In this document: one piece after another, positions 1-61,657 of the stretch
How positions within the stretch are numbered: position 1 is the stretch's first letter
How the letters are laid out: every line of letters starts with the position of its first letter
Source of the DNA: Raillietiella orientalis
Lineage: Eukaryota
DNA length: 61,657 bases
Assembly: GCA_036172245.1 (NCBI GenBank)
Contig: JAYWIR010000096.1
Span: 186,001-247,657 of the forward strand
Reading direction: 5' to 3'
Made by a program: the position numbers and the translations under genes
The notes under the pieces: generated by a model
Told to the model about the DNA's origin: nothing
Databases searched by the model: none
The model's input: the letters and a program-made list of their open reading frames with translations, nothing else

Positions 1-83
1 CTCTAAGAAGGGCGAAAACGTACAGAAACGGAGCGAAACCGCTCCGCGCCACGAAAAAACCAAAACCTGCTGCGTCGTCGTTT
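1..83 (+). mobile_element. LINE ORF1 fragment (D-related subfamily), cut by insertion of F1; continues left of window
   Basis: Reads SKKGENVQKRSETAPRHEKTKTCCVVV, matching HKKGKNVTKRSETALRREKIKSCCVVVV in the ORF1 at 44058-44672(-). Confidence 0.75.
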
Positions 84-2149
84 ATGACCCGGTTGCGCCG
101 GGACGTTTATTAAAATATCAACTAAGAACTGTGTTCCCAGGCAAGAAGAACAGAAAATGGGGAGTAGATTTCCCAGAACGCAGTCCGGGCACACTGAGAG
201 TTCGCAACGGGAGGGGGTGAAACAATAAATAAATAAATTGGTTGGGAGGGAGGGGATAGGTGTATACTGTTTAACCGTTCCTATTCTCAGAACCGGCGGT
301 GAATGCCGCCGATATCCGTCCTCACTTCTGCTCCAAGATGTGGCCACCCAGCAGCCATTTGCAGGTTGCAGGCTGCGGTGTCGGGGACCGATGTTAGGAC
401 TGCTCGCCTCTGCAATACGTGACGGGCCCTGACAATGGCGCGGACGCAGCGGATGATTGCGACGACCGCTCCAAGAGAAAGTCCGCCACGCGTGTACAAG
501 CGGCGCATCCAATCCAGTGCGGTGTGTCCAGGGTGCAGGAGCGCTGAAGACAGCCGTTGCCACAGCTCCTGGAGGGCACCGCACTCAAACAGCATATGCG
601 GAAGCGATTCCACCGCTCCGCATTTGGCACAGTTCGGAGACGCAACTCCCCCGGGAATCAGGTGCGCCCGCTGGTTGCAGTACAAACCCCAATGCACCAG
701 CAGAAAAGCGTCCTGCTTCCACCAAAGGGGGAAAAGAGTCGCGTCCAAACACGCAGAAGGGACCACAAGTTCATCGGTCGGCACCCCGAGAAGCTCACTT
801 TACCGGAGAAGCCCCTTTGCAAGAATGCGAGGTGTGACAGCGTCTGCCACTTCGCAAGTCCGTTAGCCGCCCAGCAGTCGGGTTTCGCCTGCGATTTCGC
901 AAGTGATCTCCCACCTCGCCGGCAGGTCACTGTCATCTCGCACCATCAGTGCACACAGTGCTTCGGCGAGTGGCGTAGCGGCTAGGCGTGTCCACTGGTC
1001 CTGGTCTTCCAGCACCTCCCTTACTGGACAGTATGGGGAAAGTTCCACGCAACGGAGTTCCAAACGGGACACATCCTGTTGCGCTGCCCAGGACGATAAG
1101 GCTTCCTGCCTTTAGGCGTTGAAGTTCGCAACCGGCAGGAGATCCACTCATGCTTTCCCAGAAGCGTGGCGAGCTGCTTCAAAGGGAAGCCGAATCCTCT
1201 CTGGGCGCCCTCCGCGCGCAGATTCAACGAACGTAGTCCGTCGCCACCCGTGCTGCGCCGCAGCAGCAGCCGCGCTAAAGCACACCAGGGAGTAGTCCAG
1301 AGCTGCGCACAGAGTGCCAGCATGCGGAACTGCACTAGCAGTCCGATCCGCTCCAGCGTGAGGATGCCCAATCCTGCATCCCGCCGAGGAGCCGCCAAGT
1401 CCTTCAGGCGTATCCTTGACTTCGCCGGTCCCCAGAGGGCGTTACGCAACAGGCGTTGCGCCCGGCTCTTAGCCGAGTGGGGAGGCGGACAAACAAGAAA
1501 GAGGGGACGGAGGAGGCAGGCAACGAAAATGTTCCACACAAAGACCCGTTCCGACAAGAGAAACCTGCCGCCTTGGAACGAGCCCAGAGCAGTCTCGGCC
1601 TTATGAAGGCAGTCCGAGCACGATTCTGCTGGACAGAAGGCGCCCAACGGAACGCCGAGGTACTTCAAGCACCAGCCCGTGAGGATCCCCAGGCGGATCC
1701 AGTCGGACTGCCCCTCCCACGTAAAGCCAACCGGTGGAACGGTTGATTTCGTCCTGTTCACGCTCAGGTCCGCTCCCCGACGAATGAGCTCGAAGAAGTC
1801 CTCGAGCCTGGACGCCGGAGTGGACATGGGCAGCAGCAGGAGAAGGTCGTCAGCATAGGCGGCCACGGCCGATGTTCCCGGGCAGGAGCTCGGCAGGTTG
1901 GCCAGCGTCAGCCTGTACGCCCTCAGCACCAGCTGAAAGAAGATGCTAAAGAGCAGGGGGCTTAAGCCGTCTCCCTGCCTGATACCCCGCCGCATGGGAA
2001 CACCGTACACGTGACGCCCGCTGAAAGAGATACAGCATAACGCGTGGCGCCAACAGGAGCGCAAGTAGGCGATGAGGTGCGTCGGGAGCCCTAGGCGTCC
2101 CAGAAGCTCCAGAAGGAGTTCCTGGTTTACGCTGTCGAACGCCTTGTGC
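84..2149 (-). mobile_element. LINE F1: 3' half (RT, C-terminal zinc motif, 3' UTR and terminal hairpin), interrupted at the RT motif by D3
   Basis: HKAFDSVNQELL at ~2149-2110; RRGIRQGDGLSP, AYADDLL and KYLGVP in ORF 1021-2064; CAKCGAVESLPHMLFEC in ORF 287-784; AATAAACGTCCCGGCGCAACCGGG end at 86-111. Confidence 0.92.
287..2149 (-). pseudogene. F1 ORF2 (RT plus C-terminal CCHC), frameshifted and truncated
   Basis: Collinear ORF pieces 1021-2064 and 287-784 in different frames, with RT motifs QGD, YADD and YLG. Confidence 0.9.
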
Positions 2150-2354
2150 GCTCCAGGGTGGACGTGTTTTCTCGGTGCTCCTCGTGCCAGGAAGTCTCCC
2201 CAAGTGCAAGCGTCGTGTGGTTCGGTGGTCGATCAGGCTGCGATGCCTGACGCGACCACCAGGGATGGCCAGGGGGCAGCGGCAACGCCGCCCCCAGAGG
2301 CGATGGAGAGCCAGGGGGCGGCGGCAACGTCGCCCCCAGAGGCGATGGAGGTGG
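2150..2354 (+). mobile_element. LINE D3: 5' end and ORF1 start only
   Basis: Near-identical to the D1 5' end (reverse complement of ~23040-23244) and to D4; starts gctccagggtggacgtg; encodes MPDATTRDGQGAAATPPPEAMESQG. Confidence 0.93.
2269..2350 (+). repeat. Two-copy tandem repeat (~42-bp period) in D ORF1 N-terminus (QGAAAT[P/S]PPEAME)
   Basis: ccagggggc(a/g)gcggcaacg(c/t)cgcccccagaggcgatggag occurs twice; also present in D1 (~23045-23126) and D4 (~60631-60712). Confidence 0.9.
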
Positions 2355-2824
2355 ACGTTAAAGTCCCCCGCAATGAGATGGGCCACAGTAGGGTGAGATC
2401 GAAAGAGCCACTGCCCTTGAAGCGTACCGAAAAACTCAATACTTTCGGCCCATCGTCCAGCACCGCTCGGCGCGTACACGTTGGTTACGACAAGGTCGAT
2501 CGAGTCGGACCACTTGAGTACAAGCTGTCCCACTCGGCCTTCCGTGTCGAAACGAACGCTGCGCACCGCTTTCGCCAAAGTTCATCGCACGAGGAAAGCG
2601 ACGCCGCACGTACGTGCAACGCCGCACCTATAAAGTAACGTTCCGCCCGCGCGCCGTTAGATTTCTACAGCCTGCTCTCCGGAGATGCTGTGAATCTCCT
2701 GCAGGAGCGTCAAGTCGAAAGCGCGCAGAGCGTGAGCCACTAGTCGCCTCTTCTCCTCATGTTGGAGCCCGTTGACGTTCCAAGACGTTACGGCAACACG
2801 ACCAGAAGACGCGATTGCCCTCAT
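2355..2824 (-). pseudogene. BC1 ORF2 N-terminal APE endonuclease fragment
   Basis: TGATG stop/start at 2826-2822; VVTNVYAPSG and HLIAGDFNVH in ORF 1946-2578. Confidence 0.88.
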
Positions 2825-3540
2825 CACGGCTGGGAAAGCGAGGCCGTGGTGCTCGCCTCACCCGTCGAGCGGGCAGTAAGCAGCACGAAGGGCTGGAGGG
2901 CGCGGTCGCCACCGGTCTCAACTGTGCTGCACGTAATCGGGTGCTCCTCCCAAGGTGCAGAACCTGTGGGTTCCGGGGTGAGCACTCGCCGTTCCGCGGC
3001 GAGTGTGTCACGCCTCAGGGCTTCAGCCCTGCGGGCGCTCGCTCCCGCGCGAGTAACGCGTCGTTCAGCTGCGTACACGCACTCCTTTGCGGAGTCTGAT
3101 GCTCGCATGATCGACGTGCGCTTGCATCCGTCCGATTGCAACGGAATGGTCTTCTAGGCGGTCACAGAAGCGGACTTGCACGCGTTGAAGGCGCTGGCTT
3201 TTTCCTTGGAAGAGTCACAAGCCGCGCGAGTTCTTGTATTCCCGCGACTGCTTTCTCCTTTGGAAAGGCTCAGGGATGGAGGTTGCGGAGCTTTTTTTGG
3301 AGATTTTTCTTTCCTGCTCTCCACAACCTTCTATTCGCCTTCGCGATTTTCGGAGGCTTCCGCGACAGTAGTTGCGGAAACCTCCGGGATTTCCGCTGCG
3401 TTCTCTGGAGGTGTTGCTTTCGCTACGCCTTTAAAAGGCGGCAATGGAGTCACCTTCTTGACAGTCGGGAGATTGCTCCTCTCCTGCCGTGTCGGTGAAC
3501 TTGCTCCGCGGCTCAAAGTATTGTGCGATTGACAAAGTAA
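2824..3540 (-). pseudogene. BC1 ORF1 C-terminal part (after the A1 insertion)
   Basis: ORF pieces 3331-3516 and 2824-3141 match ORF 39014-39643; ends SLSQP-stop overlapping the ORF2 ATG. Confidence 0.82.
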
Positions 3541-3546
3541 TCAGTT
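3541..3546 (+). promoter_or_regulatory. Initiator-like TCAGTT at the 5' end of family A
   Basis: Conserved at the first bases of all three A copies (3541, 38926 minus, 50867); fits the TCA(G/T)T(C/T) Inr consensus. Function inferred. Confidence 0.45.
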
Positions 3547-3667
3547 AATTGTGCTCGTGTGTACCCGGAGAGGGGAAGTTTTCCAGACGAAACCAACAAT
3601 AAGAAGCGGGGAGGAGATCGCGGCAAAAGACCTGCAGTTGTCCCGTGCAGCAAGACCAGCTGCCAGG

Positions 3668-5427
3668 ATGCAGGCACCTAGAGGAGGAGTGGAGAGACCG
3701 TCGTCCCCCATGGAAGCCATGGAGGTAACGTGCGGCAACGGCGAGGCGGTGGCAGGCATGCCGAGGATCGCGCCCGCGGCGGGCTTTGCTGCGCCGGCGG
3801 CGGCGATGCCAAGGGTCGTACCCACGGCGGCGACGCCGAGGATCGTGCCCGCGGCGGGGAAGGTCGCGCCTGCGGCCGCGATGCAGAGGGTGCCGCCCGC
3901 GGCGGCAACGGTGGCGACGTCGAGGGTTGCGCTCGGAGCGGCGGCGTCCCAGTGTGGACCCGCGGGCATCCACGCGGTTCAGGGCGAGACGCCATCTTGT
4001 TCGGCTGCGGTGGCGCAGCCCTTTTCCTATGCGTCGGTGGCGGCTGGACAAGCGAGTGTCCACCCACCAAGAAAATTCGGGAAGCCGCTATGCGGTAAAG
4101 TCCAAATGGTGGATCGGCCGATCGTGGAGTTAGGGACGAATGTGAAGCCCATCATTTTCAAGATTGGACTGATCAAGTTCAGTAATATTAGGGAGGTGTA
4201 TCTGTCCCTTGATAAAACGGACATGAATTTTGATCGCATACAGGCGATCATACCAGCAAACAACGGGTTCACAGTCTTCACAGACTGTGAAAAGATAAGA
4301 GAGCGATTGATCCATAAGGGGATCAATATACAAAGGAGGATGGTTTGTGGTGTTGGCGAGATGCCATACACAACCGTGTTTCAGTACGGCATCTCCATCC
4401 TCACACCGCAACTAACGGTGTGGAACTTTTTGGAGCAGTATGGGGAAGTTCTGGACCTTGAACTCCAAAACTTCTCTGGAAAAATATTTTCTGGCGACAT
4501 GATCGCCAAAATGAAGTTAAAAGAGGGAGCTGTGATCCCTGGATTAGCCGTTCTTGACGAACAATCCCAGAGAGTGAACGTGCGTTACCGGCAACAGCCG
4601 ATATTCTGCACCGGGTGCAAGCAGTTCGGCCACAGGGCCGGCGCTTGCCCAACGTGTCGTTGTTTCCGCTGCGGCAAAGTAGGACATCAAGTCCGAAACT
4701 GCCGCAGCCGGAGGTGTGCTCCTTCTGCAAGAAACACGGACATGCGAAATCGAGCTGTCCGGAGTTTGCAAACTGCAGAAGGATTCGAGGTCTCTCTCCC
4801 GTGAGAGAGAGAAACACGAAGGGGGCGGAACAGCCTCAGAAGGCAGGAAGGCCGAAGAAGGTGAAAGAAGCAGTCCCGGTATCGAAAGACGGCTTCATAC
4901 ATGTAGGGAAGAAAGGAAACAGGAGGATGCTCGTCAAGGAGCAAGGAACCCCTCTCACCCTACAAGGTGAAGAGCAAGAAGGCGAGAAGATGGAGGTAGC
5001 GCAGGAAGGCGCGGAAGAAGAAATAGGCGAAGCCACTCCGGTGTCGCAGGAGGCCCTGCAATCTACGCAGGAGTTGGCATCACTGGCTAGTGTAGTCCTA
5101 GAGGTGCAGAGCGGTCCCCAGCAAGAGAAAATCTTGCAGAAGATCTGCAATGCACAGGAGAAGGTCAACCAGGTTGTGGAGGTCACCGAGCGCGAAAAGC
5201 TAGAGGAACAGCTTCTCGATGTAAAGGCGAACTTCTGCGCCAAGGTCCAGATAAAGACGCTATCTCGAAAACTGATCGAGCGGGCCGAACACTCGACGGA
5301 GGAGGCGGAAGTAACCGACCTCACCGGAACAGAGAGTGACGCCGGCAGCGAGAAGCCCGCTGCTTCTTCATTGTCTGGAAGAGCACGCTATCTCAGACAG
5401 AAGAAGCTCAGGAAGGCCAAGAAATAG
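3668..5427 (+). pseudogene. A1 ORF1, gag-like zinc-knuckle protein; 1-nt frameshift near 4702
   Basis: CTGCKQFGHRAGAC, CFRCGKVGHQVRNC and CSFCKKHGHAKSSC are split over ORFs 3551-4804 and 4615-5427; uninterrupted in A2 (36954-38801). Confidence 0.9.
3758..3950 (+). repeat. Ala/Pro-rich degenerate tandem repeat in A ORF1
   Basis: MPRIAPAAGFAAPAAAMPRVVPTAATPRIVPAAGKVAPAAAMQRVPPAAA; A2 and A3 carry one extra unit (TTAEVVPAA / TTVEVVPGA). Confidence 0.8.
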
Positions 5428-5440
5428 GTCTTCCCTTTTT

Positions 5441-8400
5441 ATGGCCTCTTCCCTATCGACCGCCAGGAGGCTGAACATCGCCTCCTGGAATGTAAACGGT
5501 ATGGTCGACCAGGGAAAAAGAAGAAGTATTGTGCGGACCATCGCACAACAAGACATAGTGTGCCTGCAGAAGACCCACAAGATGGGTCTCGAGATTAGTC
5601 AGCAAATGGAACGGCGATTCAACGGGCAGATTTTCGTCAGCGAGGGAGAACGGAACACGCAGGGTGTGGCGGTCCTAATCAAGGACAACTTGGCCCCCAC
5701 TATTCTGGAAGTGTTCTGTCCCCAACCCGGACGAATCATCGGCGTGCGACTCGCCTGGTCCGCTACTGTTCACCTCATCCTGGTGAACGTGTGCGGGCCG
5801 CACAGGCTAAAACATCGTTGTGCGGAGGCGCTGCATGCAGCACTCCGTGGAAAGGTTGCTTCAAAGGACGTCGTGATTGTTGCTGGCGATCTCAACATAT
5901 TGGATGAGATCACTCACTCCGAAGACGCCAGAGGAAGGACGCCGTATCGGCGATTATCCGACGAGTTCGGACTGGTGTGGCGAACTGCAAGTCACAAGCC
6001 GATCGATCACGTCCTGCACAGCACCGAACTTGGGAACCGCATCCAGGGGTTTCGCGACACTATGACTACGGTGTCCGATCACCCCCTGGTGCGGTTTTCC
6101 CTAAGAACGGAGAATCCTCGGCGGAGGCAAGGCACCAGGGCAGCGCTCATCAGCATGCCCGCCTGGTTCGAAACCCATCCCGGACATCAGGCTGTCCTGG
6201 AGGCGATTCTGAGGGCAACAACAATCCGAAGAGTCGCCGACTGGGACAGCCTGAAACACAGGATACACCTGTTTGCGAACATGCAGTTCGGGGATAGGCG
6301 CTTGAGGCAAGAGGCGTACCGGGAGCTGAACATCCAAGATCGCTCCCTCTCAAAGTACTTCGATCAGTACGAGAGTCGGTACGTCCTCAATAACATAATA
6401 GGGGAAGTCGGCGTGCTGGAGAAGAGAAATCTGGCAACAGCTATCTTCTGCATCCAGTACGACGGCCAAAAGCGACAGTCGTCTGAGGACATCGTGGATG
6501 CCTTTCACAGGCATTACACGAAACACTTCAGGCGACAACAGCTGTGTCGCTCTAGTCAACAGGCATTCTTGAGCTATCTCGAGAAGAGGACCGACGACCT
6601 CCAGCGGAACAGACTGGAGGAGGAGTTCTCCGAAGAAGAGGTGAAGACTGCGTTTGGGCAACTTCGCAAGGACGTGGCAGCGGGCCCTGACAGTGTACAC
6701 ATCACGCACTATCAGCGGTACCTGCACGCCTACCTGCGCTTGTTCCACCAGTTGACCCTCTGCATCCGGGAAGAAGGCAGACTACCTCAGTCCTTGTACG
6801 AGAGTCGGATGAGATTGCTGCCGAAACGAGGCGACTCTACCCAGATCGCCCAATGGAGGCCAATCTCGATCCTAAACTCCGATGCCAAGTGGTTGGCAAA
6901 GATCTGGTCCAACCGCTTAGGCAAGGTCATGTCGAGGCTGATCTCTCCGGTCCAGACATGTGCAGTCCCAGGACGACACATGTCGGACAATGTCAAATGT
7001 GCCCAGGCCACTGTTGGACTCAGTCGATACGTCGGCGAGAACCTGGTGCTGGTGTTCACTGACATGGAGAAGGCCTTCGACTCCATCGACCATGGGATGC
7101 TGCTGAAGGTTCTGGAGAAGCTAGGGCTTCCGAAACACTTCAGCAACTTCGTGAGGGCGGTACTCCAGAACCAGTACTGCCGGATCAAGATCAACGGCCA
7201 GGAGATGGCAGCAATCAGGATGGAACGAGGAGTCCGACAGGGCGACTCGCTGAGTCCGATGCTGTTCGTCATCTATATGGAGGCGTTGTCGTCCTTTATC
7301 GAGAAGAGCGGACGACTAAGCGGGATTACCATCGATAGCCAGCGTCTTACCCATCTGGCATACGCCGATGATCTACTCTTCTTCATCAAGGGAGAGAAAA
7401 ATCAGCGTGCCTTTCTGGATGTGGTGGACCAGATGGAACAGGGCTTGGGCTTAAAAATATATTCCCAGAAGAGCCAGCTTTTGCCCGACGGAATACTGGA
7501 TCTCTCCACTCTAACGGGTAGTGGATTCCGTACGGTCGACACGGCCAAGTACCTGGGAGTCTACATCGGCGACGGCTCTGCGTCGAAGCTGCTGTGGAAG
7601 GAAATCCTGGGGAAAACGGCCAAAGAAGCAGCCAAGTACACCCGAACGGACCTTGGGATGAAGCGAAAGGCCATCATATGGAACGGAGTACTCCTTCCGA
7701 AAGTGCTCTTCGGGGCGGCCTTCGCGAGGATGAACAAGGACACTACTAGGGAGTTCGACAAGCTGCAAAGAAAAACACTCTGGGGCCACTATCGCCCAAG
7801 AGTAAGACTGAAACCCCTGTGTCGTCCCAGGGAAGAAGGCGGTTCCGGGATAAAGTCGCTTGCACATTCCATGGAAATCATGGATACGCGACACATCCTG
7901 GACATTGCCACTTAGTGGGATGACTGGCCGTATGCGGCGCACGGGGCATACGCGTTGCTGCTTAACAACTCGGAAGGCCTGATGACTGCGCTGCTAGGCA
8001 AAGTAGGGGACTGGATAACAATCGACCCGACCTGGAGGAGGAAGCAACGGCTGGTGCGGAAGCACCAAATCAAGATCGTGCCGCGAAGCAGAAAACTCTG
8101 GCAGGACGAGTCCATCCTGGTGATCCCTTGGTTGCTTCCTGTCCCGCCGGACACGAGAAGCTGGATCTACCAGCGGTCCAGAGTTACCCTACTGCAAATC
8201 CAGGAGTGGAGGCGAGGAGGCTACCTACATCAAACACGTATACTTCGGTATACAGAGATGATGTTAGGAAGGTTTACCCACAGGACCCGCGAAGTGTGGT
8301 TCAACCACAACGACTTCGCATGGTCGAGGGTAACCAGAACAAACCTCCGAAGGCTTATCCAAGAAAACGAACGTGACACCACTGCCCTCCAGGAAGTCAC

Positions 8401-8959
8401 CGAACGCTACGGGAGTGAACGGTTCAACCTGTTAGCGATCGGCACGACGCTCTGGAGGAGTGACCTTCCGCCGGGCACCCAGGATGACCTCCTGATGTTT
8501 TATCACGGAGGAATCCAGAGTGGGTCCCGATTGCAGCACTTCACAGGAAGACGGGAAGACCGAGACTGCGCAGCATGTGGAGACGACGACAAGAGACTTC
8601 ACGTCTTGACGTTTCCCTCACTGCTGCATGTCTGGCTGATCCTGGAAAGGATCATAGGACTTACCAACAAGTCCGTTATGGAGATCCTCGCCGGGATGTT
8701 TCATGGGGATGGTAATGTTCCCTGTTACAATCCCATGGTGAGGACGACCATAGCCCTCTTCATCACCGCCATACTTGTGCGGTGGTGGAAAATGAGGAAA
8801 GCCAGGAGAGTCGCACCACCGATGGAGATCCTACAAGGGCACTTGAAGAGGGAAATCGGCATCAGGAACTGCGGGAAGATCCACTCCTGGACGTACCGAT
8901 TCATCCTGAAGAGGATCCGGGACGACGCCCGGGACCATCCAGCTGGAATTTCCCCCTGA
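5441..8959 (+). pseudogene. A1 ORF2, APE endonuclease-reverse transcriptase; one in-frame TAG at 7913-7915
   Basis: SWNVNG, AGDLN, IDHVL, SDH; WRPISILNSDAK, DMEKAFDSIDH, GVRQGDSLSP, AYADDL, KYLGV; ORFs 5336-7915 and 7955-8959 share a frame; the catalytic QE reads QK in this copy. Confidence 0.94.
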
Positions 8960-9062
8960 AAAGCAGAACACTAGTGCAACCCAAGGACCCCCAAGTGCAA
9001 AATGTTTGTATTGAGTGAATGAGAGTGCGAATGTAAATTTTGTATTTTTGTAGAAAAATAAA

Positions 9063-10339
9063 CTTACCCCACACCTTGTGGGACTTGGGGAAACCTTCCG
9101 ACTCGGCGATGAAGCGACTGCATGCAGCGTGCTTTTGCTCGTCGCGACGCTGCTTTTTACGGCTTTCGTAGCCTTTGCAGTGGGGCCTGCGCTGCAGTGG
9201 CGCTGTCCGGAACTCGGAAGGGACAACGAAACGGGGCAAGAAGTCTTCGCACTGTTGCGATCTTCCTGTTTTCCTACCATTCCCTCCAGGGTGTTACGGA
9301 GATTTCCTGGTTCCTGGCTCGGAGAGGTGCCTGCGAGCTCGGCAGAGAGGGAAGCCATGGCACGCGTCAAACCCTCGCGCCCCTTTTTAATTGTCTTCCC
9401 CGCCGTGACTTTCCCCTTTCGGGGCGTTGCGGGCGGGGATGCTTTCTTTTGATCCGCGGATCGCTCGTAGTTTTTTGCGAGTTTTTGCGGACGACGTTTT
9501 TTATTTGCTGCTGCGGCTTTTCGTGCAGTGGTCTCTTGAACCCGACGAATTTCCACTGCGGCTCTTTTTCTTGCAGGTACCGGGCACTTTTTGATTTCGT
9601 GCCCGGAATCTTTGCAATAGCGGCATCTTGGAGAGGGGCACTCTTTAATTCGGTGCCCCTCCTTGCCGCACTGCTCGCACGCACGAGTCTGGCCTATGAA
9701 CCACAGGTGAACGACCGTGCCGTTCAATTGCAGCTGCTCAGGCACAACACGCCTGTTCGCGACGGTGATCCGCGCGGAGGCTTGTCCAATGTGGACAGAG
9801 GGGAAATCCTTTAAAGGATTTGGCCTCCTACACAGTGCGTGCACGGTGGCGAACTTCGCCAGCACACTTGCGACATCGCGGTCGGAGATTTCCGGTTCGA
9901 TGTCGCACAATTGAACGACAAAAGAGTCGTCCATCGCGGTAGGTAGGACTTCCTTGCCATTGATGGTCAACGGCGTATGGAGAAGGCGCTGCACAAGTGC
10001 TGCGTTCTTGCACCGAATCTTCGTATATTCCATCCTGCCAGCAGGCATTATGGCAAGGAGTTCCTCCTCGCGAACGCCTATCCGGACGAGCTCATCATTG
10101 AGCTCACGACCGATTCTCCCGTTAAGTGGCCCACTGACCTTATAACGGAATGCAGGCATGTATCCTGATGACACATATGCCTGGAACTTCGCATCGCAGG
10201 TTCCTGGTCTTTGGGAGGTAACGGCGGCGTAACTCCTCACCGGAGGCAAGGAAACCATTACGGAGGATGCGGCCACTTCAAGTGCAGCTGAAGTGCACCC
10301 AGTGGCTTGCTCCTTCACACTATCCTGTGTACTAGCCAT
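9063..10339 (-). pseudogene. BC1 ORF1 N-terminal part (two CCHC knuckles), interrupted by A1
   Basis: CEQCGKEGHRIKEC and CRYCKDSGHEIKKC in ORF 8831-10339; the last ~75 codons of that ORF are read-through into antisense A1. Confidence 0.9.
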
Positions 10340-10459
10340 GTTGCACTATGCTACTTGGCAGGTTGCACAGGAACACACAAGTGCGAGCAAAAACGCAGGC
10401 ACAAAGTTGCCCGATCGTTGGCACGGATAGACGCGGAAACACGTCTGCACTGTACGAGC

Positions 10460-11192
10460 GCAAGAGATCGAACGGATCACGGGTGGGCGGCTGTTGTGGC
10501 GTTGCGGCACCGCGAAATCAAGCGGTGTCTTCTTCCTTCTTCGGCCAGCAATCGAGACCGCAATAAAGGACGTTCGGTACGATGACGCTGGTCGCGTCGG
10601 TCAGCTGACTCTCAGCTGGTCCGACTCTATCGTCCTGGTCGTCAGTAACCTATACGCTCCTAGCGGAAACGCTGCGTTGAGGGCGAAGGCAAGAAGGGAG
10701 TTCTACCTTGCCGTGAGACGCGATTGGCTGACCGATGCAGGAGTTCGCAAAGTGCACCTGATCGCAGGTGATTACAACCTGCGCCTGCTTTCAGGTGCGC
10801 CGGATACACTGAACGACCGCGTCAACGAGTTTTGCGCAGAAATAAACACGCTCAACTTGTTGGCCGGGGACACGGCCATTGAAAGCAGCATCGATCACGT
10901 GTACCTTGATCAGCACCTATGCTCTCGGGTGGGCAAGCGCGGCAAGGTGCCATCCGAGCTGTCGGACCATGGTCGGATCATGTTCGAAGTCCGTCCGCGC
11001 GACAAGGGCCCCCCTCGCCAGCGTGGCGTCTGCCAGGGGACTGGCTGAAGTTTCCCGCCGCGGCGGAGCACCTCCGCGCGTATATTCGGAGCTTCAGGAT
11101 GCAGACACTTCCGGACTGGGACCGCTGCAAGTGGTCGGTTTAGGAGTTCTGCGACCGGTTCCCTTTGCATCGCCTACCTACGGGATTTGGGG
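10460..11192 (+). mobile_element. Host LINE H: APE endonuclease fragment between BC1 and G1
   Basis: AQEIERITGGRLLWRCG, NLYAPSG, IAGDYN, SIDHVYL, SDH, ending PLHRLPTGFG. Confidence 0.88.
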
Positions 11193-11408
11193 TTTCCACC
11201 CGGGTTCGCTCGGGGCGTCTATTGTATGAAACTCTACAAGAAAACGTGGTACAAGGCCCCACTAACGGCCACACAACACCGGATTTGCCGGGACGCCGGG
11301 ACGCAGCCCGGCGTGACGCTCCTCGGCAGTGGAGGGGGATAGGGATCAAAACAAAAAGAAAAATAAAGATAAGGAAAACAAAAAAGAGTTTGGAGGGAGG
11401 GGAAGGGA

Positions 11409-14400
11409 TCACGTTCCACTTAGAGGAGGGTCCATCCTTCGTAGGATGCCCTCTAGGTCCATCTTCATCTTTACCAGATGGGGCCGTCTCGCTGCTCTCC
11501 GCATGAAGCAGACCGCATACGGGATTACATCCCTCACGTTGGCATCCACTCCTTCGTCGCGAATGTCGCTCCATGCCGCCACGATGCCCCGGATGCAGCA
11601 GAGGGCTGCGATGGCTGCGGCGGGCTGCAGGGCGTCCCGCACGAAGAGGGGCCGAAGAACGTCTCTGGGCGCGCTGCCCGCTGGGAGCCCGAAGGTCGTC
11701 CGGAACCGTTCCCACAGGGGTCGGAGGGCAGCACAGTCAACTAGTAGGTGGGAGAGCGATTCCCCCTCCCCACACCTGGCACACTCAGGCCTTACACTCC
11801 CCCGCGTCCATTGGAAGCGGCGCGCGTTGCAGGGTAGACCCCAGTGCAACAGTAGCAGCGCCGACTCTTGCCACTTAAAAGGGAGAAGCCTGGATCCGAT
11901 TAATATTGGGGGCCACTTCAGGTCATCCGTCGGGATGCCGAGCAGCTCGCCCCATCGACGAAGTCCACGAGGGAGGGCACTCGGGGTTGTGACATCTGCC
12001 AGTTCTCCCATGGTCCAACCGCTCATCTTCTTCTCCTTGCCTGCGATTCGGCAGGAGACTTGCCACTTTGGCTTGCAACCGCTGGTTAAAGCCCTCCGGA
12101 AGAAGGGCAGATTTGAAGCTAGAGGGATGGTCTCCGCCCACGTGCTCCTGGCGAGACACTCCAAAGTTGTCCGCAGTGTGCAGCGGGCGTTGGGGCCGAA
12201 TCGCAGGCGGTTCTATTCCGGGGAGGTCTGGAAGTTCAGCTTGGCCCACGTCGCAACTGATTCCTTTAGCCAGGCGGAGGAGTTGGCGAAGCTGCATACC
12301 GTCCAGCCGCTGGCTTTGACCAGGGTTTCCATGCGCCCAAGAAGAAGGCCGCATCTTCTCACCTTCCTGCCGGAGCACAGAAGGTACGACGCGAGTCCTT
12401 GCGTCCTGGACACACGGCTCGCAAGGATTCGGGCCGGAACGCACCAAGGGGTGCTCCATGACTTTGCTGCGATGGCGAGGGTGCGCCATCGCAGCTCTAT
12501 TTCCAGGCGCTCCAGCGTCAGGAGACCGAGACCGCCGTCCCGACGAGGAGCGCATAAATCATCCAGAGGCACACGTGGCCTCCCGCTGCCCCAGAGGGCG
12601 ATGCGGAGTAGGTCCTTTGTCCTCTTTTTAATGTTACGGGGGACGGGGCACACAAAAAGCAGGGGGCGGAGGATGCGAGCCGCGAACGCGTTCCACACCG
12701 TGGCCCGTTCCAGCAGAAGGAACTTGCCTTCCAGGAACGGGCCGATTGCCAACTCTACCTTTTGGAGACGACCTGATCAGGCTTCTGCGAGGCAGAATTC
12801 CCCCAAAGGAGCACCCAGGTACATTAGGCACCTGGCCGCTGAAATCCCCAAGCGGAACCATTAAGGCCGTCCGACTCACGTCGCACCAACCGGAACCACA
12901 GACGACTTCGCCTTGTTTACCTGCAATCCTGTCCCACGGCTGAGCAGATCGAAGAAATCCTCCGCTGCGGCTGCCTGGGAGGACATAAGCAACATCAGCA
13001 GAAGATCGTCGGCGTATGCTGCAACGGCGGGCGTGCCGGGGCACGAGCTGGGCAGGGCAGCCAAAGTCACCCTGTACGCTCTCAGCACCAGCACAAAGTA
13101 GGTGCTGAAGAGCAGGGGAATGAGGCTATCGCCCTGCCGTATGCCCCGCCGCACCGTCACGCCGTACACCTGTTGGCTGGAAAAAACGATGTTTTCAATG
13201 GCATTGCGCCAGCATGAGCGCAGGTAGGAGAGAAGGGAGGGTGGGAAGCCCATGCGACCCAGGAGCTCCAAAAGTAGCTCCTGGTCTACGCAGTCGAACG
13301 CCTTGTGGAGATCGACCGCGATCGCTAGGGCTCTCTTCCCAGCCCGGGTATCCATTTCCAGCCCAGCTGGCGGTCCCAAAGTGGGGTTGCCAATCTTTCC
13401 CCCTGTGTCGTTCAGGCAGCGCTGCACATGGAACCATGTACTTGCGAAGAAGAGGTTGGCATCCATACTTCGCCCGGAAACAGCGTACGTCTGCTCCGGG
13501 CTAATTATTGAGTCTGCCACCTGTCCTAGACGCGAAGCTCACAGTCCAGCGACCAGCTTGGCGTCCGTATTCACAATTGTAATCGGACGCCAGTTGCCTA
13601 GGGATCTCAGATCTCCTCCCTTCGGGAGGAGCCTCACACGGGCTGACCGAAACCAGGCGGGAACTTCGCCTTCGTCTCGGATCAGCCCGGTCAACTGGAG
13701 CACCAGGGGGGCCAGCTCTGTCGCGAAGCATCCAAAAAATTCTGCAGGCAGGCCATCCTTCCCTACCGCCTGACGCCTCTTAATTCTTTTAATACCGGCG
13801 AGAATTTCACCGGTAGAAAAAGGCTCGTCGAGGCTGATCCTCTCCTCCTCCCCTATTGCCTGGCCTCCGTCCGGAAGCAGGAGCCGCGAGGCGTCCTGCT
13901 CTGGGGGTGCTTTAGTGTCGAGGGAGGAATAATACTGCCGCACGATGTGCCTGATCGCGGGCTGGGCCGATCGCTCCCGGCTCTGGTCGTCCAGCAAGCT
14001 GGCCGAACCGGATTGGCGCTCGGCCCTGGCCCGATATTCGGCCAGGCGACGGACACTGGGTGTCCTCTCGTACCGGCGGGCGTGTAAATAGGCCCTATGG
14101 TTCCGAGCCCCCTCCCCAAATCCAAGGGGCAGGCGGTGCAGGGAAAACTCCTCGCAGAACTCGCGGACCGAGGCCTTGAAGAGGTCCCAATCTTTGAGAC
14201 TGCGGAGGGTGACGCCTCTCAGGAATTCGCGAAGGTGTTCCTTCGCACCTGAGAGCCGCGTCCAGTCCCCAGGCAACCGCCACGCCCTGGCCGGGGTCCT
14301 TTATCGCGCGGGTATACCTCGGCGATTAACCTGGAATGTTCCGACAGCGTCGACGCAACTTTTCCCCGTTTGCCGACCCGCAAGCACAGGTCGACATCCA

Positions 14401-14995
14401 GGAAGAAGTGGTCGATGCTGCGGTCCATTCCCTCCGCGTCCGCCAACAAGTTGGGCGTGCGCATGGCAGCGCACAACTCGTTGGCTGTGCGTTCTTGTGC
14501 TTCGGGATAACCTGACAGCAGACGGAGATTGAAGTCTCCAGCTATCAGGTGTGCCTTCCGCACATTCATGTCGGCCAGCCAATCGCGCTTCAGGGTTTCC
14601 AGCAGCCTGGTACGGTCGCGGTACCACTGTTTGCCGCTGGGGCGATACACGTTTGTGACGATTAGTTCGATCGAGCCGGACCAGCTGAGAATCAGCTGAC
14701 CGATCCGACCGTCGTCATCAAACCGCACGCCCTTTACGGCAGCGTCGATGGCCGGCTTCACGAAGAACGCGACCCCGCAGGTGTTGCGGAGGCCGCACCG
14801 CCAATACAACCGACCCTCCGCGATCGTCTCGATCTCCTGGGCGTCTGCCGCGGTGATCACGTGGATCTCCTGCAGCAGGGCCAGGTCGAGCTCACGCAGG
14901 GTGTCGGCCGTATCTCGCCTGTTACCGTCGTCGCGCAGCCCGTCGACGTTCCAACAGGCGGCGCGAATCCGACGGCGACTGGCGAGCCAAGGTGT
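11409..14995 (-). pseudogene. G1 ORF2 (APE-RT-CCHC), several frameshifts and stops
   Basis: Collinear ORFs 14219-14860 (AGDFN, SIDH), 13539-14276 (WRPITIVN), 12876-13520 (DLHKAFD, QGD, YADD), 12213-12752 and 11409-12164 (CARC..H..C). Confidence 0.92.
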
Positions 14996-16741
14996 TATTC
15001 CTGGGAAGATGGCGATGCGGCGTCCGCCACCTGTTGGGGCGGGACGCTAGGTGGAGGAGGAGGGTCAGGCGCTGCGGGCACCTGGTCCCCCTCCTCCATG
15101 GGTAACGGCGCGTCGAGCGGGTCACCCTTAGGTGGGGTCGCGCCTTCCTGTTGGCCCTCCTCCATGGGGGCGGGCTGTTCAGGCTCGGCGACTGCAGGGA
15201 GGAATTCGTCCCCCTGCTCACCCTCCTCCATGGGGGTGGCCGGCTCGACGGCTTCCGAGCGTGGGAGTTCCCCCTCCGGGATTCCTACGCTACCGCTACC
15301 TTCCTGCTTCTCCTCTTCGCTGGTGGAGGGGAGGCGCCTCCTGGGTTTCTGGGACTTGCGTCCCGACTTCCTGGAGGGTGCTTCCGAGGAGGAGGATGCA
15401 CTTCCGGCCCCCAGGTCCGACTCACCTGTGGGGGCCGTTTTCGCGGGAGCCGGCCTTCGCACGGCCTTGCGTGAGGGGTTCTCACGCTCCGCCAGCGTGG
15501 CCGCGAGCTCCTCCGCCGCGTTTGTGAACGCGGCGTCCTCGGTGTCGACCGGCGCGTCGCGCGGCTCACCCTCTGTTTGCACAGAGTGTTCGCCGTCGCG
15601 AACTTCGGGCGCGACGGAAACGGCGAGGGGAGGCTCGTCGCCCCGGGTGGCCTCTTCCGGAACGATGGTACGTTCCAGTGCCACCGTGCACTCGCGTAAG
15701 GTTTTCGAACGCTGCCCGGGTTTTTTTGCCTTGCCGGCCGGCTTCTCTTTCTTCTCCTTTAAAGGAGATTTTTTCTCTTTTCTGCCTGCTACAAGTTGCC
15801 AGCCATCTTCACCTTCCGCCTCTTGGGAAGGTTTACCCTCCGTCTTTTCTTTTGGAGGTTGAGGATCTGGCAGTTTCAGCCGGCCAGCGTCCGCCTTAGG
15901 TCTTGCGACCTTTAGTGCGCGTTTCCCCTGCGCCTTTTCGCGGCAGGAGGAACCGGGGTGGGGCGTTTTGGGCACACACGTCGGACGTGGCCCTTCTCCC
16001 CGCACATGTGGCATTGGATGTTAGGACACCTCTTGCGAAGGTGTCCTACGGTATCGCAGTAGCCGCAATACCGGGGCTTTCCCACGTACCAGAGGTCCAC
16101 GCTCTCTTGCGCGACCTCCAGCTTGTGGGGAAGCCCACAATCCTTACTCACGGTTACCCGCGCTTCAGCCTGACCTCCGAAATGGCTATTGAAGCCTTCA
16201 AAGATTGTTGGCTTAGGCCACAGCGCGTGCACCTCGCCGAACTTCCGAAGTTCTTGTGCTACCGCAGAGCGAGTCATACGGCTCGTTATTCCAGTGAGAT
16301 GGACCACCACGGAGCGGTCCATCGTCACCGGCAAGATCTTGCGGCCGTCGAAGTTCAACGGGATGGTGATCAGAGTCTGAACCAAGGTGATCTCCTTGCA
16401 CACCACCTCGACTCGCTGACCTCCGCTGAGAACGTACAAACCGTCAAGACCTTGTTCTCTAGCTCCGGCATTTTGCAGAGCTTTCGAAAACGCGCGTGCC
16501 GTTTTCCGTCAAATAAGGGGCCTACCTGGTACACCAAGCTGGACTTGTACCCAGCTGCCCGGTAGGCCGCCATCTCGGCCACGGTTTCCGCGCTCGCCGC
16601 GGCCACCATGGCCCTCCAGCTCCTCGCCTTGGACGGCGAGGGCGATTCCGGGGCGGACGCCCCTGATTCGGTAGGCTGTGGGGGTGGGCAAGCCTCCCCC
16701 ACACCTACCTCCATCGTGGTGTCCTCAGGCATCGCTTCCAT
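14995..16741 (-). pseudogene. G1 ORF1 zinc-knuckle protein, frameshifted
   Basis: ORF pieces 16370-16774, 15912-16439 and 14995-16014; ends SSQE-stop. Confidence 0.88.
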
Positions 16742-16833
16742 CGGACACCAACGATGTTCCACACCAAACAACAATAGAAAAAACCTCTTCCTGTCGACTC
16801 ACTCGGGAGCGAAGGAAAAACACGTCCACTCGC

Positions 16834-17673
16834 CAAGGGCTTCGGTGAGGGTGTCAGGAAAGAGCGGGCGTACCTCTAGGCGCGCCTTTATTCACGGCGT
16901 CCCGACGTCCGTCGCCTGGCTGAATTCAAGGCTGAGGCGGAGAGGCACGCCTGGCAGTCAGGCTCGGCCAGCCTGCTGGATCATCAGGGCCAAGAACGCT
17001 CCAGCCTAGCCCAGGTAAACCGCATCGTGCGGGAGTTTTATTCCTCCTTGTACGTGCCACTAACACCTGAGCGCCATTTCGCGCAACGCCTGCTGCCGGA
17101 TGGTGCTCCCGCGCTCAAGGAGGAGGACCGTTCCAGATTGGCGGAACCGTTCACGATGGCGGAGATCATCTCCGCCATCAACAGGCTCAAGAAAAAGAAG
17201 GCACCAGGGGAGGACGGCCTGCCCCCGGAGTTTTACCATCGCTTCGCGCCAGAGCTGGCCCCCCTGGTGCTCAGGTTAAGTGCGCTAATTCGCAAACACG
17301 GCGAAGTTCCCGCCTCGTTCCGGTCAGCTAAAGTACGTCTCCTGCCGAAGTCAGGAGACTTACGCAACATTGGCAACTGGCGTCCCATCACAGTAGTGAA
17401 TGCGGACGCAAAGTTGTATGCCAAGTTCTGATCTGAGCGTTTGGGGCGGGTGGCCGCTTCCGTGGTGAGTCCCGAGCAGACCTATGCTGTTCCCGGACGA
17501 ACCATGGAGGCCAACCTGCTCCTCGCCAGCTCATGGTGGCAGTTGCGACAACGCGTTGCACAGGACGGTCAAGGGAGCCTCGCGCCCCCCTCTGACCAAG
17601 AAGATCGGGCAGAGGGTGAGATGGACTCGGCGGGAGCCTTTGCCGTCGCGGTCGATTTGCACAAAGCATTCGA
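16834..17673 (+). mobile_element. Host LINE E, part 1: ORF2 linker to RT motif AVDLHKAFD
   Basis: GFGEGVRKERAYL, KAPGEDGLPPEFY, WRPITVVNADAK, AVAVDLHKAFD, then an abrupt switch to the D1 3' end. Confidence 0.9.
17659..17673 (+). repeat. 15-bp target site duplication of D1, left copy (GCACAAAGCATTCGA)
   Basis: Identical 15-mer at 23245-23259 on the other side of D1. Confidence 0.95.
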
Positions 17674-17704
17674 TTTTCACCCGGATTTCGCCGGGGCGTT
17701 TATT
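17674..17704 (-). terminator. Conserved 3'-terminal AATAAA plus CCCGG/CCGGG hairpin (representative of 11 occurrences)
   Basis: Also at 86-111(-), 11193-11223(-), 25335-25364(+), 25779-25807(+), 28345-28375(-), 43539-43568(+), 45675-45700(+), 46383-46412(-), 57891-57919(-) and 60536-60554(+, truncated). Confidence 0.8.
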
Positions 17705-17893
17705 GTAAAATAAACTTTTACAAAGACGTGCAATGCCTGGACCATTGCTCCAGCCACGCACGAAGAAACACAGAGCCTGCCATGTCACCGTTTCGCAGAC
17801 CGGTACGGTCCACCACGGCAGCAGGGTGAAGGAAGAAAAACAAAAAAAACAAAACAAAAAAGAAAAGAAAAGTTGGGAGGGTAAGGGAAGGGA

Positions 17894-20800
17894 TCACAGT
17901 TGCTGGTGGGGCCGTTGCATCCCTTGCAGGATGCCGGCAAGCTCCTTCTGTATTCCTGGATCCAGGTGGGGCCATAAAGACGCCCTCCTCAGAAACTTGG
18001 AGGCTCGCTGGATGGCACCCTGGTCGCGTTGTCCTCCCGTAGCTTTGCTCCAAGCGGTGACGATCCCGCGTAGGCAGCACAAAGCTGCTAACGAGGCCGC
18101 TGGCCGAAGGGCGTCGGCAACGAAGAGGGCTTTCAGTGCGTCCCTGGGGTTGCCGCAGGGGATTCCGATGGCCGCGGCAAAGCGAAACCAAAGGGGCCGA
18201 AGGGCAACACAATCCACTAGCAGGTGGGGGAGGGACTCCCGTTCCGCACACCTGACGCAATTGGGGTCCACCGCTCTCCACGTCCAGTGGTGTCGGCAGG
18301 CGTTGCAGGGGAGTCCCCAGTGCTGCAACAGGAGAGCCGACTCCTGCCATTTCAAGGGGAGGGCGGAAGTGTTCATGAGAACCGGGGACCACTTCAGATG
18401 TTCAATGGGAACATCGAGCAGCGCGCCCCAGCGCAGAAGTCCATTGGGAGGCGTACTCGGGGTCGCAGCATCTGTAAACTGTCCCGTCTTCCACTCTCCT
18501 ATCTTCTTCTCCTTTCCGGAGATTGTTACTGTAACCACCCACTTCGCCGCAACATCGCTGTCCAGATGTTTTATCAGGGAGGGCAGCGCAGCAGCAAAGG
18601 GGGTTCTTCCTGCCCACGCTCTCTTCTTTGGATCCTCCAGGATCTCGCGGAGCGTGCAACTTCTGTAACCCCCAAACAGGAACCTTCGTTCCTGTTGGGA
18701 GCGTTGCATGCTGAACTGTAACCACGTTCGAACGGTTTCCTGCAACCAGGCACTACCGTTAAACGGGCGACAGGTGAGCACTCCTAGGATTTTCCGATAC
18801 AGCGCAGCCACCCTCCGTAGCTGGAGTCCGCATCGGTTGACGCGGCGACGGAGTGCAAGAAACGACGTCAGTCCCGACTTGCCGGTGGCTTGCTGGAGAA
18901 GGAGACGTGCAGGGACGCACCAACAGGTGCACCACAACTCTGGAACGAGTGCCGACAAGCGGAACTGGAGCTGAAGCTCCAGCCGCTCCAGCGGCAGGAG
19001 GCCCAGACCACCATCCCGACGAGGAGGGCACAAGTCCTTTAAGCGGACTCGGGCCCTCCCGTTGCCCCAAAGGGCGATACGGAGGAGGTCCTTTGTCCGC
19101 TTTTTAATTCTCTCTGTGGAGGGGCAAACAAAAAGCAGGCGGCGGAGGAGAGGAGCCGCGAACGTGTTCCAAACCGCGGCCCGTTCAGGCAGGAAAAACC
19201 TGCCGCCTCGGAATGGACCGATCGCCGTCTCTACTTTTTGAAGGCTGCCGGACCACGCTTCCGCAGGGAAGTAGTCCCTCAACGGCACACCAAGGTACTT
19301 GAAGTACCTCACCGTGGGGATCCCCAAACGGACCCAGTCCTGCTGCCCTGCCCACGCCGCACCAACTGGAACCACGGATGACTTCGCCCTGTTCACCGTA
19401 AGTCCGGTTCCCCGATGCAGCAGGTCGAAGAACTTCTCTACCGCCGCAGCCGGGGTGGACATAGGGAGCAGCAGCAGAAGGTCGTCCGCGTATGCCGAAA
19501 CGGCCGGCGTACCAGCACAGTCGTGCGGCAGGTGCGCCAGAGTTCCCCTGTACGCTCTCAGTACCAACTCAAAGTAGGTACTGAAGAGCAAGGGGCTCAG
19601 GCTGTCTCCCTGCCGGTTCCCACGCCGCACCGGCACGCCGTGCACCGTCTGCCCGCTGAAAGTAACATTGATGAGCAAGTGGCGCGAGCAGGAGCGCAGA
19701 TAGGCCACTAATAAGGCCGGGAAGCCCAAGCGTTCTAGAAGCTCCAGAAGCAGATTCTGGTCGACGCAATCGAATGCTTTCTGCAAGTCCATTGCGACCG
19801 CAAGGGTTCCCTCCACCACCCGACCATTTAACCTTTTGCCGGCGCACGCACCGGAATTCCGGCAGCGCACCAAGCTCCTTTCATGTTGGAGCTCTAGCCA
19901 GGTGGAAGCCTGAAACAGGTTCGCCTCCATGCTTCGCCCGGGAACAGCATATGTCTGTTGCGGGCTGATGAAGATGTTGGCAACCCGTCCCAGACGCTCT
20001 GCCCAAACCTTGACCACCAACTTGGCGTCCGCATTCACTATTGTGATGGGACGCCAGTTGTTCATACTCCTCAGATCTCCTCCCTTAGGGAGAAGCCGCA
20101 CCTTTGCCGAACGAAACGAGGCGGGAACGTCACCTGTTTCGCGTATCAGCAAGGTGAGTTGCTGTACCAGGGGGGTAAGCTCAGCCGCGAAAGTTTGATA
20201 AAACTCCGCGGGCAAGCCGTCCTCCCCTGGAGCCTTTCGCCTCTTGAGCTTTCCGATGGCCAAGAGGATCTCGTCCATCGTGAAAGGCTCGTCGAGGGTC
20301 TATCTCTGCTCCTCCCCGATCGCTGGAGTGCCTTCCGGAAGCAGGAGTCGTGAGACGTTCCTCTCCGTAGGTGCCCTGGCATACAGGGAGGAGTAGTAAC
20401 TCCGCATCAGGCCGCGGATTTGGGAAGGTGCCGATTGCTCCTGGCCCTGATCGTCCAGTAAGCTGGCCGATCCGGACTGCCAGGCTTGCCTCTCGGCTCC
20501 CGCTTTGTATTCCGCCAGCCTGCGGATGTCGGCGGTGCTGGCGTAACGACGGGCCTGCAGGTAGGCTCGTTCGTTACGGACCCCGGTCCCAAAACCCGTA
20601 GGTAGGCGGTGCAGAGGAAACTGGTCGCAGAACTCCTGGACCGACCGCTTGAAGCGGTCCCAATCCTGGAGTGTCCGCAGACTGAAGCTCCGTATGAACG
20701 TACGGAGATGTTCCGCCGCGTCCGGGAGCTTCAGCCAGTCCCCTGGGAGACGCCACGCTGACGAGGGAGGGCCCATGTCGCGCGGATGGATCTCGAGGAC

Positions 20801-21475
20801 TAGCGGGCGATGGTCGGACAGCTCGCACGGTAACTTGCCGCGCCTGCCCACGCGAGGGCACAGGTGCTCGTCAAGAAACACGTGGTCAATGCTGTCTTCC
20901 ATCCCCGGTGCACTGGCCAACAGATTACAGGTGTGCACCGCCATGAACACTTCGTTGACCAGGTCACGCTCGGGATTCTGCTCATCTGGTTTCAGGCGAA
21001 AGTTGAAATCGCCTGCAACCAGATGGGCATTCCGCACGCCTGCTTCGGTCAGCCAGTCTCGCCGGAGGGCAAGGAAAAACTCTTTCCTCTCCCTCCTGTT
21101 CATCAGGTGCTTGCCGCTCGGTGCGTACACGTTCGTGACGATCAGATCGATCGAGTCGGACCACCTGAGAGTCAGCTGGCCGACACGACCGTGATCGTCG
21201 AACCGCACGCCCCGAGCCGCGGCCTCGACGGCTGGCCGAAGCAGGTAGGCGACACCGCAACTTTTCGCTCTCCCACACCTGTACCATAGCTGCTCTCCGG
21301 AGATCCATTCGATCTCTTGCGGTTGTTCTGCAGAGATCACGTGGATCTCCTGCAGCAGCGCAAGGTCGTAGGACTCCAGAAGGGCGGCCATGTCTCGTCT
21401 CCTGCCGGCGTCTGTCATGCCGTTCACGTTCCAAACGGCGATGCGCAGACGACGGCGGGAGGAGATTCCCGGCAT
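17894..21475 (-). pseudogene. D1 ORF2 APE-RT-CCHC (~1190 codons); one in-frame TAG at 20300-20302
   Basis: WNVNG, LLQEIH, NVYAP, AGDFN, SIDH, SDH; DLQKAFD, QGDSLSP, AYADDLL, KYLGV; CVRCAERESLPHLLVDC. Confidence 0.95.
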
Positions 21476-23151
21476 TACTGCTGGGAAGATTGAGGTGTGG
21501 GGGAGCCCTCCTCTTGCGAGGCGGGCGGGATGTCCATGGGGGTTTCGGCCTTCTCAGACACCTGAGGCACCTGTTCGGCCTCCACCCCCTCCATCCCCTC
21601 CGTGTCCGTGCGTGGGAGTCTCTCGGGCGACAGGTCCCGAGAGTTTCCCACGCTCATGGCACCCTCGCTTGCGGAGGCCATCTCTTCCCCTTCGACGGGG
21701 AAGACGAGCTTCCTTGGCTTTGTGGACTTACGTCCAGCCTTCTTGCGCGGTGCCGTAGAAACGGAGGCTGCGCTTCCGGCCTCCACCTCGGGGTCGGAAG
21801 TGGGGGACTCCTGAGGGGAGGCCGGACGCCTTACGGCCTTCTTGCCAGCCTTGGAGGGTTCTGGCTGCAACGAGGCTGCCAGCTCCTCCGCGGCTCGCGC
21901 GAAGGCTACGTCATCGATGGTGGTGTCGGTGACGGACGCCGCCGCCCGCTCGCTTCCCTCGCTGTTGACTGTGTCAACAGAGGGGAGGTCGTCGGTAGCG
22001 GCGAGTTCTTTCCGGCAGCGTTCGGCAACATCGAGAACGCGTTCGACAACGACGCTGCACTCTTTAATTATCGCGCTAACCTGCTCTTTCTTCTTCTGTT
22101 GGTAGGCGATTTTCTTTTCCATCCTCCTCTCCTTCTTTGATTTTTTGGCTGTTGCCACTTGCCACTCAGTCTCCTGGCCGGCTCCCTCAACTTTTTCGGC
22201 GTTGGTCGCCGGAGTCTCGGGTGCGGCCTGGGTCTTGGGCGCGGGTGGCACAGCCTTCGCGGCAGCTTTCGCCGCCAGTCTTTTCTGCAGAAGCCGGGCG
22301 CGTTTTTTAAGGTTTCTCTTGGAAACCACCCGCACTGCTGCTTTTGGGCACACCTCCCTCGTGTGGCCCATTGTGCCGCATACTTGGCACTTCACATTGG
22401 GACACCTCTTTTTGAGGTGGCCCGACGTATTGCAGAAGCCACAGTATTTCGGCTTCCCCACATACCAGAGGTCGACGGTTTCGCCTTCGACCACCAGTTT
22501 GTGGGGAAGAGTGCAGCCCTCCCGAACGGTCACGCGCTCAGCAGTGAGGCCGTGTTGCAGCCTCGTGTAGTCCTCGAAAGGACTAACTTTCGTCCACTGC
22601 GCGTGGAACGTTCCAAACTGTTCCAAAGCGGCGCGAACCTGTTCTTTGCGCATTCGCGCGGTCACGCCTAACAGGTGGACCACCATGCTGCGGTCTGCCG
22701 TAGTGAGGAGAACCCTGCGCGTCCCCATCACAACGGGGGTTTTAAGCAGTCGTTGGGCCAGCTCTGCATGTTTGCAGATGACCTCAACATACTGACCCCC
22801 GCTGCGGATTGTCATAGCGCTGAGCTCCTCCTCTTTCACATCGAGAGCGCGCGTGCTCTTCGAGAAGGCGCGCGCGCTCTCTCAAGAATATAAATTGCCT
22901 ACCTTGTAGAACAGTGAGGGGTTGTACCCCTACTCTACATAGGCCGACAATTCCGCCGCGGCTGCAGGCGATGGCGCCGACACAACGGCGCTCCACGCCC
23001 GCGCTGCAGCGGGGACCGATTCTGTGGGGGCGGATGCCCTCACCTCCATCGCCTCTGGGGGCGACGTTGCCGCCGCCCCCTGGCTCTCCATCGCCTCTGG
23101 GGGCGGCGTTGCCGCTGCCCCCTGGCCATCCCTGGTGGTCGCGTCAGGCAT
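21475..23151 (-). pseudogene. D1 ORF1 zinc-knuckle protein; one in-frame TAG at 22930-22932
   Basis: CGFCNTSGHLKKRC and CQVCGTMGHTREVC; TAATG stop/start overlap with ORF2. Confidence 0.92.
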
Positions 23152-23244
23152 CGCTGCCTGATCGACCACCGAACCACACGACGCTTGCACTGGGGGAGAC
23201 TTCGTGGCACGAGGAGCACCGAGAAAGCACGTCCACCCTAGAGC

Positions 23245-25364
23245 GCACAAAGCATTCGACTGCGTCGACCAGGATCTCCTTCTGGAGCTCCTGGAACGCA
23301 TGGGTTTCCCTGCCGTGCTTCAATCTTACCTGCGCTCCTTCTGGCTCAACGCGTCAATCAATATTTGTTTCAGCGGCCGGCACGTGTACGGCGTGCCCGT
23401 ACGCCGCGGCATCCGGCAGGCTGACAGCCTGAGACCCTTGCTCTTCAGCATCTACTTCGAGTTGCTGCTGAGGGCATACAGGGTAACTCTGGCAACGCTG
23501 CCGAGCTCGTGTGCCGGCACGCCTGCCGTGTCGGCCTATGCAGACGATCTTCTGCTACTGCTTCCCGGGTCCACCCCGGCGAGTGCGCTCGAGGATTTCT
23601 TCGAGTTACTGCGCCGCGGGACGGGGATGGAGGTGAACAGAGCGAAGTCGTCTATGATGTACGTCGGCTCGGCGTGGGCTGGACGGTCGGACTGGATCCG
23701 CTTGGGGATTCCCACGGACAGGTGCTTCAAGTACCTAGGCGTTCCAATGGGGGACTTCTGCGCAGCAGAAGCCTGGTCGGACCGTCTCCAAAAGGCAGCG
23801 TTGGCGACCGGTCCGTTCCAAGAAATCAAGCTCTACTTGCAGGAACAGGCCGCGGTGTGGAACGCGTTTGCGGCCCCCCTTCTTCGCCCCCTACTTTTTG
23901 TGTGCCCCGCTTCTTACTTCATCCGTAAACGAGCAGCGGGAATCCTGAGGACAGTTCTTTGGGGCGAAGGGAGGTCCCGTGTGAGGCTCAAAGTCTTGTG
24001 CGCTCCACGTAAGGACGGAGGACTTGGCGTTCTTACGCTGGAGCGCATTGAATTACAACCCAGATTCAGGACTCTCGCCCTTGCGGCGGAATTGTTGGAC
24101 ACGCCTTGGTGCGTTCCAGCACGCCTTTTGGCCCAACGAGCCTGCGGATTCGACGGACTTTTGTCGTTTCTGCTAGCACGCGACCGCAGAGAAGCATACG
24201 GCTGCTTAATCCTGCGTCGCATGCAAGTTGCGGTACGGGAGAACGCCTGGATCTCCTGCCGCCCAGGGAAATACTTTGCATGGCTGCACGAGTCAGTGTG
24301 CACCTGGGTAAACATCCACATTTCGGCGGGCACAAGAAACACTTGCCTGCAAAGGCACGCCCGCTGGAAACTGCAGGAGATCGTGCAGTCCCACGAAAAG
24401 CGCATGTGGGCTTTGATAACCCCCTTTGCCCCAGTGCTGCCCTTCCTCATCGACGCCATGGACAGAAGGGAGCTTGGGAAATGGAACGTGTCCTGCACCG
24501 TTGGAGGCAGGACGCAAACGATTATGGCGTGGATATCTCGGCAGCTAGCGGACGCGGCGACGCCGAGAGTCCCGCCCAACGGAATTCGACGCTAAGGCGA
24601 GCTACTCGGACTATCTCCGGAGGAGATGAAGTGGCCCCCGGCGTCCTGGAACAGTGGATCCCTCCCCCTGAAATGGCAGGATGTGGCGTTGCTTGTGGTC
24701 CTTTGGGGACTTCCATTCAAAGCGCGCCTTCATCACACAACCCGGGGGGCTGTGGATCCTTATTGTGACCGGTGCGGGGAAAAAGAGACCTTCCCCCACC
24801 TTCTCATCGAGTGCAGTGCCATCCGCCCTCCATGCGATCGCCTTACGGCGATCGTGGACTTGCGCGGATGCGGCCCTATGGACGTTTTTAGGCTCCTCTT
24901 CTGTAGTGACGCCTTGTCCCCCCCCTCTTCTGTAGCAGTCCTCTGCTGCATTCGATTGATCGTGGCGGCTTGGAACGCCACCAGAAGAAGACGTCAGCCA
25001 ACCGGCAACGCCTTACGGTTCTCTCGCCTATTCGTCCGAGACGTTTGCAAGTGGCGCCACTTGGGCGCTGAAAGGACTCAGCTTGTACGGATCCTGGATA
25101 GGATCTAGAGGACCTATCCGCGCGCACGGTGATCCCCTCCCTGCCCTCCCATTCCCGAAACATTTGTTCCCTCCCATACTTCAACTATTTGTTTGTTTTT
25201 TGTTTTTTTTTCTTTCCCTGCCCCCGCGCATCGGATAGACCTCTCCGGCATAGAGCCGGTAAATACCAAGCTGTTTTGTAGTGGTGGACCTTTGGGTTCA
25301 ACACGCGACAATCAATTGTAATTTTATTCTTTTGAATAAATGCCCCGGCATTTCCGGGTGGAAA
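23245..25364 (+). mobile_element. Host LINE E, part 2: TSD right copy, rest of RT, CCHC, 3' UTR and hairpin
   Basis: Resumes HKAFDCVDQDLL, then AYADDLL, KYLGV and CDRCGEKETFPHLLIEC; ORF ends at 25108; AATAAATGCCCCGGCATTTCCGGGTGGAAA at 25335-25364. Confidence 0.93.
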
Positions 25365-25375
25365 CGCGGATCACC

Positions 25376-25807
25376 ACCAGGCGGCCTGTCATTGCGTGCT
25401 GTCGTTGCAACCGTTTGTTGCACCCGCGCCATCGATAAGGCCCACCGAGAGTTGGAGAAACTGGCCATCCTTCGTCAGCCCACCGGATTAGCCAGCGCAA
25501 ACATGTCGTCGGCTGCCCAGTGGGCCCATCTGCCACAGGGCGTAAGGAGAGAGATCGCCGGCATCCATCGCCGGTTTTGAAAGGAAGGAACGGATTTACC
25601 AAAGACCCCTGTCCCCTTCCCTCCACATTTTTCTTTTATTTTTTTATATAGTAGTGTGTTTGTGGTCCCTTCCCTCCTGTTGCGAACTTTCGGCATACCG
25701 ACCTGCGTGTCGGGGATCCCACCCCCTTCGTCTCTGGTTTTCCCCTTTGTCCGGGAACCCTGTTCCCGGATAGTTTATAATAAACGCCCCGGCGCACCCG
25801 GGTGACA
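25376..25807 (+). mobile_element. LINE F2, heavily 5'-truncated (ORF2 tail plus 3' UTR)
   Basis: Matches the reverse complement of F3 57891-58325 (VVATVCCTRAI..HLPQGVRRE..IHRRF and the UTR); possible short ATCACC duplication at 25370-25375 and 25808-25813. Confidence 0.88.
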
Positions 25808-28075
25808 ATCACCCGTCCCTCTGCGATCCTTTCGATCTCTTGGGTATTCTCCGCGGTAATCACGTGCAGGAGTGCCAGGTCGAAGTCACGCAGGGTAGCG
25901 GCTGTGTCCCGTCTGTTGCTGTCGTCGCGCAGCCCGTTCACGTTCCAGCAGGCCACGTGTAATCGACGGCGACAGGCGGGCCCAGGTGTTACTCCTGGGA
26001 AAGTGGCAATGGGGCTCCCGCCACCTGGTCGGGCGGGACGGATAGAGGCATGAGGGCACCGCCTATTGGTTCTCTTACCTGCATGGGGGCCGATTTCTCG
26101 GCGGACCGCAACGGTTGAAGGGAGCATGCTTCACGCACCTGCTTTCCCTCTTCCATGGGGGCCGATTCCTCGGCTGCGTTGGACGGTAGGGGGGAGCGGT
26201 TCACATCTGTCTGCTCTTCCTCTTCCATGACCACCTATTCCGCAGGCTCCACCGGTGGAAGGGGGAGGCAATGCCCTACCTGCTCCACCTCCACCATGGG
26301 GGTGGCCGGCTGCTCGGTGGCGGAGGGTGGGAAAATTCTTCCTTCCGTTCCCAGGCTGCCGGCTTCCCACTCGGCTGCCGGTGCGTCCCCCTCGCTCTTC
26401 GTCTGGATGCGCCTCTTGGGATTCTTGGACTTCCGTCCAGTCTTCTTCGGAGGCGCCTCCGTGGAGGAGGACGCACTTCCGGCATCCGGGTCGTGGTCAC
26501 CTGTCGGAGGTGCCCTGGTCGCGGCCGGCCTTCGCAAGGCCTTTCGCGCGCCGTTCTTACGCTTGGCGAGTTCGGTTGCGAGCTCTTCCGCCGCCTGCTG
26601 AAAGGCGGCCTCGTCGATCGCTGCGAGCGCGTCGCGCGGTTCCCCCTCTGTTCGCACAGAGGGTTCGCCTTCCGTGATCGCGTTATCGTCGGCGTCGACG
26701 CGGGGGATATCTCTTCCGGTGGCGGTCTCAGGTACCTCCACACGCTCCAAAGCGACCGAACATTCGCGGATCAACGCGCGGCGTTGTCTCCTATTTAAAG
26801 GAGACGTCGGGGGTTCCGCTGTCGACCCTTCGGTTTTCTTAATTTTCTTGGCTTTAGGCTTCGCCTTCTGCCAGCCTTCGCTCTTTTCAGCGTCGTAGGT
26901 ATATTCCACGACCGGCGTTGGCTGCACGGGCTCGGGCTCCGGCTGTGGGTTCCGTCTCACGGGTGCCTTCGCAGGCTTTTCCGTAGCCCCCGCGCGTTTC
27001 CCATTGGCCTTTTTCAAGACAGCGGGAGCCGGGGGTTCGCGCTTGGGGCACACTTTGCGGAGGTGGCCCTTCTCTACACAGTGAAAACACTGAATGTGAG
27101 GGCACCGGTTTTTCAGGTGCCCTGTGGCATTACAGTGTCCACAGTACTTGGGCTTGCCCACGTACCAGACGTCGACTGTCTCGTTGCCGACGTCTAGTTT
27201 GTGGGGTAGCCCACCGTGTTGGTGGACGGTTACACGCGCACCAGCCTTGCCACTAAACAGTCTTCCGTAACTTTGGAAGACGTTGGGCTTGGTCCATAGC
27301 GCGTGAACCGTTCCGTAATTTCTGAGTTCCTCCTGCACGTCGGCTTTCGACATGCGAAGGGTGACTCCCGTGAGGTGCGTCACCACGGAGCGATCCTCCG
27401 TTACCTGGAAAACCTTTCGGCCTTCCAATGTGAGTGGCGTATTCAGTAGGTGTTGAGCAAGGCTTGCATTTCTGCAAGTCCCCTCCACCAGTTGACCACC
27501 ACTCAACACGGAAAAACTTTCCAAGTCTTCCTCTTTTACGTTCAAGCGCGGCAACTCCCTTTCGAAGTTGCGAGCGGTGTTCCCGACAAACAGATTGCCT
27601 ACCTTGCATATCAGGGACGGCTTGTATCCCTGCTCTAGGTAGGCTTTCTTCTCGGCGAGGGCTGCAGGAGATGGGGCTGCAGCCACTGAACTCCAGGTCT
27701 TCGGCGATGCCGAAGACGCATTCGAGGGTGCAGGTGCTCCCTTTTTCAAGGTAGCATTTGTCCTCTTTTTCAAGGGAACAATTGCACCCTGTTCCAGCGG
27801 GCTTTTGCCCCCTTTTTCAAGGGGGCTTTTGCCCTCGCTTCCGAGGCGGCGGTTGCCTCCTTTTTCAGGGGTACGGCTACCGTCGCCTCCGTGGGGGCGG
27901 TTGCCCCCACCTCCGTGAGTTGGGGAGAGGAGCGAGCCTCTCCCCCTCCTATATCCATCGCGGTGTTCTCAGGTATTCCGGCCATTGGACACTGCAGATG
28001 CTTCACACACAAACACAATCGAAATCACCCGCTTTACACCAGGCGCGGAGGAGCGCTACAAAAACACGTCCGCAC
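25808..28075 (-). mobile_element. LINE G2 (G-related subfamily): 5' end, ORF1 and start of the endonuclease
   Basis: 5' GGACGTGTTT at ~28062-28071; knuckles CGHCNATGHLKNRC and CFHCVEKGHLRKVC; ORF2 start ACWNVNGLRDD..EIERIAEGRV cut by F2. Confidence 0.9.
25989..27985 (-). pseudogene. G2 ORF1 zinc-knuckle protein, with frameshift and stop
   Basis: ORF pieces 27770-28018, 26235-27773 and 25989-26234; repeated (P/T)LKK motifs at ~27735-27875. Confidence 0.87.
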
Positions 28076-28344
28076 GACAAGTTGATAGCAGGCCTATGGG
28101 ATTCGCGCCTGGGGCAGGGGGCAGAATCCGTAATTAGCCCGGAGGAGACTTATGCTCTACCCGGGCGAAGTATGGATGCCAACCTCTTCTTCGCAAGCAC
28201 ATGGGTGCCCCTGTAGAGAAGGAAAAAGAAAGGGATAAGGAAACTCGGCAACCCCACATTGGAACCGCCAGCCGGGCTAGGAACAAACGACCGGGCGGGG
28301 AAGGGGGCCCAGGCGCTCGCAGTCGATCTCCACAAGGCGTTCGA
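28076..28344 (+). mobile_element. Host LINE I (G-like) RT fragment ending at AVDLHKAFD
   Basis: KLIAGLWDSRLGQ..SPEETYALPGRSMDANLFFASTW..gtcgatctccacaaggcgttcga, then the D2 3' end. Confidence 0.87.
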
Positions 28345-31300
28345 TTTTCACCCGGATTTCGCCGGGGCGTTTATTGTAATATAAACATTTACAAAAACGT
28401 GCGGTGGCTAAACCATTGCTCCAGCCACGCACGGAGAAACACAGTGCCTGCCAAGTCACCGGTTCGCAGACCGGTACGGTCCACCACGGCAGGAGGAGGA
28501 AGAGAAAAAAACAAAAAAACAAAACAAAAAAGAAAAGCAAAGTAAGGAGGGTAAGGGAAGGGATCACAGTTGCTGGTGGGGCCGTTGCATCCTTTGCAGG
28601 ATGCCGGCAAGCTCCTTCTGTATTCCTGGATCCACGTGGGGCCATCGGGACGCCCTCCTCAGGAACTGGGAGGCTAGCAGGATGGCACCCTGGTTGCGTT
28701 GTCCTCCCGTAGCCTTGCTCCAAGCGGTGACGATCCCGCGTAGGCAGCACAAAGCTGCTAACGAGGCCGCTGGCCGAAGGGCGTCGGCAACGAAGAGGGC
28801 TTTCAGTGCGTCCCTGGGGTTGCCGCAGGGGATTCCGATGGCCGCGGCAAAGCGAAACCAAAGGGGCCGAAGGGCAACACAATCCACTAGCAGGTGGGGG
28901 AGGGAGTCCCGTTCCCCACACCTGACGCAATTGGGGTCCACCGCTCTCCAGGTCCAGTGGTGTCGGCAGGCGTTGCAGGGGAGTCCCCAGTGCTGCAACA
29001 CGAGAGCCGACACCTGCCATTTCAATGGAAAGGCGGAAGTGTTCATGAACACCGGGGGCCACTTCAGATATTCAATGGGAACATCGAGCAGCGCGCTCCA
29101 GCGCAGAAGTCCATTGGGAGGCGTACTCGGGGTCGCAAAGTCTGTTAACTGGCCCGTCTTCCAGTCTCCTATCTTCTTCTCCTTTCCGGAGATTGTTACT
29201 GTAACCACCCACTTCGCCGCAACATCGCTGTCCAGATCTTCCTTCAGGAAGGGCAGCGACGCAGCGAATGGGATTCTTCCTGCCCACGCCCTCTTCTTTG
29301 GATCCTCCAGGATCTCGCGAAGCTTGCAACTTCTGTAACCCTTAAACAGGAACCTTCGTTTCTGTTGGGAGCGTTGCATGCCGAACTGTTCCCACGTTCG
29401 AACTGTTTCCTGCAACCAGGCACTACCGTTCAAAGGGGGACAGATGAGCAGTCCAGGGTTTTTGCGATACAGCGCAGCCACCCTACGTAGCTATAGTCCG
29501 CATCGGTTGACGCGGCGACGGAGTGCAAGAAACGACGTCAGTCCCGTCTTGTCGGTGGCTTGCTGGAGAAGAAGACGTGCAGGGACGCACCAACAGGTGC
29601 ACCACAACTGTGGAACCAGTGCCGACAATCGAAACTGGAGCTATAACTCCAGCCGCTCCAGCGTTCGGAGGCCCAGACCACCATCCCGACGAGGAGCGCA
29701 CAAGTCCGTCGAGCGGACCCAGACCGTCACGTAGCCCCAAAGGGCGATACGGAGGAGGTCCTTTGTCCGCTTTTCAATTCTCTCTGTGAACGGGCAAACA
29801 AAAAGCAGGGGGCGGAGAAGAGGAGCAGCGAACGTGTTTCAAACCGCGGCCCATTCAGGCAGGAAAAACCTGTCGCCTCTGAACGGGCCGATCGCCGTCT
29901 CTACTTCTGGGAGGCAGCCGGACCACGCTTCCGCAGGGGAGTAGTGCCCACACGGCAGATCAAGGTACTTGAAGTACCTCACCGTGGGGATCATGAAACG
30001 GACCCAGTCCTGCTGCCCTGCCCACGCCGCACCAACTGGCATCACGGACGATTTCGCCTTGTTCACCGTAAGTCCGGTTCCCCGATGCAGCAGGTCGAAG
30101 AACTCCTCGACCGCCGCAGCCGGGATGGACATAGGAAGCAGCAGCAGAAGTTCGTCCGCGTACGTTCAAACGGCCGGCGTACCGGCACAGTCGTGCGGCA
30201 GGTGCGCCAGAGTTCAACTGTACGCAATTAGTACCAACTCAAAGAAGGTACTGAAGAGCAAGGGTCTCAGGCTGTCTCCCTGCCGGTTCCGACGCCGCAC
30301 CGGCACGCCGTGCACGGTCTGCCCGCTGAAAGTAACATTGATGAGCGCGTCGCGCCAGCAGGAGCGCAGATAGGCAACTAATGAGGCCGGGAAGCCAAAG
30401 CGTTCCAGAAGCACCAGAAGGAGATTCTGGTCGACGCAATCGAATGCTTTTCGCAAGTCCATTGCGACCGCAAGGGCTCCCTCCCCCACCCGACCATCCA
30501 ACCCCTTGCCGGCGCACGCACCGGAATTCCGGCTGCGCACCAAGCTCCTTTCATGTTGGAGCTTTAGCCAGATGGAAGCGTGGAACAGGTTCGCCTCCAT
30601 GCTTCGCCCGGGAACAGCATATGTCTGTTCCGGGCTGATGAAGATGTTCAAAACCCGTCCCAGACGCTCTGCCCAAACCTTAGCCACCAACCTGGCGTCT
30701 GCATTCACTATTGTGATGAAACGCCAGTTGTTCATGCTCCTCAGATCTCCTCCCTTAGGGAGGAGCAGCACCTTTGCCGAACGAAACGAGGCGGGAACGT
30801 CACCTCTTTCGCGTATCAGCAAGTTAAGTTGCTGTACCAGGGGGGTAAGCTCAGCCGCGAAAGTTTGATAAAACTCCGCGGGCAGGCCGTCCTCCCCTGG
30901 AGCCTTTTGCCTCTTGAGCTTTCCGATGGCCGAGAGGATCTCGTCCATCGTGAAAGGCTCGTCGAGGGTCATTCTCTGCTCCTCTTCGATCGCTGCAGTG
31001 CCTTCCGGAAGCAGGAGTCGTGAGACGTTCCTCTCCGGAGGTGCCCTGGCATAAAGGGAGGAGTAGTAACTCCGCAGCAGGCCGCGGATTTGGGCAGGTG
31101 CCGATTGCTCCTGGCCCTGATCGTCCAGTAAGCTGGCGGATCCGGACTGCCAGGCTTGCCTCTCGGCTCCCGCTTTGTATTCCGCCAGTCTGCGGATGTC
31201 GGGGGTCCTGGCGTAACGACGGGCCTGCAGGTAGGCTCGTTCGTTACGGACCCCGGTACCAAAACCCGTAGGTAGGCGGTGCAGAGGAAACTGGTCGCAG

Positions 31301-31990
31301 AACTCCTGGACCGACCGCTTGAAGCGGTCCCAATCCTGAAGTGTCAGTAGCCTGAAGCTCCGCATGAACGTGCGGAGAATTTACGCCGCTTCCGGGAGCT
31401 CCAGCCAGTCCCCTGGGAGACGACACGCTGACGAGGGGTGGCTCCTGTCGCGCGGATGGATCTCGAGGACTAGAGGGCGATGGTCGGACAGCTCGCACGG
31501 TAACTTGCCGCGCCTGCCCACGCTAGGGCACAGGTGCTCGTTAAGAAACACGTGGTCAATGCTTTCTTCTATCGCCGGTGCACTAACCAACAAATTACAG
31601 GTGTGCACCGCTATGCGCACCTCGTTGACCAGGTCACGCTCGGGATTCTGCCCATCTGGTTTCAGGCAAACGTTGAAATCGCCTTCGACCAGATGGGCAT
31701 TTTGAACGCCTGATTCGGTCAGCCATTCTCTCCGAAGGGCAAGGAAAAACACTTTCCTCGCTTTCCTGTTCATCAGGTGCTTGCCGCTCGGTGCGTACAC
31801 GTTCGTGACGATCAGATCGATCGAGTCGGACCACCTGAGAGTCAGCTGGCCGACACGACCGTGATCGTCGAACCGCACGCCCCGAGCCGCGACCTCGACG
31901 GCTGGCCGAAGCAGGTAGGTGACAACGCAACTTTTCGCTCTCCCACACCTGTAATATAGCCGCCCTCCGGAGATCCGTTCGATCTCCTGC
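28345..31990 (-). mobile_element. LINE D2: ORF2 (degenerate) and 3' end, interrupted in the endonuclease by BC2
   Basis: Highly similar to D1 17674-21320 throughout; DLRKAFD and YADE; several frameshifts. Confidence 0.93.
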
Positions 31991-32110
31991 GCTCGTACAG
32001 TGCAGACGTGTTTCCGCGTCTATGCGCGCCAACGATCGGGCAACTTTGTGCCTGCGTTTTTGCTCGCACTTGTGTGTTCCTGTGCAATCTGCCAAGTAGC
32101 ATAGTGCAAC

Positions 32111-33387
32111 ATGGCCAGTACACAGGATAGTGTGGAGGATCAAGCCACTGGATGCACTTCAGCTGCACTTGAAGTGGCCGCATCCTCCGTAAAGGTCTCC
32201 TCGCCCCCGGTGAGGAGTCACGCCGCCGTTACCTCCCAAAGAGCAGGACCCTGCGATGCGGAGTTTCAGGCATATATGTCATCAGGATACATGCGTGCAC
32301 GCCGTTATAAGGTCAGTGGGCCACTTAACGGGAGAATCGGTCGTGAGCTCAATGATGAGCTCGTCCGGATATTCGTTCGCGAGGAGGAACTCCTTGCCAT
32401 AATGCCTGCTGGCAGGATGGTATATAGGGAGGTTCGGTGCAAGAACGCAGCACTTGTGCAGCGCCTTTTTGGTACGCCGTTGACCATCAATGGCAAGGAA
32501 GTCCTACCTACCGCGATGGACGACTCTTTTGTCGTTCAATTGTGCGACATCGAACCGGAAATCTCAGACCGCGATGTCGTAAGTGTGCTGGCGAATTTCG
32601 CCAACGTGTACGCTCTGTGGAGGAGGCCAAATCCTCTAAAGGATTTCCCCTCTGTCCACATTGGACAAGCCTCCGTGCGGATCACCGTCGCGAACAGGGG
32701 TGTTGTGCCTGAGCAGCTGCGGTTGAACGGCACGGTCGTTCACCTGTGGTTCATAGGCCAGACTCGTGCGTGGGAGCAGTGCGGCAAGGAGGGGCACCGA
32801 ATTAAAGAGTGCACCTCTCCAAGATGCCGCTGTTGCAAAGATTATGGGCTCAAAATCAAAAAGTGCCCGGTACTTGCAAGAAAAAGAGCCGCAGTGGAAA
32901 TTCGTCGGGTTCACGAGACCACTGCACGAAAAGCCGCAGCAGCAAATAAAAAACGTCGTCCGTAAAAACTCGCAAAAATCCACGAGCGATCCGCGGATGA
33001 AAAGAAAGCATCACCGCCCGCAACGCCCCGAAAGGGGAAAGTCACGGCGGGGAAGCCAATTAAAAAGGGGCGCGAGGGTTTGACGCGTGCCGTGCCTTCC
33101 CTCTCTGCCGAACTCGCAGGCACCTCTCCGAGCCAGGAACCAGGAAATCTCCGTAACAGCCTGGAGGGAAAGGTAGGAAAACAGGAGGATCGCAATAGTG
33201 CGAAGACTTCTTGCCCTGTTTCGTTGTCCCTTCCGAGTTCCGGACAGCCCCACTGCAGCGCAGGCATTACTGCAAAGGCTACGAAAGCCGTAAAAAGCAG
33301 CGTCGCGACGAGCAAAAGCACGCTGCATGCAGTCGCTTCATCGCCGACTCGGCAGTTCTCCCCAAGTCCCACGAGGGGTGGAGTAAA
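32111..33387 (+). pseudogene. BC2 ORF1 N-terminal part
   Basis: ORFs 32111-32965 and 33080-33400 are near-identical to BC1 ORF1; premature TAA at 32963-32965. Confidence 0.9.
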
Positions 33388-33499
33388 TTTATTTTTCTAA
33401 AATTTTTCTATAAAAACATTCACACTACAATCTCATCCATATTATTAGCACTTTTATTTTTACCACTATGAAGTCCTTGGATTCTCACAAGTTCTGCAC

Positions 33500-36400
33500 T
33501 CATGGTGGGTTTGCTACTGTTTGGTCCAGGGCGTCGTCTTCTATCCTCTTCAGGATGAATCGGTACGTCCAGGCTTGGATTTTCCCACAGTTTCTATTGC
33601 CGATTTCCCTCTTCAGGAGCCCTTGTAGGATCTCCATCGGTGGTGCGGCTCTTCTGGCTTTGCTCATTTTCCACCACCGCGCAAGTATGGCGGTGATGAA
33701 GAGGGCGATGGTCGTCCTCACCATGGGATTGTAACAGGGAACATTACCATTCCCCTGAAACATCCCTGCGAGGATCTCCATTATGGATCTGTTCGTAAGT
33801 CCGATGATCCTTTTCAGGATCAGCCAGTCATGCAGCAATGTGGGACACGTCAAGACGTGAAGTCTCGTGTCGATGTCTCCACATGCTGTGCAGTCTCGAT
33901 CTTCCCTTCTTCCAGTGTAGTGCTGCAATCGGGACCCACTCTGAATTCCTCCATGATAAAACATCAGGAGGTCTTCATGGGTACCCGGCGGAAGGTCACT
34001 TCTCCAGAGCGTCGTGCCAATCGCTAACAGGTTGATCCGTTCACTCCCGTAGCGATCGGCGGCTTCCTGGAGGGCACTGATATCACTGTGTTCTTCTTGA
34101 ATTAGTCTTCGGAGGTTTGTTTTGGTTACCCTTGACCACGCAAAGTCGTTGTGGTTGAACCACACTTCACGAGTCATGTGGGTAAACCTTCCTAACATCA
34201 TCTCTATATACCTAAGTATACGAGTGTGATGTAGGTACCCTCCACGTTTCCACTCCTGGTTTCGGTGAAGGGTAACACTGGACCGCTGGTGGATCCAGCT
34301 TCTCGTGTCCGGCGGGACAGGAAGCATCCAAGGAATCACCAGGATGGACTCGTCCTGCCAGAGTTCCCTACTTCTCGGCACGATCTTGATTTTGTGCTTT
34401 CGCACCAGCCGTTGCTTCCTCGTCCAGCTTGGGTCGATTTTTTTCCATACGCCTGCTCGGCCTAGCAGCGCAGTCATCAGGCCTTTCGGGTTGTTCAACA
34501 ACAACGCGTAGGACCTGTGCGCGGCATACGGCCAGTCATCCCAGTGAGTGGCAATGTCCAGGAAGTGTCGCGTATCCATGATTTCCATGGAGTGTGCAAG
34601 CGACTTAATCCCGGAACCGCCTTCTTCCCTGGGACGACACAGGGGTTTTAGTCGGACTCTTGTGCGATAGTGGCCCCACAGTGTTTTTCTCTGAAGCTTG
34701 TCGAACTTTCTCGTGGTTTCCTTGTTCATCCTCGCGAAGGACGCCCCGAAGAGCACTTTTGGAAGGAGTACTCCGTTCCATATGTTGGCCTTTCGCTTCA
34801 TTCCTAGGTCCGTTCGGGTGTACTTGGCTGCTTCCTTGGCCGTTTTCCCTAGGATCTCGGTCCACAATAGGTTTGACGCGGAGACGTCGCCAATGTATAC
34901 ACTCAGGTAGTTGGCCTTGTCCACCGTTCGGAATCCTCTCCCCGCTAGAGTGGAGAGATCGAAGATTCCAACGATCAAGAGCTGGCTTTTCTGGGCGTTG
35001 ATCTTTAGACCCAGGCCTTGATCCATCAGGTCTACCACATCCAGAAACGCTCGTTGATTTCTCTCTCCCTTGATAAAGAAGAGTAGATCATCAGCGTATG
35101 CCAGATGGGTAAGACGCTGGCCATCGATTGTTATGCCTTACAGTCGTCCGCTCTTCTCGATAAAGGACGACAACGCCTCCATGTAGATGACGAACAGCAT
35201 CGGACTTAGCGAATCGCCCTGCCGGACTCCCCGTTCCATCCGGATTGCTGCCGTCTCCTGGCCGTTGATTTTGATTCGGCAGTACTGGTTCTGGAGTACC
35301 ACCCTCACGAAGTTGCTGAAGTGTTCCGGAAGGCCTAGCTTCTCCAGAACCTTCAGCAGCATCCCATGGTCGATGGAGTCGAAACCCTTCTCCATGTCAG
35401 TGAACACCAGCGCCAGATTCTCGGCGACGTATCGGCTGAGTCCGACGGTGGCCTGGGCACAGTTGACATTGTCCGACATGTGACGTGAAGGGACTGCACA
35501 CGTTTGGACCGGAGAGATGAGCCTCGACATGACCTTGCCTAAGCGGTTGGACCAGATCTTCGCCAATTACTTGGCATCGGAGTTCAGGATCGAGATTGGC
35601 CTCCATTGATCGACCTGCGTGAGGTCGCCTCCTTCTGGCAACAATCTCATCCGACTCTCGTAGAAGGACTGTGGAAGTCTTCCTTCTTCGCGGATGCAGA
35701 CGGTCAACTGGTGGAACAAACGCAGGTAGGCATTCAAGTACCGCTGATAGTGAGTGATGGGTACGCTGTCAGGGCCCGCGGCCACGTCCTTGCGTAGTTG
35801 ACCAAACGCAGTCTTCACCTCGTCTTCGGAGAATTCCTCCTCCAGTCTGTTCCGCTGTAGATCGTCGGTCCTCTTCTCGACGTAGCTCAGAAAGGCCTGT
35901 TGACTAGAGCGACAGAGATGTTGTCGCCTAAAGTGTTTCGTGTAATGCCTTTGAAATGCATCCACGATGTCCTCAGACGACTGTCGCTTTTGACCGTCGT
36001 ACTGGATGCAGAAGATATCTGTTGCCAAATTTCTCTTCTCCAGCACGACGACTTCCCCTTTTATGTTATTGAGGACGTACCGACTCTCTTACTGATCGAA
36101 GTACTTTGAGAGTGAGCGATCTTGGATGTTCAGCTCCTGGTACGCCTCCTGCCTCAAGCGCCTATCTCCGAACAGCATGTTTGCAAACAGGTGTATCCTG
36201 TGTTTCAGGCTGTCCCAGTCGGCGACTCTTCGGATTGTTGTTGCCTTCAGAATCGTCTCCAGGACAGCCTGATGTCCGGGATGGGTTTCCAACCAGGCGG
36301 GCATGCTAATGAGCGCCGCCCTGGTGCCTTGCCTCCGCCGAGGATTCTCCGTTCTTAGGGAAAAGCGCACCAGGGGGTGATCGGACACCGTGGTCATAAT

Positions 36401-37000
36401 GTCTCGAAAACCCTGGATGCGATTCCCAAGTTCGGTGCTGTGCAGGACGTGATCGATCGGCTTGTGACTTGCAGTTCGCTACACCAGTCCGAACTCGTCG
36501 GATAACCGCCAATACGCCGTCCTTCCTCTGGCATCTTCGGAGTGAGTGATCTCATCCAATATGTTGAGATCGCCAGCAACAATCACGACGTCCTCGGAAG
36601 CAACCTTTTCACGGAGTGCTGCATGCAGCGCCTCCGCACAACGATGATTTAGCCTGTGCGGCCCGTACACGTTCACCAGGATGAGGTGAACAGTAGCGGA
36701 AAAGGCCAGTCGCACGCCGATGATTCGTCCGGGTTGGGGACAGAACACTTCCAGAATAGTGGGGGCCAAGTTGTTCTTGATTAGGACCGCCACACCCTGC
36801 GTGTTTCGTTCTCCCTCGCTGACGAAAATCTGCCCGTTGAATCGCCGTACCATTTGCTGACTAATCTCGAGACCCATCCTCTCGAGGCACACTATGTCTT
36901 GTTGTGCGATGGTCCGCACAATCCTTTTTCTTTTCGACCATACCGTTTACATTTCAGGGGCGATGTTCAGCCTTCTGGCGGTCGATAGGGAAGAGGCCAT
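33500..37000 (-). pseudogene. A2 ORF2 APE-RT, multiple stops and small deletions
   Basis: Collinear with A1 ORF2; DMEKGFD, QGDSLSP, and YADD at ~35087-35098. Confidence 0.9.
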
Positions 37001-38801
37001 AAAAGGGGAAGACCTGTTCTTTGGCCTTCCTGAGGTTCTTCTGTCTGGGAGATCGTGCTCTTCCAGACAAAGAAGAAGCAGCGGGCTTCTCGCTGCCGGG
37101 GTCACTCTCTGTTCCAGTGAGGTCGGTTACTTCCGCCTCCTCCGTCGAGTGTTCGGCCCGCGCGATCGGTTTTTGAGATAGCGTCTCTAGCTGGACCTTG
37201 GCGCAGAAGTTTGCCTTTACGTCGAGAAGCTGTTCCTCTAGCTTTTCGCGCTCGGTGACCTTCACAACCTGGTTGACCTTCTCCTGTGCATTGCAGATCT
37301 TCTGCAAGATTTTCTCTTGCTGGGGACCGCTCTGCACCTCTAAGACTTCATTAGCCAGTGATGCCAACTCCTCCGTAGATTGCAGGGCCTCCTGCGACGC
37401 CGGAGTGGCTTCGGCTTTTTCTTCTTCCGCGCCCTCCCGCGCTACCTCCATCTTCTCGCCGTCTTGCTCTTCACCTTCCAGGATAAGAGGGGTTTCTTGC
37501 TCCTTGACGAGCATCCTTCTCTTTCCTTTCTTCCCTACCTGTATGAAGCCGTCTTCCGATACCGGGACGGCTTCTTTCACCTTCTTCGGCCTTCCTGCCT
37601 TCTGAGGCTGTTCCGCCTCCTTGGTGTTTCTCTCTCTCACGGGAGAGAGACCTCGAATCCTTCTGCAGTTTGCAAACTCCGGACAGCTCCATTTCGCATG
37701 TCCGTGTTTCTTGCAGAAGGAGCACACCTCCGGCTGCGGGCAGTTTCGGACTTGATGTCCTACTTTGCCGCAGCGGAAACAACGACACGTTGGGCAAGCG
37801 CCCGCCCTGTGGCCGAAATGCTTGCACCCGGTACAGAATATCGTTTGTTGCCGGTAACGCACGTTCACTCCCTGGGATTGTTCGTCAAGAACGGCTAATC
37901 CAGGGATCACAGCTCCCTCTTTCAACTTCATTTTGGCGATCATGTCGCCAGAAAATATATTTCCAGAGAAGTTCTGGAATTCAAGGTCCAGAACTTCCCC
38001 ATACTGCTCCAAAAAGGTCCACACCGTTAATTGCGGTGTGAGGATCGAGATGCCGTTCGGAAAGACGGTTGTGTATGGCATCTCGCCAACATCACAAACC
38101 ATCCTCCCTTGTATATTGATCCCCTTCTGGATCAATCGCTCTCTAATCTCTTCACAGTCTGTGAAGACTGTGAACCCGTTGTTGGCTGGTATGATCGCCT
38201 GTATGCGATCAAAATTCATGTCCGTTTTATCGAGGGACAGATAAACCTCCCTGATATTATTGAACTTGATCAGCCCAGTCTTGAAAATGATGGGCTTCAC
38301 ATTCGGCCCTAACTCCGCGATCGGTCGATCCACCTTTTGGACTTTACCGCATAGCGGCTTCCCGAATTTTCTTGGTGGGTGGACACTCGCTTGTCCAGCC
38401 GCCACCGACGCATAGGAAAAGGGCTGCGCCACCGCAGCCGAACAAGATGGCGTCTCGCCCTGAACCGCGTGGACGCCCGCGGGTCCACCCTGGGACGCCG
38501 CCGCTCCGAGCGCAACACTCGACGTCGCCTCCGTTGCCGCCGCGGGCGGCACCCTCGGCATCGCCGCCGCAGGCGCGACCTTCCCAGCCGCGGGCACGAT
38601 CCTCGGCGTCGCCGCCGCGGGCACGACCTCCGCCGTCGTCGCCGCGGGCACGACCCTTGGCATCGCCGCCGCCGGCGCAGCAAAGCCCGCCGCGGGCGCG
38701 ATCCTCGGCATGCCTGCCACCGCCTCGCCGTTGCCGCACGTTACCTCCATGGCTTCCATGGGGGACGACGGTCTCTCCACTCCTCTTCTAGGTGCCTGCA
38801 T
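36954..38801 (-). CDS. A2 ORF1 gag-like protein with three CCHC knuckles (open; normal stop lost, short extension)
   Basis: 615-aa ORF; CTGCKHFGHRAGAC, CFRCGKVGHQVRNC, CSFCKKHGHAKWSC. Confidence 0.85.
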   Translation of the reverse strand: MQAPRRGVERPSSPMEAMEVTCGNGEAVAGMPRIAPAAGFAAPAAAMPRVVPAATTAEVVPAAATPRIVPAAGKVAPAAAMPRVPPAAATEATSSVALGAAASQGGPAGVHAVQGETPSCSAAVAQPFSYASVAAGQASVHPPRKFGKPLCGKVQKVDRPIAELGPNVKPIIFKTGLIKFNNIREVYLSLDKTDMNFDRIQAIIPANNGFTVFTDCEEIRERLIQKGINIQGRMVCDVGEMPYTTVFPNGISILTPQLTVWTFLEQYGEVLDLEFQNFSGNIFSGDMIAKMKLKEGAVIPGLAVLDEQSQGVNVRYRQQTIFCTGCKHFGHRAGACPTCRCFRCGKVGHQVRNCPQPEVCSFCKKHGHAKWSCPEFANCRRIRGLSPVRERNTKEAEQPQKAGRPKKVKEAVPVSEDGFIQVGKKGKRRMLVKEQETPLILEGEEQDGEKMEVAREGAEEEKAEATPASQEALQSTEELASLANEVLEVQSGPQQEKILQKICNAQEKVNQVVKVTEREKLEEQLLDVKANFCAKVQLETLSQKPIARAEHSTEEAEVTDLTGTESDPGSEKPAASSLSGRARSPRQKNLRKAKEQVFPFYGLFPIDRQKAEHRP

Positions 38802-38926
38802 CCTGGCAGCTGGTCTTGCTGCACGGGACCACTGCAGGTCTTCCGCCGCGATCTCCTCGGCGCTTCTTTTCTAGTTTCGTTTGGAACACTTCCCCTCTCC
38901 GGGCACACACGAGCACAATGAACTGA

Positions 38927-39643
38927 TTATGTTGTCAAGCGCACAATACTTCGAGCCGCGGAGCAAGTTCACCGACTCAGCAGGAGAGGAGCGATCTCCC
39001 GTCTGTCAAGAAGGTGACTCCGTTGACGCCTTTTAAAGGCGTAGCGAAAGCAATGCCCCCAGAGAACGCAGAGAAAATCCCGGAGGTTTCCGCAACTACT
39101 GTCGCGGAAACCTTTGAAAATCGCGAAGGCGAATGGAAGGTTGTGGAGAGGAGGAAAGAAAAATCTCCAAAAAAAGCTCCGCAACCTCCATCCCTGAGCT
39201 CTTCCAAAGGAAAAAACAGTCGCGGGAATACGAAAACACGCGCGGCTTGTGACTCTTCCAAGGAAAAAGCCAGCGCCTTCTACGCGTGCAACTCCGCTTC
39301 TGTGACCGCCGAGAAGACCATTCCGGTGCAATCGGACGGATGCAAGCGCACGTCGATCGTGCTAGCATCAGACTCCGCAAAGGATTTCGATAACGCAGCT
39401 GAACGACGGGTTACTCCCGCGGGAGCGAGCGCCCGCAGGACTGAAGCCCTGAGGCGTGACACACTCGCTGCGGAACGGCGAGTGCTCACCCCGGAACCCA
39501 CAGGTTCTGCACCCGGGGAGGAGCACTTGAATACGTGCAGCACAGTTGAGGCCGGTGGCGACCGCGCCCTCCAGCCCGTTCTGCTGCTTGCTGCCCGCTC
39601 GCTGGGTGAGGCGAGCACCACGGCCTCGCTTTCCCAGCCGTGA
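38927..39643 (+). pseudogene. BC2 ORF1 C-terminal part
   Basis: Open frame from the A2 junction to SLSQP-TGA, overlapping the ORF2 ATG (TGATG at 39641-39645). Confidence 0.85.
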
Positions 39644-42600
39644 TGAGGGCAATCGCGTCTTCTCGTCGTGTTGCCGTAACGTCTTGGAACGTCAACGGGC
39701 TCCAATGCGAGTAGAAGAGGCGACTAGTGGCTGACGCTCTGCGCGCCTTCGACTCGACGCTACTGCTGGAGATTCACAGCATCTCCGGAGAGCACGCTGC
39801 CGAAATTGAACGGCGCGCGGGCGGAACGCTACTTTATAGGTGCGGCGTTGCACGTACGTGCGGCGTCGCTTTCCTCGTGCGAGGCACTTTGGCGGGAGCG
39901 GTGCGCAGCGTTCGTTTCGACACGGAAGGCCGAGTGGGACAGCTTGTACTCAAGTGGTCCGACTCGATCGACCTTGTCGTAACCAACGTGTACGCGCCGA
40001 GCGGTGCTGGACGATGGGCCGAAAGGATTGAGTTCTTCGGTACCCTTCAAAGCCAGTGGCTCACTCGATGTCACCCTACTGTAGCCTATCTCATTGCGGG
40101 GGACTTTAACGTCCACCTGCTTTCCGAGAATAGATCCCACAAAAGGGAAAAGTTGCTAGCGGAAGAGATGTGCCCGTCCGTGCACGCGTGCAACTTGTTC
40201 GCTAGCGACCCTGTTATGGCAGCAACGCCGGACTACGTAAACCTTGATGAACACTTGCTCTGTCGTGTGGGTCGGAGAGGTCCCGTGCCGTCCGTGCTTT
40301 CCGCCCACAACAGGCTCGAGTTCGAGTTGCTCCCGCCAAACAAGGGGCCTCCAAACTGTTTTTGGAGGATGCCGGCAAACTGGCTAAGCCACCAGGAGGC
40401 GACTGAGCATCTTCGCCAGTACCTCCTCGGCTTTGCCATAAGTGAGCTCGAGGACTGGGACGTTCTGAAAAGATCGGTCCGCGAGTTCTGCTGCCGGTTT
40501 CCCTTGCACCAGCTTCCGCGCGGCTTCGAAGAGGGCGTAGCCAACAGCAGAGATTTTCTGCAGGCCCGCTCCTACTCCAGGCGCGCGGACGTTGGTCGAT
40601 TATCCCAGTACAAAGCCAAGGCCGAGCGCCAGGTCTGGCAGTCAGGGGCGACAGTTCTGCTCGACGACCAGGACCGGGAATGCTCGGCTCCAGCCGACGT
40701 GCGACGGATAGTCAGGCGCTATTACTCTTTTCTGTATGCAGAGGCACCGACGGAACGCAGTTTCTCCTGGCTGCTTCTGCCGATTGATGCACCTCTTGTA
40801 GACGAGGAGGAACGCGCGCGTCTTGATGAGCCCTTCACGGCAGAGGAAATTTTTACGGCCATCTCGGGGCTCAAGAGACGAAAAGCGCCAGGCGAAGATG
40901 GGCTCCCCGCGGAATTCTTTCAGTGTTTTGCGGCGGAGCTCATCCCCCTGGTGCTCCAACTCTCGTCGCTGATGCGAGACTCGGGCGATGTCCCTGCCTC
41001 GTTTCGCTCAGCGAAGGTGCGTCTACTGCCGAAAGGCGGAGAGTTGCGCCAACTGAACAACTGGCGTCCGATCACATTAGTGAATTCGGACGTCAAGTTG
41101 TTCTCGAAACTTTGGGTGGCGCGGATGGGTAGGATCGCGGAATCCTTGGTATGTCCGGAGCAGACGTACGCTGTTTCTGGGCGGTTCATGGACGCGAATC
41201 TCTTGTTCATCCGCACATGGCTGCAATTGCAGCATCGTGTGGCGGTGGATCGTCGTGCGGAAGCGACGCCTCCGATCTCTCACCGACGGAGGCGCGGGAC
41301 GCAAAGGGTGACACCGGGAGCCTTGGCGGTTGCAGTCGATCTGCACAAAGCTTTCGATTGCGTGAACCAAAAGCTTCTTCTTGAGCTTTTGGAACGTCTG
41401 GGTCTTCCGGCATCCCTGTTGGCGTACTTGCGCTCCTGCGGTCGCCACGCGATTACATCCATTGTTTTCAGTGGCTGTCGCGTGTACGGAGTGCCGGTAC
41501 GACGAGGAATTAGGCAGGGTGACAGCTTAAGCCCGCTGCTCTTCAGCATCTATTTTGAATTGGTGCTGGAGTCTTACAGTCTGACGCTAGCCAACCTGCC
41601 GATCTTCTGTCCAGGTACGCCGGATGTGGAAGCCTATGCCGACGACCTGCTTCTCCTGTTGCCCATTTCCACCCCGGGGACATCGCTTGAAGACTTCCTA
41701 GAGTTGATTCGTCGCTGTGCGGGCGTGAGCGTTAACAGGAGTAAGTGTATGGTTGCTCCGTTGGGTGCGACGTGGGAGGCGCAGTCCGACTGAATCGACC
41801 TGGGGATCCCCACGGGCAGGTACCTCAGGTACCTTGGCGTGCCGTTGGGCGACTTCTGCATCTCAGAAGCGTGGTCGGACTGCCTTCGCAAGGCAGAGCG
41901 TGCACTTGGCCCGTTTTCAGGAGGCGAGTTCGTCTTGCCGGAACGGGCCTGCATCTGGAACACCTTCGTTGCCTTCCTCCTCCGCCCTCTGTTTTTTGTT
42001 TGTCCACCCCCCCAGGAAGTCAAAGTCTGGGCGCAGCGCCTTCTACGCAAAGGGTTGTAAGGCGCTGCAAGATCCCGTGTTAGACTTAAAGACTTGGTGG
42101 CGCCGCGTCAGGATGCAGGCTTGGGCATCCTCGAATTAAACAGTATCGACCTGCAGGTGTAGTTTCGCATTCTGCGTCTCTGTGCTTAGCTGTAGTGTAC
42201 GCCGTGGTGCTTACGCGTACGCTTTCTACTGAGGCGTTGTACGGGAAGCAAGGGACTGCTTTCGTTGCTGCTCCACTTTCGGCACACCAGAATAGGGTTT
42301 GGCTTCCCGCTGAGGCAGCTGTCCTCACTGCTGGAAGCCCAAAGCTGGATCTCTTGCCGCCCCATGAACATTAATGCATGGCGGCAGGAATTTTTTTTAT
42401 CGTGGGCAGCTTCCGAAGGAACGCGCCCGAAATATCTTCGACGGCTGCGACTTCTCCTCAGTCATCAAATGGACGAAGTCATGCAGGGCAAGAAGTTGTC
42501 GGATCGTCGGGCCGCCACACCACTCGCCGCAGCGCTGTCTGCTCTCAGGGCAAGCAACGACGTTTGCCTACCAGCGGAATGGGAGTTCTCCTGCAAAATA

Positions 42601-43215
42601 GCGGGAGTCAGTAAGCTCCTTGGCAGCTGGACGACAAAGGAGCTGCAGCAAGCCGCCACTCCTCGGAATCGGGCGAAGGGACTGCTTCGGTGAAGCGAAC
42701 ATTTAAGTCTGCCCCCCTTAGAGATAGTGGTTTTCCCCGTTTGTTTGGACAGCTCCGTGTTTCCCCTTGAGTGGAAACAAGATGTGCTGCTCTTTTTACA
42801 TTGTGCATTTCACTGTAATAGGCAGCGAAGCATCGTTTCCGGGGGAGCTGCTTTGCCAAAGTGTTTAAGGTGCGGAGAGATCGAGTCTTTTTCGCACCTT
42901 TTTCTGGACTGCGGTGACCTCCGGGAACTGTGACGAAGTCTCACTTCGGCCATCATGCCACAAGGAGGCACTGCCATTTATGTGCTGCGGCGCTTCTTCA
43001 GCAGAAATGGACTTTCGGTTGGCGCGATTGTCGCAACCATGTGTTGCGTTCGCGCCATCGTGAAGGCCCGCTACGCCCTGGAGTTGTCATCGCAGCGAAG
43101 GGAGGCTCACCTGCTTGCAGCTCAATTCATGGAGAAGCCTTCAAGGTGGTCTCATCTTCGTGACAAGGTGAATGAGGACATCACCGGCATACATCGCCGG
43201 TTTACACACCTTTGA
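39643..43215 (+). pseudogene. BC2 ORF2 APE-RT-CCHC, with several stops
   Basis: 688-aa ORF 39727-41793 with AGDFN, WRPITLVNSD, DLHKAFD, QGDSLSP and YADDLL; CLRCGEIESFSHLFLDC near 42860. Confidence 0.93.
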
Positions 43216-43568
43216 GAACGCCGTAATCCGGTGACCCCTGCGACCTGTCGCCCACCCATACCCCGTCCCCGTTCGCTCAGTAAAATTTTCGGTGCCCATG
43301 CTTTTATCCCCGTGTCTTCCAGAGCGATCCCAAAGACCCTTATCCCGTCCTCCTTATTCATTGTTTTCATTTTATTTTGGTTTCTTTGTGTTTCCCGCCC
43401 TTCCACACCGTTCACAAAACTGTTACTCTGGCCTGCGTGCCAGCAATATTCTCTTCATTCTTGTTCAGTCGTCGGTTGGGAGTTTGGTTCCCAACTGGTT
43501 TATTTTGTATAATTGCTTTTTTTTGTTATGTTATATGGAATAAACGCCCCGTCGTGACCGGGTGAGAA

Positions 43569-44683
43569 ATCTCCCGGGCTTGATCTTCGGAGATCACGTG
43601 GATCTCCTGCAGCAGCACGAGGTCGAAGGATGCCAGGGTGGCGGCCACGTTACGCCTCTTGCCGTCGTCGCTTAGCCCGTACACGTTCCAACAGGCGATC
43701 AGAAGACTTCGGCGAGAGGCAATTCCCGGCATTATGACTGGGAAAGTGGCGTCGCTGCACCTACCGCGGGGAAGGTGTAGGAAGGGTCCATCGATACGAG
43801 GACCATCGGAACGAGGACGGAGGCCACTTCAGGCGCCTAGGGTACCTGTTCGGCCTCCATCCTCACCATCCCCTCCATGTCCGAGCGTGGAATTCTTTCG
43901 GGCGACGGGTCCCGTGAGTTTCCCACGCTCATGGCACCCTCGCTACCGGAAGCCATCTCTTCTCCTTCGTCGGGGGAGACGATCTTCCGGGGCATTGTGG
44001 ACTTTCGTCCTGCCTTTTTGCGGGGTGCCGTGGAGATGGATGCTGTGTTTCCGGCCTTCACCTCGGGGTCGGAAGTGACCGACACCTGACGGGAAGCCGG
44101 ACGCCTGACGGCCTTCTTGCCAGCCTTGGGGGCAACCGGCTGCAACGAGGCAGCCAGCTTCTCCGCGGCGCGCTTGAAGGCAACGTCATCGAGCGTGAGC
44201 TTGATGACAGACGCCGCCCCCTCGCTCCCTCCTTGTTGACTTTGTCAACGGAGGGTTGAGCAGGGGCAGCAGCGAGTTCTTTAGCGCCGCATTCGTCGAT
44301 GGCGGGAATCCGCACTACAACGACGCAGCAGCTTTTAATTTTTTCGCGGCGCAGAGCGGTTTCGCTCCGTTTGGTCACGTTCTTTCCCTTCTTATGGGAG
44401 TTTTTCTTGGGGTCGACCTTCTGCCACCCTGGCTCTTGACCTTCGCCCTCGACCTTTTGTGCGTTTTTCGCCGGGGTCTCGAAGCTGGCCTTCGCCTTGT
44501 TGGCGGAGGTGAGCTCCTTAGCAGCAGCACGAGCTGCCAGCTTCTTTCGTTTTTTAGCCGCGCGCTTTCTCGCGTTTTCCTCGGACACGACGCGGATTGT
44601 GTTTTGGGGGCACACCAGACGGGTGTGCCTTGCTTGTTTGCATTGCTGGCACTGCACGCTCGGACACCTCATTTTAAGGTGTC
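43569..44683 (-). mobile_element. D-related LINE: ORF1 C-terminal half and ORF2 start (upstream part of the BC2 host)
   Basis: CQQCKQARHTRLVC; KAVRRPAS..EMASGSEGAMSVGNSRD as in D1; TAATG then MPGIASRRSLLIACWNV..LLQEIHVISEDQAREI. Confidence 0.88.
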
Positions 44684-45700
44684 CAAGGCTGCTGCTGGGC
44701 TTTTACGCCCGCCGAATTCTTCGTGAAATTCTTGAATTTCCACAGAGTTGCACGTGGGTGGAAGGCACACCCCTTGTTACGGCGATGCCCTTCCTCCAAA
44801 GGGCGCTTCACGAAAGCTGGAAGCCAAGGTGGCAATTCTGCTGCCGTATCGCAGGCAGAGAGAAGATGATCAGCGGCTGGACCATTGGAGAGTTGACAGA
44901 TGTAACGACCCCTAGTCTCCAGCCGCGTGGATTAAGAAGATGGGGCGAGCTGCTCGGCATTCGATTGGATCACCTTAAGTGGCCCCCGATTTTACTTGGA
45001 TCCAGGATTCTTTTACTGAAGTAGGAAGATTCGGCGCTTCTGTGGCTGCGTTGTGGCCTACCCTGCAACGCGCGCCGCTTCCACTGGACGCGGGGAAGAG
45101 TAAATCCAGCGTTTGCTTGGTGTAGGGAGAGGGAGTCGCTTCTCTACCTGTTAATTGATTGCCCTGACGTCCGGATTATTTGGGATCGTCTTAATACGGA
45201 CCTTGGGATACCGGATAATGGCAACGTTAGATCCGTTTACAGTCTTTTCTTCGTGCGGAACTCCGTCAATCCACATTCATCCCTGGCAGCACTTTGCAGC
45301 ATTCGTGGTACCGTGGCGGCCTGGAGAGATGCCGAAGATGAAGATTGCATCGTGAGGGACGTCATCGTGTATGCTGTTCGCTTCCTGCAGAAAGCAACCA
45401 GATGGCCCCATCTGGGAAAAATAAAAATGGAACTCGAAGGCATCCTGCAAAGTATGGGCCCTATCAGCAGTTCTCTGTGATCCCTTCCCGGCCCTCCAGT
45501 CTCATTTTGTTGTTTTCTTCTTATTTTGTTTCATTTTTGTTTTCTGCCCCATTTCCTTCCACTGCCGAAGAGCACCACACCGGGCGGCATCCCGGTGTCT
45601 CGCCAGTTCCGGTATTGCGTGGCCGTCAGTAAGGCCTTGTACCACGTTTTGTATTGACTGTAGAAACGTTTTTTAATAAACGTCCTTGCGTACCCAGGTG
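44684..45700 (+). mobile_element. G-like LINE ORF2 C-terminus and 3' end (probable continuation of host I)
   Basis: WQFCCRIAGREKMISGWTIGELTDVTTP..KMELEGIL matches G1 11409-12164; degenerate terminal motif at 45675-45700. Confidence 0.85.
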
Positions 45701-45721
45701 GCACCGCCGAAAGTCGGCGAA

Positions 45722-45765
45722 GCCGGCCTACGCAGCCCCTCGCGGAAGGGGCTGCGTAGGCCGGC
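45722..45765. repeat. Perfect 19-bp inverted repeat with a 6-nt loop
   Basis: gccggcctacgcagcccct-cgcgga-aggggctgcgtaggccggc. Confidence 0.92.
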
Positions 45766-46382
45766 ATCGGCTAAAATGGCCCTTGTGGGTAAGTCGGACC
45801 GGGAGGCCGGAAGTGCATCTTGCTCTGAGGAAGAACCACCAAGGAAAGCGGGGCCAAAAAACCAGAAACTTGGAAGGTACATTACGCTTCCGCGCGAGGG
45901 GGATGCAATGGACGAGGAACCAGTGGACGGCAGCGGGGTAGCCCAAGTCGGGCATCACCTACGTCCAAAAGCCGACCAGGAAGCGACTCCAACAAAGGAG
46001 AGTACCAAGGTAACAGGAATGCCCCCTGAAACTGCCGAACCTGAACCACCCGCACTAATGCATGTGGGCCAACAGGTGCGAGCAACACCCCGTCCGCACA
46101 AGCAGCTGGAGACGTCAGCACATAAGAAGGATGGGGAGTTGGTGGGCAAAACGCCAACCCCGTACATCGACCCGGACCAAAAGGTGGCGTTCGCCACACC
46201 GTCAGGTTCCCAGGAATAACACCTGGACTCGTTTGTCGCCGTCGGATCCTCGCGGCCTGTTGGAATTTCAACGAACTGCGCGTCGACGGAAACAGACGGC
46301 ACACAGCCGAATCCTTGCGAGATTTCGATCTGGTGATTTTGCAGGGGATCTACGTGATTACCGCAAAAGATGCATAGGAGAT
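45741..46382 (+). mobile_element. LINE G3: ORF1 tail and endonuclease start; host of BC3 and F3 (resumes at 57855-57890)
   Basis: RKGLRRPAS..AGSASCSEEEPPRK..GSQE-stop, then ACWNFNEL..VITAKDA*EI; the downstream stub QEIETIAEGQL matches G1 AQEIETIAEGRL. Confidence 0.85.
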
Positions 46383-46729
46383 TTCTCACTTGGTTACGCC
46401 GTAGCGTTTATTTCATATAAATAAAAAAGAAATAAATAGATAAAATGAACCAGTTGGGGAGTAGGCCCCCAGCCGACGACGGCACAAGTATCAAAAGAAT
46501 ATTGGTGGCACGCAGGAAAGAATTACAAAGAAGAGTTTGTGGGAACTGGGATAACAAAACAAAAAAAACAAAATGAAATGAAGTCAACGGGGGACAAAGG
46601 GACAAGGGTCATTGTGATCGCTCTGGTTCTCACCGCTATAATAGTAATGGCACCGGTATTTTAGCAGAGCTTGCTGGGAAGAGGTTTGGGTGGGCTTCAA
46701 GACGTAGTGGTCATTGGATTGTGCTGTTC

Positions 46730-49700
46730 CTAGAAGTCTGTAAACCGGCGCTGGTTGCCGGCGATGTCCTCTTTGACCTCGTCACGAAGATGAGACCACC
46801 TGGCAGCGTTTTTCATGCATTCTGCTGCGAACCGGTGAGCCTCTCACCGCTGCGCTGACAACTCCAGGGCATAGCGGGCCTTCACGATGGCGCGAATGCA
46901 ACAAATGTTTCCGACAATCGCGCCTACCGAGAATCCATTTTTCCTGAAGAAGCGCCGCAGCACATCAATGGCAGTGCCTACCTGCGGCAGGATGGCTGAA
47001 ATCAGCCTTCGCCACAGTTCACGGAGGTCACCGCAGTCCATCAAGAGGTGCGGAAAAGTCTTGATCTCACCGCACCTCAAACAGTTTGGAGGAGCAGCTC
47101 CCCCGGAAACAAAGCTTCGCTGCCGATTACAGTGGAAGCCCCAGTGTAAAAAGAGCAGCACATTTTGTTTCCACATTAAGGGAAACACAGAGCTGTCCAA
47201 ACAAACATGGGGACCACTATCTCCTCAGGGGGTACACTTAAATGTTCACTTCACCGAAGCAGGCCCTTCGCCCGATGAAGAGGAGTGGTAGTTTCCACCA
47301 GCACCTTTGTCGTCCAGCAGCCGAGGAGCTTACTGACTCCCGCTACTGAGCAGGCGAACTCCCGTTTCGCCGGTAGGCAACTGTCGTTGTTTGTCCTCAA
47401 TAAAGACAGCGCCGCGGCGAGCAGTGTGGCGGCCAGACGATCCGACAACTTCTTGACCTGCATGTCTTCGTCCATTGGATGACTGAGAAGTCGCAGGCAC
47501 TGAAGGTCTTCCGGCCGCGTTTCTTCGGAAGCTGCCCACGATGAAAAAGATTCCTGCCGCCATGCATTAATGTTCATACAGCGGCAGAAGATCCAGCATT
47601 GGGCTTCCAGCAGTGAGGACAGCTGCCTCAGCGGGAACCCAAACTCTATTCTGGTGTGCCTAAAATGGGCAGCAACGAAAGCAGTCCTTCGTTTCCCGTG
47701 CAGCGCCTTAGTATCAGTCGTGCGGGAAAGCACCAGGGCGTACACCACAGCTTGACACAGAGCCGCAGCATTCGAAACTGCACCTGCAGCTCGATGCTAT
47801 CGAAGTCTAGGATGCCTAAGCCTGCATCCTGACGCGGCGCCACCAAGTCTTTAAGTTTTACGGGGGATCTTGCAGCGCCCAACAGCGTTTTGCGTAGGAG
47901 GCGCTGCGCTCAGACTTTGACTACCTGGAGGGGTGGACAAACAAAAAACAGGCGGCGGAGAAGGGGGGCAACTAAGGTGTTCCAGATGCTGGCCTGTTCC
48001 GGCAAGACGAACTCGCCTCCTGAGAACGGGCTAAGTGCACGCTCTGCTTCCGAAGGCAGTCCGACTACGCTTCTGAGATGCAGAAATCGTCCAACGGCAC
48101 GAGAAGATACCTTAGGTACCTGCCCATAGGGATCTTCAGGCGGATCCAGTCGGACTGCCCCTCCCACGTCGCACCCACCGGAACAACCATACACTTACTC
48201 CTGTTAACGCTCACGCCCGCACCGCGACGAATCAACTCAAAGAAGTCTTTAAGCGATGTCGCCGGGGTGGACATTGGCTGCCACGGCCGGCGTACCTGGA
48301 CAGGAGCTCGGCAGCGTGGCTAGCGTCAGCTTGCAAGCCTCCAGCACCATTTCAAAATAGGTGCTGAAGGGCAACGGGCTTAAGCTATCGCCCTGCATAA
48401 TTCCTCGCCTAATCGCCACGCAAGCTCAAGAAGAAGCTTTTGGTTCACGCAATCCAAGGCTTTGTGCAAATCGACTGCAACCGCAAAGGCTCCCGGGGTT
48501 TCCCTTTGCAACCTGCGCCTCCGGCGGTAAGAGATCGAAGGCGTTGCTTCCGCACAACGATCCATCGCCACGCGACGCTGCAATTGCAGCCATGTGCGGA
48601 TGAATAAGAGTTTCGCGTCCATGGACCGCCCAGGAACAGCGTAGGTCTGCTCCGGACTTACCAAAGACTCCGCGATCCTCCCCATCCGCTCCACCCAAAG
48701 TTTCGAGAACAACTTAACGTCCGAATTTACTAAGGTGATCGGACGCCAATTGTTCAGTTGGCGAAAATCTCCGCCTTTCGGCAGGAGACGCATCTTCACT
48801 GAGCGATACGAGGCGAGTACATCGCCCGCGTCTCGCATCAGCGACGAGAGTTGAAGCACCTGGGGGATGAGCTGCGCCGCAAAGCCCTGAAAGAATTCTC
48901 CTGGGAGTCGATCCTCTCCTGGCGCTTTTCGTCTCTTCAGCCATGAGATGGCCGTAGAAATTTCCTCTGCCGTGTAAAGCTCATCGAGACGCGCGCATTC
49001 CTCCACGTCTACAACAGATGCATTAATCGGCAAAAGCAGCTCGGAGAGACTGCATTCCGTTGGTACCTCTGCATACAGAGAAGAGTAATAGCGCCTGACT
49101 ATTAGCCGCACATTGGCTGGAGCCGAGCATTCCCGGTCCTGTTCGTCGAGCAGAACTGTCGCTCCAGACTTCCAGACGTGGCTCTCAGCCTTGGCCTTGT
49201 ACTCGGATAATCGACTAAGGTCCGCGCTCCTGAAGTAGGAGCGGGCCTGCAGAAAATCTCTGCTGTTGGCTAAACCCTCACTGAAGCCGCGTGGAAGCTG
49301 GTGCAAGGAAAATCGGCAGCAAAACTCGTGGACCGATCTTTTCAGATCGTCCCAGTCAGCGAGCTCACTTATAGCGAAGCCGCAAAGGTACTGGCGAAGA
49401 TGCTAAGCCGCCTCCGGGTAGCTTAGCAAGTCTGTCGGCATCCTCTAAAAACAGTTTGGAGGCCCCTTGCATGGAAGAGCAACTCGACTCGAGTCTGTTG
49501 TGGTCTGAAAGCACAGACGGCATGGGACCTCTCCGACCCACTCGAGAGAGCAAGTATTCATCGAGGAATACATGGTCCGGTAATGTCGCCATAACAGGGT
49601 CGTTAGCGAACAAGTTGTACGCGTTCACGGACGCGTACATCTCTTTCACTAGAGACTTTTCCATTTTGTGCGCGCTATTCTCGGTCAGCAGGTGGACGTT

Positions 49701-50148
49701 AAAGTCCCCCGCAATGAGATGCGATATAGTAGGGTGAGAACAAGTGAGCCACTGGCTCTGAACGGTACCGAAGAACTCAATCCTTGCGGCCCATCGTCCA
49801 GCACCGCTCGGCGCGCAGACGTTCGTTACGACAAGGTCGATCGAGTCGGACCACTTGAGTACAAGCTTTTCCACTCAGCCTTCCGTGTCTAAGCGAACGG
49901 CGCGCTCCGCTGTCGCAAAAGTTATTCGTACGAGAAAAGCGACGTCGCACCTGTAATGTAGCGTGTCCGTTCGCACGCCGTTCTTTTTCGGCAGTTTGGT
50001 CTTCAGAGATGCTGTGAATCTCCTGGAGGAGCGTCAAGTCGAAGGCGCGCAGAGCGTTAGCTACTAGTCGCCTCTTCTCGTCGTGTTGAAGACCGTTGAC
50101 GTTCCAGCACGCCACGGCAACACGACGAGAAGACGCGATTGCCCTCAT
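46730..50148 (-). pseudogene. BC3 ORF2 APE-RT-CCHC, heavily disrupted, with internal deletions in RT
   Basis: Pieces 49777-50151, 49365-49874, 48380-49306 (DLHKALD), 47251-47748 and 46844-47200. Confidence 0.9.
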
Positions 50149-50866
50149 CACGGCTGGGATAGCGAGGCCGTGGTGCTCGGCTCACCCGGCGAGCGGGCAG
50201 TAAGCAGCACGACGGGCTGGAGGGAGCGGTCGCTACCGGCCTCCACCGTGCTGCGCGTTATCGAGTCCACCACTCAGGGATCAGAAACTGTGGGTTGCGG
50301 TTCGTGCAATTGGCGTTCCGCGGCGAGTGTGTCATGCCTCAGGGCTTCAGCCCTGCGGGCGCTCGCTCCCGCGCAAGTGACACGTCGTTCAGCGTCGTTA
50401 TCGGACTCCGTTACAGAGTTTGATGCTCGCATTATCGACGTACGCTTGAATCCTTCCGAACGCAGCGGAATCGTCTTTTTGGCGGTCGCAGAGACGGACT
50501 TCAACGCGTTGACAGCCCTGGCTTTCTCCAGAGCAGAAGAACCCTCCGCGCGTGTATTCTCGTTCACGCGGCTGTTCTTTGCCTTCAAAGAGCTAACGGA
50601 TGAAGATTGCGAAGCCTTCTTCGGATATCTTTCTTTTCTCCTCTCCACAACCTTTCATTCTCCGTCACCAATTTTGGACGCTTCCGCGACTTTTGTTTCG
50701 GAAACCTCCGGAGTTTTCGTTGCCGCCTCTAGATGCGTCGCTTTCGCCACGACTTTACAGGGAGGCAGCAAAGTCACTTTCTTGGCAGTCGGGAAATCGC
50801 TCTTTTTTTGCCGATTCGGTGACCTGGCTCTGCGGCTCATAGTATTGCGTGCACGACGACCATTAA

Positions 50867-53800
50867 TCAGTTGATTGTGATCGTGTGTGCCCGAAGAGGA
50901 AAAGTATATAGAAGAAAGTAAGTGTGGACTAGATTGCTGCATAGGATCTCCTCATACAGCTACAAAAGAAGCGCCGAGGAGATCCCGGCGGAAGACCTGC
51001 AGTCGTCCCGTGCAGCAAGACCAGCTGCCAGGATGCAGGCAACTGGTGGAGGAGTGGAGAGACCGTCGTCTTCCATAGAAGCCATGGAGGTAACGTGCGG
51101 CAACGGCAAAGCGGTGGCAGGCATGCCGAGGATTGTGCCCGCGGCGATCTTTGCTTTGCCGGCGGCGGCAATGCCAAGTGTAGTGCCCGGGGCGACGACG
51201 GTGGAGGTCGTGCCCGGGGCGACGACGCCAAGGATCGTGCCCGCGGCGGAAAAGGTCGCGCCTGCGGCGGCGATGCCGAGGGTGCCGCCGGCGGCGGCAG
51301 AGGTGGCAACGTCGAAGGCTGCGCCCGCGGCGGCGGCGTTCCAGGCGGGATCCGCGGGCGTCCACGAGGTACAGGGCGTGACGCCATCTTGTTCGGCTGC
51401 GGCGGCGCAGCCCTTTTCCTATGCGTCAGTGGCGGCTGGACAAGCGAGTGTCCACCCGATTAGAAAATTTGGAAAGCCGCTATGTGGAAAAGTTCAAAAG
51501 ATAAATCGGCCGATATCGAGTTAGGGCCGAATTTAAAGCCCATTACTTTCAAGACTGTGCTAATAAAATTCAACAGTATCAGAAAGGTGTATCTGTCCCT
51601 GGATAAAACAGATATCGATTTCGATCGCATAAAGGCGATTATACCAAGTAGCAGCGGTTTCACAGTATTTACAGACTGTGAAAACATCAGAGAGCGACTG
51701 ATCCAGAAGGGGATCAATATTCAAGGAAGGATGGTTTGTGGCATTGGCAGAATGCCATACACGACCGTCTTCTTAAACGGCATTTCCATCTTCACACCGT
51801 AGCTAACGGTGTTGAACTATTTGGAGCATTTTTGGGAGCTCCTGGACCTTGAATTCCAGAACTTCTCTGGAAATATATTTTCTGCCGACATGATCGCCAA
51901 GATGAAGATGAAGGAGGAAGCTGTTCTACCTGTGTTGGCGTTCATTGAGAAACAATCCCAGGGAGTAAACGTGCGCCACCGGCAACAACCGGTATTCTTC
52001 ACCGGGTGCAAGCAGTTCGGCCACAGGGCGAACACTTGCCCAACATGCCGTTGCTTTCGCTTAGGAAAAGTAGGACATCAATTCCGAAACTGCCCGCAAC
52101 CGGAGGTGTGCTCCTTCTGCAAGAAGCACGAACATGCTAAATGGAGCTGTCCGAAATTCGCCAAATTGCAGAAGGATTCGAGAACTCTCTCCCGTGAGAG
52201 AGAAAAACATCAAGGAGGCCAAGCAGCCTGAAAGTTGGCAGCAAGGCCGAAGAAGGTGGAGGAAGCCGTCCAGGATTTGACGGACGGCTTCATTGAGATA
52301 GGAAAGAAAGCAAAGAGGAGGATGCTCGTCAACGAGCAAGAAACCCCTCTCATCCTAGAAGGAGCAGCACAGAAAGACGAAAACATGGAGTTAGCGCAGG
52401 AAGGCGTGAAAGAAGGAAACCAGGAAGCCAAACCAGTGTCGCAGGAAGCCCTGCAGTCCACGGAGGAGCTGGCAACACCAGCGAAGGAAGTTATGGAGGT
52501 GCAAACCGGGCCTCAGCAAGAGAAAATCTTGCAGAAGATCTGCAATGCACAGGAAAAGGTGAACCAGGTTGTAAAGATAACCGACCACGAGACGTTAGAA
52601 GAACAGCTTCTCGACGTGAAGGCGAACTTCTGCGCCAAGGTCAAGATAGAGGCGCTATCTCGAAAATTGATCGCGGGCCGAACACTCTACGAAGGAGGCG
52701 GAAGTAACGGACCTCACCGGAACAGAGAGTGACGCCGGCAGCGAGAAGCCCGCTGCTTCTTCATTGTCTGGAAGAGCACGCTCTCTCAGAGAGAAGAAGC
52801 TCAGGAAAGCCAAGAAATAGGACTTCCCCTTTTATGGTCTCTTCCCTTTCGAACGCCAGGAGGCTGAATATCGCCTCCTGGAATGTAAACGGTGTAGTCG
52901 ACCAAGGAAAAAGAAAAAGGATTGTGCGGATTATCGCACAACAAGACATAGTGTGCCTGCAGGAGACCCACAAGATGGGTCTCGAGATTAGTCAGCAAAT
53001 GGAGCGGCGATTCAACGGGCAGATTTACGTCAGCGGGGGAGAACGGAACACGCAGGGTGTGGCGGTCCTAATCAAGAACCAATTGGCCCCCACTATTCTG
53101 GAAGTGTTCTGTCCTTAACCCGGACGAATCATCGGCGTGCGAATGGCCTGATCCGCCACGGGTCACCTCATCCTGGGGAACGTGTACGGGCCGCACAGGG
53201 TGAAACATCGTTGTGCGGAGGCGCTGCATGCAGCACTCCGTGAAAAGGTCGCCCCTAAGGACGTCGTTATTCTTGCTGACGATCTCAACATATTGGATGA
53301 GATCACTCATTCCCAAGACGCCAGAATAAGGACTGCGTATCGGCATCTATCCGACGAGTTCGAACTGGTGTGCCGAACAGCAAGTCACAAGCCGATCGAT
53401 CACGTACTCCACAGCACCGAACTAGGGAATCGCATTCAGGGTTTTTCAGACACATTGAACACTCTGTCCGATCACCCGTTGGTGCGTTTCTCCTTAAGAA
53501 CGGAGAATGCGCGACGGGGGCAAGGCACCAGGGCGGCGCTCATTAGCATGCCCGCCTGGTTGCAGATACATCCTGGATATCAGGAGGTCCTAAAGACGAT
53601 TCGGAAGACCACAAAAATCAGAAGAGTCGCCGACTGGGACAGCTTGAAACACAGGATACACCGGTTTGCAAATATGACATTCGGGGATAGGCGCTTGAGG
53701 CAGGAGGCGTATCGGGAGCTGAACATCCATGATCGCTCACTCTCAAAGTACTTTGTTCAGTACGAGATTCGGTACGTCTTCAACAACATAAAAGGGAAAG

Positions 53801-56457
53801 TCGGCGTGCTGGAGAAGAGAAATCTGGCAACAGATATCTTCTGCATCCAGTACGACGGGCAAGAGCGACAGTCGTCCGAGGATATCGTGAAAGCCTTTCA
53901 CAGGCATTACACGAAACACTTTAGGCAACAACATCTCTGTCGCTCTATTCAACAGGCCTTTCTGAGCTACCTCGAGAAGAGGACAGACGATCTTCAGCGG
54001 AACATACTGGAGGAGGAATTCTCCGAAGACGAGGTGAAGACTGCTTTTGGACAACTGCGCAAGGATGTGGCGGCGGGACCTGACAGTGTACCCATCACGC
54101 ACTATCAGCGGTACCTGCATGCCTACTTGCGCTTGTTCCACCAGTTGACCCTCTACATCCGTGAAGAAGGCAGACTACCTGAGTCCTTCCACGAGAGTAG
54201 GATGAGATTGTTGCCGAAAGGAGGCGACCCAACCCAGGTCGCTCAATGGAGGCCAAACTCGATCCTGAACTCCGATGCCAAGTGGTTAGCGAAGATCTGG
54301 TCCAACCGCTTAGGCAAGGTCATGTCGAGGCTGATCTCTCCGGTCCAAACGTGTGCAGTCCCTGGACGTCACATTTCGGACAATGTCAAGTGTGCCCAGG
54401 CCATCGTCGCACTCAGCCGATACGTCGGCGAGAACATGGTGCTGGTGTTCACTGACATGGAGAAGGCTTTCGACTCCATCGACCATGGGATGCTGCTGAA
54501 GGTTCTGGAGAAGCTAGGCCTTCCGGAACACTTCAGCAACTTCGTGAGGGTGGTACTCTAGAACCAGTAATGCCGGATCAAAATTAACGGCCAGAAAACG
54601 GCAGCAATCCGGATGAAGCGGGGAGTCCGGCAGGGCGATTCGCTAATTCCGATGCTGTTCGTCATCTACATGGAGGCGTTGTCGTCCTTTATCGAGAAGA
54701 GCGGACGACTGCAAGGCATAACCATCGATGGCCAGCGTCTTACCCATCTGGCATACGCTGATGATCTACTCTTTTTTATCAAGGGAGAGAGAAATCAACG
54801 AGCATTTCTGGATGTGGTAGACCTGATGGATCAAGGCCTGGGTCTAAACATCAACGCCCAGAAAACCAGCTCTTGCCGGTTGGAATCCTCGATTTCTCCG
54901 CTCTAGCGAAGAGATGATTTCGAACGGTGGACACGGCCAAGTACCTGGGTGCCTACATTGGCAACGACTCCTCGTCGAAGCTGTTGTGGACCGAGATCCT
55001 AGGAAAAACGGCCAAGGAAGCAGCCAAGTACACCCGAACGGACCTAGGAATGAAGCGAAAGTCCAACATATGGAATGGAGTACTCCTTCCAAAAGTGCTC
55101 TTCGGGGAGGCCTACGCGAGGATTAACAAGAACACCACGAGGAAGTTCGACAGGCTGCAGGGAAAAATTCTGTGAGGCCCCTATCGCCCAAGAGTTCGAC
55201 TAAAACCCTGTGTCGTCCCCGGGAAGAAGGCGGTTCCGGGATGAAGTCGCTTGCACACTCCATAGAAATCATGGACACGCGAGACATCCTGGACATTGCT
55301 ACTCACTGGGATGACTGTCCGTATGCGGCGCACAGGGCTTATGCGTTGTTGTTGAACAACTCGAAAGGCCTGATGACTGCGCAGCTAGGCCGAGCAGCGA
55401 ATTTATAAAAATCCACTTAACCTGGACGAGGAAGCAACGGCTGGAGCGAGAGCACAAAATCAAGATCGTGCCGAGAAGTAGGGAACTCTGGCAGGACAAG
55501 TCCATACTGGTGATCCCCTGGATGCTGCCTGTCCCGCCGGACACGAGAAGCTGCATCCACCAGCGGTCCGGAGTTACCCTACAACGAATCAAAGAGTTGA
55601 GGCGAGGAGGGTACCTACATCACACTCGTATGCTTAGGTATATAGAGATGATGTCACGAAGGTTTACCCACATGATCCCCGAGGTGTGGCTTAACCACAA
55701 CGATTCCGCGTGGTCCATGGTATTCAAAACAAACCTCCGAAGATTAATTCGGGAAGAAGACCGTGACATCAGTGCCCTCCAGGAAGCCTCCGATTGCTAC
55801 GGAAGTAACCGGATCAAACTGCTAGCGTTCGGCACGATGCTCTGGAGGAGTGACCTTCCGCCGGGCACCCAGGATGACCTCCTGTTGTTTTATCATGGAG
55901 GAATCCAGAGTGGGTCCCGATTGCAGTACTATACCGGAAGACGGGAAGATCGAGACTGCACGGCATGTTGAGACAACGACACGAGACTTCACGTCTTGAC
56001 GTGTCCCACATTGCTGCATGATTGGCTGATCCAGAAAAGGATCATCGGACTCACGAACAGATCCGTAATAGAGATCTTTGCTTGGATGTTTCAGGGGGAT
56101 TGTAATGTTCCCTGTTACAATCCCATGGTGAGGACGACCATTGCCCTCTTCATCACCGCCATACTTGTGCGGTGGTGAAAAATGAGGAAAGCCAGGAGAG
56201 CCGCACCACCGACGGAGATCCTACAAGTGCTTTTGAAGCGGAAAATCGGTATTAGAAACTGTTGGAAAATCCAAGCATAGACGTACCCATTCATCCTGAA
56301 GAGGATAGAAGACGACGCCCAAGACCAAACAGCAGGAAACCCACCATGACTGCAGAACTTGTGAACCCATGGACTTGAGTGTGGTAAAAACTGTGCAAAT
56401 GGTATGAATGAGACTGTAGTGTGAATGTTTTTGTTGAAAAATTTTTTGAAAAGTAAA
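50867..56457 (+). mobile_element. LINE A3, full length, degenerate
   Basis: TCAGTT start; ORF1 from ~51033 to ~52820 in pieces; ORF2 pieces 52729-53118, 53182-54561, 54613-54906 (YADD) and 55468-55971. Confidence 0.93.
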
Positions 56458-57734
56458 TTTATTCCACTTCTTGTGGGACTTGGGGAAACTTGCCGAGTCG
56501 GTAAAGGGGCGGCTGCATGCAGCGTGTTTTTGCGCGGCGCTCCGCGGCTTGCTACAAGTTTCGTAGCCGCCGCAGAGACCCCTACGTTGGATTGAGGATT
56601 TGCCGGTTTGGGAAGGGAAAGCGGGTTGGAACTGGAAGTCTTCGCCCTATGGCGATCTTCTTGCTCACCTACCTTTTCTACCGAGGTTCTTAGTACATTT
56701 CCCGTTTCCTGGATTGGAGTGGTGTTTCCCAGTGCGGCAGCGAGGGCGAACACGTAACCCGTCGAACCCTCGCGCCACTTATTAATGGGCTTCCCCGCCG
56801 CGATTTCTCCATTTTGGGGCGTTGCGGGCGGGGACGCCTTTGGTATTCCCGCGTATTGCTTGGCTCTTTTGCCAAGACACCGCGGACACGGCTTTTTCTT
56901 GAGGGCAGCGGCCTTTCGTGCGTCTGTCTTTTGAACGCGACGAACTACCGCTGCTGCCGTTTTCTTTGCAAGCACCGGGCACTTTTTTATTTCGTGTCCG
57001 GTTTCTTTGTAATAGCGACATTTCGGCGTAGGACATCCCTTTATTCGGTGTCACTTCTTGCCGCACTGCTCGCACACGCGAGTCTGTCCTAGAAACCACA
57101 GATGAACGACCGTGCCGTTCACCTGCAGCTGCTCGGGCACAACACGCCTGTTCGCGACGGTGATCTGCGCGGAGGCTTGTCCAATGTAGACAGAGGGGAA
57201 ATCCTTAAGAGGATTTGGCCTCCTCCACAGAGCGTGCACGGTGGCGATCTTCGCCAGCACACTTACGACATTGCGGTCGGAGATTTTTGGCTCGATGTCG
57301 CACAATTGAAGGACAAACGAGTCGTCCATCACGAAAGGCAGGACGTCCTTGACACCGATAGACAACGGAGTACAAAGAAGACGATGCACCAGTGCCGCGT
57401 TTTTACACCGTATCTTGGTGTATTCCTTCCTGCCCGCAGGCATGATGGCAAGGACCTCCTATTCCCGAACGCCGTTCCGGAGGAGCTCATCGTTGAGCTC
57501 ACGCCCGGTCCTCCCGTTAAGGGGCCCACTGACCTTATAACGGAGGGCGGGCATGTATCCGGATGCCACATAAACCTGCAACTTCGCATCGCAGGTACCT
57601 GCTCCCTGGAAGGTGGCGGCGGCGTAGCTCCTTACCGAAGGCGTGGAAACCGTCGCGGAGGATGCGACCGCTTCCATTCCAATGGAATTGGATTCAACGG
57701 CTGTCTCCTCCACACCATTCCCAGAAGTGGCCAT
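56458..57734 (-). pseudogene. BC3 ORF1 N-terminal part
   Basis: MATSGNGVEE..YKVSGPLNGRTGRELNDELL and LWRRPNPLKDFPSVYIGQ are homologous to BC1 ORF1. Confidence 0.88.
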
Positions 57735-57890
57735 GCTGCACAACGCTGCTTCGTCCTCTTCCAAGAAACGCACAAGTGCGAGCGAAAACGCACGCACAAA
57801 GATGCTCCATCGAGGACGCGGAGAGACGCGAAAACACGTCTGCACTGTGCGAGCGCAAGAGATCGAAACGATCGCGGAGGGGCAGCTGTT

Positions 57891-60460
57891 TATCACCCGG
57901 ATGCGCCGAAGCGTTTATTGTAAACTATTAGGGAACAGGGTCTCTGGACAAAGGGGAACACAAGAGACGAAGGGGGTGGGATCCCTGACACGCAGGTCAG
58001 TATGCCGAAAGTCCGAAACGGGAGTGAACGCACCACAAATACACTACTAGCAAAAAAAAAAAAAGCCAACATATGGAGGGCAGGGGACAAGGGACTTTGG
58101 TAAGTCCGTTTCTTCCTTTCAAAACCGGCGATGGATGCCGCCGAACTCTCTCCTTACGCCCTGTGGTAGATGGGCCCACTCGGCAGCCGACGACATGTTT
58201 GTGCTGGCTAATCCGGTGTGCTGACGAACTATGGCCAGCTTCTCCAACTCTCGGTGGGCCTTGTAGATGGCGCGGGTGCAACACACGGTTGCAACGACAG
58301 AACCCAAAGACAAGCCGCCTGGCGTGAAGAAGCGGCGCATCAAGTTCCTCACGGTGTCTTCCTGGTGCAGGAGAGCTGACGGCAGCCTCCGCCAGAGTCC
58401 TTGGAGGGCAACGCAGTCCAAGAGCAGGTGCGGGAGCGTTTCCACTTCCCCGCACAGCTTACAGTTTGGGGAGGCAACTCCCCCGGAAACAAGGTTTGTG
58501 CGCTGGCTGGAGTGAAATCCCCAACACACCTGCATGATGACGTCCTGCTTCCATGAAAGAGGGAACACCGAAGTGTTCAAACAGGAGTTAGGGACCACAA
58601 GTTCTTCGGAGGGCACACTCGAGTGTTCGCTAGACCGAAGGAGTCCCTTCGAGATGAGGCGAGACGTGGCGGCGTCTGCCAGCTCGCAAGTCCTCCAGCC
58701 GCCAATAGGTCGTGTTGTTCCTGCAATGGTGCAGTCGACCTCCCATCTCGCCGGTTCGCGGCTGTCATCTCTTGCCCTGAATGCTGACAGTGCGTCGGCG
58801 AGCGGCGTGACAGCCAGGCGAGTCCACTCCTCCTGGTTGTTGCACACCTCGTCCACCGTTCAATACGACGACAGGTGAGCGCAACGAAGTTGCATGAGGG
58901 AAACATCCTGGTGCTTTGCCCAGCCATTCAACGGTTCCTGCCGCCAGGCTTGAAAGTTTGTTGGGGGGCAGGACATCTATTCCTGGGCTTCCAGGAGCCG
59001 GTACAGCGGTTTCAAGGAGAAACCGAAGCTTCTCATGGCGCGCTCCGTGTGCGGCCGCAGCGACAGAAGTCCAGCGCTGCCTGTGCAGCGCCGCAGAAGC
59101 AGGCGCGCGGGAGCGCACCACGGAGTGGACCAAAGGTTGGCGCACAGGGCCAACATTCGAAGCTGCACCTGCAGCTCGATTCTCTCCAGAGTCAGGATGC
59201 CTAAACCAGCATCCCGACGCGGAGCCGTCAAGTCTTTGAGGCGCATCCTGGACCTCGCAGGTCCCCACAGAGCGTTCTTCAACTGGCTGTGCCACTGGAG
59301 CTTGGCTGAGAAGGGGGCGGAAAAACAAAAAGCAGGGGGCGCAAGAGGGGGCAACGAAGGTTTTCCATATCGTGGCCCGCTCCGACAGGGCGAACCTGCC
59401 ATGTTGTAACAAGCTCAGGGAATTCAAAGCCTTCCGAAGGCAGTCCGACCACACTTCCACTGGGCTGATGTTCCTCAGCGAAACGCCCAGATATTGCATG
59501 AAGGAAACGGTCGGGATTTCCAGGCGGATCCTGTCGGACTGCCGTTCTAACGCCGCATTAATAGGTACAACCACGCTCTTGCTCCGGTTTACGCTCATGC
59601 CCGCTCCCCGGCGAATCAGGTCGAAGAAATCCTGGAGACTGGACCCCGAGGTGGTCATGGGAAAGTGAATAAGCAGGTCGTCAGCAAAGGCAGCCACGGA
59701 CGGCGTTCCTGGACAAGAGCTCAAATACGCCACGAGGTGCACCGGAAGACCAAGACGTTCCAGCAGCTCCAGCAGGAGATCCTGATTTACGCAATCGAAC
59801 GCCTTGCGGAGATCGACCGCGACCGCCAAGGCACCCGGCGCTTCCTAGGACCGAATGCAGCGACGCCTAGGTTGGGCAGCCGAAGATGCGGTTGCCTGGC
59901 TGTCGTGCACCACGCAACGTTGCAGCTCGAGCCGCGTGCGCGCGAAGAACAGGTTCTCCTCCATGGACCGCCCGGGAAAAGCATAAGACTGCTCCGGACT
60001 TACCACAGATCCAGCGATCCTGCCTAGGCGCGCGACCCACAGCCTGGAGAACTTGACGTCCGCATTCACCAAGGTGATGGGACGCCAGATGCTTAAATGG
60101 CGCATGTCTCCGCCTTTCGGCAAGAGACGTACCCTTGCTGAGCGTGACGAGGCCGGTACATTGCCCGTCTCTCGCATCAGCGCAGAAAGCCTCAGCACCA
60201 GGGGGATGAGTTACGCCGCGAAGCACAGGAAGAACTCCGAAGGCAGACCATCGTCACCTATCGCCTTGCGCTTCTTGAGGCCCGCTATGGCGAAAAACAC
60301 TTCTTCCGCCGTGAAGCGCAAGTCAAGAGTGGCGCGTTTCTTCTCGTCGACCGCAGGGGAATCCTCCAGCAGAAGCAGCTCCGAGAGACTGCGTTATGTC
60401 GGTACCCTAGCATACAACGAGGAGTAGGAGCGCCTTAAGAGGAGGCGAACGGCGGACGCA
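57891..60460 (-). mobile_element. LINE F3, 5'-truncated, degenerate RT-CCHC plus 3' end
   Basis: WRPITLVNADVK, DLRKAFD, AFADDLL, CKLCGEVETLPHLLLDC; the segment with the QGD motif is deleted near 59720; terminal motif at 57891-57919. Confidence 0.9.
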
Positions 60461-60554
60461 GAAAAACGTTTTTTTTTCCCACAAAAAACATCTTTTTAAA
60501 CACTTTATTATCTAATTTTTGTAAAAAATTAGAATAATAAATGCCCCGGCACAT

Positions 60555-61657
60555 AAGTCTCCCCCAGTGCAAGCGTCGTATGGTTCGGTGGTCGATCAGG
60601 CAGCGATGCCTGACGCGACCACCAGGGATGGCCAGGGGGCAGCGGCAACGCCGCCCCCAGAGGCGATGGAGAGCCAGGGGGCGGCGGCAACGTCGCCCTC
60701 GAAGGCGATGGAGGTGGGGGCATCCGCCCCCACAGAATCGGTCCCCGCTGCAGCGCGGGCGTGGAGCGGCGTTGTGTCGGCGCCATCGCCTGCAGCCGCG
60801 GCGAAATTGTCGGCCTATGTAGAGGACGGGTACAACCCCTCATTATTCTACAAGGTAGGCAATTTATATTCTTTAGAAAGTGCGGGCGCCTTCTCGAAGG
60901 GCATGCGTGCTCTCGATGTGAAAGAGGAGGAGCTCAGCGCTATGACCATCCGCAGAGGAAGTCAGTACGTTGAGGTGATCTGCAAACAAGCAGAGCTGGC
61001 ACAGCGACGGCTTAAAACCCCCTTGGTGATGGGGACGCGCAGGCTCCTCCCTATTATGGCGGACCGCAGCATGGTGGTCCACCTGTTAAGTGTTACCGCG
61101 CGGATGCGCAAGGAACAGGTTCGCGCCGCGTTGGAGAAATACGGAACGGTCCACGCGCAGTGGACGAAAGTTAGTCCTTTCGAAGACTACACGGGGCTGC
61201 AACACGGCCTCACTGCTGCGCGCGTGACCGTTCGAGGGGGCTGCACTCTTCCCCACAAACTGGTGGTCGAAGGCGAAACCGTCGACCTCTGGTATGTGGG
61301 GAAGCCGAAATACTGTGGCTTCTGCAATGCGTCGGGCCTCCTCAAAAAGAGGTGTCCCAATGTGCAGTGCCAAGTATGCGGCACAATGGGCCGCACGAAG
61401 GAGGTGTGCCCAAAAGCAGCAGTGCGGGTGGTTTCCAAGAGAAACCTTAAAAAACGCGCCCGGCTTCTGCAGAAAAGGCTGGCGGCAAAAGCTGCCGCGA
61501 AGGCTGTTCCAACCGCGCCCAAGACCCAGGCCGCACCCGAGACCCCGGCGACCAGCGCCGAAAAAGTTGAGGGAGCCGGCCAGGAGACTGGGTGGCAAGT
61601 GGCAACGGCCAAAAAAACAAAGAAGGAGAGGAGGATGGAAAAGAAAATCGCCTACCA
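60555..61657 (+). mobile_element. LINE D4: lacks the first ~40 nt, runs off the window end
   Basis: Highly similar to the reverse complement of D1 ~22100-23202. Confidence 0.93.
60606..61657 (+). CDS. D4 ORF1 (partial, open to the window edge)
   Basis: ATG at 60606 (MPDATTRDGQG...); no in-frame stop seen; knuckles read CGFCNASGLLKKRC and CQVCGTMGRTKEVC. Confidence 0.8.
   Translation, partial: MPDATTRDGQGAAATPPPEAMESQGAAATSPSKAMEVGASAPTESVPAAARAWSGVVSAPSPAAAAKLSAYVEDGYNPSLFYKVGNLYSLESAGAFSKGMRALDVKEEELSAMTIRRGSQYVEVICKQAELAQRRLKTPLVMGTRRLLPIMADRSMVVHLLSVTARMRKEQVRAALEKYGTVHAQWTKVSPFEDYTGLQHGLTAARVTVRGGCTLPHKLVVEGETVDLWYVGKPKYCGFCNASGLLKKRCPNVQCQVCGTMGRTKEVCPKAAVRVVSKRNLKKRARLLQKRLAAKAAAKAVPTAPKTQAAPETPATSAEKVEGAGQETGWQVATAKKTKKERRMEKKIAY

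Follow-up and report, generated by a model that had tools for sequence, protein, structure and literature searches.

How does a stretch of DNA come to consist of LINEs lodged inside one another, and what sets the strand on which each insertion lies? These questions are raised by the window, that is, the whole stretch of 61,657 nucleotides analyzed here, which is a 61.7-kb nest of APE+RT LINEs over its full length.

LINE families of the window

A Pfam scan matched RVT_1, Exo_endo_phos, or zf-CCHC in 14 of the 23 long ORFs scanned, and the ORF1 and ORF2 proteins of the window, searched back against it by tblastn, tiled both strands. An Rfam search of the window gave no match. Every stretch could be assigned in the element map (Table 1), where the oddities were a 64-bp fragment resembling a 3′ UTR (60490-60553) and short junction fillers. 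The map agrees with the claim of the earlier note that non-LINE DNA is absent save for about 95 bp.

Table 1. Elements of the LINE nest in order along the window
Element	Content	Position	Strand	Evidence and remarks
Host "a"	D-like ORF1 fragment (..KKGENVQKRSETAPRHEKTKTCCVVV)	1..81	+	ECSVV-type motif cut by F1 3′ end; 83% DNA match to D2 ORF1 at 44394-44317(-), translations align
F1	LINE 3′ part (RT aa 173 to 3′ end)	82..2149	-	Found by tblastn (query D_rt aa 173-790); terminal 3′ motif 102-111; motif A site 2135-2149, where D3 cuts off F1 upstream part
D3	First 200 bp of D element (5′ terminus and ORF1 start)	2150..2349	+	97.5% identical to D1 5′ end; abnormally joined to mid-BC1; 42-bp repeat ends at 2350
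BC1	Family BC, 5′ end to APE aa 187, contains A1	2349..10459	-	90% match to BC2; 5′ junction alignment
A1	Full-length family A	3387..9093 (5′ boundary approximate)	+	Pfam APE+RT; 3′ end ..GGGACTTGGGGAAA
H-left	APE aa ~78-326 of host H	10460..11192	+	tblastn; BC1 at left, E at right; ~71% identical to D2 flank; translation end ..HRLPTGFG
E	Full-length LINE, decayed ORF1 and ORF2	11193..16829	-	In H at LPxGFG linker
H-right, first part	APE aa 317 to RT motif A	16830..17673	+	Terminal 17659-17673 is D1 target copy
D1	Full-length family D	17674..23244	-	Perfect 15-bp target duplication at both sides
H-right, second part	RT motif A to intact 3′ end (..CCGGGTGGAAA)	23245..25364	+	
F2	5′-truncated F (~430 bp after ~14 bp filler)	25365..25808	+	88.7% identical to F3; 3′ motif; 3′ end within G2 APE; same strand as H
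G2	G-element 5′ part (5′ terminus, ORF1, APE start)	25809..28073	-	Cut by F2; 5′ end adjoins I at RT motif 1
I, first part	RT motif 1 (..DKLIAGLW) to motif A (AVDLHKAFD)	28074..28344	+	Translation; site 28330-28344
D2, 3′ part	3′ end to APE aa ~71	28345..31992	-	92.5% identical to D1
BC2	Full-length BC containing A2	31993..43568	+	Inside D2 APE
A2	Family A copy, BC position same as A1	33357..39080 (5′ boundary approximate)	-	
D2, 5′ part	APE aa ~82 back to ORF1 aa ~154, 5′-truncated	43569..44685	-	
I, second part	RT aa ~539 to 3′ end	44686..45703	+	~1.1 kb of I missing beside D2
G3, first part	ORF1 C-terminal region to APE aa ~82	45704..46382	+	Same strand as I
BC3	Full-length BC containing A3	46383..57860	-	Inside G3 APE
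A3	Family A copy, same BC position	50711..56488 (5′ boundary approximate)	+	
G3, second part	29 bp from BC site to F site	57861..57889	+	
F3	F copy, APE-RT linker to 3′ end	57890..60489	-	At F site of G3
W	64-bp LINE 3′ UTR piece, last ~13 nt missing	60490..60553	+	
D4	D copy without first ~44 nt, runs past window end	60555..61657	+	93.8% identical to D1, 96% to D3

At least eight LINE families are present. Exo_endo_phos and RVT_1 were found by Pfam in a single ORF2 in family A and in neighboring ORFs in family D, in the APE-then-RT order of ORF2 in APE-type non-LTR retrotransposons, and the top PDB match of both A and D was human LINE-1 ORF2p (E 2e-32 and 2e-50). The APE-type combination of ORF1 CCHC zinc knuckles with a C-terminal C-x2-C-x7-H-x4-C motif in ORF2 was also found: zf-CCHC occurred in three ORF1s, one of them under the Pfam cut-off, and the ORF2 motif in D (CVRCAERESLPHLLVDC). 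The signature of target-primed reverse transcription (TPRT) was present in the 15-bp duplication around D1, in the 5′ truncation of F2, D2, F3, and D4, and in the conserved 3′ termini.

Both termini are shared by all families except A (D, BC, E, F, G, H, and I). At the 5′ terminus the sequence is GTGGACGTGyTTT, and at the 3′ terminus, in 10 elements, AATAAACGCCCCGGCG...CCGGGTGAnAA. Folded as single sequences, 9 of these 10 elements formed a terminal 3′ hairpin, which is exactly CCCCGG/CCGGGTG in D1, D2, H, F2, and BC2 and a variant in F3, F1, E, and I; the degenerate 3′ end of BC3 lacked this fold. The RNAalifold consensus of the 3′ ends had three pairs only, with the loop offset by 1 nt between sequences. 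Family A is distant from the other seven.

Recent activity of the LINE families is likely. A1 has an ORF1 of 423 aa and an ORF2 of 1,215 codons, D1 has 468 aa and 1,220 codons, and each ORF2 carries a single in-frame stop (TAG); dN/dS of the A ORF2 was 0.18-0.22. Programmed read-through at these stops was considered and rejected, as A2 and A3 have CAC in place of the A1 stop, and D2 has ATG in place of that of D1.

The public protein matches were only 24%-29% identical and carried zf-RVT (PF13966), a feature of plant-type L1s; no named Coccomyxa or Chlamydomonas protein was among them. A metagenome scan with the shared 3′ motif returned at least 118 loci, and three of the matches listed passed a loose tail filter. 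We rejected these loci as relatives: they are chance matches, with no real relative among the matches listed. One public sequencing run (X1) shares 0.26 of the words of the window, and there was no RNA run among the runs sharing words with it.

Insertion sites and orientation

The earlier note had counted 14 insert/host pairs, all on opposite strands. We recovered 14 of 14, all opposite: F1 in host "a," D3 in F1, A1 in BC1, BC1, E, and D1 in H, F2 in G2, G2 and D2 in I, BC2 in D2, A2 in BC2, BC3 and F3 in G3, and A3 in BC3. Its junctions at 84, 2150, 10459, 25807, 28075, and 28345 lie here at ~82, 2149/2150, 10459, 25808, 28073, and 28344/28345, so the two mappings differ by no more than about 3 bp. 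Two junctions can be seen for D1, E, BC2, BC3, and A1-A3, and only one for F1, D3, BC1, F2, G2, D2, and F3.

Insertion was specific to sequence. The D junctions, 3 of 3, share a single insertion nucleotide in RT motif A (..HKAFD) although the hosts differ (F1, H, and I), and the target duplication of D1 is perfect over 15 of 15 positions (GCACAAAGCATTCGA at 17659-17673 and 23245-23259). The three BC copies lie at one APE site, TTCGATCTC, in H, D2, and G3; F2 and F3 both lie about 30 bp from it, at most 1 nt apart. The remaining sites are RT motif 1 (G), the LPxGFG linker (E), the ORF1 ECSVV motif (F1), and, for A1-A3, the same place in the C-terminal part of the BC ORF1. The targets coincide with conserved motifs, and sequence-specific insertion into a multicopy target, a trait of the Tx1 clade, was found in diverged hosts for D (3/3), BC (3/3), and F (2/2). 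The claim that coding sequences of related LINEs serve several families as targets is therefore borne out, and for D, BC, and F it can be made sequence-specific. Outside family A, six of the nine motif A sites in the window are empty, some of them perfect or near-perfect target matches (E, BC2). The motif A of D itself is only 1-2 nt off target, with T instead of C after the nick site, a difference considered as a possible basis of self-immunity. At E the duplication of the target is imperfect, and the H-left and H-right pieces may therefore belong to different elements. Around A, the sole duplication candidate from a k-mer search was a weak GGAAACCT(T)CCG match, and the 5′ ends of A are approximate for this reason.

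The copies arose independently. Inserts are 89%-97% alike (BC3 vs. BC1/BC2: 73%-77%) and their host flanks 62%-79%; since the inserts are more alike than the flanks, these are independent insertions and not duplicated blocks. The ends of D are 92.3% and 97.5% identical and their flanks 67.2% and 75.8%; BC1 and BC2 are 94.3% identical (flanks 71.7%) and F2 and F3 88.7% (29-bp flank 79.3%). The hosts G2 and G3 are 69.2% identical over the ~300-bp stretch compared. These data demonstrate the junctions and the shared termini, and show that the sites are identical and the events independent.

Orientation is a separate matter. We listed every element 3′ end, 14 in all, three of them of family A and the others recognized by the shared terminal motif. 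Eleven adjoin host DNA of the opposite strand, and three adjoin a 5′-truncated element of the same strand: H|F2 (25364), I|G3 (~45703), and W|D4 (60553), the last joined at a GCAC microhomology. Either template switching, which yields chimeras, or sense insertion could account for these three. Grouped by site, the 14 pairs form only about seven classes, essentially of two lineages, so that the count is 14 antisense against 0-3 same-strand by event and 7 against 0-3 by site class. A one-sided binomial on the site classes gave 1/128 without the three joins and 0.17 with them taken as sense insertions; the classes are not phylogenetically independent, because six of the seven belong to one clade with shared termini. 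The statement that insertion is always antisense holds for the 14 nested pairs; as a rule it is not established, given the three same-strand abutments and the small number of site classes.

Origin of the nest

We think that the nest was probably built by a guild of recently active APE-type LINEs, each homing by TPRT to a fixed coding site of sibling LINEs, with orientation set for each family. D would nick the host sense strand at RT motif A after ..GCATTCGA and produce the 15-bp target duplication. G would target RT motif 1, BC and F two sites just 3′ of the APE LQE motif, E the LPxGFG linker, F1 the ORF1 ECSVV motif, and A the C-terminal part of the BC ORF1. The APE endonuclease would set this specificity, and the orientation of each family would be fixed by its mode of site recognition; nicking of the host sense strand in every resolvable class would leave the insert antisense. 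Conserved coding motifs would be a multicopy, harmless target, like rDNA for R1 and R2, and may act as a safe haven. The D junction further suggests that a read-through transcript of a resident D would hold sequence complementary to the nicked primer strand. Weighing against this account are the small sample, the imperfect duplication at E, the seven pairs with a single visible junction, the empty motif A sites, the three same-strand abutments, and the join at 2349.

A broader reading, which we put forward tentatively, is that LINE coding DNA is the niche of a radiating guild of at least seven sister families and one distant one. Each would have its own homing site in essential motifs (RT 1/A, APE, and ORF1), and all would prime on the host sense strand by a shared orientation mechanism, yielding a self-feeding LINE-only domain, possibly a centromere. 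That mechanism could be a nick in the non-template strand, or exposure guided by RNA where motifs are conserved.

A shared mechanism might also force the antisense orientation by itself, making it a rule and not an accident of each family: the exposed host sense (non-template) strand would be nicked, either in an R-loop from host transcription or where invading sibling RNA has paired to the template strand of the host at a conserved motif. We regard this as rather unlikely, although it accommodates all seven site classes that can be resolved and all 14 nested pairs, the distant family A included. The targets are also the motifs most conserved between insert and host, and no same-strand junction of host-internal sequence with an insert 5′ end was found among the 5′ junctions of the window. 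However, the exact nucleotide site differs by family and there is no common nick consensus, so recognition by protein fits better than homology pairing. Moreover, 3 of the 14 element 3′ ends adjoin same-strand DNA, and six site classes share ancestry.

Duplication or gene conversion of host-plus-insert blocks, in place of repeated insertion, is improbable as the source of the repeated junctions. The 8-9-kb composite of A in BC does occur three times at 83%-90% identity, and the 5′ third of A has the same tree as BC and, between copies 1 and 2, matches its neutral divergence of ~5%. Yet host flanks fall to 62%-76% directly beyond the ends of D and BC, and three BC copies with intact 5′ and 3′ termini lie in three host families. 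The 3′ two-thirds of A1 and A2 have dS of 0.13-0.40 and dN/dS of 0.12-0.21, and are therefore separate lineages under selection. At most, A would have been carried within BC, making one event instead of three.

It is equally hard to credit that the array, or its odd joins at 2349, 25364, 45703, and 60553, are assembly artefacts of a repeat-rich region. Repeats of 83%-97% identity are difficult to assemble, and the join at 2349 links D ORF1 aa ~69 to BC APE aa 187 without insertion logic; a deletion or rearrangement is needed to explain it. Against an artefact, the window has no Ns, and the copies differ by 3%-17% and so are not collapsed duplicates. In addition, short contigs of one public run span the A 5′ and 3′ junctions at 94%-96% identity. 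As they may derive from the same organism, these bridging contigs do not count as independent proof. Aligned to 1-20000, runs X1-X3 gave short contigs only, with X2 and X3 covering low-complexity spots alone; the joints listed over this region were cross-family alignments and not empty sites. Over the same region, the depth of A, which is not copy number, climbed toward its 3′ end and exceeded that of BC.

Targeting of a region and not a sequence, with orientation by chance in a centromere-like or heterochromatic recombination-poor zone as proposed for Zepp/ZeppL, would suit the lack of other DNA in the window and the LINE-only clusters that the available excerpts describe for green-algal centromeres, but it is very doubtful, as nucleotide-identical sites in diverged hosts (eight events in three families) are not expected from it.

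Known systems and significance

In the excerpts available, Zepp and ZeppL of Coccomyxa and Chlamydomonas form GC-rich, LINE-only nested clusters of tens of kb, made by L1-type elements with a preference for copies already in place; a single family, or a pair of families in some species, inserts into itself, in tandem arrays (PMC3446292, PMC8226300). Like these clusters, the window is LINE throughout, and its three same-strand head-to-tail abutments resemble the "tandem arrays of 3′ ends" in those excerpts. Unlike Zepp, as described there, the window has at least eight families inserted into each other, at exact coding-motif sites and mostly antisense, and not one or two self-targeting families with tandem 3′ ends; 11 of its 14 3′ ends adjoin opposite-strand hosts. 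The comparison with Zepp drawn in the earlier note is thus good as an analogy only.

Among the Tx1/R1-clade LINEs, Tx1L targets the Tx1D DNA transposon, Keno U2, Mutsu 5S, and R1 28S rDNA. The elements of the window are likewise APE-type, with nucleotide-precise targets in multicopy sequence, but here they hit conserved coding motifs in the proteins of their siblings (RT motif A, RT motif 1, and APE), and several sister families have each diversified to their own site. Multicopy sequence has been described, in the excerpt available, as a harmless niche for targeting (PMC4640811). The precise 3′ junctions recall R2/R1 homing. R1 and R2 have the same orientation as their host gene, with which they are co-transcribed; the elements of the window are antisense and therefore, unlike R1/R2, need their own promoter. 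The arrangement of a complete 3′ end followed by a 5′-truncated element on one strand, seen three times here, is that of L1 template-switch chimeras (U6/L1). Unlike U6/L1, both partners here are LINEs with the same 3′ hairpin, and 3 of 14 ends would be far above the mammalian frequency.

Nested Zepp-type clusters and site-specific Tx1/R1 LINEs are known already; what seems to be new is the homing of siblings to one another's coding motifs, of which our literature search found no description. The sample comprises a single 62-kb window, with two to three events per family.

Known targets of site-specific LINEs are rDNA, small RNA genes, telomeres, microsatellites, and one DNA transposon. The LINEs of this window instead hit codons of the conserved catalytic motifs of their competitors, and sister families divide the host element among distinct homing sites. 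Should this be true genome-wide, it would give a concrete growth mechanism for LINE-only clusters of the centromere type. It would also provide a natural series of related APE/RT proteins with differing DNA specificities, helping to learn how target choice is encoded, and would mean that transposons parasitise and inactivate one another.

Insertion sites in LINE coding sequence

Sequence-specific homing is the main result of the analysis, and it is firmer than the rule of antisense insertion. The LINE families are designated A, BC, D, E, F, G, H and I, with a number for each copy, and APE and RT are the endonuclease and reverse transcriptase domains of ORF2. D1 lies between the two copies of a perfect 15-bp duplication, GCACAAAGCATTCGA, that codes for ..HKAFD of RT motif A, and D2 and D3 lie at the same nucleotide in two further hosts. 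BC1, BC2 and BC3 were all located at TTCGATCTC, ~12 codons past the LQE motif in the APE coding sequence of H, D2 and G3, respectively. About 30 bp from this site, F2 in G2 and F3 in G3 are inserted at positions at most 1 nt apart.

The D ends were 92.3% and 97.5% identical, versus 67.2% and 75.8% for the host flanks. BC1 and BC2 were 94.3% identical versus 71.7% for their flanks, and identity drops to ~70% exactly at the BC end. F2 and F3 were 88.7% identical, versus 79.3% for the 29-bp flank and 69.2% for G2 and G3 (~300-bp stretch compared). Because the inserts are more alike than the flanks of their hosts, they represent independent insertions and not copied blocks. The ends of BC3, which is an older copy, were 73-77% like those of BC1 and BC2.

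Single insertion events, too, fall on conserved motifs: the intact 5' end of G2 adjoins I at RT motif 1 (N-A-D/A-K-L), E is located at LPxGFG, between APE and RT, and the 3' end of F1 follows the ORF1 motif ..CCVVV (ECSVV in D1). Three of the nine motif A sites outside family A are occupied by D; the six empty ones include near-perfect targets.

At the D junction, the host sense strand ends in ..GCATTCGA-3', and the 3' end of D follows in complement without a gap. The host sense strand was therefore the primer of reverse transcription. The same priming applies to BC (..GAGAT-3') and to the remaining antisense classes. Nick sequences vary from family to family, which points to a target specificity that is probably encoded by the protein.

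The ORF2 of A1 and that of D1 each contain a lone in-frame TAG, and the guild was therefore active recently. The corresponding codon is CAC in A2 and A3, and ATG in D2. These sense codons in the sister copies mark A1 and D1 as very young dead copies, and for the same reason programmed read-through of the TAG was rejected.

Families and composition of the window

The GC content is 53-64% in 2-kb steps, there are no Ns, and long ORFs occur on either strand. Fourteen of the 23 ORFs of ~300 aa or more matched RVT_1, Exo_endo_phos or zf-CCHC in Pfam; the scan returned no match for the other nine, several of which are either tails of ORF1 or long frames in antisense. Both strands are tiled by the window's own ORF1, APE and RT proteins (tblastn), and an Rfam search of the window gave no match. 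The earlier note had recognised no DNA other than LINEs apart from ~95 bp, and the tiling and Pfam results bear this out, since every stretch could be assigned to LINE elements.

Family A is remote from the others (25-35% amino acid identity in ORF2), which share 45-65% identity among themselves. These other families have a common 5' end, GTGGACGTGyTTT (5'-end marker GTGGACGTG), and a common 3' end, AATAAACGCCCCGGCG...CCGGGTGAnAA, where folding predicted a short terminal hairpin in 9 of 10 elements (BC3 is degenerate). The 3' end of A is analogous, AATAAAC-hairpin-GGGGAAA. Human L1 ORF2p is the closest solved structure for A as well as for D, and D ORF2 carries a C-terminal C-x2-C-x7-H-x4-C motif.

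Public relatives of these LINEs are almost absent. Among 1.84 billion representatives, the D RT had one protein at 70% and one fragment at 64% identity; the next best reached 38%, and all others were at or below 40%. The best public protein match of A had ~25% identity. A public protein of 1,555 aa (P0044) matches the D RT in seven separate stretches at 38% identity, and it may be a gene model spanning a comparable LINE nest of another organism.

Other features of the window are listed in the table. The repeat-bearing ORF1 regions of A and G2 look like variable low-complexity sequence. Stop-free long frames opposite the LINE ORFs, such as a 515-aa frame antisense to the E RT, recur in other copies; two of the three listed were scanned with Pfam, without a match, and such frames seem to be a side effect of GC-rich codon usage and not genes.

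Positions of features in the window
Feature	Position	Strand	Remarks
Join of D3 and BC1	2349
42-bp tandem duplication	2268-2350; 23044-23126; 60631-60713		near ORF1 start in every D copy
A ORF1 tandem repeats	3760-3910; 38536-38711; 51173-51270		27 bp (and 48/75 bp)
A1 ORF2	5315-8959		1,215 codons
A ORF2 stretches compared	5315-7912; 34540-37130; 52705-55310		first versus the other two
Antisense frame	11317-12864	+	Pfam: no match
Antisense frame	14666-15862	+	Pfam: no match
Antisense frame	23914-24591	-
D1 ORF2	17894-21553		1,220 codons
Same-strand join of H and F2	25364
G2 ORF1 repeat	27721-27871		24 bp x 6.4, N-terminal region
Same-strand join of I and G3	~45703
Inverted repeat	45722-45765		perfect 19 bp, 6-nt loop
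W, LINE 3'-UTR piece	60490-60553	+	64 bp
Same-strand join of W and D4	60553

Family A within BC

Family A occupies the same position in all three BC copies, between the zinc knuckles of BC ORF1 and ORF2. The same tree, with copies 1 and 2 together and copy 3 apart, was obtained from BC and from the 5' third of A. A1 and A2 have diverged neutrally over the initial 200 codons of ORF2 (dN/dS 0.99, dS 0.05), like BC1 and BC2, whereas dS is 0.13-0.40 and dN/dS 0.12-0.21 over the remaining codons. A neutral 5' part joined to a more diverged part under selection makes A a mosaic from lineages under purifying selection. This structure is suggestive of recombination, or of template switching, among sublineages of A.

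We consider it probable that the A copies were inserted independently at a specific site, with template switching. Copying of a BC+A composite, followed by conversion, is a less probable but serious candidate. Under either reading, A in BC is one orientation class.

In one public sequencing run (X1), related contigs were 88-99% alike over window positions 1-20000, and some bridge both A junctions; the run may come from the same organism as the window. Its summed contig depth, which is not copy number, rises over A from ~13 at the 5' end to ~50-65 toward the 3' end, and is 9-13 over BC (window 1-20000). This gradient would fit many additional 5'-truncated A copies elsewhere. The loci listed in a metagenome pattern scan were chance matches, and no RNA run was among the listed public sequencing runs matching the window.

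Orientation of the insertions and known systems

All 14 insert/host pairs on opposite strands proposed in the earlier note were recovered, with coordinates within ~3 bp; its 'G1' is the full-length E here, and its 'E' is the right part of H, a host split by BC1, E and D1. D1, E, BC2, BC3 and A1-A3 show both junctions, and the other seven pairs a single one. D3 runs into the middle of BC1, a join that needs a deletion as explanation, and I lacks ~1.1 kb beside the truncated D2. The cut in D3 at the BC1 join falls precisely at the end of the 42-bp duplication of D3.

The window contains 14 element 3' ends, 11 of which adjoin a host on the opposite strand. At the other three, unmentioned in the earlier note, the neighbour is 5'-truncated and lies on the same strand; the 3' end of one element always precedes the truncated one. 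W lacks its last ~13 nt and meets D4, itself without its first ~44 nt, at a GCAC microhomology. This short, 3'-incomplete piece, the microhomology and the missing D4 start fit a template-switch chimera better than they fit a sense insertion. The 5' sides of H and I, which would tell the two apart, are lost. The inverted repeat lies directly after the I 3' end, at the G3 start.

The ratio of antisense to same-strand cases is 14:0 by event, or 14:3 with these joins included. Counted by site class, the ratio is 7:0 (one-sided binomial 1/128) or 7:3 (0.17), and six of the seven classes belong to one clade, which may have inherited its way of attacking a host. Within the window the antisense pattern is real; the claim that insertion is always antisense is so far unproven. 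The observation in the earlier note was largely right, and its view of LINE coding sequence as a niche is supported by D, BC and F at identical sites in diverged LINE hosts.

A full-text literature search found no account of LINEs with LINE coding motifs as homing sites, although junction details of the original Zepp may overlap. Excerpts on Zepp/ZeppL describe nested L1 clusters of green algae that have existing copies as their targets and build up tandem arrays of 3' ends at putative centromeres (PMC3446292, PMC8226300, PMC9940879, PMC11005252; also CENH3 preprint). Target-specific APE LINEs are assigned to the Tx1 and R1 clades in an extract of PMC4640811. Site-specific APE LINEs and Zepp-type nests are known already, and the window is a variant of both.

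Follow-up and report, generated by a model that had tools for sequence, protein, structure and literature searches.

The window, that is, the whole stretch of 61,657 nt analysed here (contig JAYWIR010000096.1 of assembly GCA_036172245.1, Raillietiella orientalis; all coordinates are window positions), contains one large repeat in three copies, as seen by self-BLAST and three-way alignment. Positions 2349-11190 match 40118-31259 at 90.2% identity and 49690-57890 at 83.0%, and positions 31963-41388 match 57881-48422 at 85.0%. Each copy consists of a LINE termed BC with a second LINE, termed A, inside it; copies 1, 2 and 3 of BC with its A are referred to as c1, c2 and c3. Related sequence outside the window came from one public run, as short contigs. 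All mapped elements in the window are nested within another LINE, as in a Zepp-like cluster. The window is a nest of LINEs placed at fixed sites in one another.

Family A is an L1-like LINE of ~5.5 kb, full length in all three copies. Copy 1, delimited by junction reads, occupies 3541-9062 on the plus strand; its ORF1 runs from ~3551 to 5313 with one frameshift near 4730-4770, and its ORF2 (5315-8959) comprises APE, RT and a C-terminal region and has a single premature stop (7913-7915). The ORF2 of copy 2 (33388-38926, minus strand) has five premature stops and two frameshifting indels, and that of copy 3 (50867-56457, plus strand), the most decayed, has nine premature stops and three frameshifts; copy 3 also carries a 41-nt insertion in the 5' UTR region. 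Pfam models matched ORF2 as Exo_endo_phos (APE, 1.1e-12) and RVT_1 (2.5e-34). ORF1 scored 19.8 bits for zf-CCHC, just under the curated cut-off of 20.8, and its translation shows three CX2CX4HX4C motifs. The top match of ORF2 among PDB sequences is human L1 ORF2p (2.2e-50), with R2 at 5.6e-27, and the nearest named database matches are unannotated fish LINE proteins at ~30% identity. The predicted ORF2 domains, the ORF1 knuckles and the closest relative all point to an APE-type non-LTR retrotransposon of L1-like character.

The 5' part of BC copy 1 (9063-10458, minus strand) contains the 5' UTR and ORF1 codons 1-425, with the ATG at 10339, and stops at the A 3' junction. Downstream of A (2354-3540, minus), BC continues with the ~69 codons that complete ORF1 and, beyond a spacer, with ~131 codons from the start of ORF2 (APE), up to a rearrangement junction at 2349-2353 whose partner is a 205-nt D-type 5' end (2149-2353, plus). 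In copy 2 the same 5' UTR and ORF1 codons lie at 31992-33387 (plus), and the portion downstream of A (38927-43568, plus) holds the ORF1 tail and an ORF2 that is open at 39727-41793 and then broken; its 3' terminus ends ...AATAAACGCCCCGTCGTGACCGGGTGAGAA, and the entire composite of BC and A spans 31992-43568, or 11,577 bp. Copy 3 has the 5' UTR and codons 1-425, here with two stops, at 56458-57853 (minus), and the ORF1 tail, a decayed ORF2 and the 3' terminus at 46383-50866 (minus). Premature stops in BC ORF1 number none, one and two in c1, c2 and c3, respectively, and the order of decay judged by premature stops is the same for A and BC (c1 < c2 < c3). The zf-CCHC knuckle of BC ORF1 scores 22.8 bits, above the Pfam cut-off of 20.8; BC ORF2 matches RVT_1 (5e-17), and its N-terminus is 52% identical to the APE of the D family (Exo_endo_phos, 2.5e-14). 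Element termini read ...CCGGGTGAnAA, without poly(A).

Junction reads agree within 2 nt that A lies antisense at one position of BC in 3/3 copies, ~70 codons upstream of the ORF1 stop, which bears out the observation of the earlier note; identical position and orientation in the target are the mark of a target-site-specific LINE. The boundary is ambiguous by 3-4 nt because TAA or TAAA is found at both ends of A; the earlier note had described a few shared AT bases and no clear long target-site duplication. The quoted BC ORF1 peptides are present, and BC ORF1 rejoins in frame in c1 and c2 provided one TTA is kept; in c3, whose A 5' junction is longer by 2 nt, the frame is kept only if the cut is placed differently. 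At this 5' junction 2-5 nt differ among all three copies, with two adjacent c1/c2 differences right there, and the 3' junction regenerates the upstream target half (…TTT^A). In motif scans and tblastn searches of the window, all three A copies were found inside BC and all three BC copies bore A; no empty BC site and no A copy outside BC was detected in the window (n=3), nor were 5'-truncated A copies sharing the 3' junction. Such complete occupancy, in a sample of three from the window alone, counts against homing of A to BC. In favour of homing, all five ORF1s examined from other families (D, D', D'', H, I) lack both A and the target motif.

BC itself is found at a fixed site. In 3/3 copies it immediately follows the host sequence GATCCGTTCGATCTCTTGCG, in antisense orientation and complete at its 5' end, and its 3' junction is identical in both readable copies. 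The host of copy 1, G1 (10459-11193, plus), is the APE region of a D-like LINE from codon ~45, antisense to BC. That of copy 2, D', has its 3' part at 28346-31991 (minus) and resumes at 43569-44684; its flank is 92.7% identical to intact D, and an approximate 10-bp duplication, ATCTCCTGCG / ATCTCCCGGG, surrounds BC. The host of copy 3, J (46222-46382, plus), consists of D-like APE codons ~2-50, with a further 35 nt (57854-57888) that separate the BC 5' end from the 3' terminus of a different LINE, G3. The earlier note had overlooked this fixed site in BC's own hosts. It had placed the three copies in three different hosts; these are indeed distinct, yet all are homologous D-like LINEs with BC at the same site in each.

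BC is 94.5% identical between c1 and c2, whereas the respective hosts are 71.9% identical; for c2 and c3 the values are 80.7% and 62.8%. The three BC copies arose by separate retrotransposition, each into a different D-like LINE, and the claim that this is not a simple segmental duplication stands. Copying of one locus at the DNA level, by segmental duplication or by homogenising gene conversion in a repeat-rich region, might be suspected where all copies of the composite region lie within 55 kb in a dense repeat nest, and mosaic similarity blocks show that some recombination or conversion took place. Duplication of composites at the DNA level is largely refuted by the host flanks, which are far more diverged than the inserts. 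Moreover, similarity begins and ends where BC does, and target duplications are present; D-like copies without an insert continue across the BC site, both in the window (D) and in a contig from run X1 that joins 31998 to 43590; and the divergence carries a signature of selection. We regard DNA-level copying as very improbable.

The intact D element (17675-23245, minus), whose APE target site at 21302-21321 is unoccupied, has itself entered host G1, where it lies antisense at the 'HKAFD' codons of the RT with the target duplication CACAAAGCATTCGA; the PDB sequence closest to its RT is L1 ORF2p (1.4e-30). D-type elements lie antisense at GTCGATyTsCACAArGCrTTCGAT^ in three diverged hosts (G1, K and G2), with target duplications of 14-15 bp. 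D and D' are 93.9% identical versus 67.0% for their hosts, and D and D''' 97.6% versus 72.7%. Thus, the D family behaves as BC does, and site-specific insertion of one LINE into another is the rule within the window. The presumed target of BC and G-type elements is the part of the D-like APE sequence that encodes 'QEIE(R/W)I', and that of D-type elements the 'HKAFD' codons of RT motif A. Both families have diverged at their own copy of the target: the APE site of BC has 8/20 mismatches to the BC target, and in the RT site of D, CAGAAAGC or CGAAAAGC takes the place of CACAAAGC.

By estimates of dN/dS, a comparison proposed in the earlier note, the A ORFs are under purifying selection in every pair (omega 0.13-0.46). 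The third-position excess noted earlier in A ORF1 of copy 3 was recovered, with 50, 44 and 91, and 44, 41 and 85 differences at the three codon positions. For c3 against c1/c2, omega of BC ORF1 is 0.46 (0.35-0.62) upstream of A and 0.48 (0.25-0.91) for the 69 codons downstream, where the signal of selection is weak and the c2-c3 interval reaches 1.05; selection on BC ORF1 is expected if active BC lineages had an uninterrupted ORF1. Differences between c1 and c2 in BC look neutral (39, 34 and 39 by codon position, omega 0.78). The corresponding differences in the A 5' half (28, 37 and 58) are enriched at third positions, with an omega of 0.46 (0.32-0.66). In A, GC3 (0.65-0.69) is higher than GC2 (0.41-0.45), so that third-position changes are inflated by GC>AT decay on its own; the enrichment (p = 0.003) weakens to p = 0.017 once this is allowed for.

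Comparison of A and BC histories, suggested in the same place, showed them to be partly incongruent. BC agrees with the A 5' half in relative branch lengths, which are congruent (p = 0.12), and c1-c2 synonymous divergence is equal in the two (0.075 vs 0.081). The 3' 2.7 kb of A is incongruent with BC (chi-square on site-pattern counts, p = 1e-47); the switch of history falls within ~10 nt of the junction between the A 3' end and BC, and the other mosaic boundary lies near 6400. In the A 3' half, c1 alone carries 38, 31 and 104 changes at first, second and third codon positions, and among these AT>GC is no rarer than GC>AT, a pattern indicating an active lineage and not decay. This mosaic could have arisen by gene conversion or by re-priming at an already occupied site. 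Synonymous divergence between c2 and c3 is 0.18 in A 3' and 0.33 in A 5'; in BC it is 0.46 in ORF1 upstream of A, 0.53 in ORF1 downstream and 0.20 in ORF2, with a step down at both A/BC junctions. Private changes of c2 number 57 over 1860 nt of BC and 44 over 2661 nt of the A 5' half, an excess in BC (p = 0.002).

Congruence of BC with the A 5' half, like the matching order of decay, counts against homing. It is predicted by a composite copied as a whole, and it would likewise follow from entry of A into each BC copy shortly after that copy had landed. The earlier note had offered a composite with two RTs, moving as one unit, as one of its two readings: A would have entered a BC master once, a stable unit of ~11.6 kb would have been transcribed from the BC 5' end and moved by BC machinery into D-like hosts, and recombination would later have replaced one A 3' half. 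Such a unit would account for the presence of A at the same junctions in all three BC copies and for a BC 5' end that is complete at its target site in each, as well as for the congruent branch lengths, the equal c1-c2 divergence and the shared rank order of decay. On its RNA, however, the A ORFs would be antisense passengers, yet they are constrained in all pairs. With ORF1 split and ORF2 5.5 kb downstream, function in cis is unlikely and the scheme is mechanistically strained, yet BC shows omega of ~0.46-0.52 on the long branch. The separate history of the A 3' 2.7 kb with its breakpoint at the A/BC junction, the synonymous steps, the excess of c2 private changes in BC and the dissimilar nucleotides at the A 5' junction speak against it as well, and we consider this composite unlikely.

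Less probable still is a mixed history, in which A entered the c3 and c1/c2 lineages separately, c1 and c2 derive from one composite copied once, and a later A transcript re-primed at the occupied c1 junction, overwriting the 3' 2.7 kb. The matching c1-c2 distances, the mosaic boundaries (one precisely at the A 3' junction, the other near 6400) and the remade target half at that junction would fit. This scenario requires read-through retrotransposition of 11.6 kb, and it is at odds with the third-position enrichment between c1 and c2 in the A 5' half and with the two adjacent differences between these copies at the A 5' junction.

On the question of independent insertion, A 3' incongruence, selection on A, synonymous steps and junction microheterogeneity thus stand on one side, and BC / A 5' congruence and 3/3 occupancy on the other. 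The substitution patterns favour targeted insertion by A itself over co-copying with BC, and we infer that the three A insertions were independent of one another. The most likely reason why A is found at the identical BC nucleotide in all three copies is that it homes there. We therefore favour, with a probability of roughly 0.68, the reading of A as an autonomous L1-like LINE whose homing site is a single short sequence close to the BC ORF1 3' end. Of the two readings in the earlier note, the BC-specific hyperparasite is thus preferred, given the site specificity of BC and D-type elements, purifying selection on A and the incongruent A 3' region.

In the mechanism we propose for homing, the A endonuclease would nick the BC sense strand at the predicted site 5'-GTAA(G/A)TTT^A-3', and the exposed T-run would prime reverse transcription on the 3' end of A RNA (...GAAAAAUAAA). 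A full-length copy would be laid antisense to BC, with a duplication of at most 3-4 nt (TAA/TAAA). BC ORF1 would lose its last ~70 codons and the gap between ORF1 and ORF2 would grow to 5.5 kb; with its ORF1 tail cut off and its ORFs separated by A, the BC copy would be disabled. By analogy with R1, TRAS and Tx1, the specificity of A probably resides in its endonuclease.

R1, R2, TRAS and SART combine strict target-site specificity with fixed orientation and high occupancy, and owe their specificity to their own endonuclease. R1 and R2 reside in 28S rDNA, TRAS and SART in telomeric repeats (PMC1919474, PMC7265360). A resembles them in its strict site, fixed orientation and high occupancy of a renewable multicopy target, but their targets are genes or repeats maintained by the cell, whereas that of A is a selfish element that must transpose to supply sites. 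Tx1-clade elements are APE-type L1-related LINEs that, like A, occupy one position and orientation in a multicopy transposon. The cases cited from Kojima 2015 (PMC4494074) are Tx1 in Tx1D (piggyBac) of Xenopus, Tx1-Mar in Mariner-N4_AMi, Tx1-8_Crp and Tx1-4_AMi in LTR retrotransposons, and Tx1-9_AMi in Harbinger. Composite-looking loci, in which tandem or neighbouring insertions sandwich target duplications, are described there, as here. The Tx1-clade targets listed in that paper are DNA transposons, LTR elements, small RNA genes and microsatellites, whereas here the target is LINE coding sequence; and, unlike the cases it presents, the nest has at least three levels (A in BC, BC in D-like, D in G-like elements), all antisense. 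A, BC and D are likened to Tx1 by insertion habit; the best solved relative is human L1 ORF2p. Zepp and ZeppL of green algae, as portrayed in the cited accounts, are likewise L1-type, insert into existing LINEs and form GC-rich nested clusters; Zepp targets its own copies in arrays of mostly 3' ends, whereas here distinct families use a fixed nucleotide site in another (PMC8226300, PMC3446292). LINEs that target other transposable elements (Tx1) and nested LINE clusters (Zepp) are thus already known from these sources, which tempers the description of the locus as unusual. Most inserts in the window are long or full length; they lie antisense and do not form the self-targeting, 5'-truncated poly(A) arrays of Zepp.

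As a wider reading, put forward tentatively and at somewhat less than even odds, the window may hold a guild of mutually parasitic LINE families, each inserted antisense at a fixed coding site of another and each disabling its host. Families in such a guild would escape their own kind through divergence of their own target copy, as at the BC APE site and the D RT site. As orientation alternates with each nesting level, A is co-oriented with the outermost host. If true, this would be a multi-level arms race of parasite on parasite among retrotransposons. Site-specific LINEs are usually viewed as occupying 'safe havens' in multicopy genes of the host; here transposons would be each other's niche and enemy, the only haven of A being the coding sequence of an active LINE. 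The APE endonucleases of these families, diverged in nature and each directed to its own target of ~15-20 bp, would also be of interest for the origin of sequence specificity in L1-type endonucleases. Because the target sites are codons of conserved catalytic motifs, a single protein family contains both the target and the enzyme directed at it, and the two can co-evolve.

The window is GC-rich (about 0.52-0.64), and a tblastn map assigns almost all of it to non-LTR retrotransposons; an Rfam scan of the window gave no family at gathering score. Self-BLAST and pairwise BLAST revealed one large repeat in three copies (c1, c2 and c3), matching at 2349-11190 versus 40118-31259 (90.2%), at 2349-10495 versus 49690-57890 (83.0%), and at 31963-41388 versus 57881-48422 (85.0%) followed by 41503-43744 versus 48407-46207 (80.3%). 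Every copy of the repeat consists of a LINE, BC, and a second LINE, A, nested in it on the opposite strand. Pfam models identified an APE endonuclease domain (1.1e-12) and a reverse transcriptase (RT, 2.5e-34) in A ORF2, a CCHC knuckle in BC ORF1 and an RT (5e-17) in BC ORF2. In tblastn comparisons A ORF2 shares only 27-30% identity with ORF2 of BC and of the D-type LINEs; comparisons among the BC, D, G and H types give 46-66%. Human L1 ORF2p is the best solved relative of both A ORF2 and the D-type RT.

Three-way alignment and junction sequences place the A copies, all of them full length, at 3541-9062 (+), 33388-38926 (-) and 50867-56457 (+). As the earlier note had described, A lies antisense at a single site of BC ORF1 in each case. 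Read in BC orientation, the upstream junction is ...CCCACAAG(g/a)(t/g/a)GTGG(g/a)(g/a)TAA(g/a)TTT / ATTTTTC... in 3/3 copies, and the downstream junction is ...CACAAT(t/g/c)AACTGATTA / followed by BC. TAA or TAAA stands at both ends of A, so that the boundary is uncertain by 3-4 nt and a target duplication can be no longer than that, which agrees with the few shared AT bases and absence of a clear long duplication reported before. The insertion point follows codon ~425 of BC ORF1, leaving ~69 ORF1 codons beyond A; the ORF1 stop position is identical in c1 and c3, and c2 has no stop at that codon. The claim that removal of A rejoins BC ORF1 in frame stands for c1 and c2 only if one TTA is retained, and fails in that form for c3, whose A 5' junction is 2 nt longer and requires a different cut. 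We rejected in-frame rejoining as a sign of function because it hinges on a boundary choice of 1-3 nt. Splicing of A out of BC RNA, considered for the GTAAGT at the BC / A 3' junction of c1, was also rejected, as c3 has ATAAAT there.

Within the window all three A copies lie in BC, all three BC copies carry A, and ORF1 of other families contains A in 0/5 cases; motif scans and tblastn of the entire stretch revealed neither an additional copy of A or BC nor a BC site without an insert. A contig of X1, a public sequencing run with related sequence in short contigs, spans the BC / A 3' junction (33049-33399 plus 33522-33652). Another contig, skipping 32752-39631, was disregarded, since one side measures only 29 nt and its ends are off the A boundaries. 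We regard A as probably a LINE that homes to this site in BC ORF1 (probability about 0.68).

BC is itself site-specific, and its three copies are separate insertions. All three BC 5' ends (CTCG(t/c)ACAGTGCAGACGTG...) directly follow one 20-nt host sequence, GATCCGTTCGATCTCTTGCG, the antisense of 'QEIE(R/W)I' codons in the APE domain of D-like LINEs. This target is occupied at 10459-10478 (-), 31972-31991 (+) and 57854-57873 (-), in three diverged D-like hosts, namely G1 (10459-11193, +) for c1, D' (28346-31991 and 43569-44684, -) for c2 and J (46222-46382, plus 35 nt at 57854-57888) for c3, with BC antisense to the host each time. It is empty and read through at 21302-21321 in an intact D copy and at about 14800-14830 in the LINE element H; the homologous APE site of BC itself has 8/20 mismatches to the target. 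The two readable BC 3' ends, those of c2 and c3, adjoin one common host position, and an approximate 10-bp duplication surrounds BC (ATCTCCTGCG / ATCTCCCGGG in c2, ATCTCTTGCG / ATCTCCTATG in c3). Identity between c1 and c2 is 94.5% for BC versus 71.9% for the hosts, and between c2 and c3 80.7% versus 62.8%. One X1 contig connects 31998 with 43590 across 4 intervening letters and is a D-like copy lacking the composite. Low flank identity and read-through of the site in D, H and the X1 contig exclude segmental duplication, bearing out the earlier view that the copies occupy three different hosts and did not arise by simple duplication; to DNA-level copying of the three composites in general we give hardly any credence.

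Two peculiarities of these copies should be mentioned. BC c1 ends inside its own APE (about codon 131) at 2349-2353, where it meets head-on a 205-nt D-type 5' end of opposite strand (2149-2353). Rearrangement or an assembly join, and not termination of retrotransposition, accounts for this junction, and the remainder of BC c1 is absent from the window. The arms of D' match intact D at 92.7% on the ORF2 side (28346-31991) and 76.7% on the ORF1 side (43569-44340), which suggests that D' may be a mosaic LINE with a different ORF1 module.

Selection was assessed on the three available copies by Nei-Gojobori estimates from the three-way alignment, with bootstrap intervals. Omega (dN/dS) of the A ORFs is 0.13-0.46 over all pairs. 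For BC (ORF1 upstream and downstream of A, and the ORF2 N-terminus) omega is 0.46 (0.37-0.58) at dS 0.43 for c1-c3, 0.52 (0.41-0.65) at dS 0.41 for c2-c3 and 0.78 (0.54-1.23) at dS 0.075 for c1-c2. The 69 BC ORF1 codons past A have omega 0.48 (0.25-0.91) for c1-c3 and 0.53 (0.25-1.05) for c2-c3. Between c1 and c2, the A 5' half shows omega 0.46 (0.32-0.66) at dS 0.081 and the A 3' half 0.19 (0.15-0.25) at dS 0.323. Their differences by codon position number 39, 34 and 39 in BC and 28, 37 and 58 in the A 5' half. Because GC3 (0.65-0.69) exceeds GC2 (0.41-0.45) in A, GC>AT decay inflates third-position changes; after allowing for it, the c1-c2 third-position signal of the A 5' half weakens to p = 0.017. 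As a control, the ratio of transitions to transversions is about 1:1.

These data bear on the possibility that BC::A is a composite mobilised together, which we consider unlikely. It would explain why no BC copy is free of A, why BC and the A 5' half share a branch pattern and a similar c1-c2 dS (0.075 vs 0.081), and why decay ranks the copies equally in both elements (premature stops in c1, c2 and c3 are 1, 5 and 9 in A ORF2 and 0, 1 and 2 in BC ORF1); the same would be expected, however, if families persist as master successions and A enters BC soon after BC has landed. Against the composite, A is antisense on BC-driven RNA, so that its ORFs would be unselected passengers, and the composite has BC ORF1 split, with 5.5 kb between ORF1 and ORF2. 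Moreover, BC and the D-type elements of the window insert alone at fixed sites. A mixed history, with one composite as the common ancestor of c1 and c2, is in our view very doubtful.

Divergence along the repeat is also uneven. For c2-c3, dS is 0.46 in BC ORF1 upstream, 0.18 in A 3', 0.33 in A 5', 0.53 in BC ORF1 downstream and 0.20 in BC ORF2, with steps at both A/BC junctions. Sites private to c1/c2/c3 number 26/41/277 in upstream BC, 204/85/137 in the A 3' 2.7 kb, 68/53/321 in the A 5' 2.9 kb and 39/35/170 in downstream BC; the A 3' part differs from the BC pattern (p = 1e-47), and the A 5' part does not (p = 0.12). Private changes of c2 are more numerous in BC coding sequence (57 in 1860 nt) than in the A 5' half (44 in 2661 nt; p = 0.002); those of c1 do not differ between the two (p = 0.85). 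The pattern switches near 6400 and again no more than about 10 nt from where the A 3' end meets BC. The 3' 2.7 kb of A c1 (about 6400-9062), which has a quite different 3' UTR, and the 5' half of this copy derive from different A lineages. The c1-private changes in the A 3' half (38/31/104 by codon position, AT>GC no rarer than GC>AT) reflect selection in an active A lineage and not decay. The different origin of the two halves implies that A lineages recombine or re-prime at occupied sites.

Site-specific nesting extends to other LINEs of the window. In three diverged G-type hosts, the RT motif-A codons ('VDLHKAFD') carry D-type elements in antisense orientation, with target positions at 17663-17675, 28334-28346, 23245-23260 and 2134-2149. 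Their 3' junctions, G1b / D (17674/17675) and K / D' (28345/28346), both read GTCGAT(t/c)T(g/c)CACAA(a/g)GC(a/g)TTCGAT / TTTCACCCGG..., and their 5' junctions, D / G1c (23245/23246) and D''' / G2 (2148/2149), both continue with CACAA(a/g)GC(a/g)TTCGAC; together these sequences indicate a 14-15 bp duplication, CACAA(A/G)GC(A/G)TTCGA. D and D' are 93.9% identical versus 67.0% for their hosts, D and D''' 97.6% versus 72.7%. Near-matching sites without an insert occur in H (13293-13304), BC c2 (41347-41358) and G3 (59794-59805). G1 has H (about 11194-16841, -) inserted at the 'GFG' codons of its APE region. A G3-like 434-bp piece (25376-25809) and G3 (57889-60489) both end ~35 nt upstream of the site used by BC (hosts I and J); in c3, G3 and BC follow each other head-to-tail, separated by 35 nt of host (57854-57888). 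All insertions with a readable host are antisense to it, except G1 beside the G3-like piece. Orientation alternates at each nesting level, so that A runs in the same direction as the outermost D-like LINE around each BC copy, and a transcript reading through from that host might include A in sense.

A common 3' terminus, AATAAACGCCCCGnCG(4-8 nt)CCGGGTGAnAA, is conserved among the D, BC, G and H types; it includes a short hairpin-like inverted repeat, lacks poly(A), and lies at about 70-111, 11194-11223, 17675-17704, 28346-28375, 46383-46412 and 57889-57919 (-) and at 25335-25375, 25779-25809, 43539-43568 and 45675-45703 (+). These types also share the motif G(T/C)(G/A)GACGTG(T/C)TT, located some 12-20 nt inward of the 5' end. 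A 42-bp unit occurs twice in the 5' UTR at all three D-type 5' ends (2268-2350, 23044-23126, 60631-60713). The copy D'' (60555 onward, +) begins about 45 nt further in than the other D-type 5' ends and adjoins a truncated LINE 3' end (60536-60554).

Target-primed reverse transcription is established for L1-type LINEs, and in R1, TRAS and Tx1 the APE domain carries target specificity. For A, continuity of the BC sense strand with the antisense A 3' end would place the first-strand nick on the BC sense strand, at 5'-GTAA(G/A)TTT^A. The T-run at the nick could pair with the A RNA end ...GAAAAAUAAA for L1-type target-primed reverse transcription, with second-strand cleavage predicted 0-4 nt from the first. 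By analogy, the specificity of A most likely resides in its APE domain; alternatively, read-through 3' RNA might supply it by pairing with the target.

Nothing close to A ORF2 turned up in 5.8 billion proteins (best 25-26% identity) or in metagenome contigs (8 loci at 25-33%). The D-type RT is matched at 69% identity by one protein from a public collection, P0016, whose 2.9-kb contig offers no informative surroundings; all other matches reach <=39% over short or partial stretches, and so the D-type family seems rare in public data. Among the public runs searched for window words, one, X1, matched a 0.21 fraction of the words sampled, and none of the runs listed was RNA. In X1, summed contig depth is 43-106 over most of A versus 11-34 over BC; as such depth is not equivalent to copy number, we gave it no weight.

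Tx1-clade LINEs are described as targeting DNA transposons and LTR elements (PMC4494074), whereas A sits in the coding sequence of another LINE. Zepp and ZeppL LINEs nest in existing copies of themselves (PMC8226300, PMC3446292); in the window, LINEs of different families are nested in one another. In the literature outside subscription journals and Repbase Reports, we found no description of a LINE whose fixed target lies in the coding sequence of another LINE, nor of a multi-level network of LINE families homing to one another. Transposon-targeting and nested LINEs are already known; the new part would be a fixed site in the coding sequence of another LINE.

Follow-up and report, generated by a model that had tools for sequence, protein, structure and literature searches.

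The window analysed here, a stretch of 61.7 kb of DNA, is a nest of GC-rich (52-64%) non-LTR retrotransposons, a description on which self-BLAST, Pfam and tblastn agree. Fragments of related LINEs cover most of its length by self-BLAST and tblastn, the rest being unclassified, so that the whole can be described as a nested, LINE-dominated cluster. The majority of the elements come from a single set of related families, named D-like here, that share 45-65% protein identity among themselves and have a common layout: an ORF1 with a CCHC knuckle, and an ORF2 encoding an AP-type endonuclease (APE) and then a reverse transcriptase (RT). A second and distant LINE, here called X, has 25-30% identity to the D-like families. 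Of the 116 stop-to-stop frames that reach 150 aa, 40 were examined with Pfam, which reported the Exo_endo_phos domain in D1, F, H and X; for tblastn, six proteins of the window were used. In-frame stops between the domains of D1 and of X copy 1 were considered as a shared feature of these elements and rejected, being copy-specific mutations.

Our analysis centres on one family of this nest, BC, and all the counts of copies and hosts that follow refer to three BC copies in one 61.7-kb window. The copies, and the LINE X nested in each of them, are the following:

2349..10459, minus strand: BC copy 1, with its 5' end at 10459 and ORF1 with a CCHC knuckle from 10345 down; cut off inside the APE at about 2349
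about 2900-9100, plus strand: LINE X nested in BC copy 1
31991..43568, plus strand: BC copy 2, both ends kept, with the 3' end ...CCGGGTGAGAA at 43568; ORF1 starts at 32105, the APE at 39598 and the RT at 40822, all on the plus strand
about 33355-39500, minus strand: LINE X nested in BC copy 2
46383..57854, minus strand: BC copy 3, both ends kept
about 50250-56490, plus strand: LINE X nested in BC copy 3

BC is an L1-like LINE of about 5.4 kb. The order within each copy is a GCTC... 5' terminus, ORF1, an antisense X of about 6.1 kb, the APE, the RT and the 3' end, the last of these having been lost from copy 1 by a rearrangement at about 2349-2354. The 5' terminus begins GCTCGYACAGTGCAG..., and the 3' end consists of AATAAA, a GC-rich segment and then GGGTGAGAA, without poly(A); in element sense the 3' terminus reads ...AATAAACGCCCCGTCGTGACCGGGTGAGAA. 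Pfam found zf-CCHC in the ORF1 of copy 1 (E 1.3e-4) and RVT_1 in the copy 2 ORF at 39715-41790 (E 5e-17), and tblastn aligned residues 2-790 of the D1 RT to 40822-43191 of copy 2 with 49% identity. The assignment of the APE rests on tblastn to D1 (52% amino-acid identity with D1 APE residues 12-417, E 1.5e-129), as Pfam gave no APE domain in the copy 2 ORF at E<=0.001; an LL(Q/L)EIH motif is found in the BC APE. Reading frames are broken in all three copies. LINE X is nested at the same place in each, with a 3' junction that reads GGGGA(A/G)A(A) followed by C..., and since all three copies carry it, they are not autonomous as they stand. This shared position implies either that a BC-plus-X composite was mobilised in trans, in which case BC and X may have moved as one unit, or that X is site-specific for BC.

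The BC copies meet their hosts in a uniform way. The terminal BC bases lie at 10459, 31991 and 57854 for the 5' ends and at 43568 and 46383 for the 3' ends; GCARGAGATCGAA adjoins all three 5' ends, and ...GGAGAT adjoins both preserved 3' ends. The 17-mer GAGCGCARGAGATCGAA has exact matches at 10456-10472 (plus strand), 31978-31994 (minus) and 57851-57867 (plus), and a fourth match with 2 mismatches, at 21308-21324 (minus), that is an uninterrupted host site. Four matches were thus seen against 0.04 expected by chance, a number that 0 of 100 shuffles reached. The 13-mer GGAGATTTCTCAC matches exactly at 43562-43574 (minus) and 46377-46389 (plus), a count that proves nothing by itself because chance gives 1.75 with 2 mismatches, and here it is the alignment context that decides. 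In the alignments, the APE of intact relatives runs unbroken through the site (...LLQEIHVIxAxxxQEIExI...). At the three 5' junctions, the common BC terminus ...ACACGTCTGCACTGTRCGAGC, also written ...AAACACGTCTGCACTGTRCGAGC, stands in place of the host sequence upstream of GCARGAGAT, and at the two 3' junctions TTCTCACYYGG (TTCTCACYYGGTYACG...) stands in place of the host sequence downstream of GAGAT. In every copy BC is antisense to the host APE gene, at a site about 10-12 codons after LQE. Nucleotide, orientation and termini are the same in 3/3 5' junctions and 2/2 3' junctions; for a host of about 5.5 kb and two orientations, simple arithmetic puts the odds of random insertion hitting the same nucleotide in the same orientation two further times near 1e-8.

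Nine host positions (GCARGAGAT) occur on both sides of the BC insert, which is what staggered cuts would leave. The two versions of this duplication are CCGGGAGAT and GCAGGAGAT around copy 2, where they are 7/9 identical and one of the mismatches is a CG/CA difference, and ATAGGAGAT and GCAAGAGAT around copy 3, where they are 6/9 identical. A sequence-only reading had claimed these same junctions, with the 5' ends in hosts H, D2 and G3, some 10 codons after the catalytic LQE and with imperfect duplications of about 9-11 bp; the exact matches and the alignments bear it out in all of this, and set the length of the duplication at 9 nt.

Whether the three hosts are truly different is central to the argument. 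The host sequences that adjoin BC are these:

10460..11192, plus strand: C-terminal part of the APE of host H, starting GCAAGAGATCGAA, with the right duplication copy at 10460-10468
16829-17674 and 23245-25372, plus strand: continuation of host H beyond the nested F and D1
28346..31990, minus strand: host D2, of family D, with the APE from GCAGGAGATCGAA onward, the RT and the 3' end present
28049-28345: host of D2, which is inserted at its HKAFD codons
57855..57892, plus strand: host G3, 38 nt of APE coding sequence between the 5' end of BC copy 3 and the 3' end of E' (57893)
43569..44340, minus strand: host flank N2, the N-terminal part of an APE and upstream sequence, ending ...GCCCGGGAGAT at 43569, where it adjoins the 3' end of BC copy 2
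45736..46382, plus strand: host flank N3, the N-terminal part of an APE, ending ...GCATAGGAGAT at 46382, where it adjoins the 3' end of BC copy 3

On the BC side of the 5' junction, copies 1 and 2 are 94.4% identical (661/700), whereas their host sides share only 71.8% (501/698). Over the same 700 nt of BC, copy 3 is 82.3% identical to copy 1 and 81.0% to copy 2. At the other end, the 3' parts of copies 2 and 3 share 78.0% (539/691), and the N-terminal host flanks 60.3% (395/655). The coordinates of the 700-nt comparisons were one base off the final junctions, which is immaterial, and a sliding identity profile agrees that the inserts are more alike than the host flanks. The contents of the hosts also differ: F and D1 are nested in H, D2 ends within another element at a 3' junction of the family-D kind, and G3, the host of BC copy 3, has E' after the only 38 nt of its C-terminal side that can be seen. 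With inserts far more alike than their flanks, and with different nested elements, the hosts are not one duplicated locus, which was one condition under which the sequence-only reading would itself have had to be abandoned.

A more elaborate version of this objection is that BC inserted once by chance and was then spread by segmental duplication, the host flanks being overwritten by gene conversion up to the very edge of the insert. Several features of the nest lend themselves to such a history. The three BC-plus-X units resemble each other in a mosaic fashion (a 400-nt bin within X, for instance, gives 95.5% identity for copies 2 and 3 and 88.5% for copies 1 and 2), which means that gene conversion or recombination acts in the nest; copies 2 and 3 stand in inverted orientation with 2.8 kb between them; and the same X is nested at the same position in all three copies. 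However, the differences between the flanks extend over kilobases, and each flank is part of an element that has ends and guests of its own (D2, H and G3), and the same coincidence would be needed again for family D in three hosts and for family E in two, so that we hold this history to be highly improbable. Some exchange must nevertheless be accommodated around copy 2, whose two flanks do not resemble parts of a single D element: on the C-terminal side D2 is 92.3% identical to D1, and on the N-terminal side N2 is 79.7% identical. Either recombination after insertion, with exchange of a flank, or modular 5' regions in family D must be assumed for this copy.

The BC target also exists in unoccupied form in three relatives, D1, F and G1, and can be compared with the homologous place in the endonuclease of BC itself:

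21300..21330, minus strand: empty target in D1, CCGCAAGAGAT^CGAATGG, with the putative nick between 21312 and 21311
14820..14850, minus strand: empty target in F, GCCCAGGAGAT^CGAGACG, with the site between 14832 and 14831
25823..25853, minus strand: empty target in G1, CCCAAGAGAT^CGAAAGG, with the site between 25835 and 25834
39745..39790, plus strand: homologous place in BC's own APE, ...GCT GCC GAA ATT GAA CGG... in copy 2, without the CARGAGATCGAA target

In host sense the target reads ...GC(N)CARGAGAT^CGAR..., which corresponds to the codons (P/A)-Q-E-I-E, and its core, RGAGAT^CGAR, is invariant over eight host flanks. The window has 9 occurrences of RGAGATCGAR where 0.61 would be expected, and 6 of them are at the APE position. 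The three elsewhere (34954, 42876 and 48530) are unoccupied, implying either that these ten bases are not the whole recognition site or that not every site has been filled. When five host families are compared, conservation places the 12-nt BC site 75th out of 3220 windows and the target of family D, described below, 242nd; both are conserved stretches, though not the most conserved.

BC does not carry this target in its own endonuclease. The counterpart of the target sequence there is GCCGAAATTGAA, and the codons at this place are GCT GCC GAA ATT GAA in copy 2, ACT GCC GAA AAA GAA in copy 3 and GCT GTA GAA ATC TAA in copy 1. Copy 2 retains the residues E-I-E, with bases at and before the nick that are unlike those of the target. 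This recoding fits the idea, as yet unproven, that BC may be protected from itself.

Behaviour of the same kind is seen in other families of the nest, whose members and junctions are placed as follows:

17675..23244, minus strand: D1, a full-length family D element, antisense at the HKAFD codons of host H
2150-2354, plus strand: 5' fragment of D4, at HKAFD codons
from 60555, plus strand: D3, a fourth D member, 5'-truncated, adjoining the 3' end of another element and not at an HKAFD site
between 25805 and 25806: junction of E in G1
between 57893 and 57892: junction of E' in G3

Three different hosts contain a family D element (D1, D2 and D4) antisense at the point where the RT motif HKAFD is encoded. 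Its 3' junctions read, in host sense, GC(A/G)TTCGAT followed by TTTCACCCGG (between 17674 and 17675, and between 28345 and 28346), its 5' junctions ...CCCT(A/G)GAGC followed by GCACAA(A/G)GC(A/G)TTCGAC (between 23244 and 23245 and, as the reverse complement, between 2150 and 2149), and the D target before the cut is GCACAARGCRTTCGA^. The 5' terminus GCTC is common to BC and D, and the duplications of both start with GCA. D's own HKAFD site departs from the D target only in the H codon. As for family E, two hosts have its 3' end (CCGGGTGA) in antisense orientation at a distance of 38 nt downstream from the BC site, and of these two ends the one at 25805 lies in G1, the same element that carries an empty BC site. 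Antisense insertion at a recurrent site of relatives is a general pattern in this nest. Two further insertions were met as single examples, that of F in H (between 11192 and 11193) and that of the 3' end of H in E (at about 25372).

Spread by homologous recombination or gene conversion through the conserved APE sequence, with no need for a sequence-specific endonuclease of BC's own, is another way in which a common site could arise. The site is indeed among the better conserved stretches, with the rank given above, the hosts of BC copies 1 and 2 match at 19 of their first 20 bases before diverging, and signs of recombination are present in the nest. But flanks that are only 60-72% identical make a poor substrate for homologous exchange, and conversion tracts would be expected to bring the donor flank along, yet the left copies of the duplication differ at 3/9 positions between BC copies 2 and 3. 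Also, D1 in H is bordered by a perfect 15-bp duplication, GCACAAAGCATTCGA (17659-17673 and 23245-23259), typical of a fresh staggered cut. We consider that this route is very unlikely to be the explanation.

We therefore favour sequence-specific, target-primed integration of BC, to which we give a probability of roughly 80%. The claim that BC targets a conserved segment of the APE, already made from sequence alone, finds its support in the common junction nucleotide and orientation, in the distinct hosts and in the empty sites. The associated claim, that the host loses its endonuclease, agrees with the position of the insertion, which cuts the host ORF2 in two within its APE domain. Under this reading, the BC endonuclease would nick the host-sense strand after GAGAT, and the 3'-OH exposed there would prime cDNA synthesis on the BC RNA; priming from a host-sense 3'-OH would make BC always antisense to its host. 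The second strand would be cut 9 nt upstream, before GCA, duplicating GCARGAGAT, and a full-length cDNA would be joined precisely at the 5' end of BC (GCTC...), leaving the host ORF2 split inside its endonuclease domain. Both the position of the nick and the role given to BC's own endonuclease are deduced from the DNA, and should be taken as probable features of the process.

The choice of site could in principle be made not by the endonuclease protein but by the RNA of BC, through base pairing of its untranslated regions with the target DNA. The last 9-11 nt of BC (CCGGGTGAGAA) are loosely like the host-sense CCGGGAGAT 5' of the nick in the host of copy 2, but neither the host of copy 3 nor the consensus target shows this likeness. 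When the untranslated regions of BC and D were compared without gaps to targets of 50-60 nt on both strands, the best scores were 5-8, and these were matched by 40 to 300 of 300 shuffles. RNA guidance seems to us extremely improbable. Of six 3' termini that were folded, 1/6 (D1, z -2.79) was clearly better than shuffles, so that we claim no conserved 3' hairpin and only a shared terminal sequence.

Beyond the integration of BC itself, the nest may hold a guild of sister LINEs, each homing antisense to the codons of a different conserved ORF2 motif of its relatives, with the attacker protected by a recoded motif. BC would home to Q-E-I-E of the APE, D to H-K-A-F-D of the RT, and E to a position in the APE 38 nt further on. 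This is a tentative reading, to which we would give somewhat less than an even chance. If it is true, the nest would be a case of LINE-on-LINE hyperparasitism, in which the target cannot mutate without harming the enzyme of the rival.

LINEs with defined targets are well known, and these targets include rRNA, snRNA and tRNA genes, telomere repeats, microsatellites and a DNA transposon, Tx1L being an element that targets the Tx1D DNA transposon. In its behaviour, BC is like the members of the R1 clade (R1Bm, TRAS, SART) and of the Tx1 clade (Tx1L, Keno, Mutsu): it is an APE LINE with one target nucleotide and a fixed orientation, and with a duplication of fixed length, though an imperfect one in BC. 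It departs from them in that its target belongs to none of the kinds named above, and is instead a protein-coding, conserved enzyme motif of related and competing LINEs, and also in that several sister families are found in one nest, each with a different target inside the ORF2 of its relatives. The target specificity of R1Bm is determined by the endonuclease of the element (PMC1919474), and transposons figure among the LINE targets already known (PMC4640811). In our literature search, no LINE was described as targeting the APE or RT motif codons of other LINEs, and for this reason we rate such targeting of rivals as a new variation on target-specific LINEs.

The nest as a whole has to be compared with Zepp and ZeppL of green algae. 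They are L1-type LINEs, rich in GC, whose new insertions land in copies already present, and the resulting nested clusters are LINE-dominated, present once per chromosome and thought to be centromeric (PMC3446292, PMC8226300, PMC9940879); nesting and putative centromeric clusters are also reported in PMC11005252 and in a 2025 CENH3 preprint. Such nests are described as tandem arrays in which 5'-truncated 3' ends predominate (PMC8226300, citing Higashiyama 1997). The BC nest is likewise GC-rich, L1-like, LINE-dominated and nested. Unlike Zepp as thus summarised, BC is 5' full length, antisense to its host, without poly(A) and placed at a defined codon. Tandem arrays of 5'-truncated copies in the same orientation, of the Zepp type, were not seen in the window: BC, D and E are antisense, the 5' end is full length in 3/3 BC and 2/3 D copies, and there is no poly(A). 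In the literature passages on Zepp/ZeppL clusters, no nucleotide-level target of Zepp is given.

By analogy only, BC can also be likened to homing endonuclease genes and to mobile group I and group II introns, which are selfish, recognise conserved coding sequence that is hard to mutate, and spare their own occupied or recoded allele. Unlike these elements, BC would integrate through target-primed reverse transcription, with no splicing step, and its insertion destroys the host gene instead of preserving it. DIRS-1, a tyrosine-recombinase element, is a retroelement with a preference for its own copies that forms centromeric nests in Dictyostelium; we know of no single-nucleotide target in a coding motif for it.

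If our main reading is true, a LINE that finds its safe harbour in the coding sequence of its competitors' catalytic domains follows a different ecological strategy, in which BC eliminates a rival at no cost to the host genome and relies on a target that is held in place by the rival's own functional need. It would also provide a testable mechanism for the origin and confinement of nested LINE clusters, for instance those of Zepp/ZeppL that have been proposed as green-algal centromeres. Should the guild exist, mutual homing would be enough to give rise to, and to preserve, LINE-only clusters of the kind seen in Zepp or at centromeres. The sister families, each with its own target, would be natural variants of an endonuclease, useful for understanding and engineering the way in which APEs read DNA.

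Some evidence comes from outside the window. One public sequencing run, X1, holds 0.31 of the sampled words of the junction stretch of BC copy 2, and two other runs hold next to none. A contig assembled from X1 joins 31998 to 43590 with four letters between them, as in an empty host, which at 80% likeness is a weak indication; an 864-nt X1 contig starts 4 nt inside the 5' end of BC, as expected at a branch of the assembly graph, and is equally to be taken as weak. A further joint in an X1 contig, of 32752 to 39631, was set aside as too weak (side 29, likeness 80). Summed depths in X1 are about 12-29 over BC and 55-93 over X, and are not copy numbers. A 23-base pattern of the BC 5' terminus had 0 matches in metagenome contigs. 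Relatives of the BC ORF2 were found in 80 metagenome loci, all of them distant: the best segment in the top-scoring locus has 28% identity, with higher values only over short stretches. Homologous proteins number 22 at E<=0.001, one of which is a near relative, with 62% identity along 55% of the query. In the ESM Atlas, the cluster closest to the BC ORF2 occurs most often in Chlorophyta, which gives no more than a weak lead towards an origin in green algae.

In three different hosts, members of sister LINE family D sit antisense at the codons for the RT motif HKAFD:

17659-17684 and 23241-23259, junction windows of the antisense D insertion at the HKAFD codons of H (host of BC copy 1)
28331-28355, junction window of the antisense insertion at the HKAFD codons of the host fragment 28049-28345
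2144-2153, junction window of the antisense insertion at the HKAFD codons of the host element at 302-2149

The duplication flanking D1, a full-length D, is a perfect 15 bp (GCACAAAGCATTCGA). D and BC, the family inserted in host APE genes, have the 5' terminus GCTC in common, and in both of them the duplication begins with GCA.

All D-like families present the same 3' end layout, in which AATAAA (or AATAGA) is followed by CGCCCCGG..., then 5-7 variable nt, then CCGGGTG with a few A/G after it:

75-111, minus strand, D-like 3' end
11193-11240, minus strand, D-like 3' end
17675-17704, minus strand, D-like 3' end
25335-25372, plus strand, D-like 3' end
25779-25805, plus strand, D-like 3' end
28346-28375, minus strand, D-like 3' end
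43539-43568, plus strand, D-like 3' end
45675-45710, plus strand, D-like 3' end
57893-57919, minus strand, D-like 3' end
60536-60554, plus strand, D-like 3' end

These ends carry no poly(A) tail, and only one of six 3' termini folded better than shuffles.

BC's own APE is devoid of the BC target, reading GCC GAA ATT GAA where the target has CAR GAG ATC GAA:

39745-39790, target-homologous place in the APE of BC copy 2, with its counterparts in copies 1 and 3

In copy 2 the residues E-I-E are retained, but they are encoded by codons ending in A/T within a GC-rich element. This recoding may provide self-immunity. The 10-nt core RGAGATCGAR has three more copies away from the APE site:

34954-34963, unoccupied core
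42876-42885, unoccupied core
48530-48539, unoccupied core

Two hosts, G1 (whose BC site is empty) and G3 (host of BC copy 3), carry a family E end (CCGGGTGA) antisense in APE, downstream of the BC site by exactly 38 nt:

25798-25843, antisense, E end in G1
57855-57900, antisense, E end in G3

G3 therefore holds a pair of insertions with 38 nt between them. Identity is ~88% between the E copies, versus ~74% for the host N-terminal parts. Element F is nested antisense near APE residue 317-326 of host H, a single example, too few to judge site-specificity:

11193 to ~16800, minus strand, element F (junction windows 11189-11201 and ~16800-16829)

All three BC copies contain the distant LINE X, nested antisense between ORF1 and ORF2 with its 3' junction identical in place:

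~2900-9100, plus strand, X in copy 1 (ORF1 3533-4801, ORF2 5315-8956)
~33355-39500, minus strand, X in copy 2
~50250-56490, plus strand, X in copy 3

The three BC and X units show mosaic identity to one another, a pattern that points to gene conversion or recombination. Copies 2 (31991-43568) and 3 (46383-57854) form an inverted repeat of ~11.5 kb, whose ~2.8-kb spacer contains two host N-terminal fragments in different orientations and, at 44686-45710, a 3' piece from an F-like element. The host flanks of copy 2 are 79.7% (N-terminal, 43569-44340 versus 21325-22024) and 92.3% (C-terminal) identical to D1; the two may not come from a single element. Copy 1 is truncated within its APE, at ~residue 187, where it adjoins a 205-nt family-D 5' fragment (2150-2354); the joint is non-canonical as an insertion junction and probably represents a deletion or recombination.

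Follow-up and report, generated by a model that had tools for sequence, protein, structure and literature searches.

A LINE family of Raillietiella orientalis that probably inserts at the reverse-transcriptase motif A codons of related LINEs

Why do copies of one LINE family end at the same base within a short codon block of other LINEs? We addressed this question in a stretch of 61,657 nucleotides of R. orientalis DNA (hereafter the window), in which at least 10 LINE copies are nested (Table 1). Because the window consists almost entirely of LINE sequence, the landing of one LINE in another is uninformative and only recurrence at the level of the base counts. The copies of the family at issue, D, are best explained by a sequence-specific, L1-like non-LTR retrotransposon whose integration site is the DNA for the reverse transcriptase (RT) motif A (..V-D-L-H-K-A-F-D..) of related LINEs. 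We assign this reading a probability of about 80%; the site specificity rests on three informative junctions in one 61.7-kb window.

The full-length element D1 carries two predicted open reading frames, the second encoding an apurinic-type endonuclease (APE) and an RT. Among PDB structures, the endonuclease matches exonuclease III, APE1 and the L1 endonuclease, and the best solved relative of the RT is human LINE-1 ORF2p (E 2.2e-32, versus 1e-11 for R2). Two C-x2-C-x4-H-x4-C knuckles were read in ORF1, where the Pfam zf-CCHC model scored below threshold, and a C-terminal Cys-His motif also fell below the zf-RVT threshold (18 bits versus a cutoff of 27.5). Judged by its closest RT match and its zinc-knuckle ORF1, family D is assigned to the L1 clade in the broad sense. 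Its 3′ terminus is ...GGGTGAAAA, without an A-tract. The layout of a hairpin followed by GTGAAAA is common to 10 LINE 3′ ends within the window. The original prediction had counted two TAG codons in D1; we found three in-frame stops instead, two in ORF1 and one in ORF2. At base 20302, within the ORF2 stop, all three covering contigs of the public run X1 have another base that turns the codon into AAG, and D4 reads GAC and TTA, both sense, at the two ORF1 stop positions.

Table 1. Coordinates of the features in the window (position 1 is its first letter).
Feature	Positions	Strand	Remarks
D1	17674-23244	minus	full-length family D element, 5571 nt
D1 5′ UTR	23153-23244	minus	
D1 ORF1	21475-23152	minus	two CCHC knuckles
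D1 ORF2	17894-21475	minus	start in TAATG overlap with ORF1 stop
D1 3′ UTR	17674-17893	minus	
D1 apurinic-type endonuclease domain	20810-21436	minus	Pfam Exo_endo_phos, E 3e-14
D1 reverse transcriptase domain	19283-20089	minus	Pfam RVT_1, E 5.9e-21
D1 3′ end	17674-17718	minus	AATAAACG, 5-bp hairpin (CCCGG...CCGGG), then GTGAAAA; no poly(A)
D1 ORF2 in-frame stop	20300-20302	minus	TAG
D1 ORF1 N-terminal in-frame stops	22930-22932; 22882-22884	minus	TAG; TGA
Left duplication copy	17659-17673	plus	GCACAAAGCATTCGA, encodes (L)HKAFD in host E
Right duplication copy	23245-23259	plus	GCACAAAGCATTCGA, host E RT resumes here
D1 own motif-A site	19770-19783	minus	CAGAAAGCATTCGA (D-L-Q-K-A-F-D), unoccupied
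Perfect unoccupied target	13294-13307	minus	CACAAGGCGTTCGA then C, in LINE H
D2	28345-31990	minus	3′ end in motif, host I; 5′ part removed by F2B insertion
D3	2150-2353	plus	5′ terminus (204 nt) of a D copy; identity to D1 97.5%
D4	60555-61657		fourth copy, starts at D position 43
Host LINE E	10460-11192; about 16835-17673; 23245-25364	plus	three pieces
Host I	28085-28344 (start approximate)	plus	H-like LINE RT fragment ending ...GTCGATCTCCACAAGGCGTTCGA
Host F1	81-2149	minus	LINE RT, motif A to 3′ end
F2A	2354-10459	minus	..QEI/E.. site in host E
F2B	31991-43569	plus	LINE with nested Y element; antisense in D2 endonuclease gene, ..QEI/E.. site
F2C	46382-57854	minus	..QEI/E.. site in a third host
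K	57889-60380 (right end approximate)	minus	5′-truncated LINE; antisense after ..IAEGQL, endonuclease gene
L	25377-25808	plus	host J, at most 1 nt from K's site; short duplication ATCACC

D1 lies within the RT motif A of host LINE E (D-L-H-K-A-F-D), which it splits. As had been claimed, it is flanked by a perfect target-site duplication that encodes HKAFD in the host; both 15-nt copies lie exactly at the borders of the 5571-nt D1 homology. The length of the duplication was measured in this one copy of D. The motif-A Asp aligns with D600 of human L1 ORF2p, which we take to be catalytic, consistent with the earlier statement that the motif holds the catalytic Asp. The first-strand nick would be placed after base 17673. 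Furthermore, the site also exists in an empty form: one contig of run X1 (393 nt), which lacks D1, agrees with 17299-17658 apart from 4 differences and then joins 23245 across exactly 15 shared letters. Runs X2 and X3 contributed no match. Repeats mis-joined during assembly could create false junctions, the region being highly repetitive and no contig among those listed for run X1 running across a D1 junction. Mis-joining would not, however, flank a full-length element with a perfect 15-nt duplication precisely at both of its ends, nor would it bring three copies to a single base in hosts as diverged as these three, and the nesting is internally consistent throughout the window. An assembly artefact is therefore extremely improbable.

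The other two informative junctions are those of D2 and D3. D2, which is about 91-92.6% identical to D1, is preceded by ...CCACAAGGCGTTCGA at 28344/28345, and over its first 35 nt it agrees with D1; the D1 and D2 3′ junctions are identical, without a variable A-tail. D3 (GCTCCAGGGTGGACG...) begins at 2150, where it adjoins GCACAAGGCGTTCGA in reverse complement (2135-2149), and is broken at 2349-2354 by a rearrangement. Both junctions, in hosts I and F1, respectively, were seen at the same motif base as in D1, as originally predicted. Also borne out was the claim of three different host families, the same nucleotide and a constant antisense orientation, for the hosts are diverged LINE lineages and all of these D copies (3/3) are antisense. 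D4 is uninformative on the target because it begins right behind another element's cut-off 3′ end.

The same pattern could have arisen from a single ancestral D insertion that was later copied with its host by segmental duplication, composite retrotransposition or gene conversion. Large duplications exist in the window (2349-10459, 31991-40118 and 49690-57854), the composite of F2 and its nested Y element was seemingly copied as a unit, and 28 nt of host beside D1 and D2 are alike enough to fall in one BLAST alignment. Yet the host flanks, from separate lineages, are only 55-71% identical (E/F1, 71.2% over 660 nt; over 280 nt, 55.6% for E/I and 70.4% for I/H), whereas the D copies share 91-97.5% identity, and this rules out that E, I and F1 are one duplicated locus. 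The same disparity is found near the junctions, where the host flank is identical at 38 of 61 positions and the element at 91 of 100 between D1 and D2, compared with 50 of 60 and 95 of 100, respectively, between D1 and D3. Two wobble positions inside the 15-mer vary by host (A/A versus G/G), which argues against co-conversion, and further synonymous differences lie right beside it. In addition, D1 has a perfect duplication of its own and an empty E site, and conversion makes no duplication. Thus, descent from a single insertion is very unlikely and has been largely refuted.

With up to one mismatch allowed, CACAARGCRTTCGA had 8 matches in the window versus 0.12 expected, a number reached in none of 100 shuffles, and all 8 are RT motif-A sites. 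Of the 12 motif-A sites in the window, those that match the 14-mer are occupied in 3 of 4 cases and those that deviate in 0 of 8, the pattern having been drawn from the occupied sites themselves. The perfect site in LINE H is empty. This empty site and the sample of three junctions in a single window speak for a preference that is only regional (for example for LINE-cluster or centromere chromatin), a local hot spot such as DNA shape or a weak endonuclease preference (TCGA, for example) giving the same base; most D copies elsewhere in the genome would then sit at other positions. So does the description of Zepp and Cnl1 as targeting existing copies, with the base-level site unstated in the text available to us (PMC8226300, PMC9942834). 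Against a regional preference, D used the same nucleotide and strand three times in about 5.5 kb of LINE target per host, with a chance that we estimate at ~1e-8 (two further matches, at 1 in ~11,000 positions and strands). Moreover, the D 3′ junctions agree exactly and carry no variable tail, and two other families have recurrent sites of their own. We therefore consider a purely regional preference unlikely. The same-base junctions, the diverged hosts and the empty E site make D most likely a sequence-specific LINE that inserts through target-primed reverse transcription.

The original prediction described the motif as a target that competitors cannot easily mutate. This does not hold for the H codon, which aligns with E602 of human L1 and encodes Q in D1 and R in D2, family K and two outside relatives (P0001 and P0029); the deviation of 8 of the 12 motif-A sites from the 14-mer, with none of the 8 occupied, also speaks against it. 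At two places, the H codon and the base that follows the nick (T rather than C), the motif-A site of D1 itself departs from the target. We infer that such differences may protect D copies from each other. Nor was it supported that D disables its competitors: host E already contains a stop codon in frame along with two further insertions. H as well as D1 interrupts it, and F2A cuts it at its 5′ side.

As a working mechanism for sequence-specific insertion, the D endonuclease, to which target recognition is provisionally attributed, would nick the coding strand of the host after ...GCRTTCGA and before C. The 3′ OH at the nick would prime reverse transcription from the 3′ stem-loop of the D RNA, with a cDNA predicted to start TTTTCACCC, and a second-strand cut 15 bp upstream would produce the duplication. 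Speculatively, read-through D transcripts that include the downstream target copy could assist in bringing the RNA into register with the primer, as has been reported for R1. A search for guide-like complementarity of the D UTRs to the target yielded D's own homologous motif and one 9-mer, and nothing else. By using each other's coding sequence as landing sites, D and related families could form a nested LINE array that builds itself.

R1, TRAS/SART and Tx1L are members of the sequence-specific APE-type LINEs. The R1 and Tx1 groups are named as such in the introduction of PMC4640811. D resembles these groups in combining APE and RT, in its one-nucleotide recurrence in a multicopy target and in the logic of a multicopy safe haven; their precise 3′ junction and fixed short duplication may be paralleled by the identical 3′ junctions of D1 and D2 and the 15-nt duplication of D1. 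The targets differ, however, being rDNA, telomere repeats, snRNA or tRNA genes, microsatellites and a DNA transposon in the R1 and Tx1 groups and the protein-coding RT gene (or endonuclease gene) of sister LINEs, always in antisense, in D. A further difference is that the RT of D is L1-like by best structural match; it is for its site specificity that we set D beside them. The proposed analogy with homing introns and inteins is apt for the niche, a conserved and functionally important coding site, in a multicopy or essential gene, that a selfish element occupies. It is not apt for repair-mediated homing, since a duplication of 15 nt suggests target-primed reverse transcription instead. Homing introns and inteins splice and spread by double-strand-break repair, whereas D would be reverse-transcribed at a nick, leaving a duplication, and because it would not splice, the host gene would be destroyed. 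Furthermore, the key target codon of D (H) is demonstrably variable.

D turned out not to be special among the families of the window, as F2 and K/L likewise recur, at two sites in the endonuclease gene. The recurrence of F2 at one site reflects at least two independent events, and the insertion site of K is 34 nt from that of F2C. Within the window, the nestings with readable orientation are antisense without exception (12/12, in 7/7 families); element N (44686-45703) was excluded from this count because its two flanks belong to different hosts. Inspection by eye revealed no shared nick consensus or primer/RNA microhomology across the families. We tentatively suggest, at slightly less than even odds, a guild of L1-like lineages whose endonucleases each match a different block of conserved codons in their sisters' endonuclease or RT genes (RT motif A for D, ..QEI/E.. 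of the endonuclease gene for F2 and a site 34 nt further for K/L), building an antisense nested array. The uniform antisense orientation would then reflect a shared mechanism, such as non-template-strand nicking of transcribed LINEs, rather than seven accidents. An arms race among guild members is also possible, with escape of the target codons (from H to Q or R) and shifting specificities, and the self-targeting nested array is possibly centromere-like.

Zepp-type clusters have been proposed as algal centromeres, and Zepp and ZeppL have a poly(A) tail, which D lacks. Both Zepp and ZeppL (Chlamydomonas) are L1 elements that form nested clusters, and the window is a comparable nest; unlike Zepp, it holds several distinct families. 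In the text available, the Zepp clusters of Coccomyxa/Chlorella are GC-rich and 1.5-42 kb long (PMC3446292) and their arrays consist mostly of 3′ ends in tandem, in contrast to the antisense nestings described here. The L1 ORF1 of Coccomyxa is similarly described, in the part available, as having no RRM or CCHC domains (PMC5203782), whereas D ORF1 has two CCHC knuckles. According to the accessible text on Cnl1 of Cryptococcus, this non-LTR element prefers inserting within itself, which generates nested arrays (PMC9942834); these are in tandem sense orientation, near telomeres and within its own family, whereas D inserts antisense, in other families and at a coding motif.

Searches of the sequence collections returned no further D copy. 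Metagenomes scanned with the 21-nt 3′ end of D gave 9 loci, each a chance match in coding sequence that looks bacterial and none of them D-like, and protein-based locus scans of genome-contig and viral-contig collections found no relative. The 477-aa junction frame (the D 5′ antisense leader followed by HKAFD...) had 3940 matches in an exhaustive search of representative proteins at E <= 1e-3 and 1 at <= 1e-30; as a junction peptide it retrieved P0001 alone, via the RT part. Motif A is uninterrupted in P0001 and P0029, which are two close relatives. The literature searched, as far as its text was available, contained no report of any LINE with the RT gene of other LINEs as its target, and within that scope the RT-motif codons of other LINEs are a target not described before for site-specific elements.

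The known targets of site-specific retrotransposons are rDNA, telomeres, small RNA genes, microsatellites and one DNA transposon. If our reading is true, a LINE with a safe haven in the catalytic-motif codons of other LINEs would represent a new niche and a clear case of a transposon parasitising transposons. It would also provide a base-level route to self-building nested LINE arrays that needs no targeting at the level of chromatin. Related elements, each with its own precise nick site, would form a natural series for working out how apurinic-type endonucleases acquire their specificity, a question of interest for insertion tools based on retrotransposons, and the variable H codon would offer a testable system of target escape.

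D1, the copy of LINE family D inserted in the LINE E, is framed by two copies of a 15-mer, GCACAAAGCATTCGA, at 17659-17673 and 23245-23259. The termini of the family are ...CCGGGTGAAAA at the 3' end and GCTCYAGGGTGGACG... at the 5' end. The reverse transcriptase (RT) of D matches human LINE-1 ORF2p at E = 2.2e-32, a much closer relative than the R2 proteins (1e-11), and we therefore classify D as an L1-like non-LTR retrotransposon. The C-terminal Cys-His motif of ORF2 gave a Pfam match to zf-RVT below threshold only. D1 is a non-intact copy with three in-frame stops. The original prediction correctly counted the two TAG codons (20300-20302 in ORF2; 22930-22932 in the N-terminal part of ORF1) and overlooked a TGA at 22882-22884. 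Both ORF1 stops are sense codons in another copy, D4, and base 20302 is replaced, giving AAG, in all three covering contigs of the public sequencing run X1. Contigs of this run were aligned to 17000-24000 (6 of 137 loose ends listed). One of them, of 393 nt, aligns to 17299-17658 (4 differences) before resuming at 23245, and exactly 15 letters fit either side of the joint. It represents either the allele that lacks D1 or a paralogue very similar to E. Whichever its origin, this host site does occur free of D, and the 15-mer is thus a target duplication.

Coordinates of D copies, occupied target sites (host coding strand; slash, insertion point) and recurrent nested elements
Feature	Position	Strand	Description
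D1	17674-23244	minus	5571-nt element between two copies of the 15-mer
D1 leader			92 nt
D1 ORF1	23152-21475	minus	two C-x2-C-x4-H-x4-C knuckles
D1 ORF2			start in TAATG overlap with ORF1 stop; Pfam Exo_endo_phos E = 3e-14, RVT_1 E = 5.9e-21
D1 3' UTR			220 nt; terminus AATAAACG, 5-bp hairpin, GTGAAAA; without poly(A)
D2	28345-32006 (aligned); true end 31990		92.6% identical to D1
D3	2150-2353	plus	5'-terminal 204 nt; 97.5% identical to D1
D4	60555-61657		93.8% identical to D1
Occupied site E			GTCGATTTG-CACAAAGCATTCGA/CTGCGTC
Occupied site I			GTCGATCTC-CACAAGGCGTTCGA/
Occupied site F1			G-CACAAGGCGTTCGA/CAGCGTA
F2A	2354-10459	minus	nested Y
F2B	31991-43569	plus	nested Y
F2C	46382-57854	minus	nested Y
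K	57889 to about 60380	minus	one family with L, 88% identical
L	25377-25808	plus	one family with K; short duplication ATCACC

A BLAST search of the window with D1 identified the copies D2, D3 and D4; no additional copies were found in any collection scanned. The 3' end of D2, in the LINE I, adjoins ...CCACAAGGCGTTCGA, at the base where D1 adjoins ...GCACAAAGCATTCGA. The 5' end of D3 (GCTCCAGGG...) meets the motif of the LINE F1 at the base where the 5' end of D1 (GCTCTAGGG...) meets that of E. In all three junctions, the sample from one window on which the target claim is based, D runs antisense to the reading frame of its host. These same-base antisense junctions in different host lineages uphold the predicted targeting, and we regard site-specific insertion into RT motif A (D-L-H-K-A-F-D) of other LINEs as the best explanation, with a probability of roughly 0.8. 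D4 is uninformative about the target: it starts at D position 43, directly after another element whose 3' end is truncated. That element is E-like; its 3' end (60440-60554) breaks off after ...AATAAATGCCCCGGCA and is followed by D4 from 60555. Similar bases (GCAC) flank the joint, which looks like a microhomology deletion that took away the 5' junction of D4. At 2349-2354, D3 position 204 is joined to the interior of F2A (endonuclease residue about 187); the remainder of D3 is missing, as is the 3' half of F2A. As two internal positions meet, this is a deletion or rearrangement rather than an insertion junction. Past the 3' end of F2B, a D-like endonuclease and ORF1 continue on the minus strand (43570-44685); there, identity to D1 is only about 75%, whereas the rest of D2 reaches 92.6%. 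One possibility is that D2 comes from a subfamily with another 5' module; another is that the two F2B flanks belong to different elements.

Three junctions could also reflect duplication of a single locus. Hosts E, I and F1 are, however, different lineages, far more diverged than the D copies within them. In the 660 nt that follow the motif downstream, E and F1 share 71.2% identity, and in the upstream 280 nt E and I share 55.6%, I being nearest to another LINE, H (70.4%). At these lengths, identity between the D copies is 91-92.5%; between D1 and D3 it is 97.5% over the 204 nt of D3. At the D1/D2 junction, the host flanks match at 38/61 positions and the adjoining elements at 91/100; the D1/D3 values are 50/60 and 95/100. 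Both wobble positions within the 15-mer also vary among hosts (AAA GCA or AAG GCG), which argues against co-conversion of the flanks. E, I and F1 are thus not copies of a single duplicated locus, a finding that would have refuted the original prediction.

The window holds 12 motif-A sites. Four match CACAARGCRTTCGA and three of these carry D, the fourth (in H, 13294-13307) being empty; none of the eight deviating sites, in D1 (CAG), D2 (CGA), K (CGC), F2B, F2C and three copies of the LINE Y, does. The contrast is suggestive only, because the pattern was derived from the occupied sites. D's own site departs from the target in the His codon (CAG) and in the base that follows the nick (T). Such a difference could make D copies immune to D, judging from the two unoccupied D sites (2/2). 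The Asp of ..V-D-L.. aligns to D600 of human L1 ORF2p, which we take to be catalytic, and the His to E602. The idea that competitors cannot mutate the site fails at this His codon, which varies among window sites, in outside relatives and in human L1 (E602). Both close relatives in protein sets, P0001 and P0029, read D-L-R-K-A-F-D, uninterrupted, with R at the His position; the superfamily is hardly represented in public protein sets (1 match at E <= 1e-30 among 1.84 billion representatives). That D disables its competitors is unproven, host E already having a stop and two other insertions. The stop lies in the region 17432-17434, upstream of the D1 site. H (11193-16834) survives as several short frames, and the repeat flanking it has decayed (about 9/13). 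The decay of H and the stop in E thus indicate that the nest combines old layers (H, F2, K) with young ones (D1, D3).

A map of the nesting by tblastn and reading of junctions resolved most of the window into nested LINEs and identified two more recurrent landing sites, those of F2 and K/L, both in the endonuclease gene and, as for D, with antisense insertions. The F2 5' end (GCTCGYACAGTGCAGACGTG) adjoins ...GATCTCYTGC in all three copies, the antisense of A-Q-E-I-E (F2 site ..A-Q-E-I/E..). The 5' ends of F2A and F2B are 97/100 identical. Their hosts, E and D2, match at 29/34 positions beside the junction; across roughly 700 nt beyond that, identity per 100 columns drops to 60-85%, with most values at 66-73%. 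At least two F2 events were therefore independent. For F2C, flank (28/34) and element (81/101) are similarly diverged, and divergence leaves its independence unsettled. Y sits antisense at one place near the ORF1/ORF2 border in each F2 copy, similarity between copies is about the same for the F2 part as for the Y part (A/B, 91-95%), and F2A/F2B homology ends exactly at the F2 5' end, where the hosts differ. This suggests that the 11.6-kb composite retrotransposed as a unit rather than being segmentally duplicated. K and L inserted at most 1 nt apart, after ..I-A-E-G-(Q/R)-(L/V).., 34 nt beyond the F2 site (intervals 57855-57888, 25809-25842, 10460-10493 and 31957-31990). As their flank identity (28/35) is near that of the elements (86/101), independence rests on context: their hosts (E_C and J) and 5' truncation points differ. 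The nestings of H in E, E in J, J in I and Y in F2 were each seen once. Element N is followed, past its 3' end, by a GC-rich palindrome (GCCGGCCTACGCAGCCCC..GGGGCTGCGTAGGCCGGC, about 45704-45800) close to the centre of a large inverted duplication (31963-43744/46207-57881).

All 12 orientable parent-child relations are antisense, as are all seven families (D, H, F2, K/L, E, J and Y; two-sided binomial probability by family about 0.016, our own arithmetic); N was excluded because its flanks are not of one host. Nicking of the non-template strand in transcribed LINEs, or selection against sense insertions, are ideas that could account for the bias. The families share a 5' end, GCTC...G(T/C)(G/A)GACGTG(T/C)TTT, and a 3' end with AATAAAYG and a hairpin of 5 pairs, one of which shows a compensatory change (10 sequences).

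The anatomy of D is consistent with target-primed reverse transcription, whose steps we infer from structure. The first nick would fall on the host coding strand, after ...TTCGA, since the D cDNA strand is continuous with that strand at 17673/17674, and the second on the other strand, 15 bp upstream. We found no nick consensus common to the families and, apart from D's own homologous motif and one 9-mer, no sequence in the D UTRs complementary to the target, and so assign recognition to a protein, most likely the endonuclease. R1-type elements recognize their targets through the endonuclease.

In the excerpts consulted, the cluster-forming LINE Zepp is described in Coccomyxa as forming a single nested cluster on each chromosome (PMC3446292), and Coccomyxa L1 ORF1 reportedly lacks the CCHC knuckles present in D ORF1 (PMC5203782). 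Because of these knuckles and the absence of poly(A), D should not be filed as Zepp, as far as those excerpts go. They mention no base-level target within a coding motif and no antisense use of other families. The papers listed in our literature searches include none on a LINE with a coding-motif target in other families, and an earlier statement on Zepp target sites may exist. The predicted safe niche for D is a reasonable reading, in line with other site-specific LINEs. D is most likely a sequence-specific LINE whose target is of a new class, and it probably belongs to a larger set of families that target one another.
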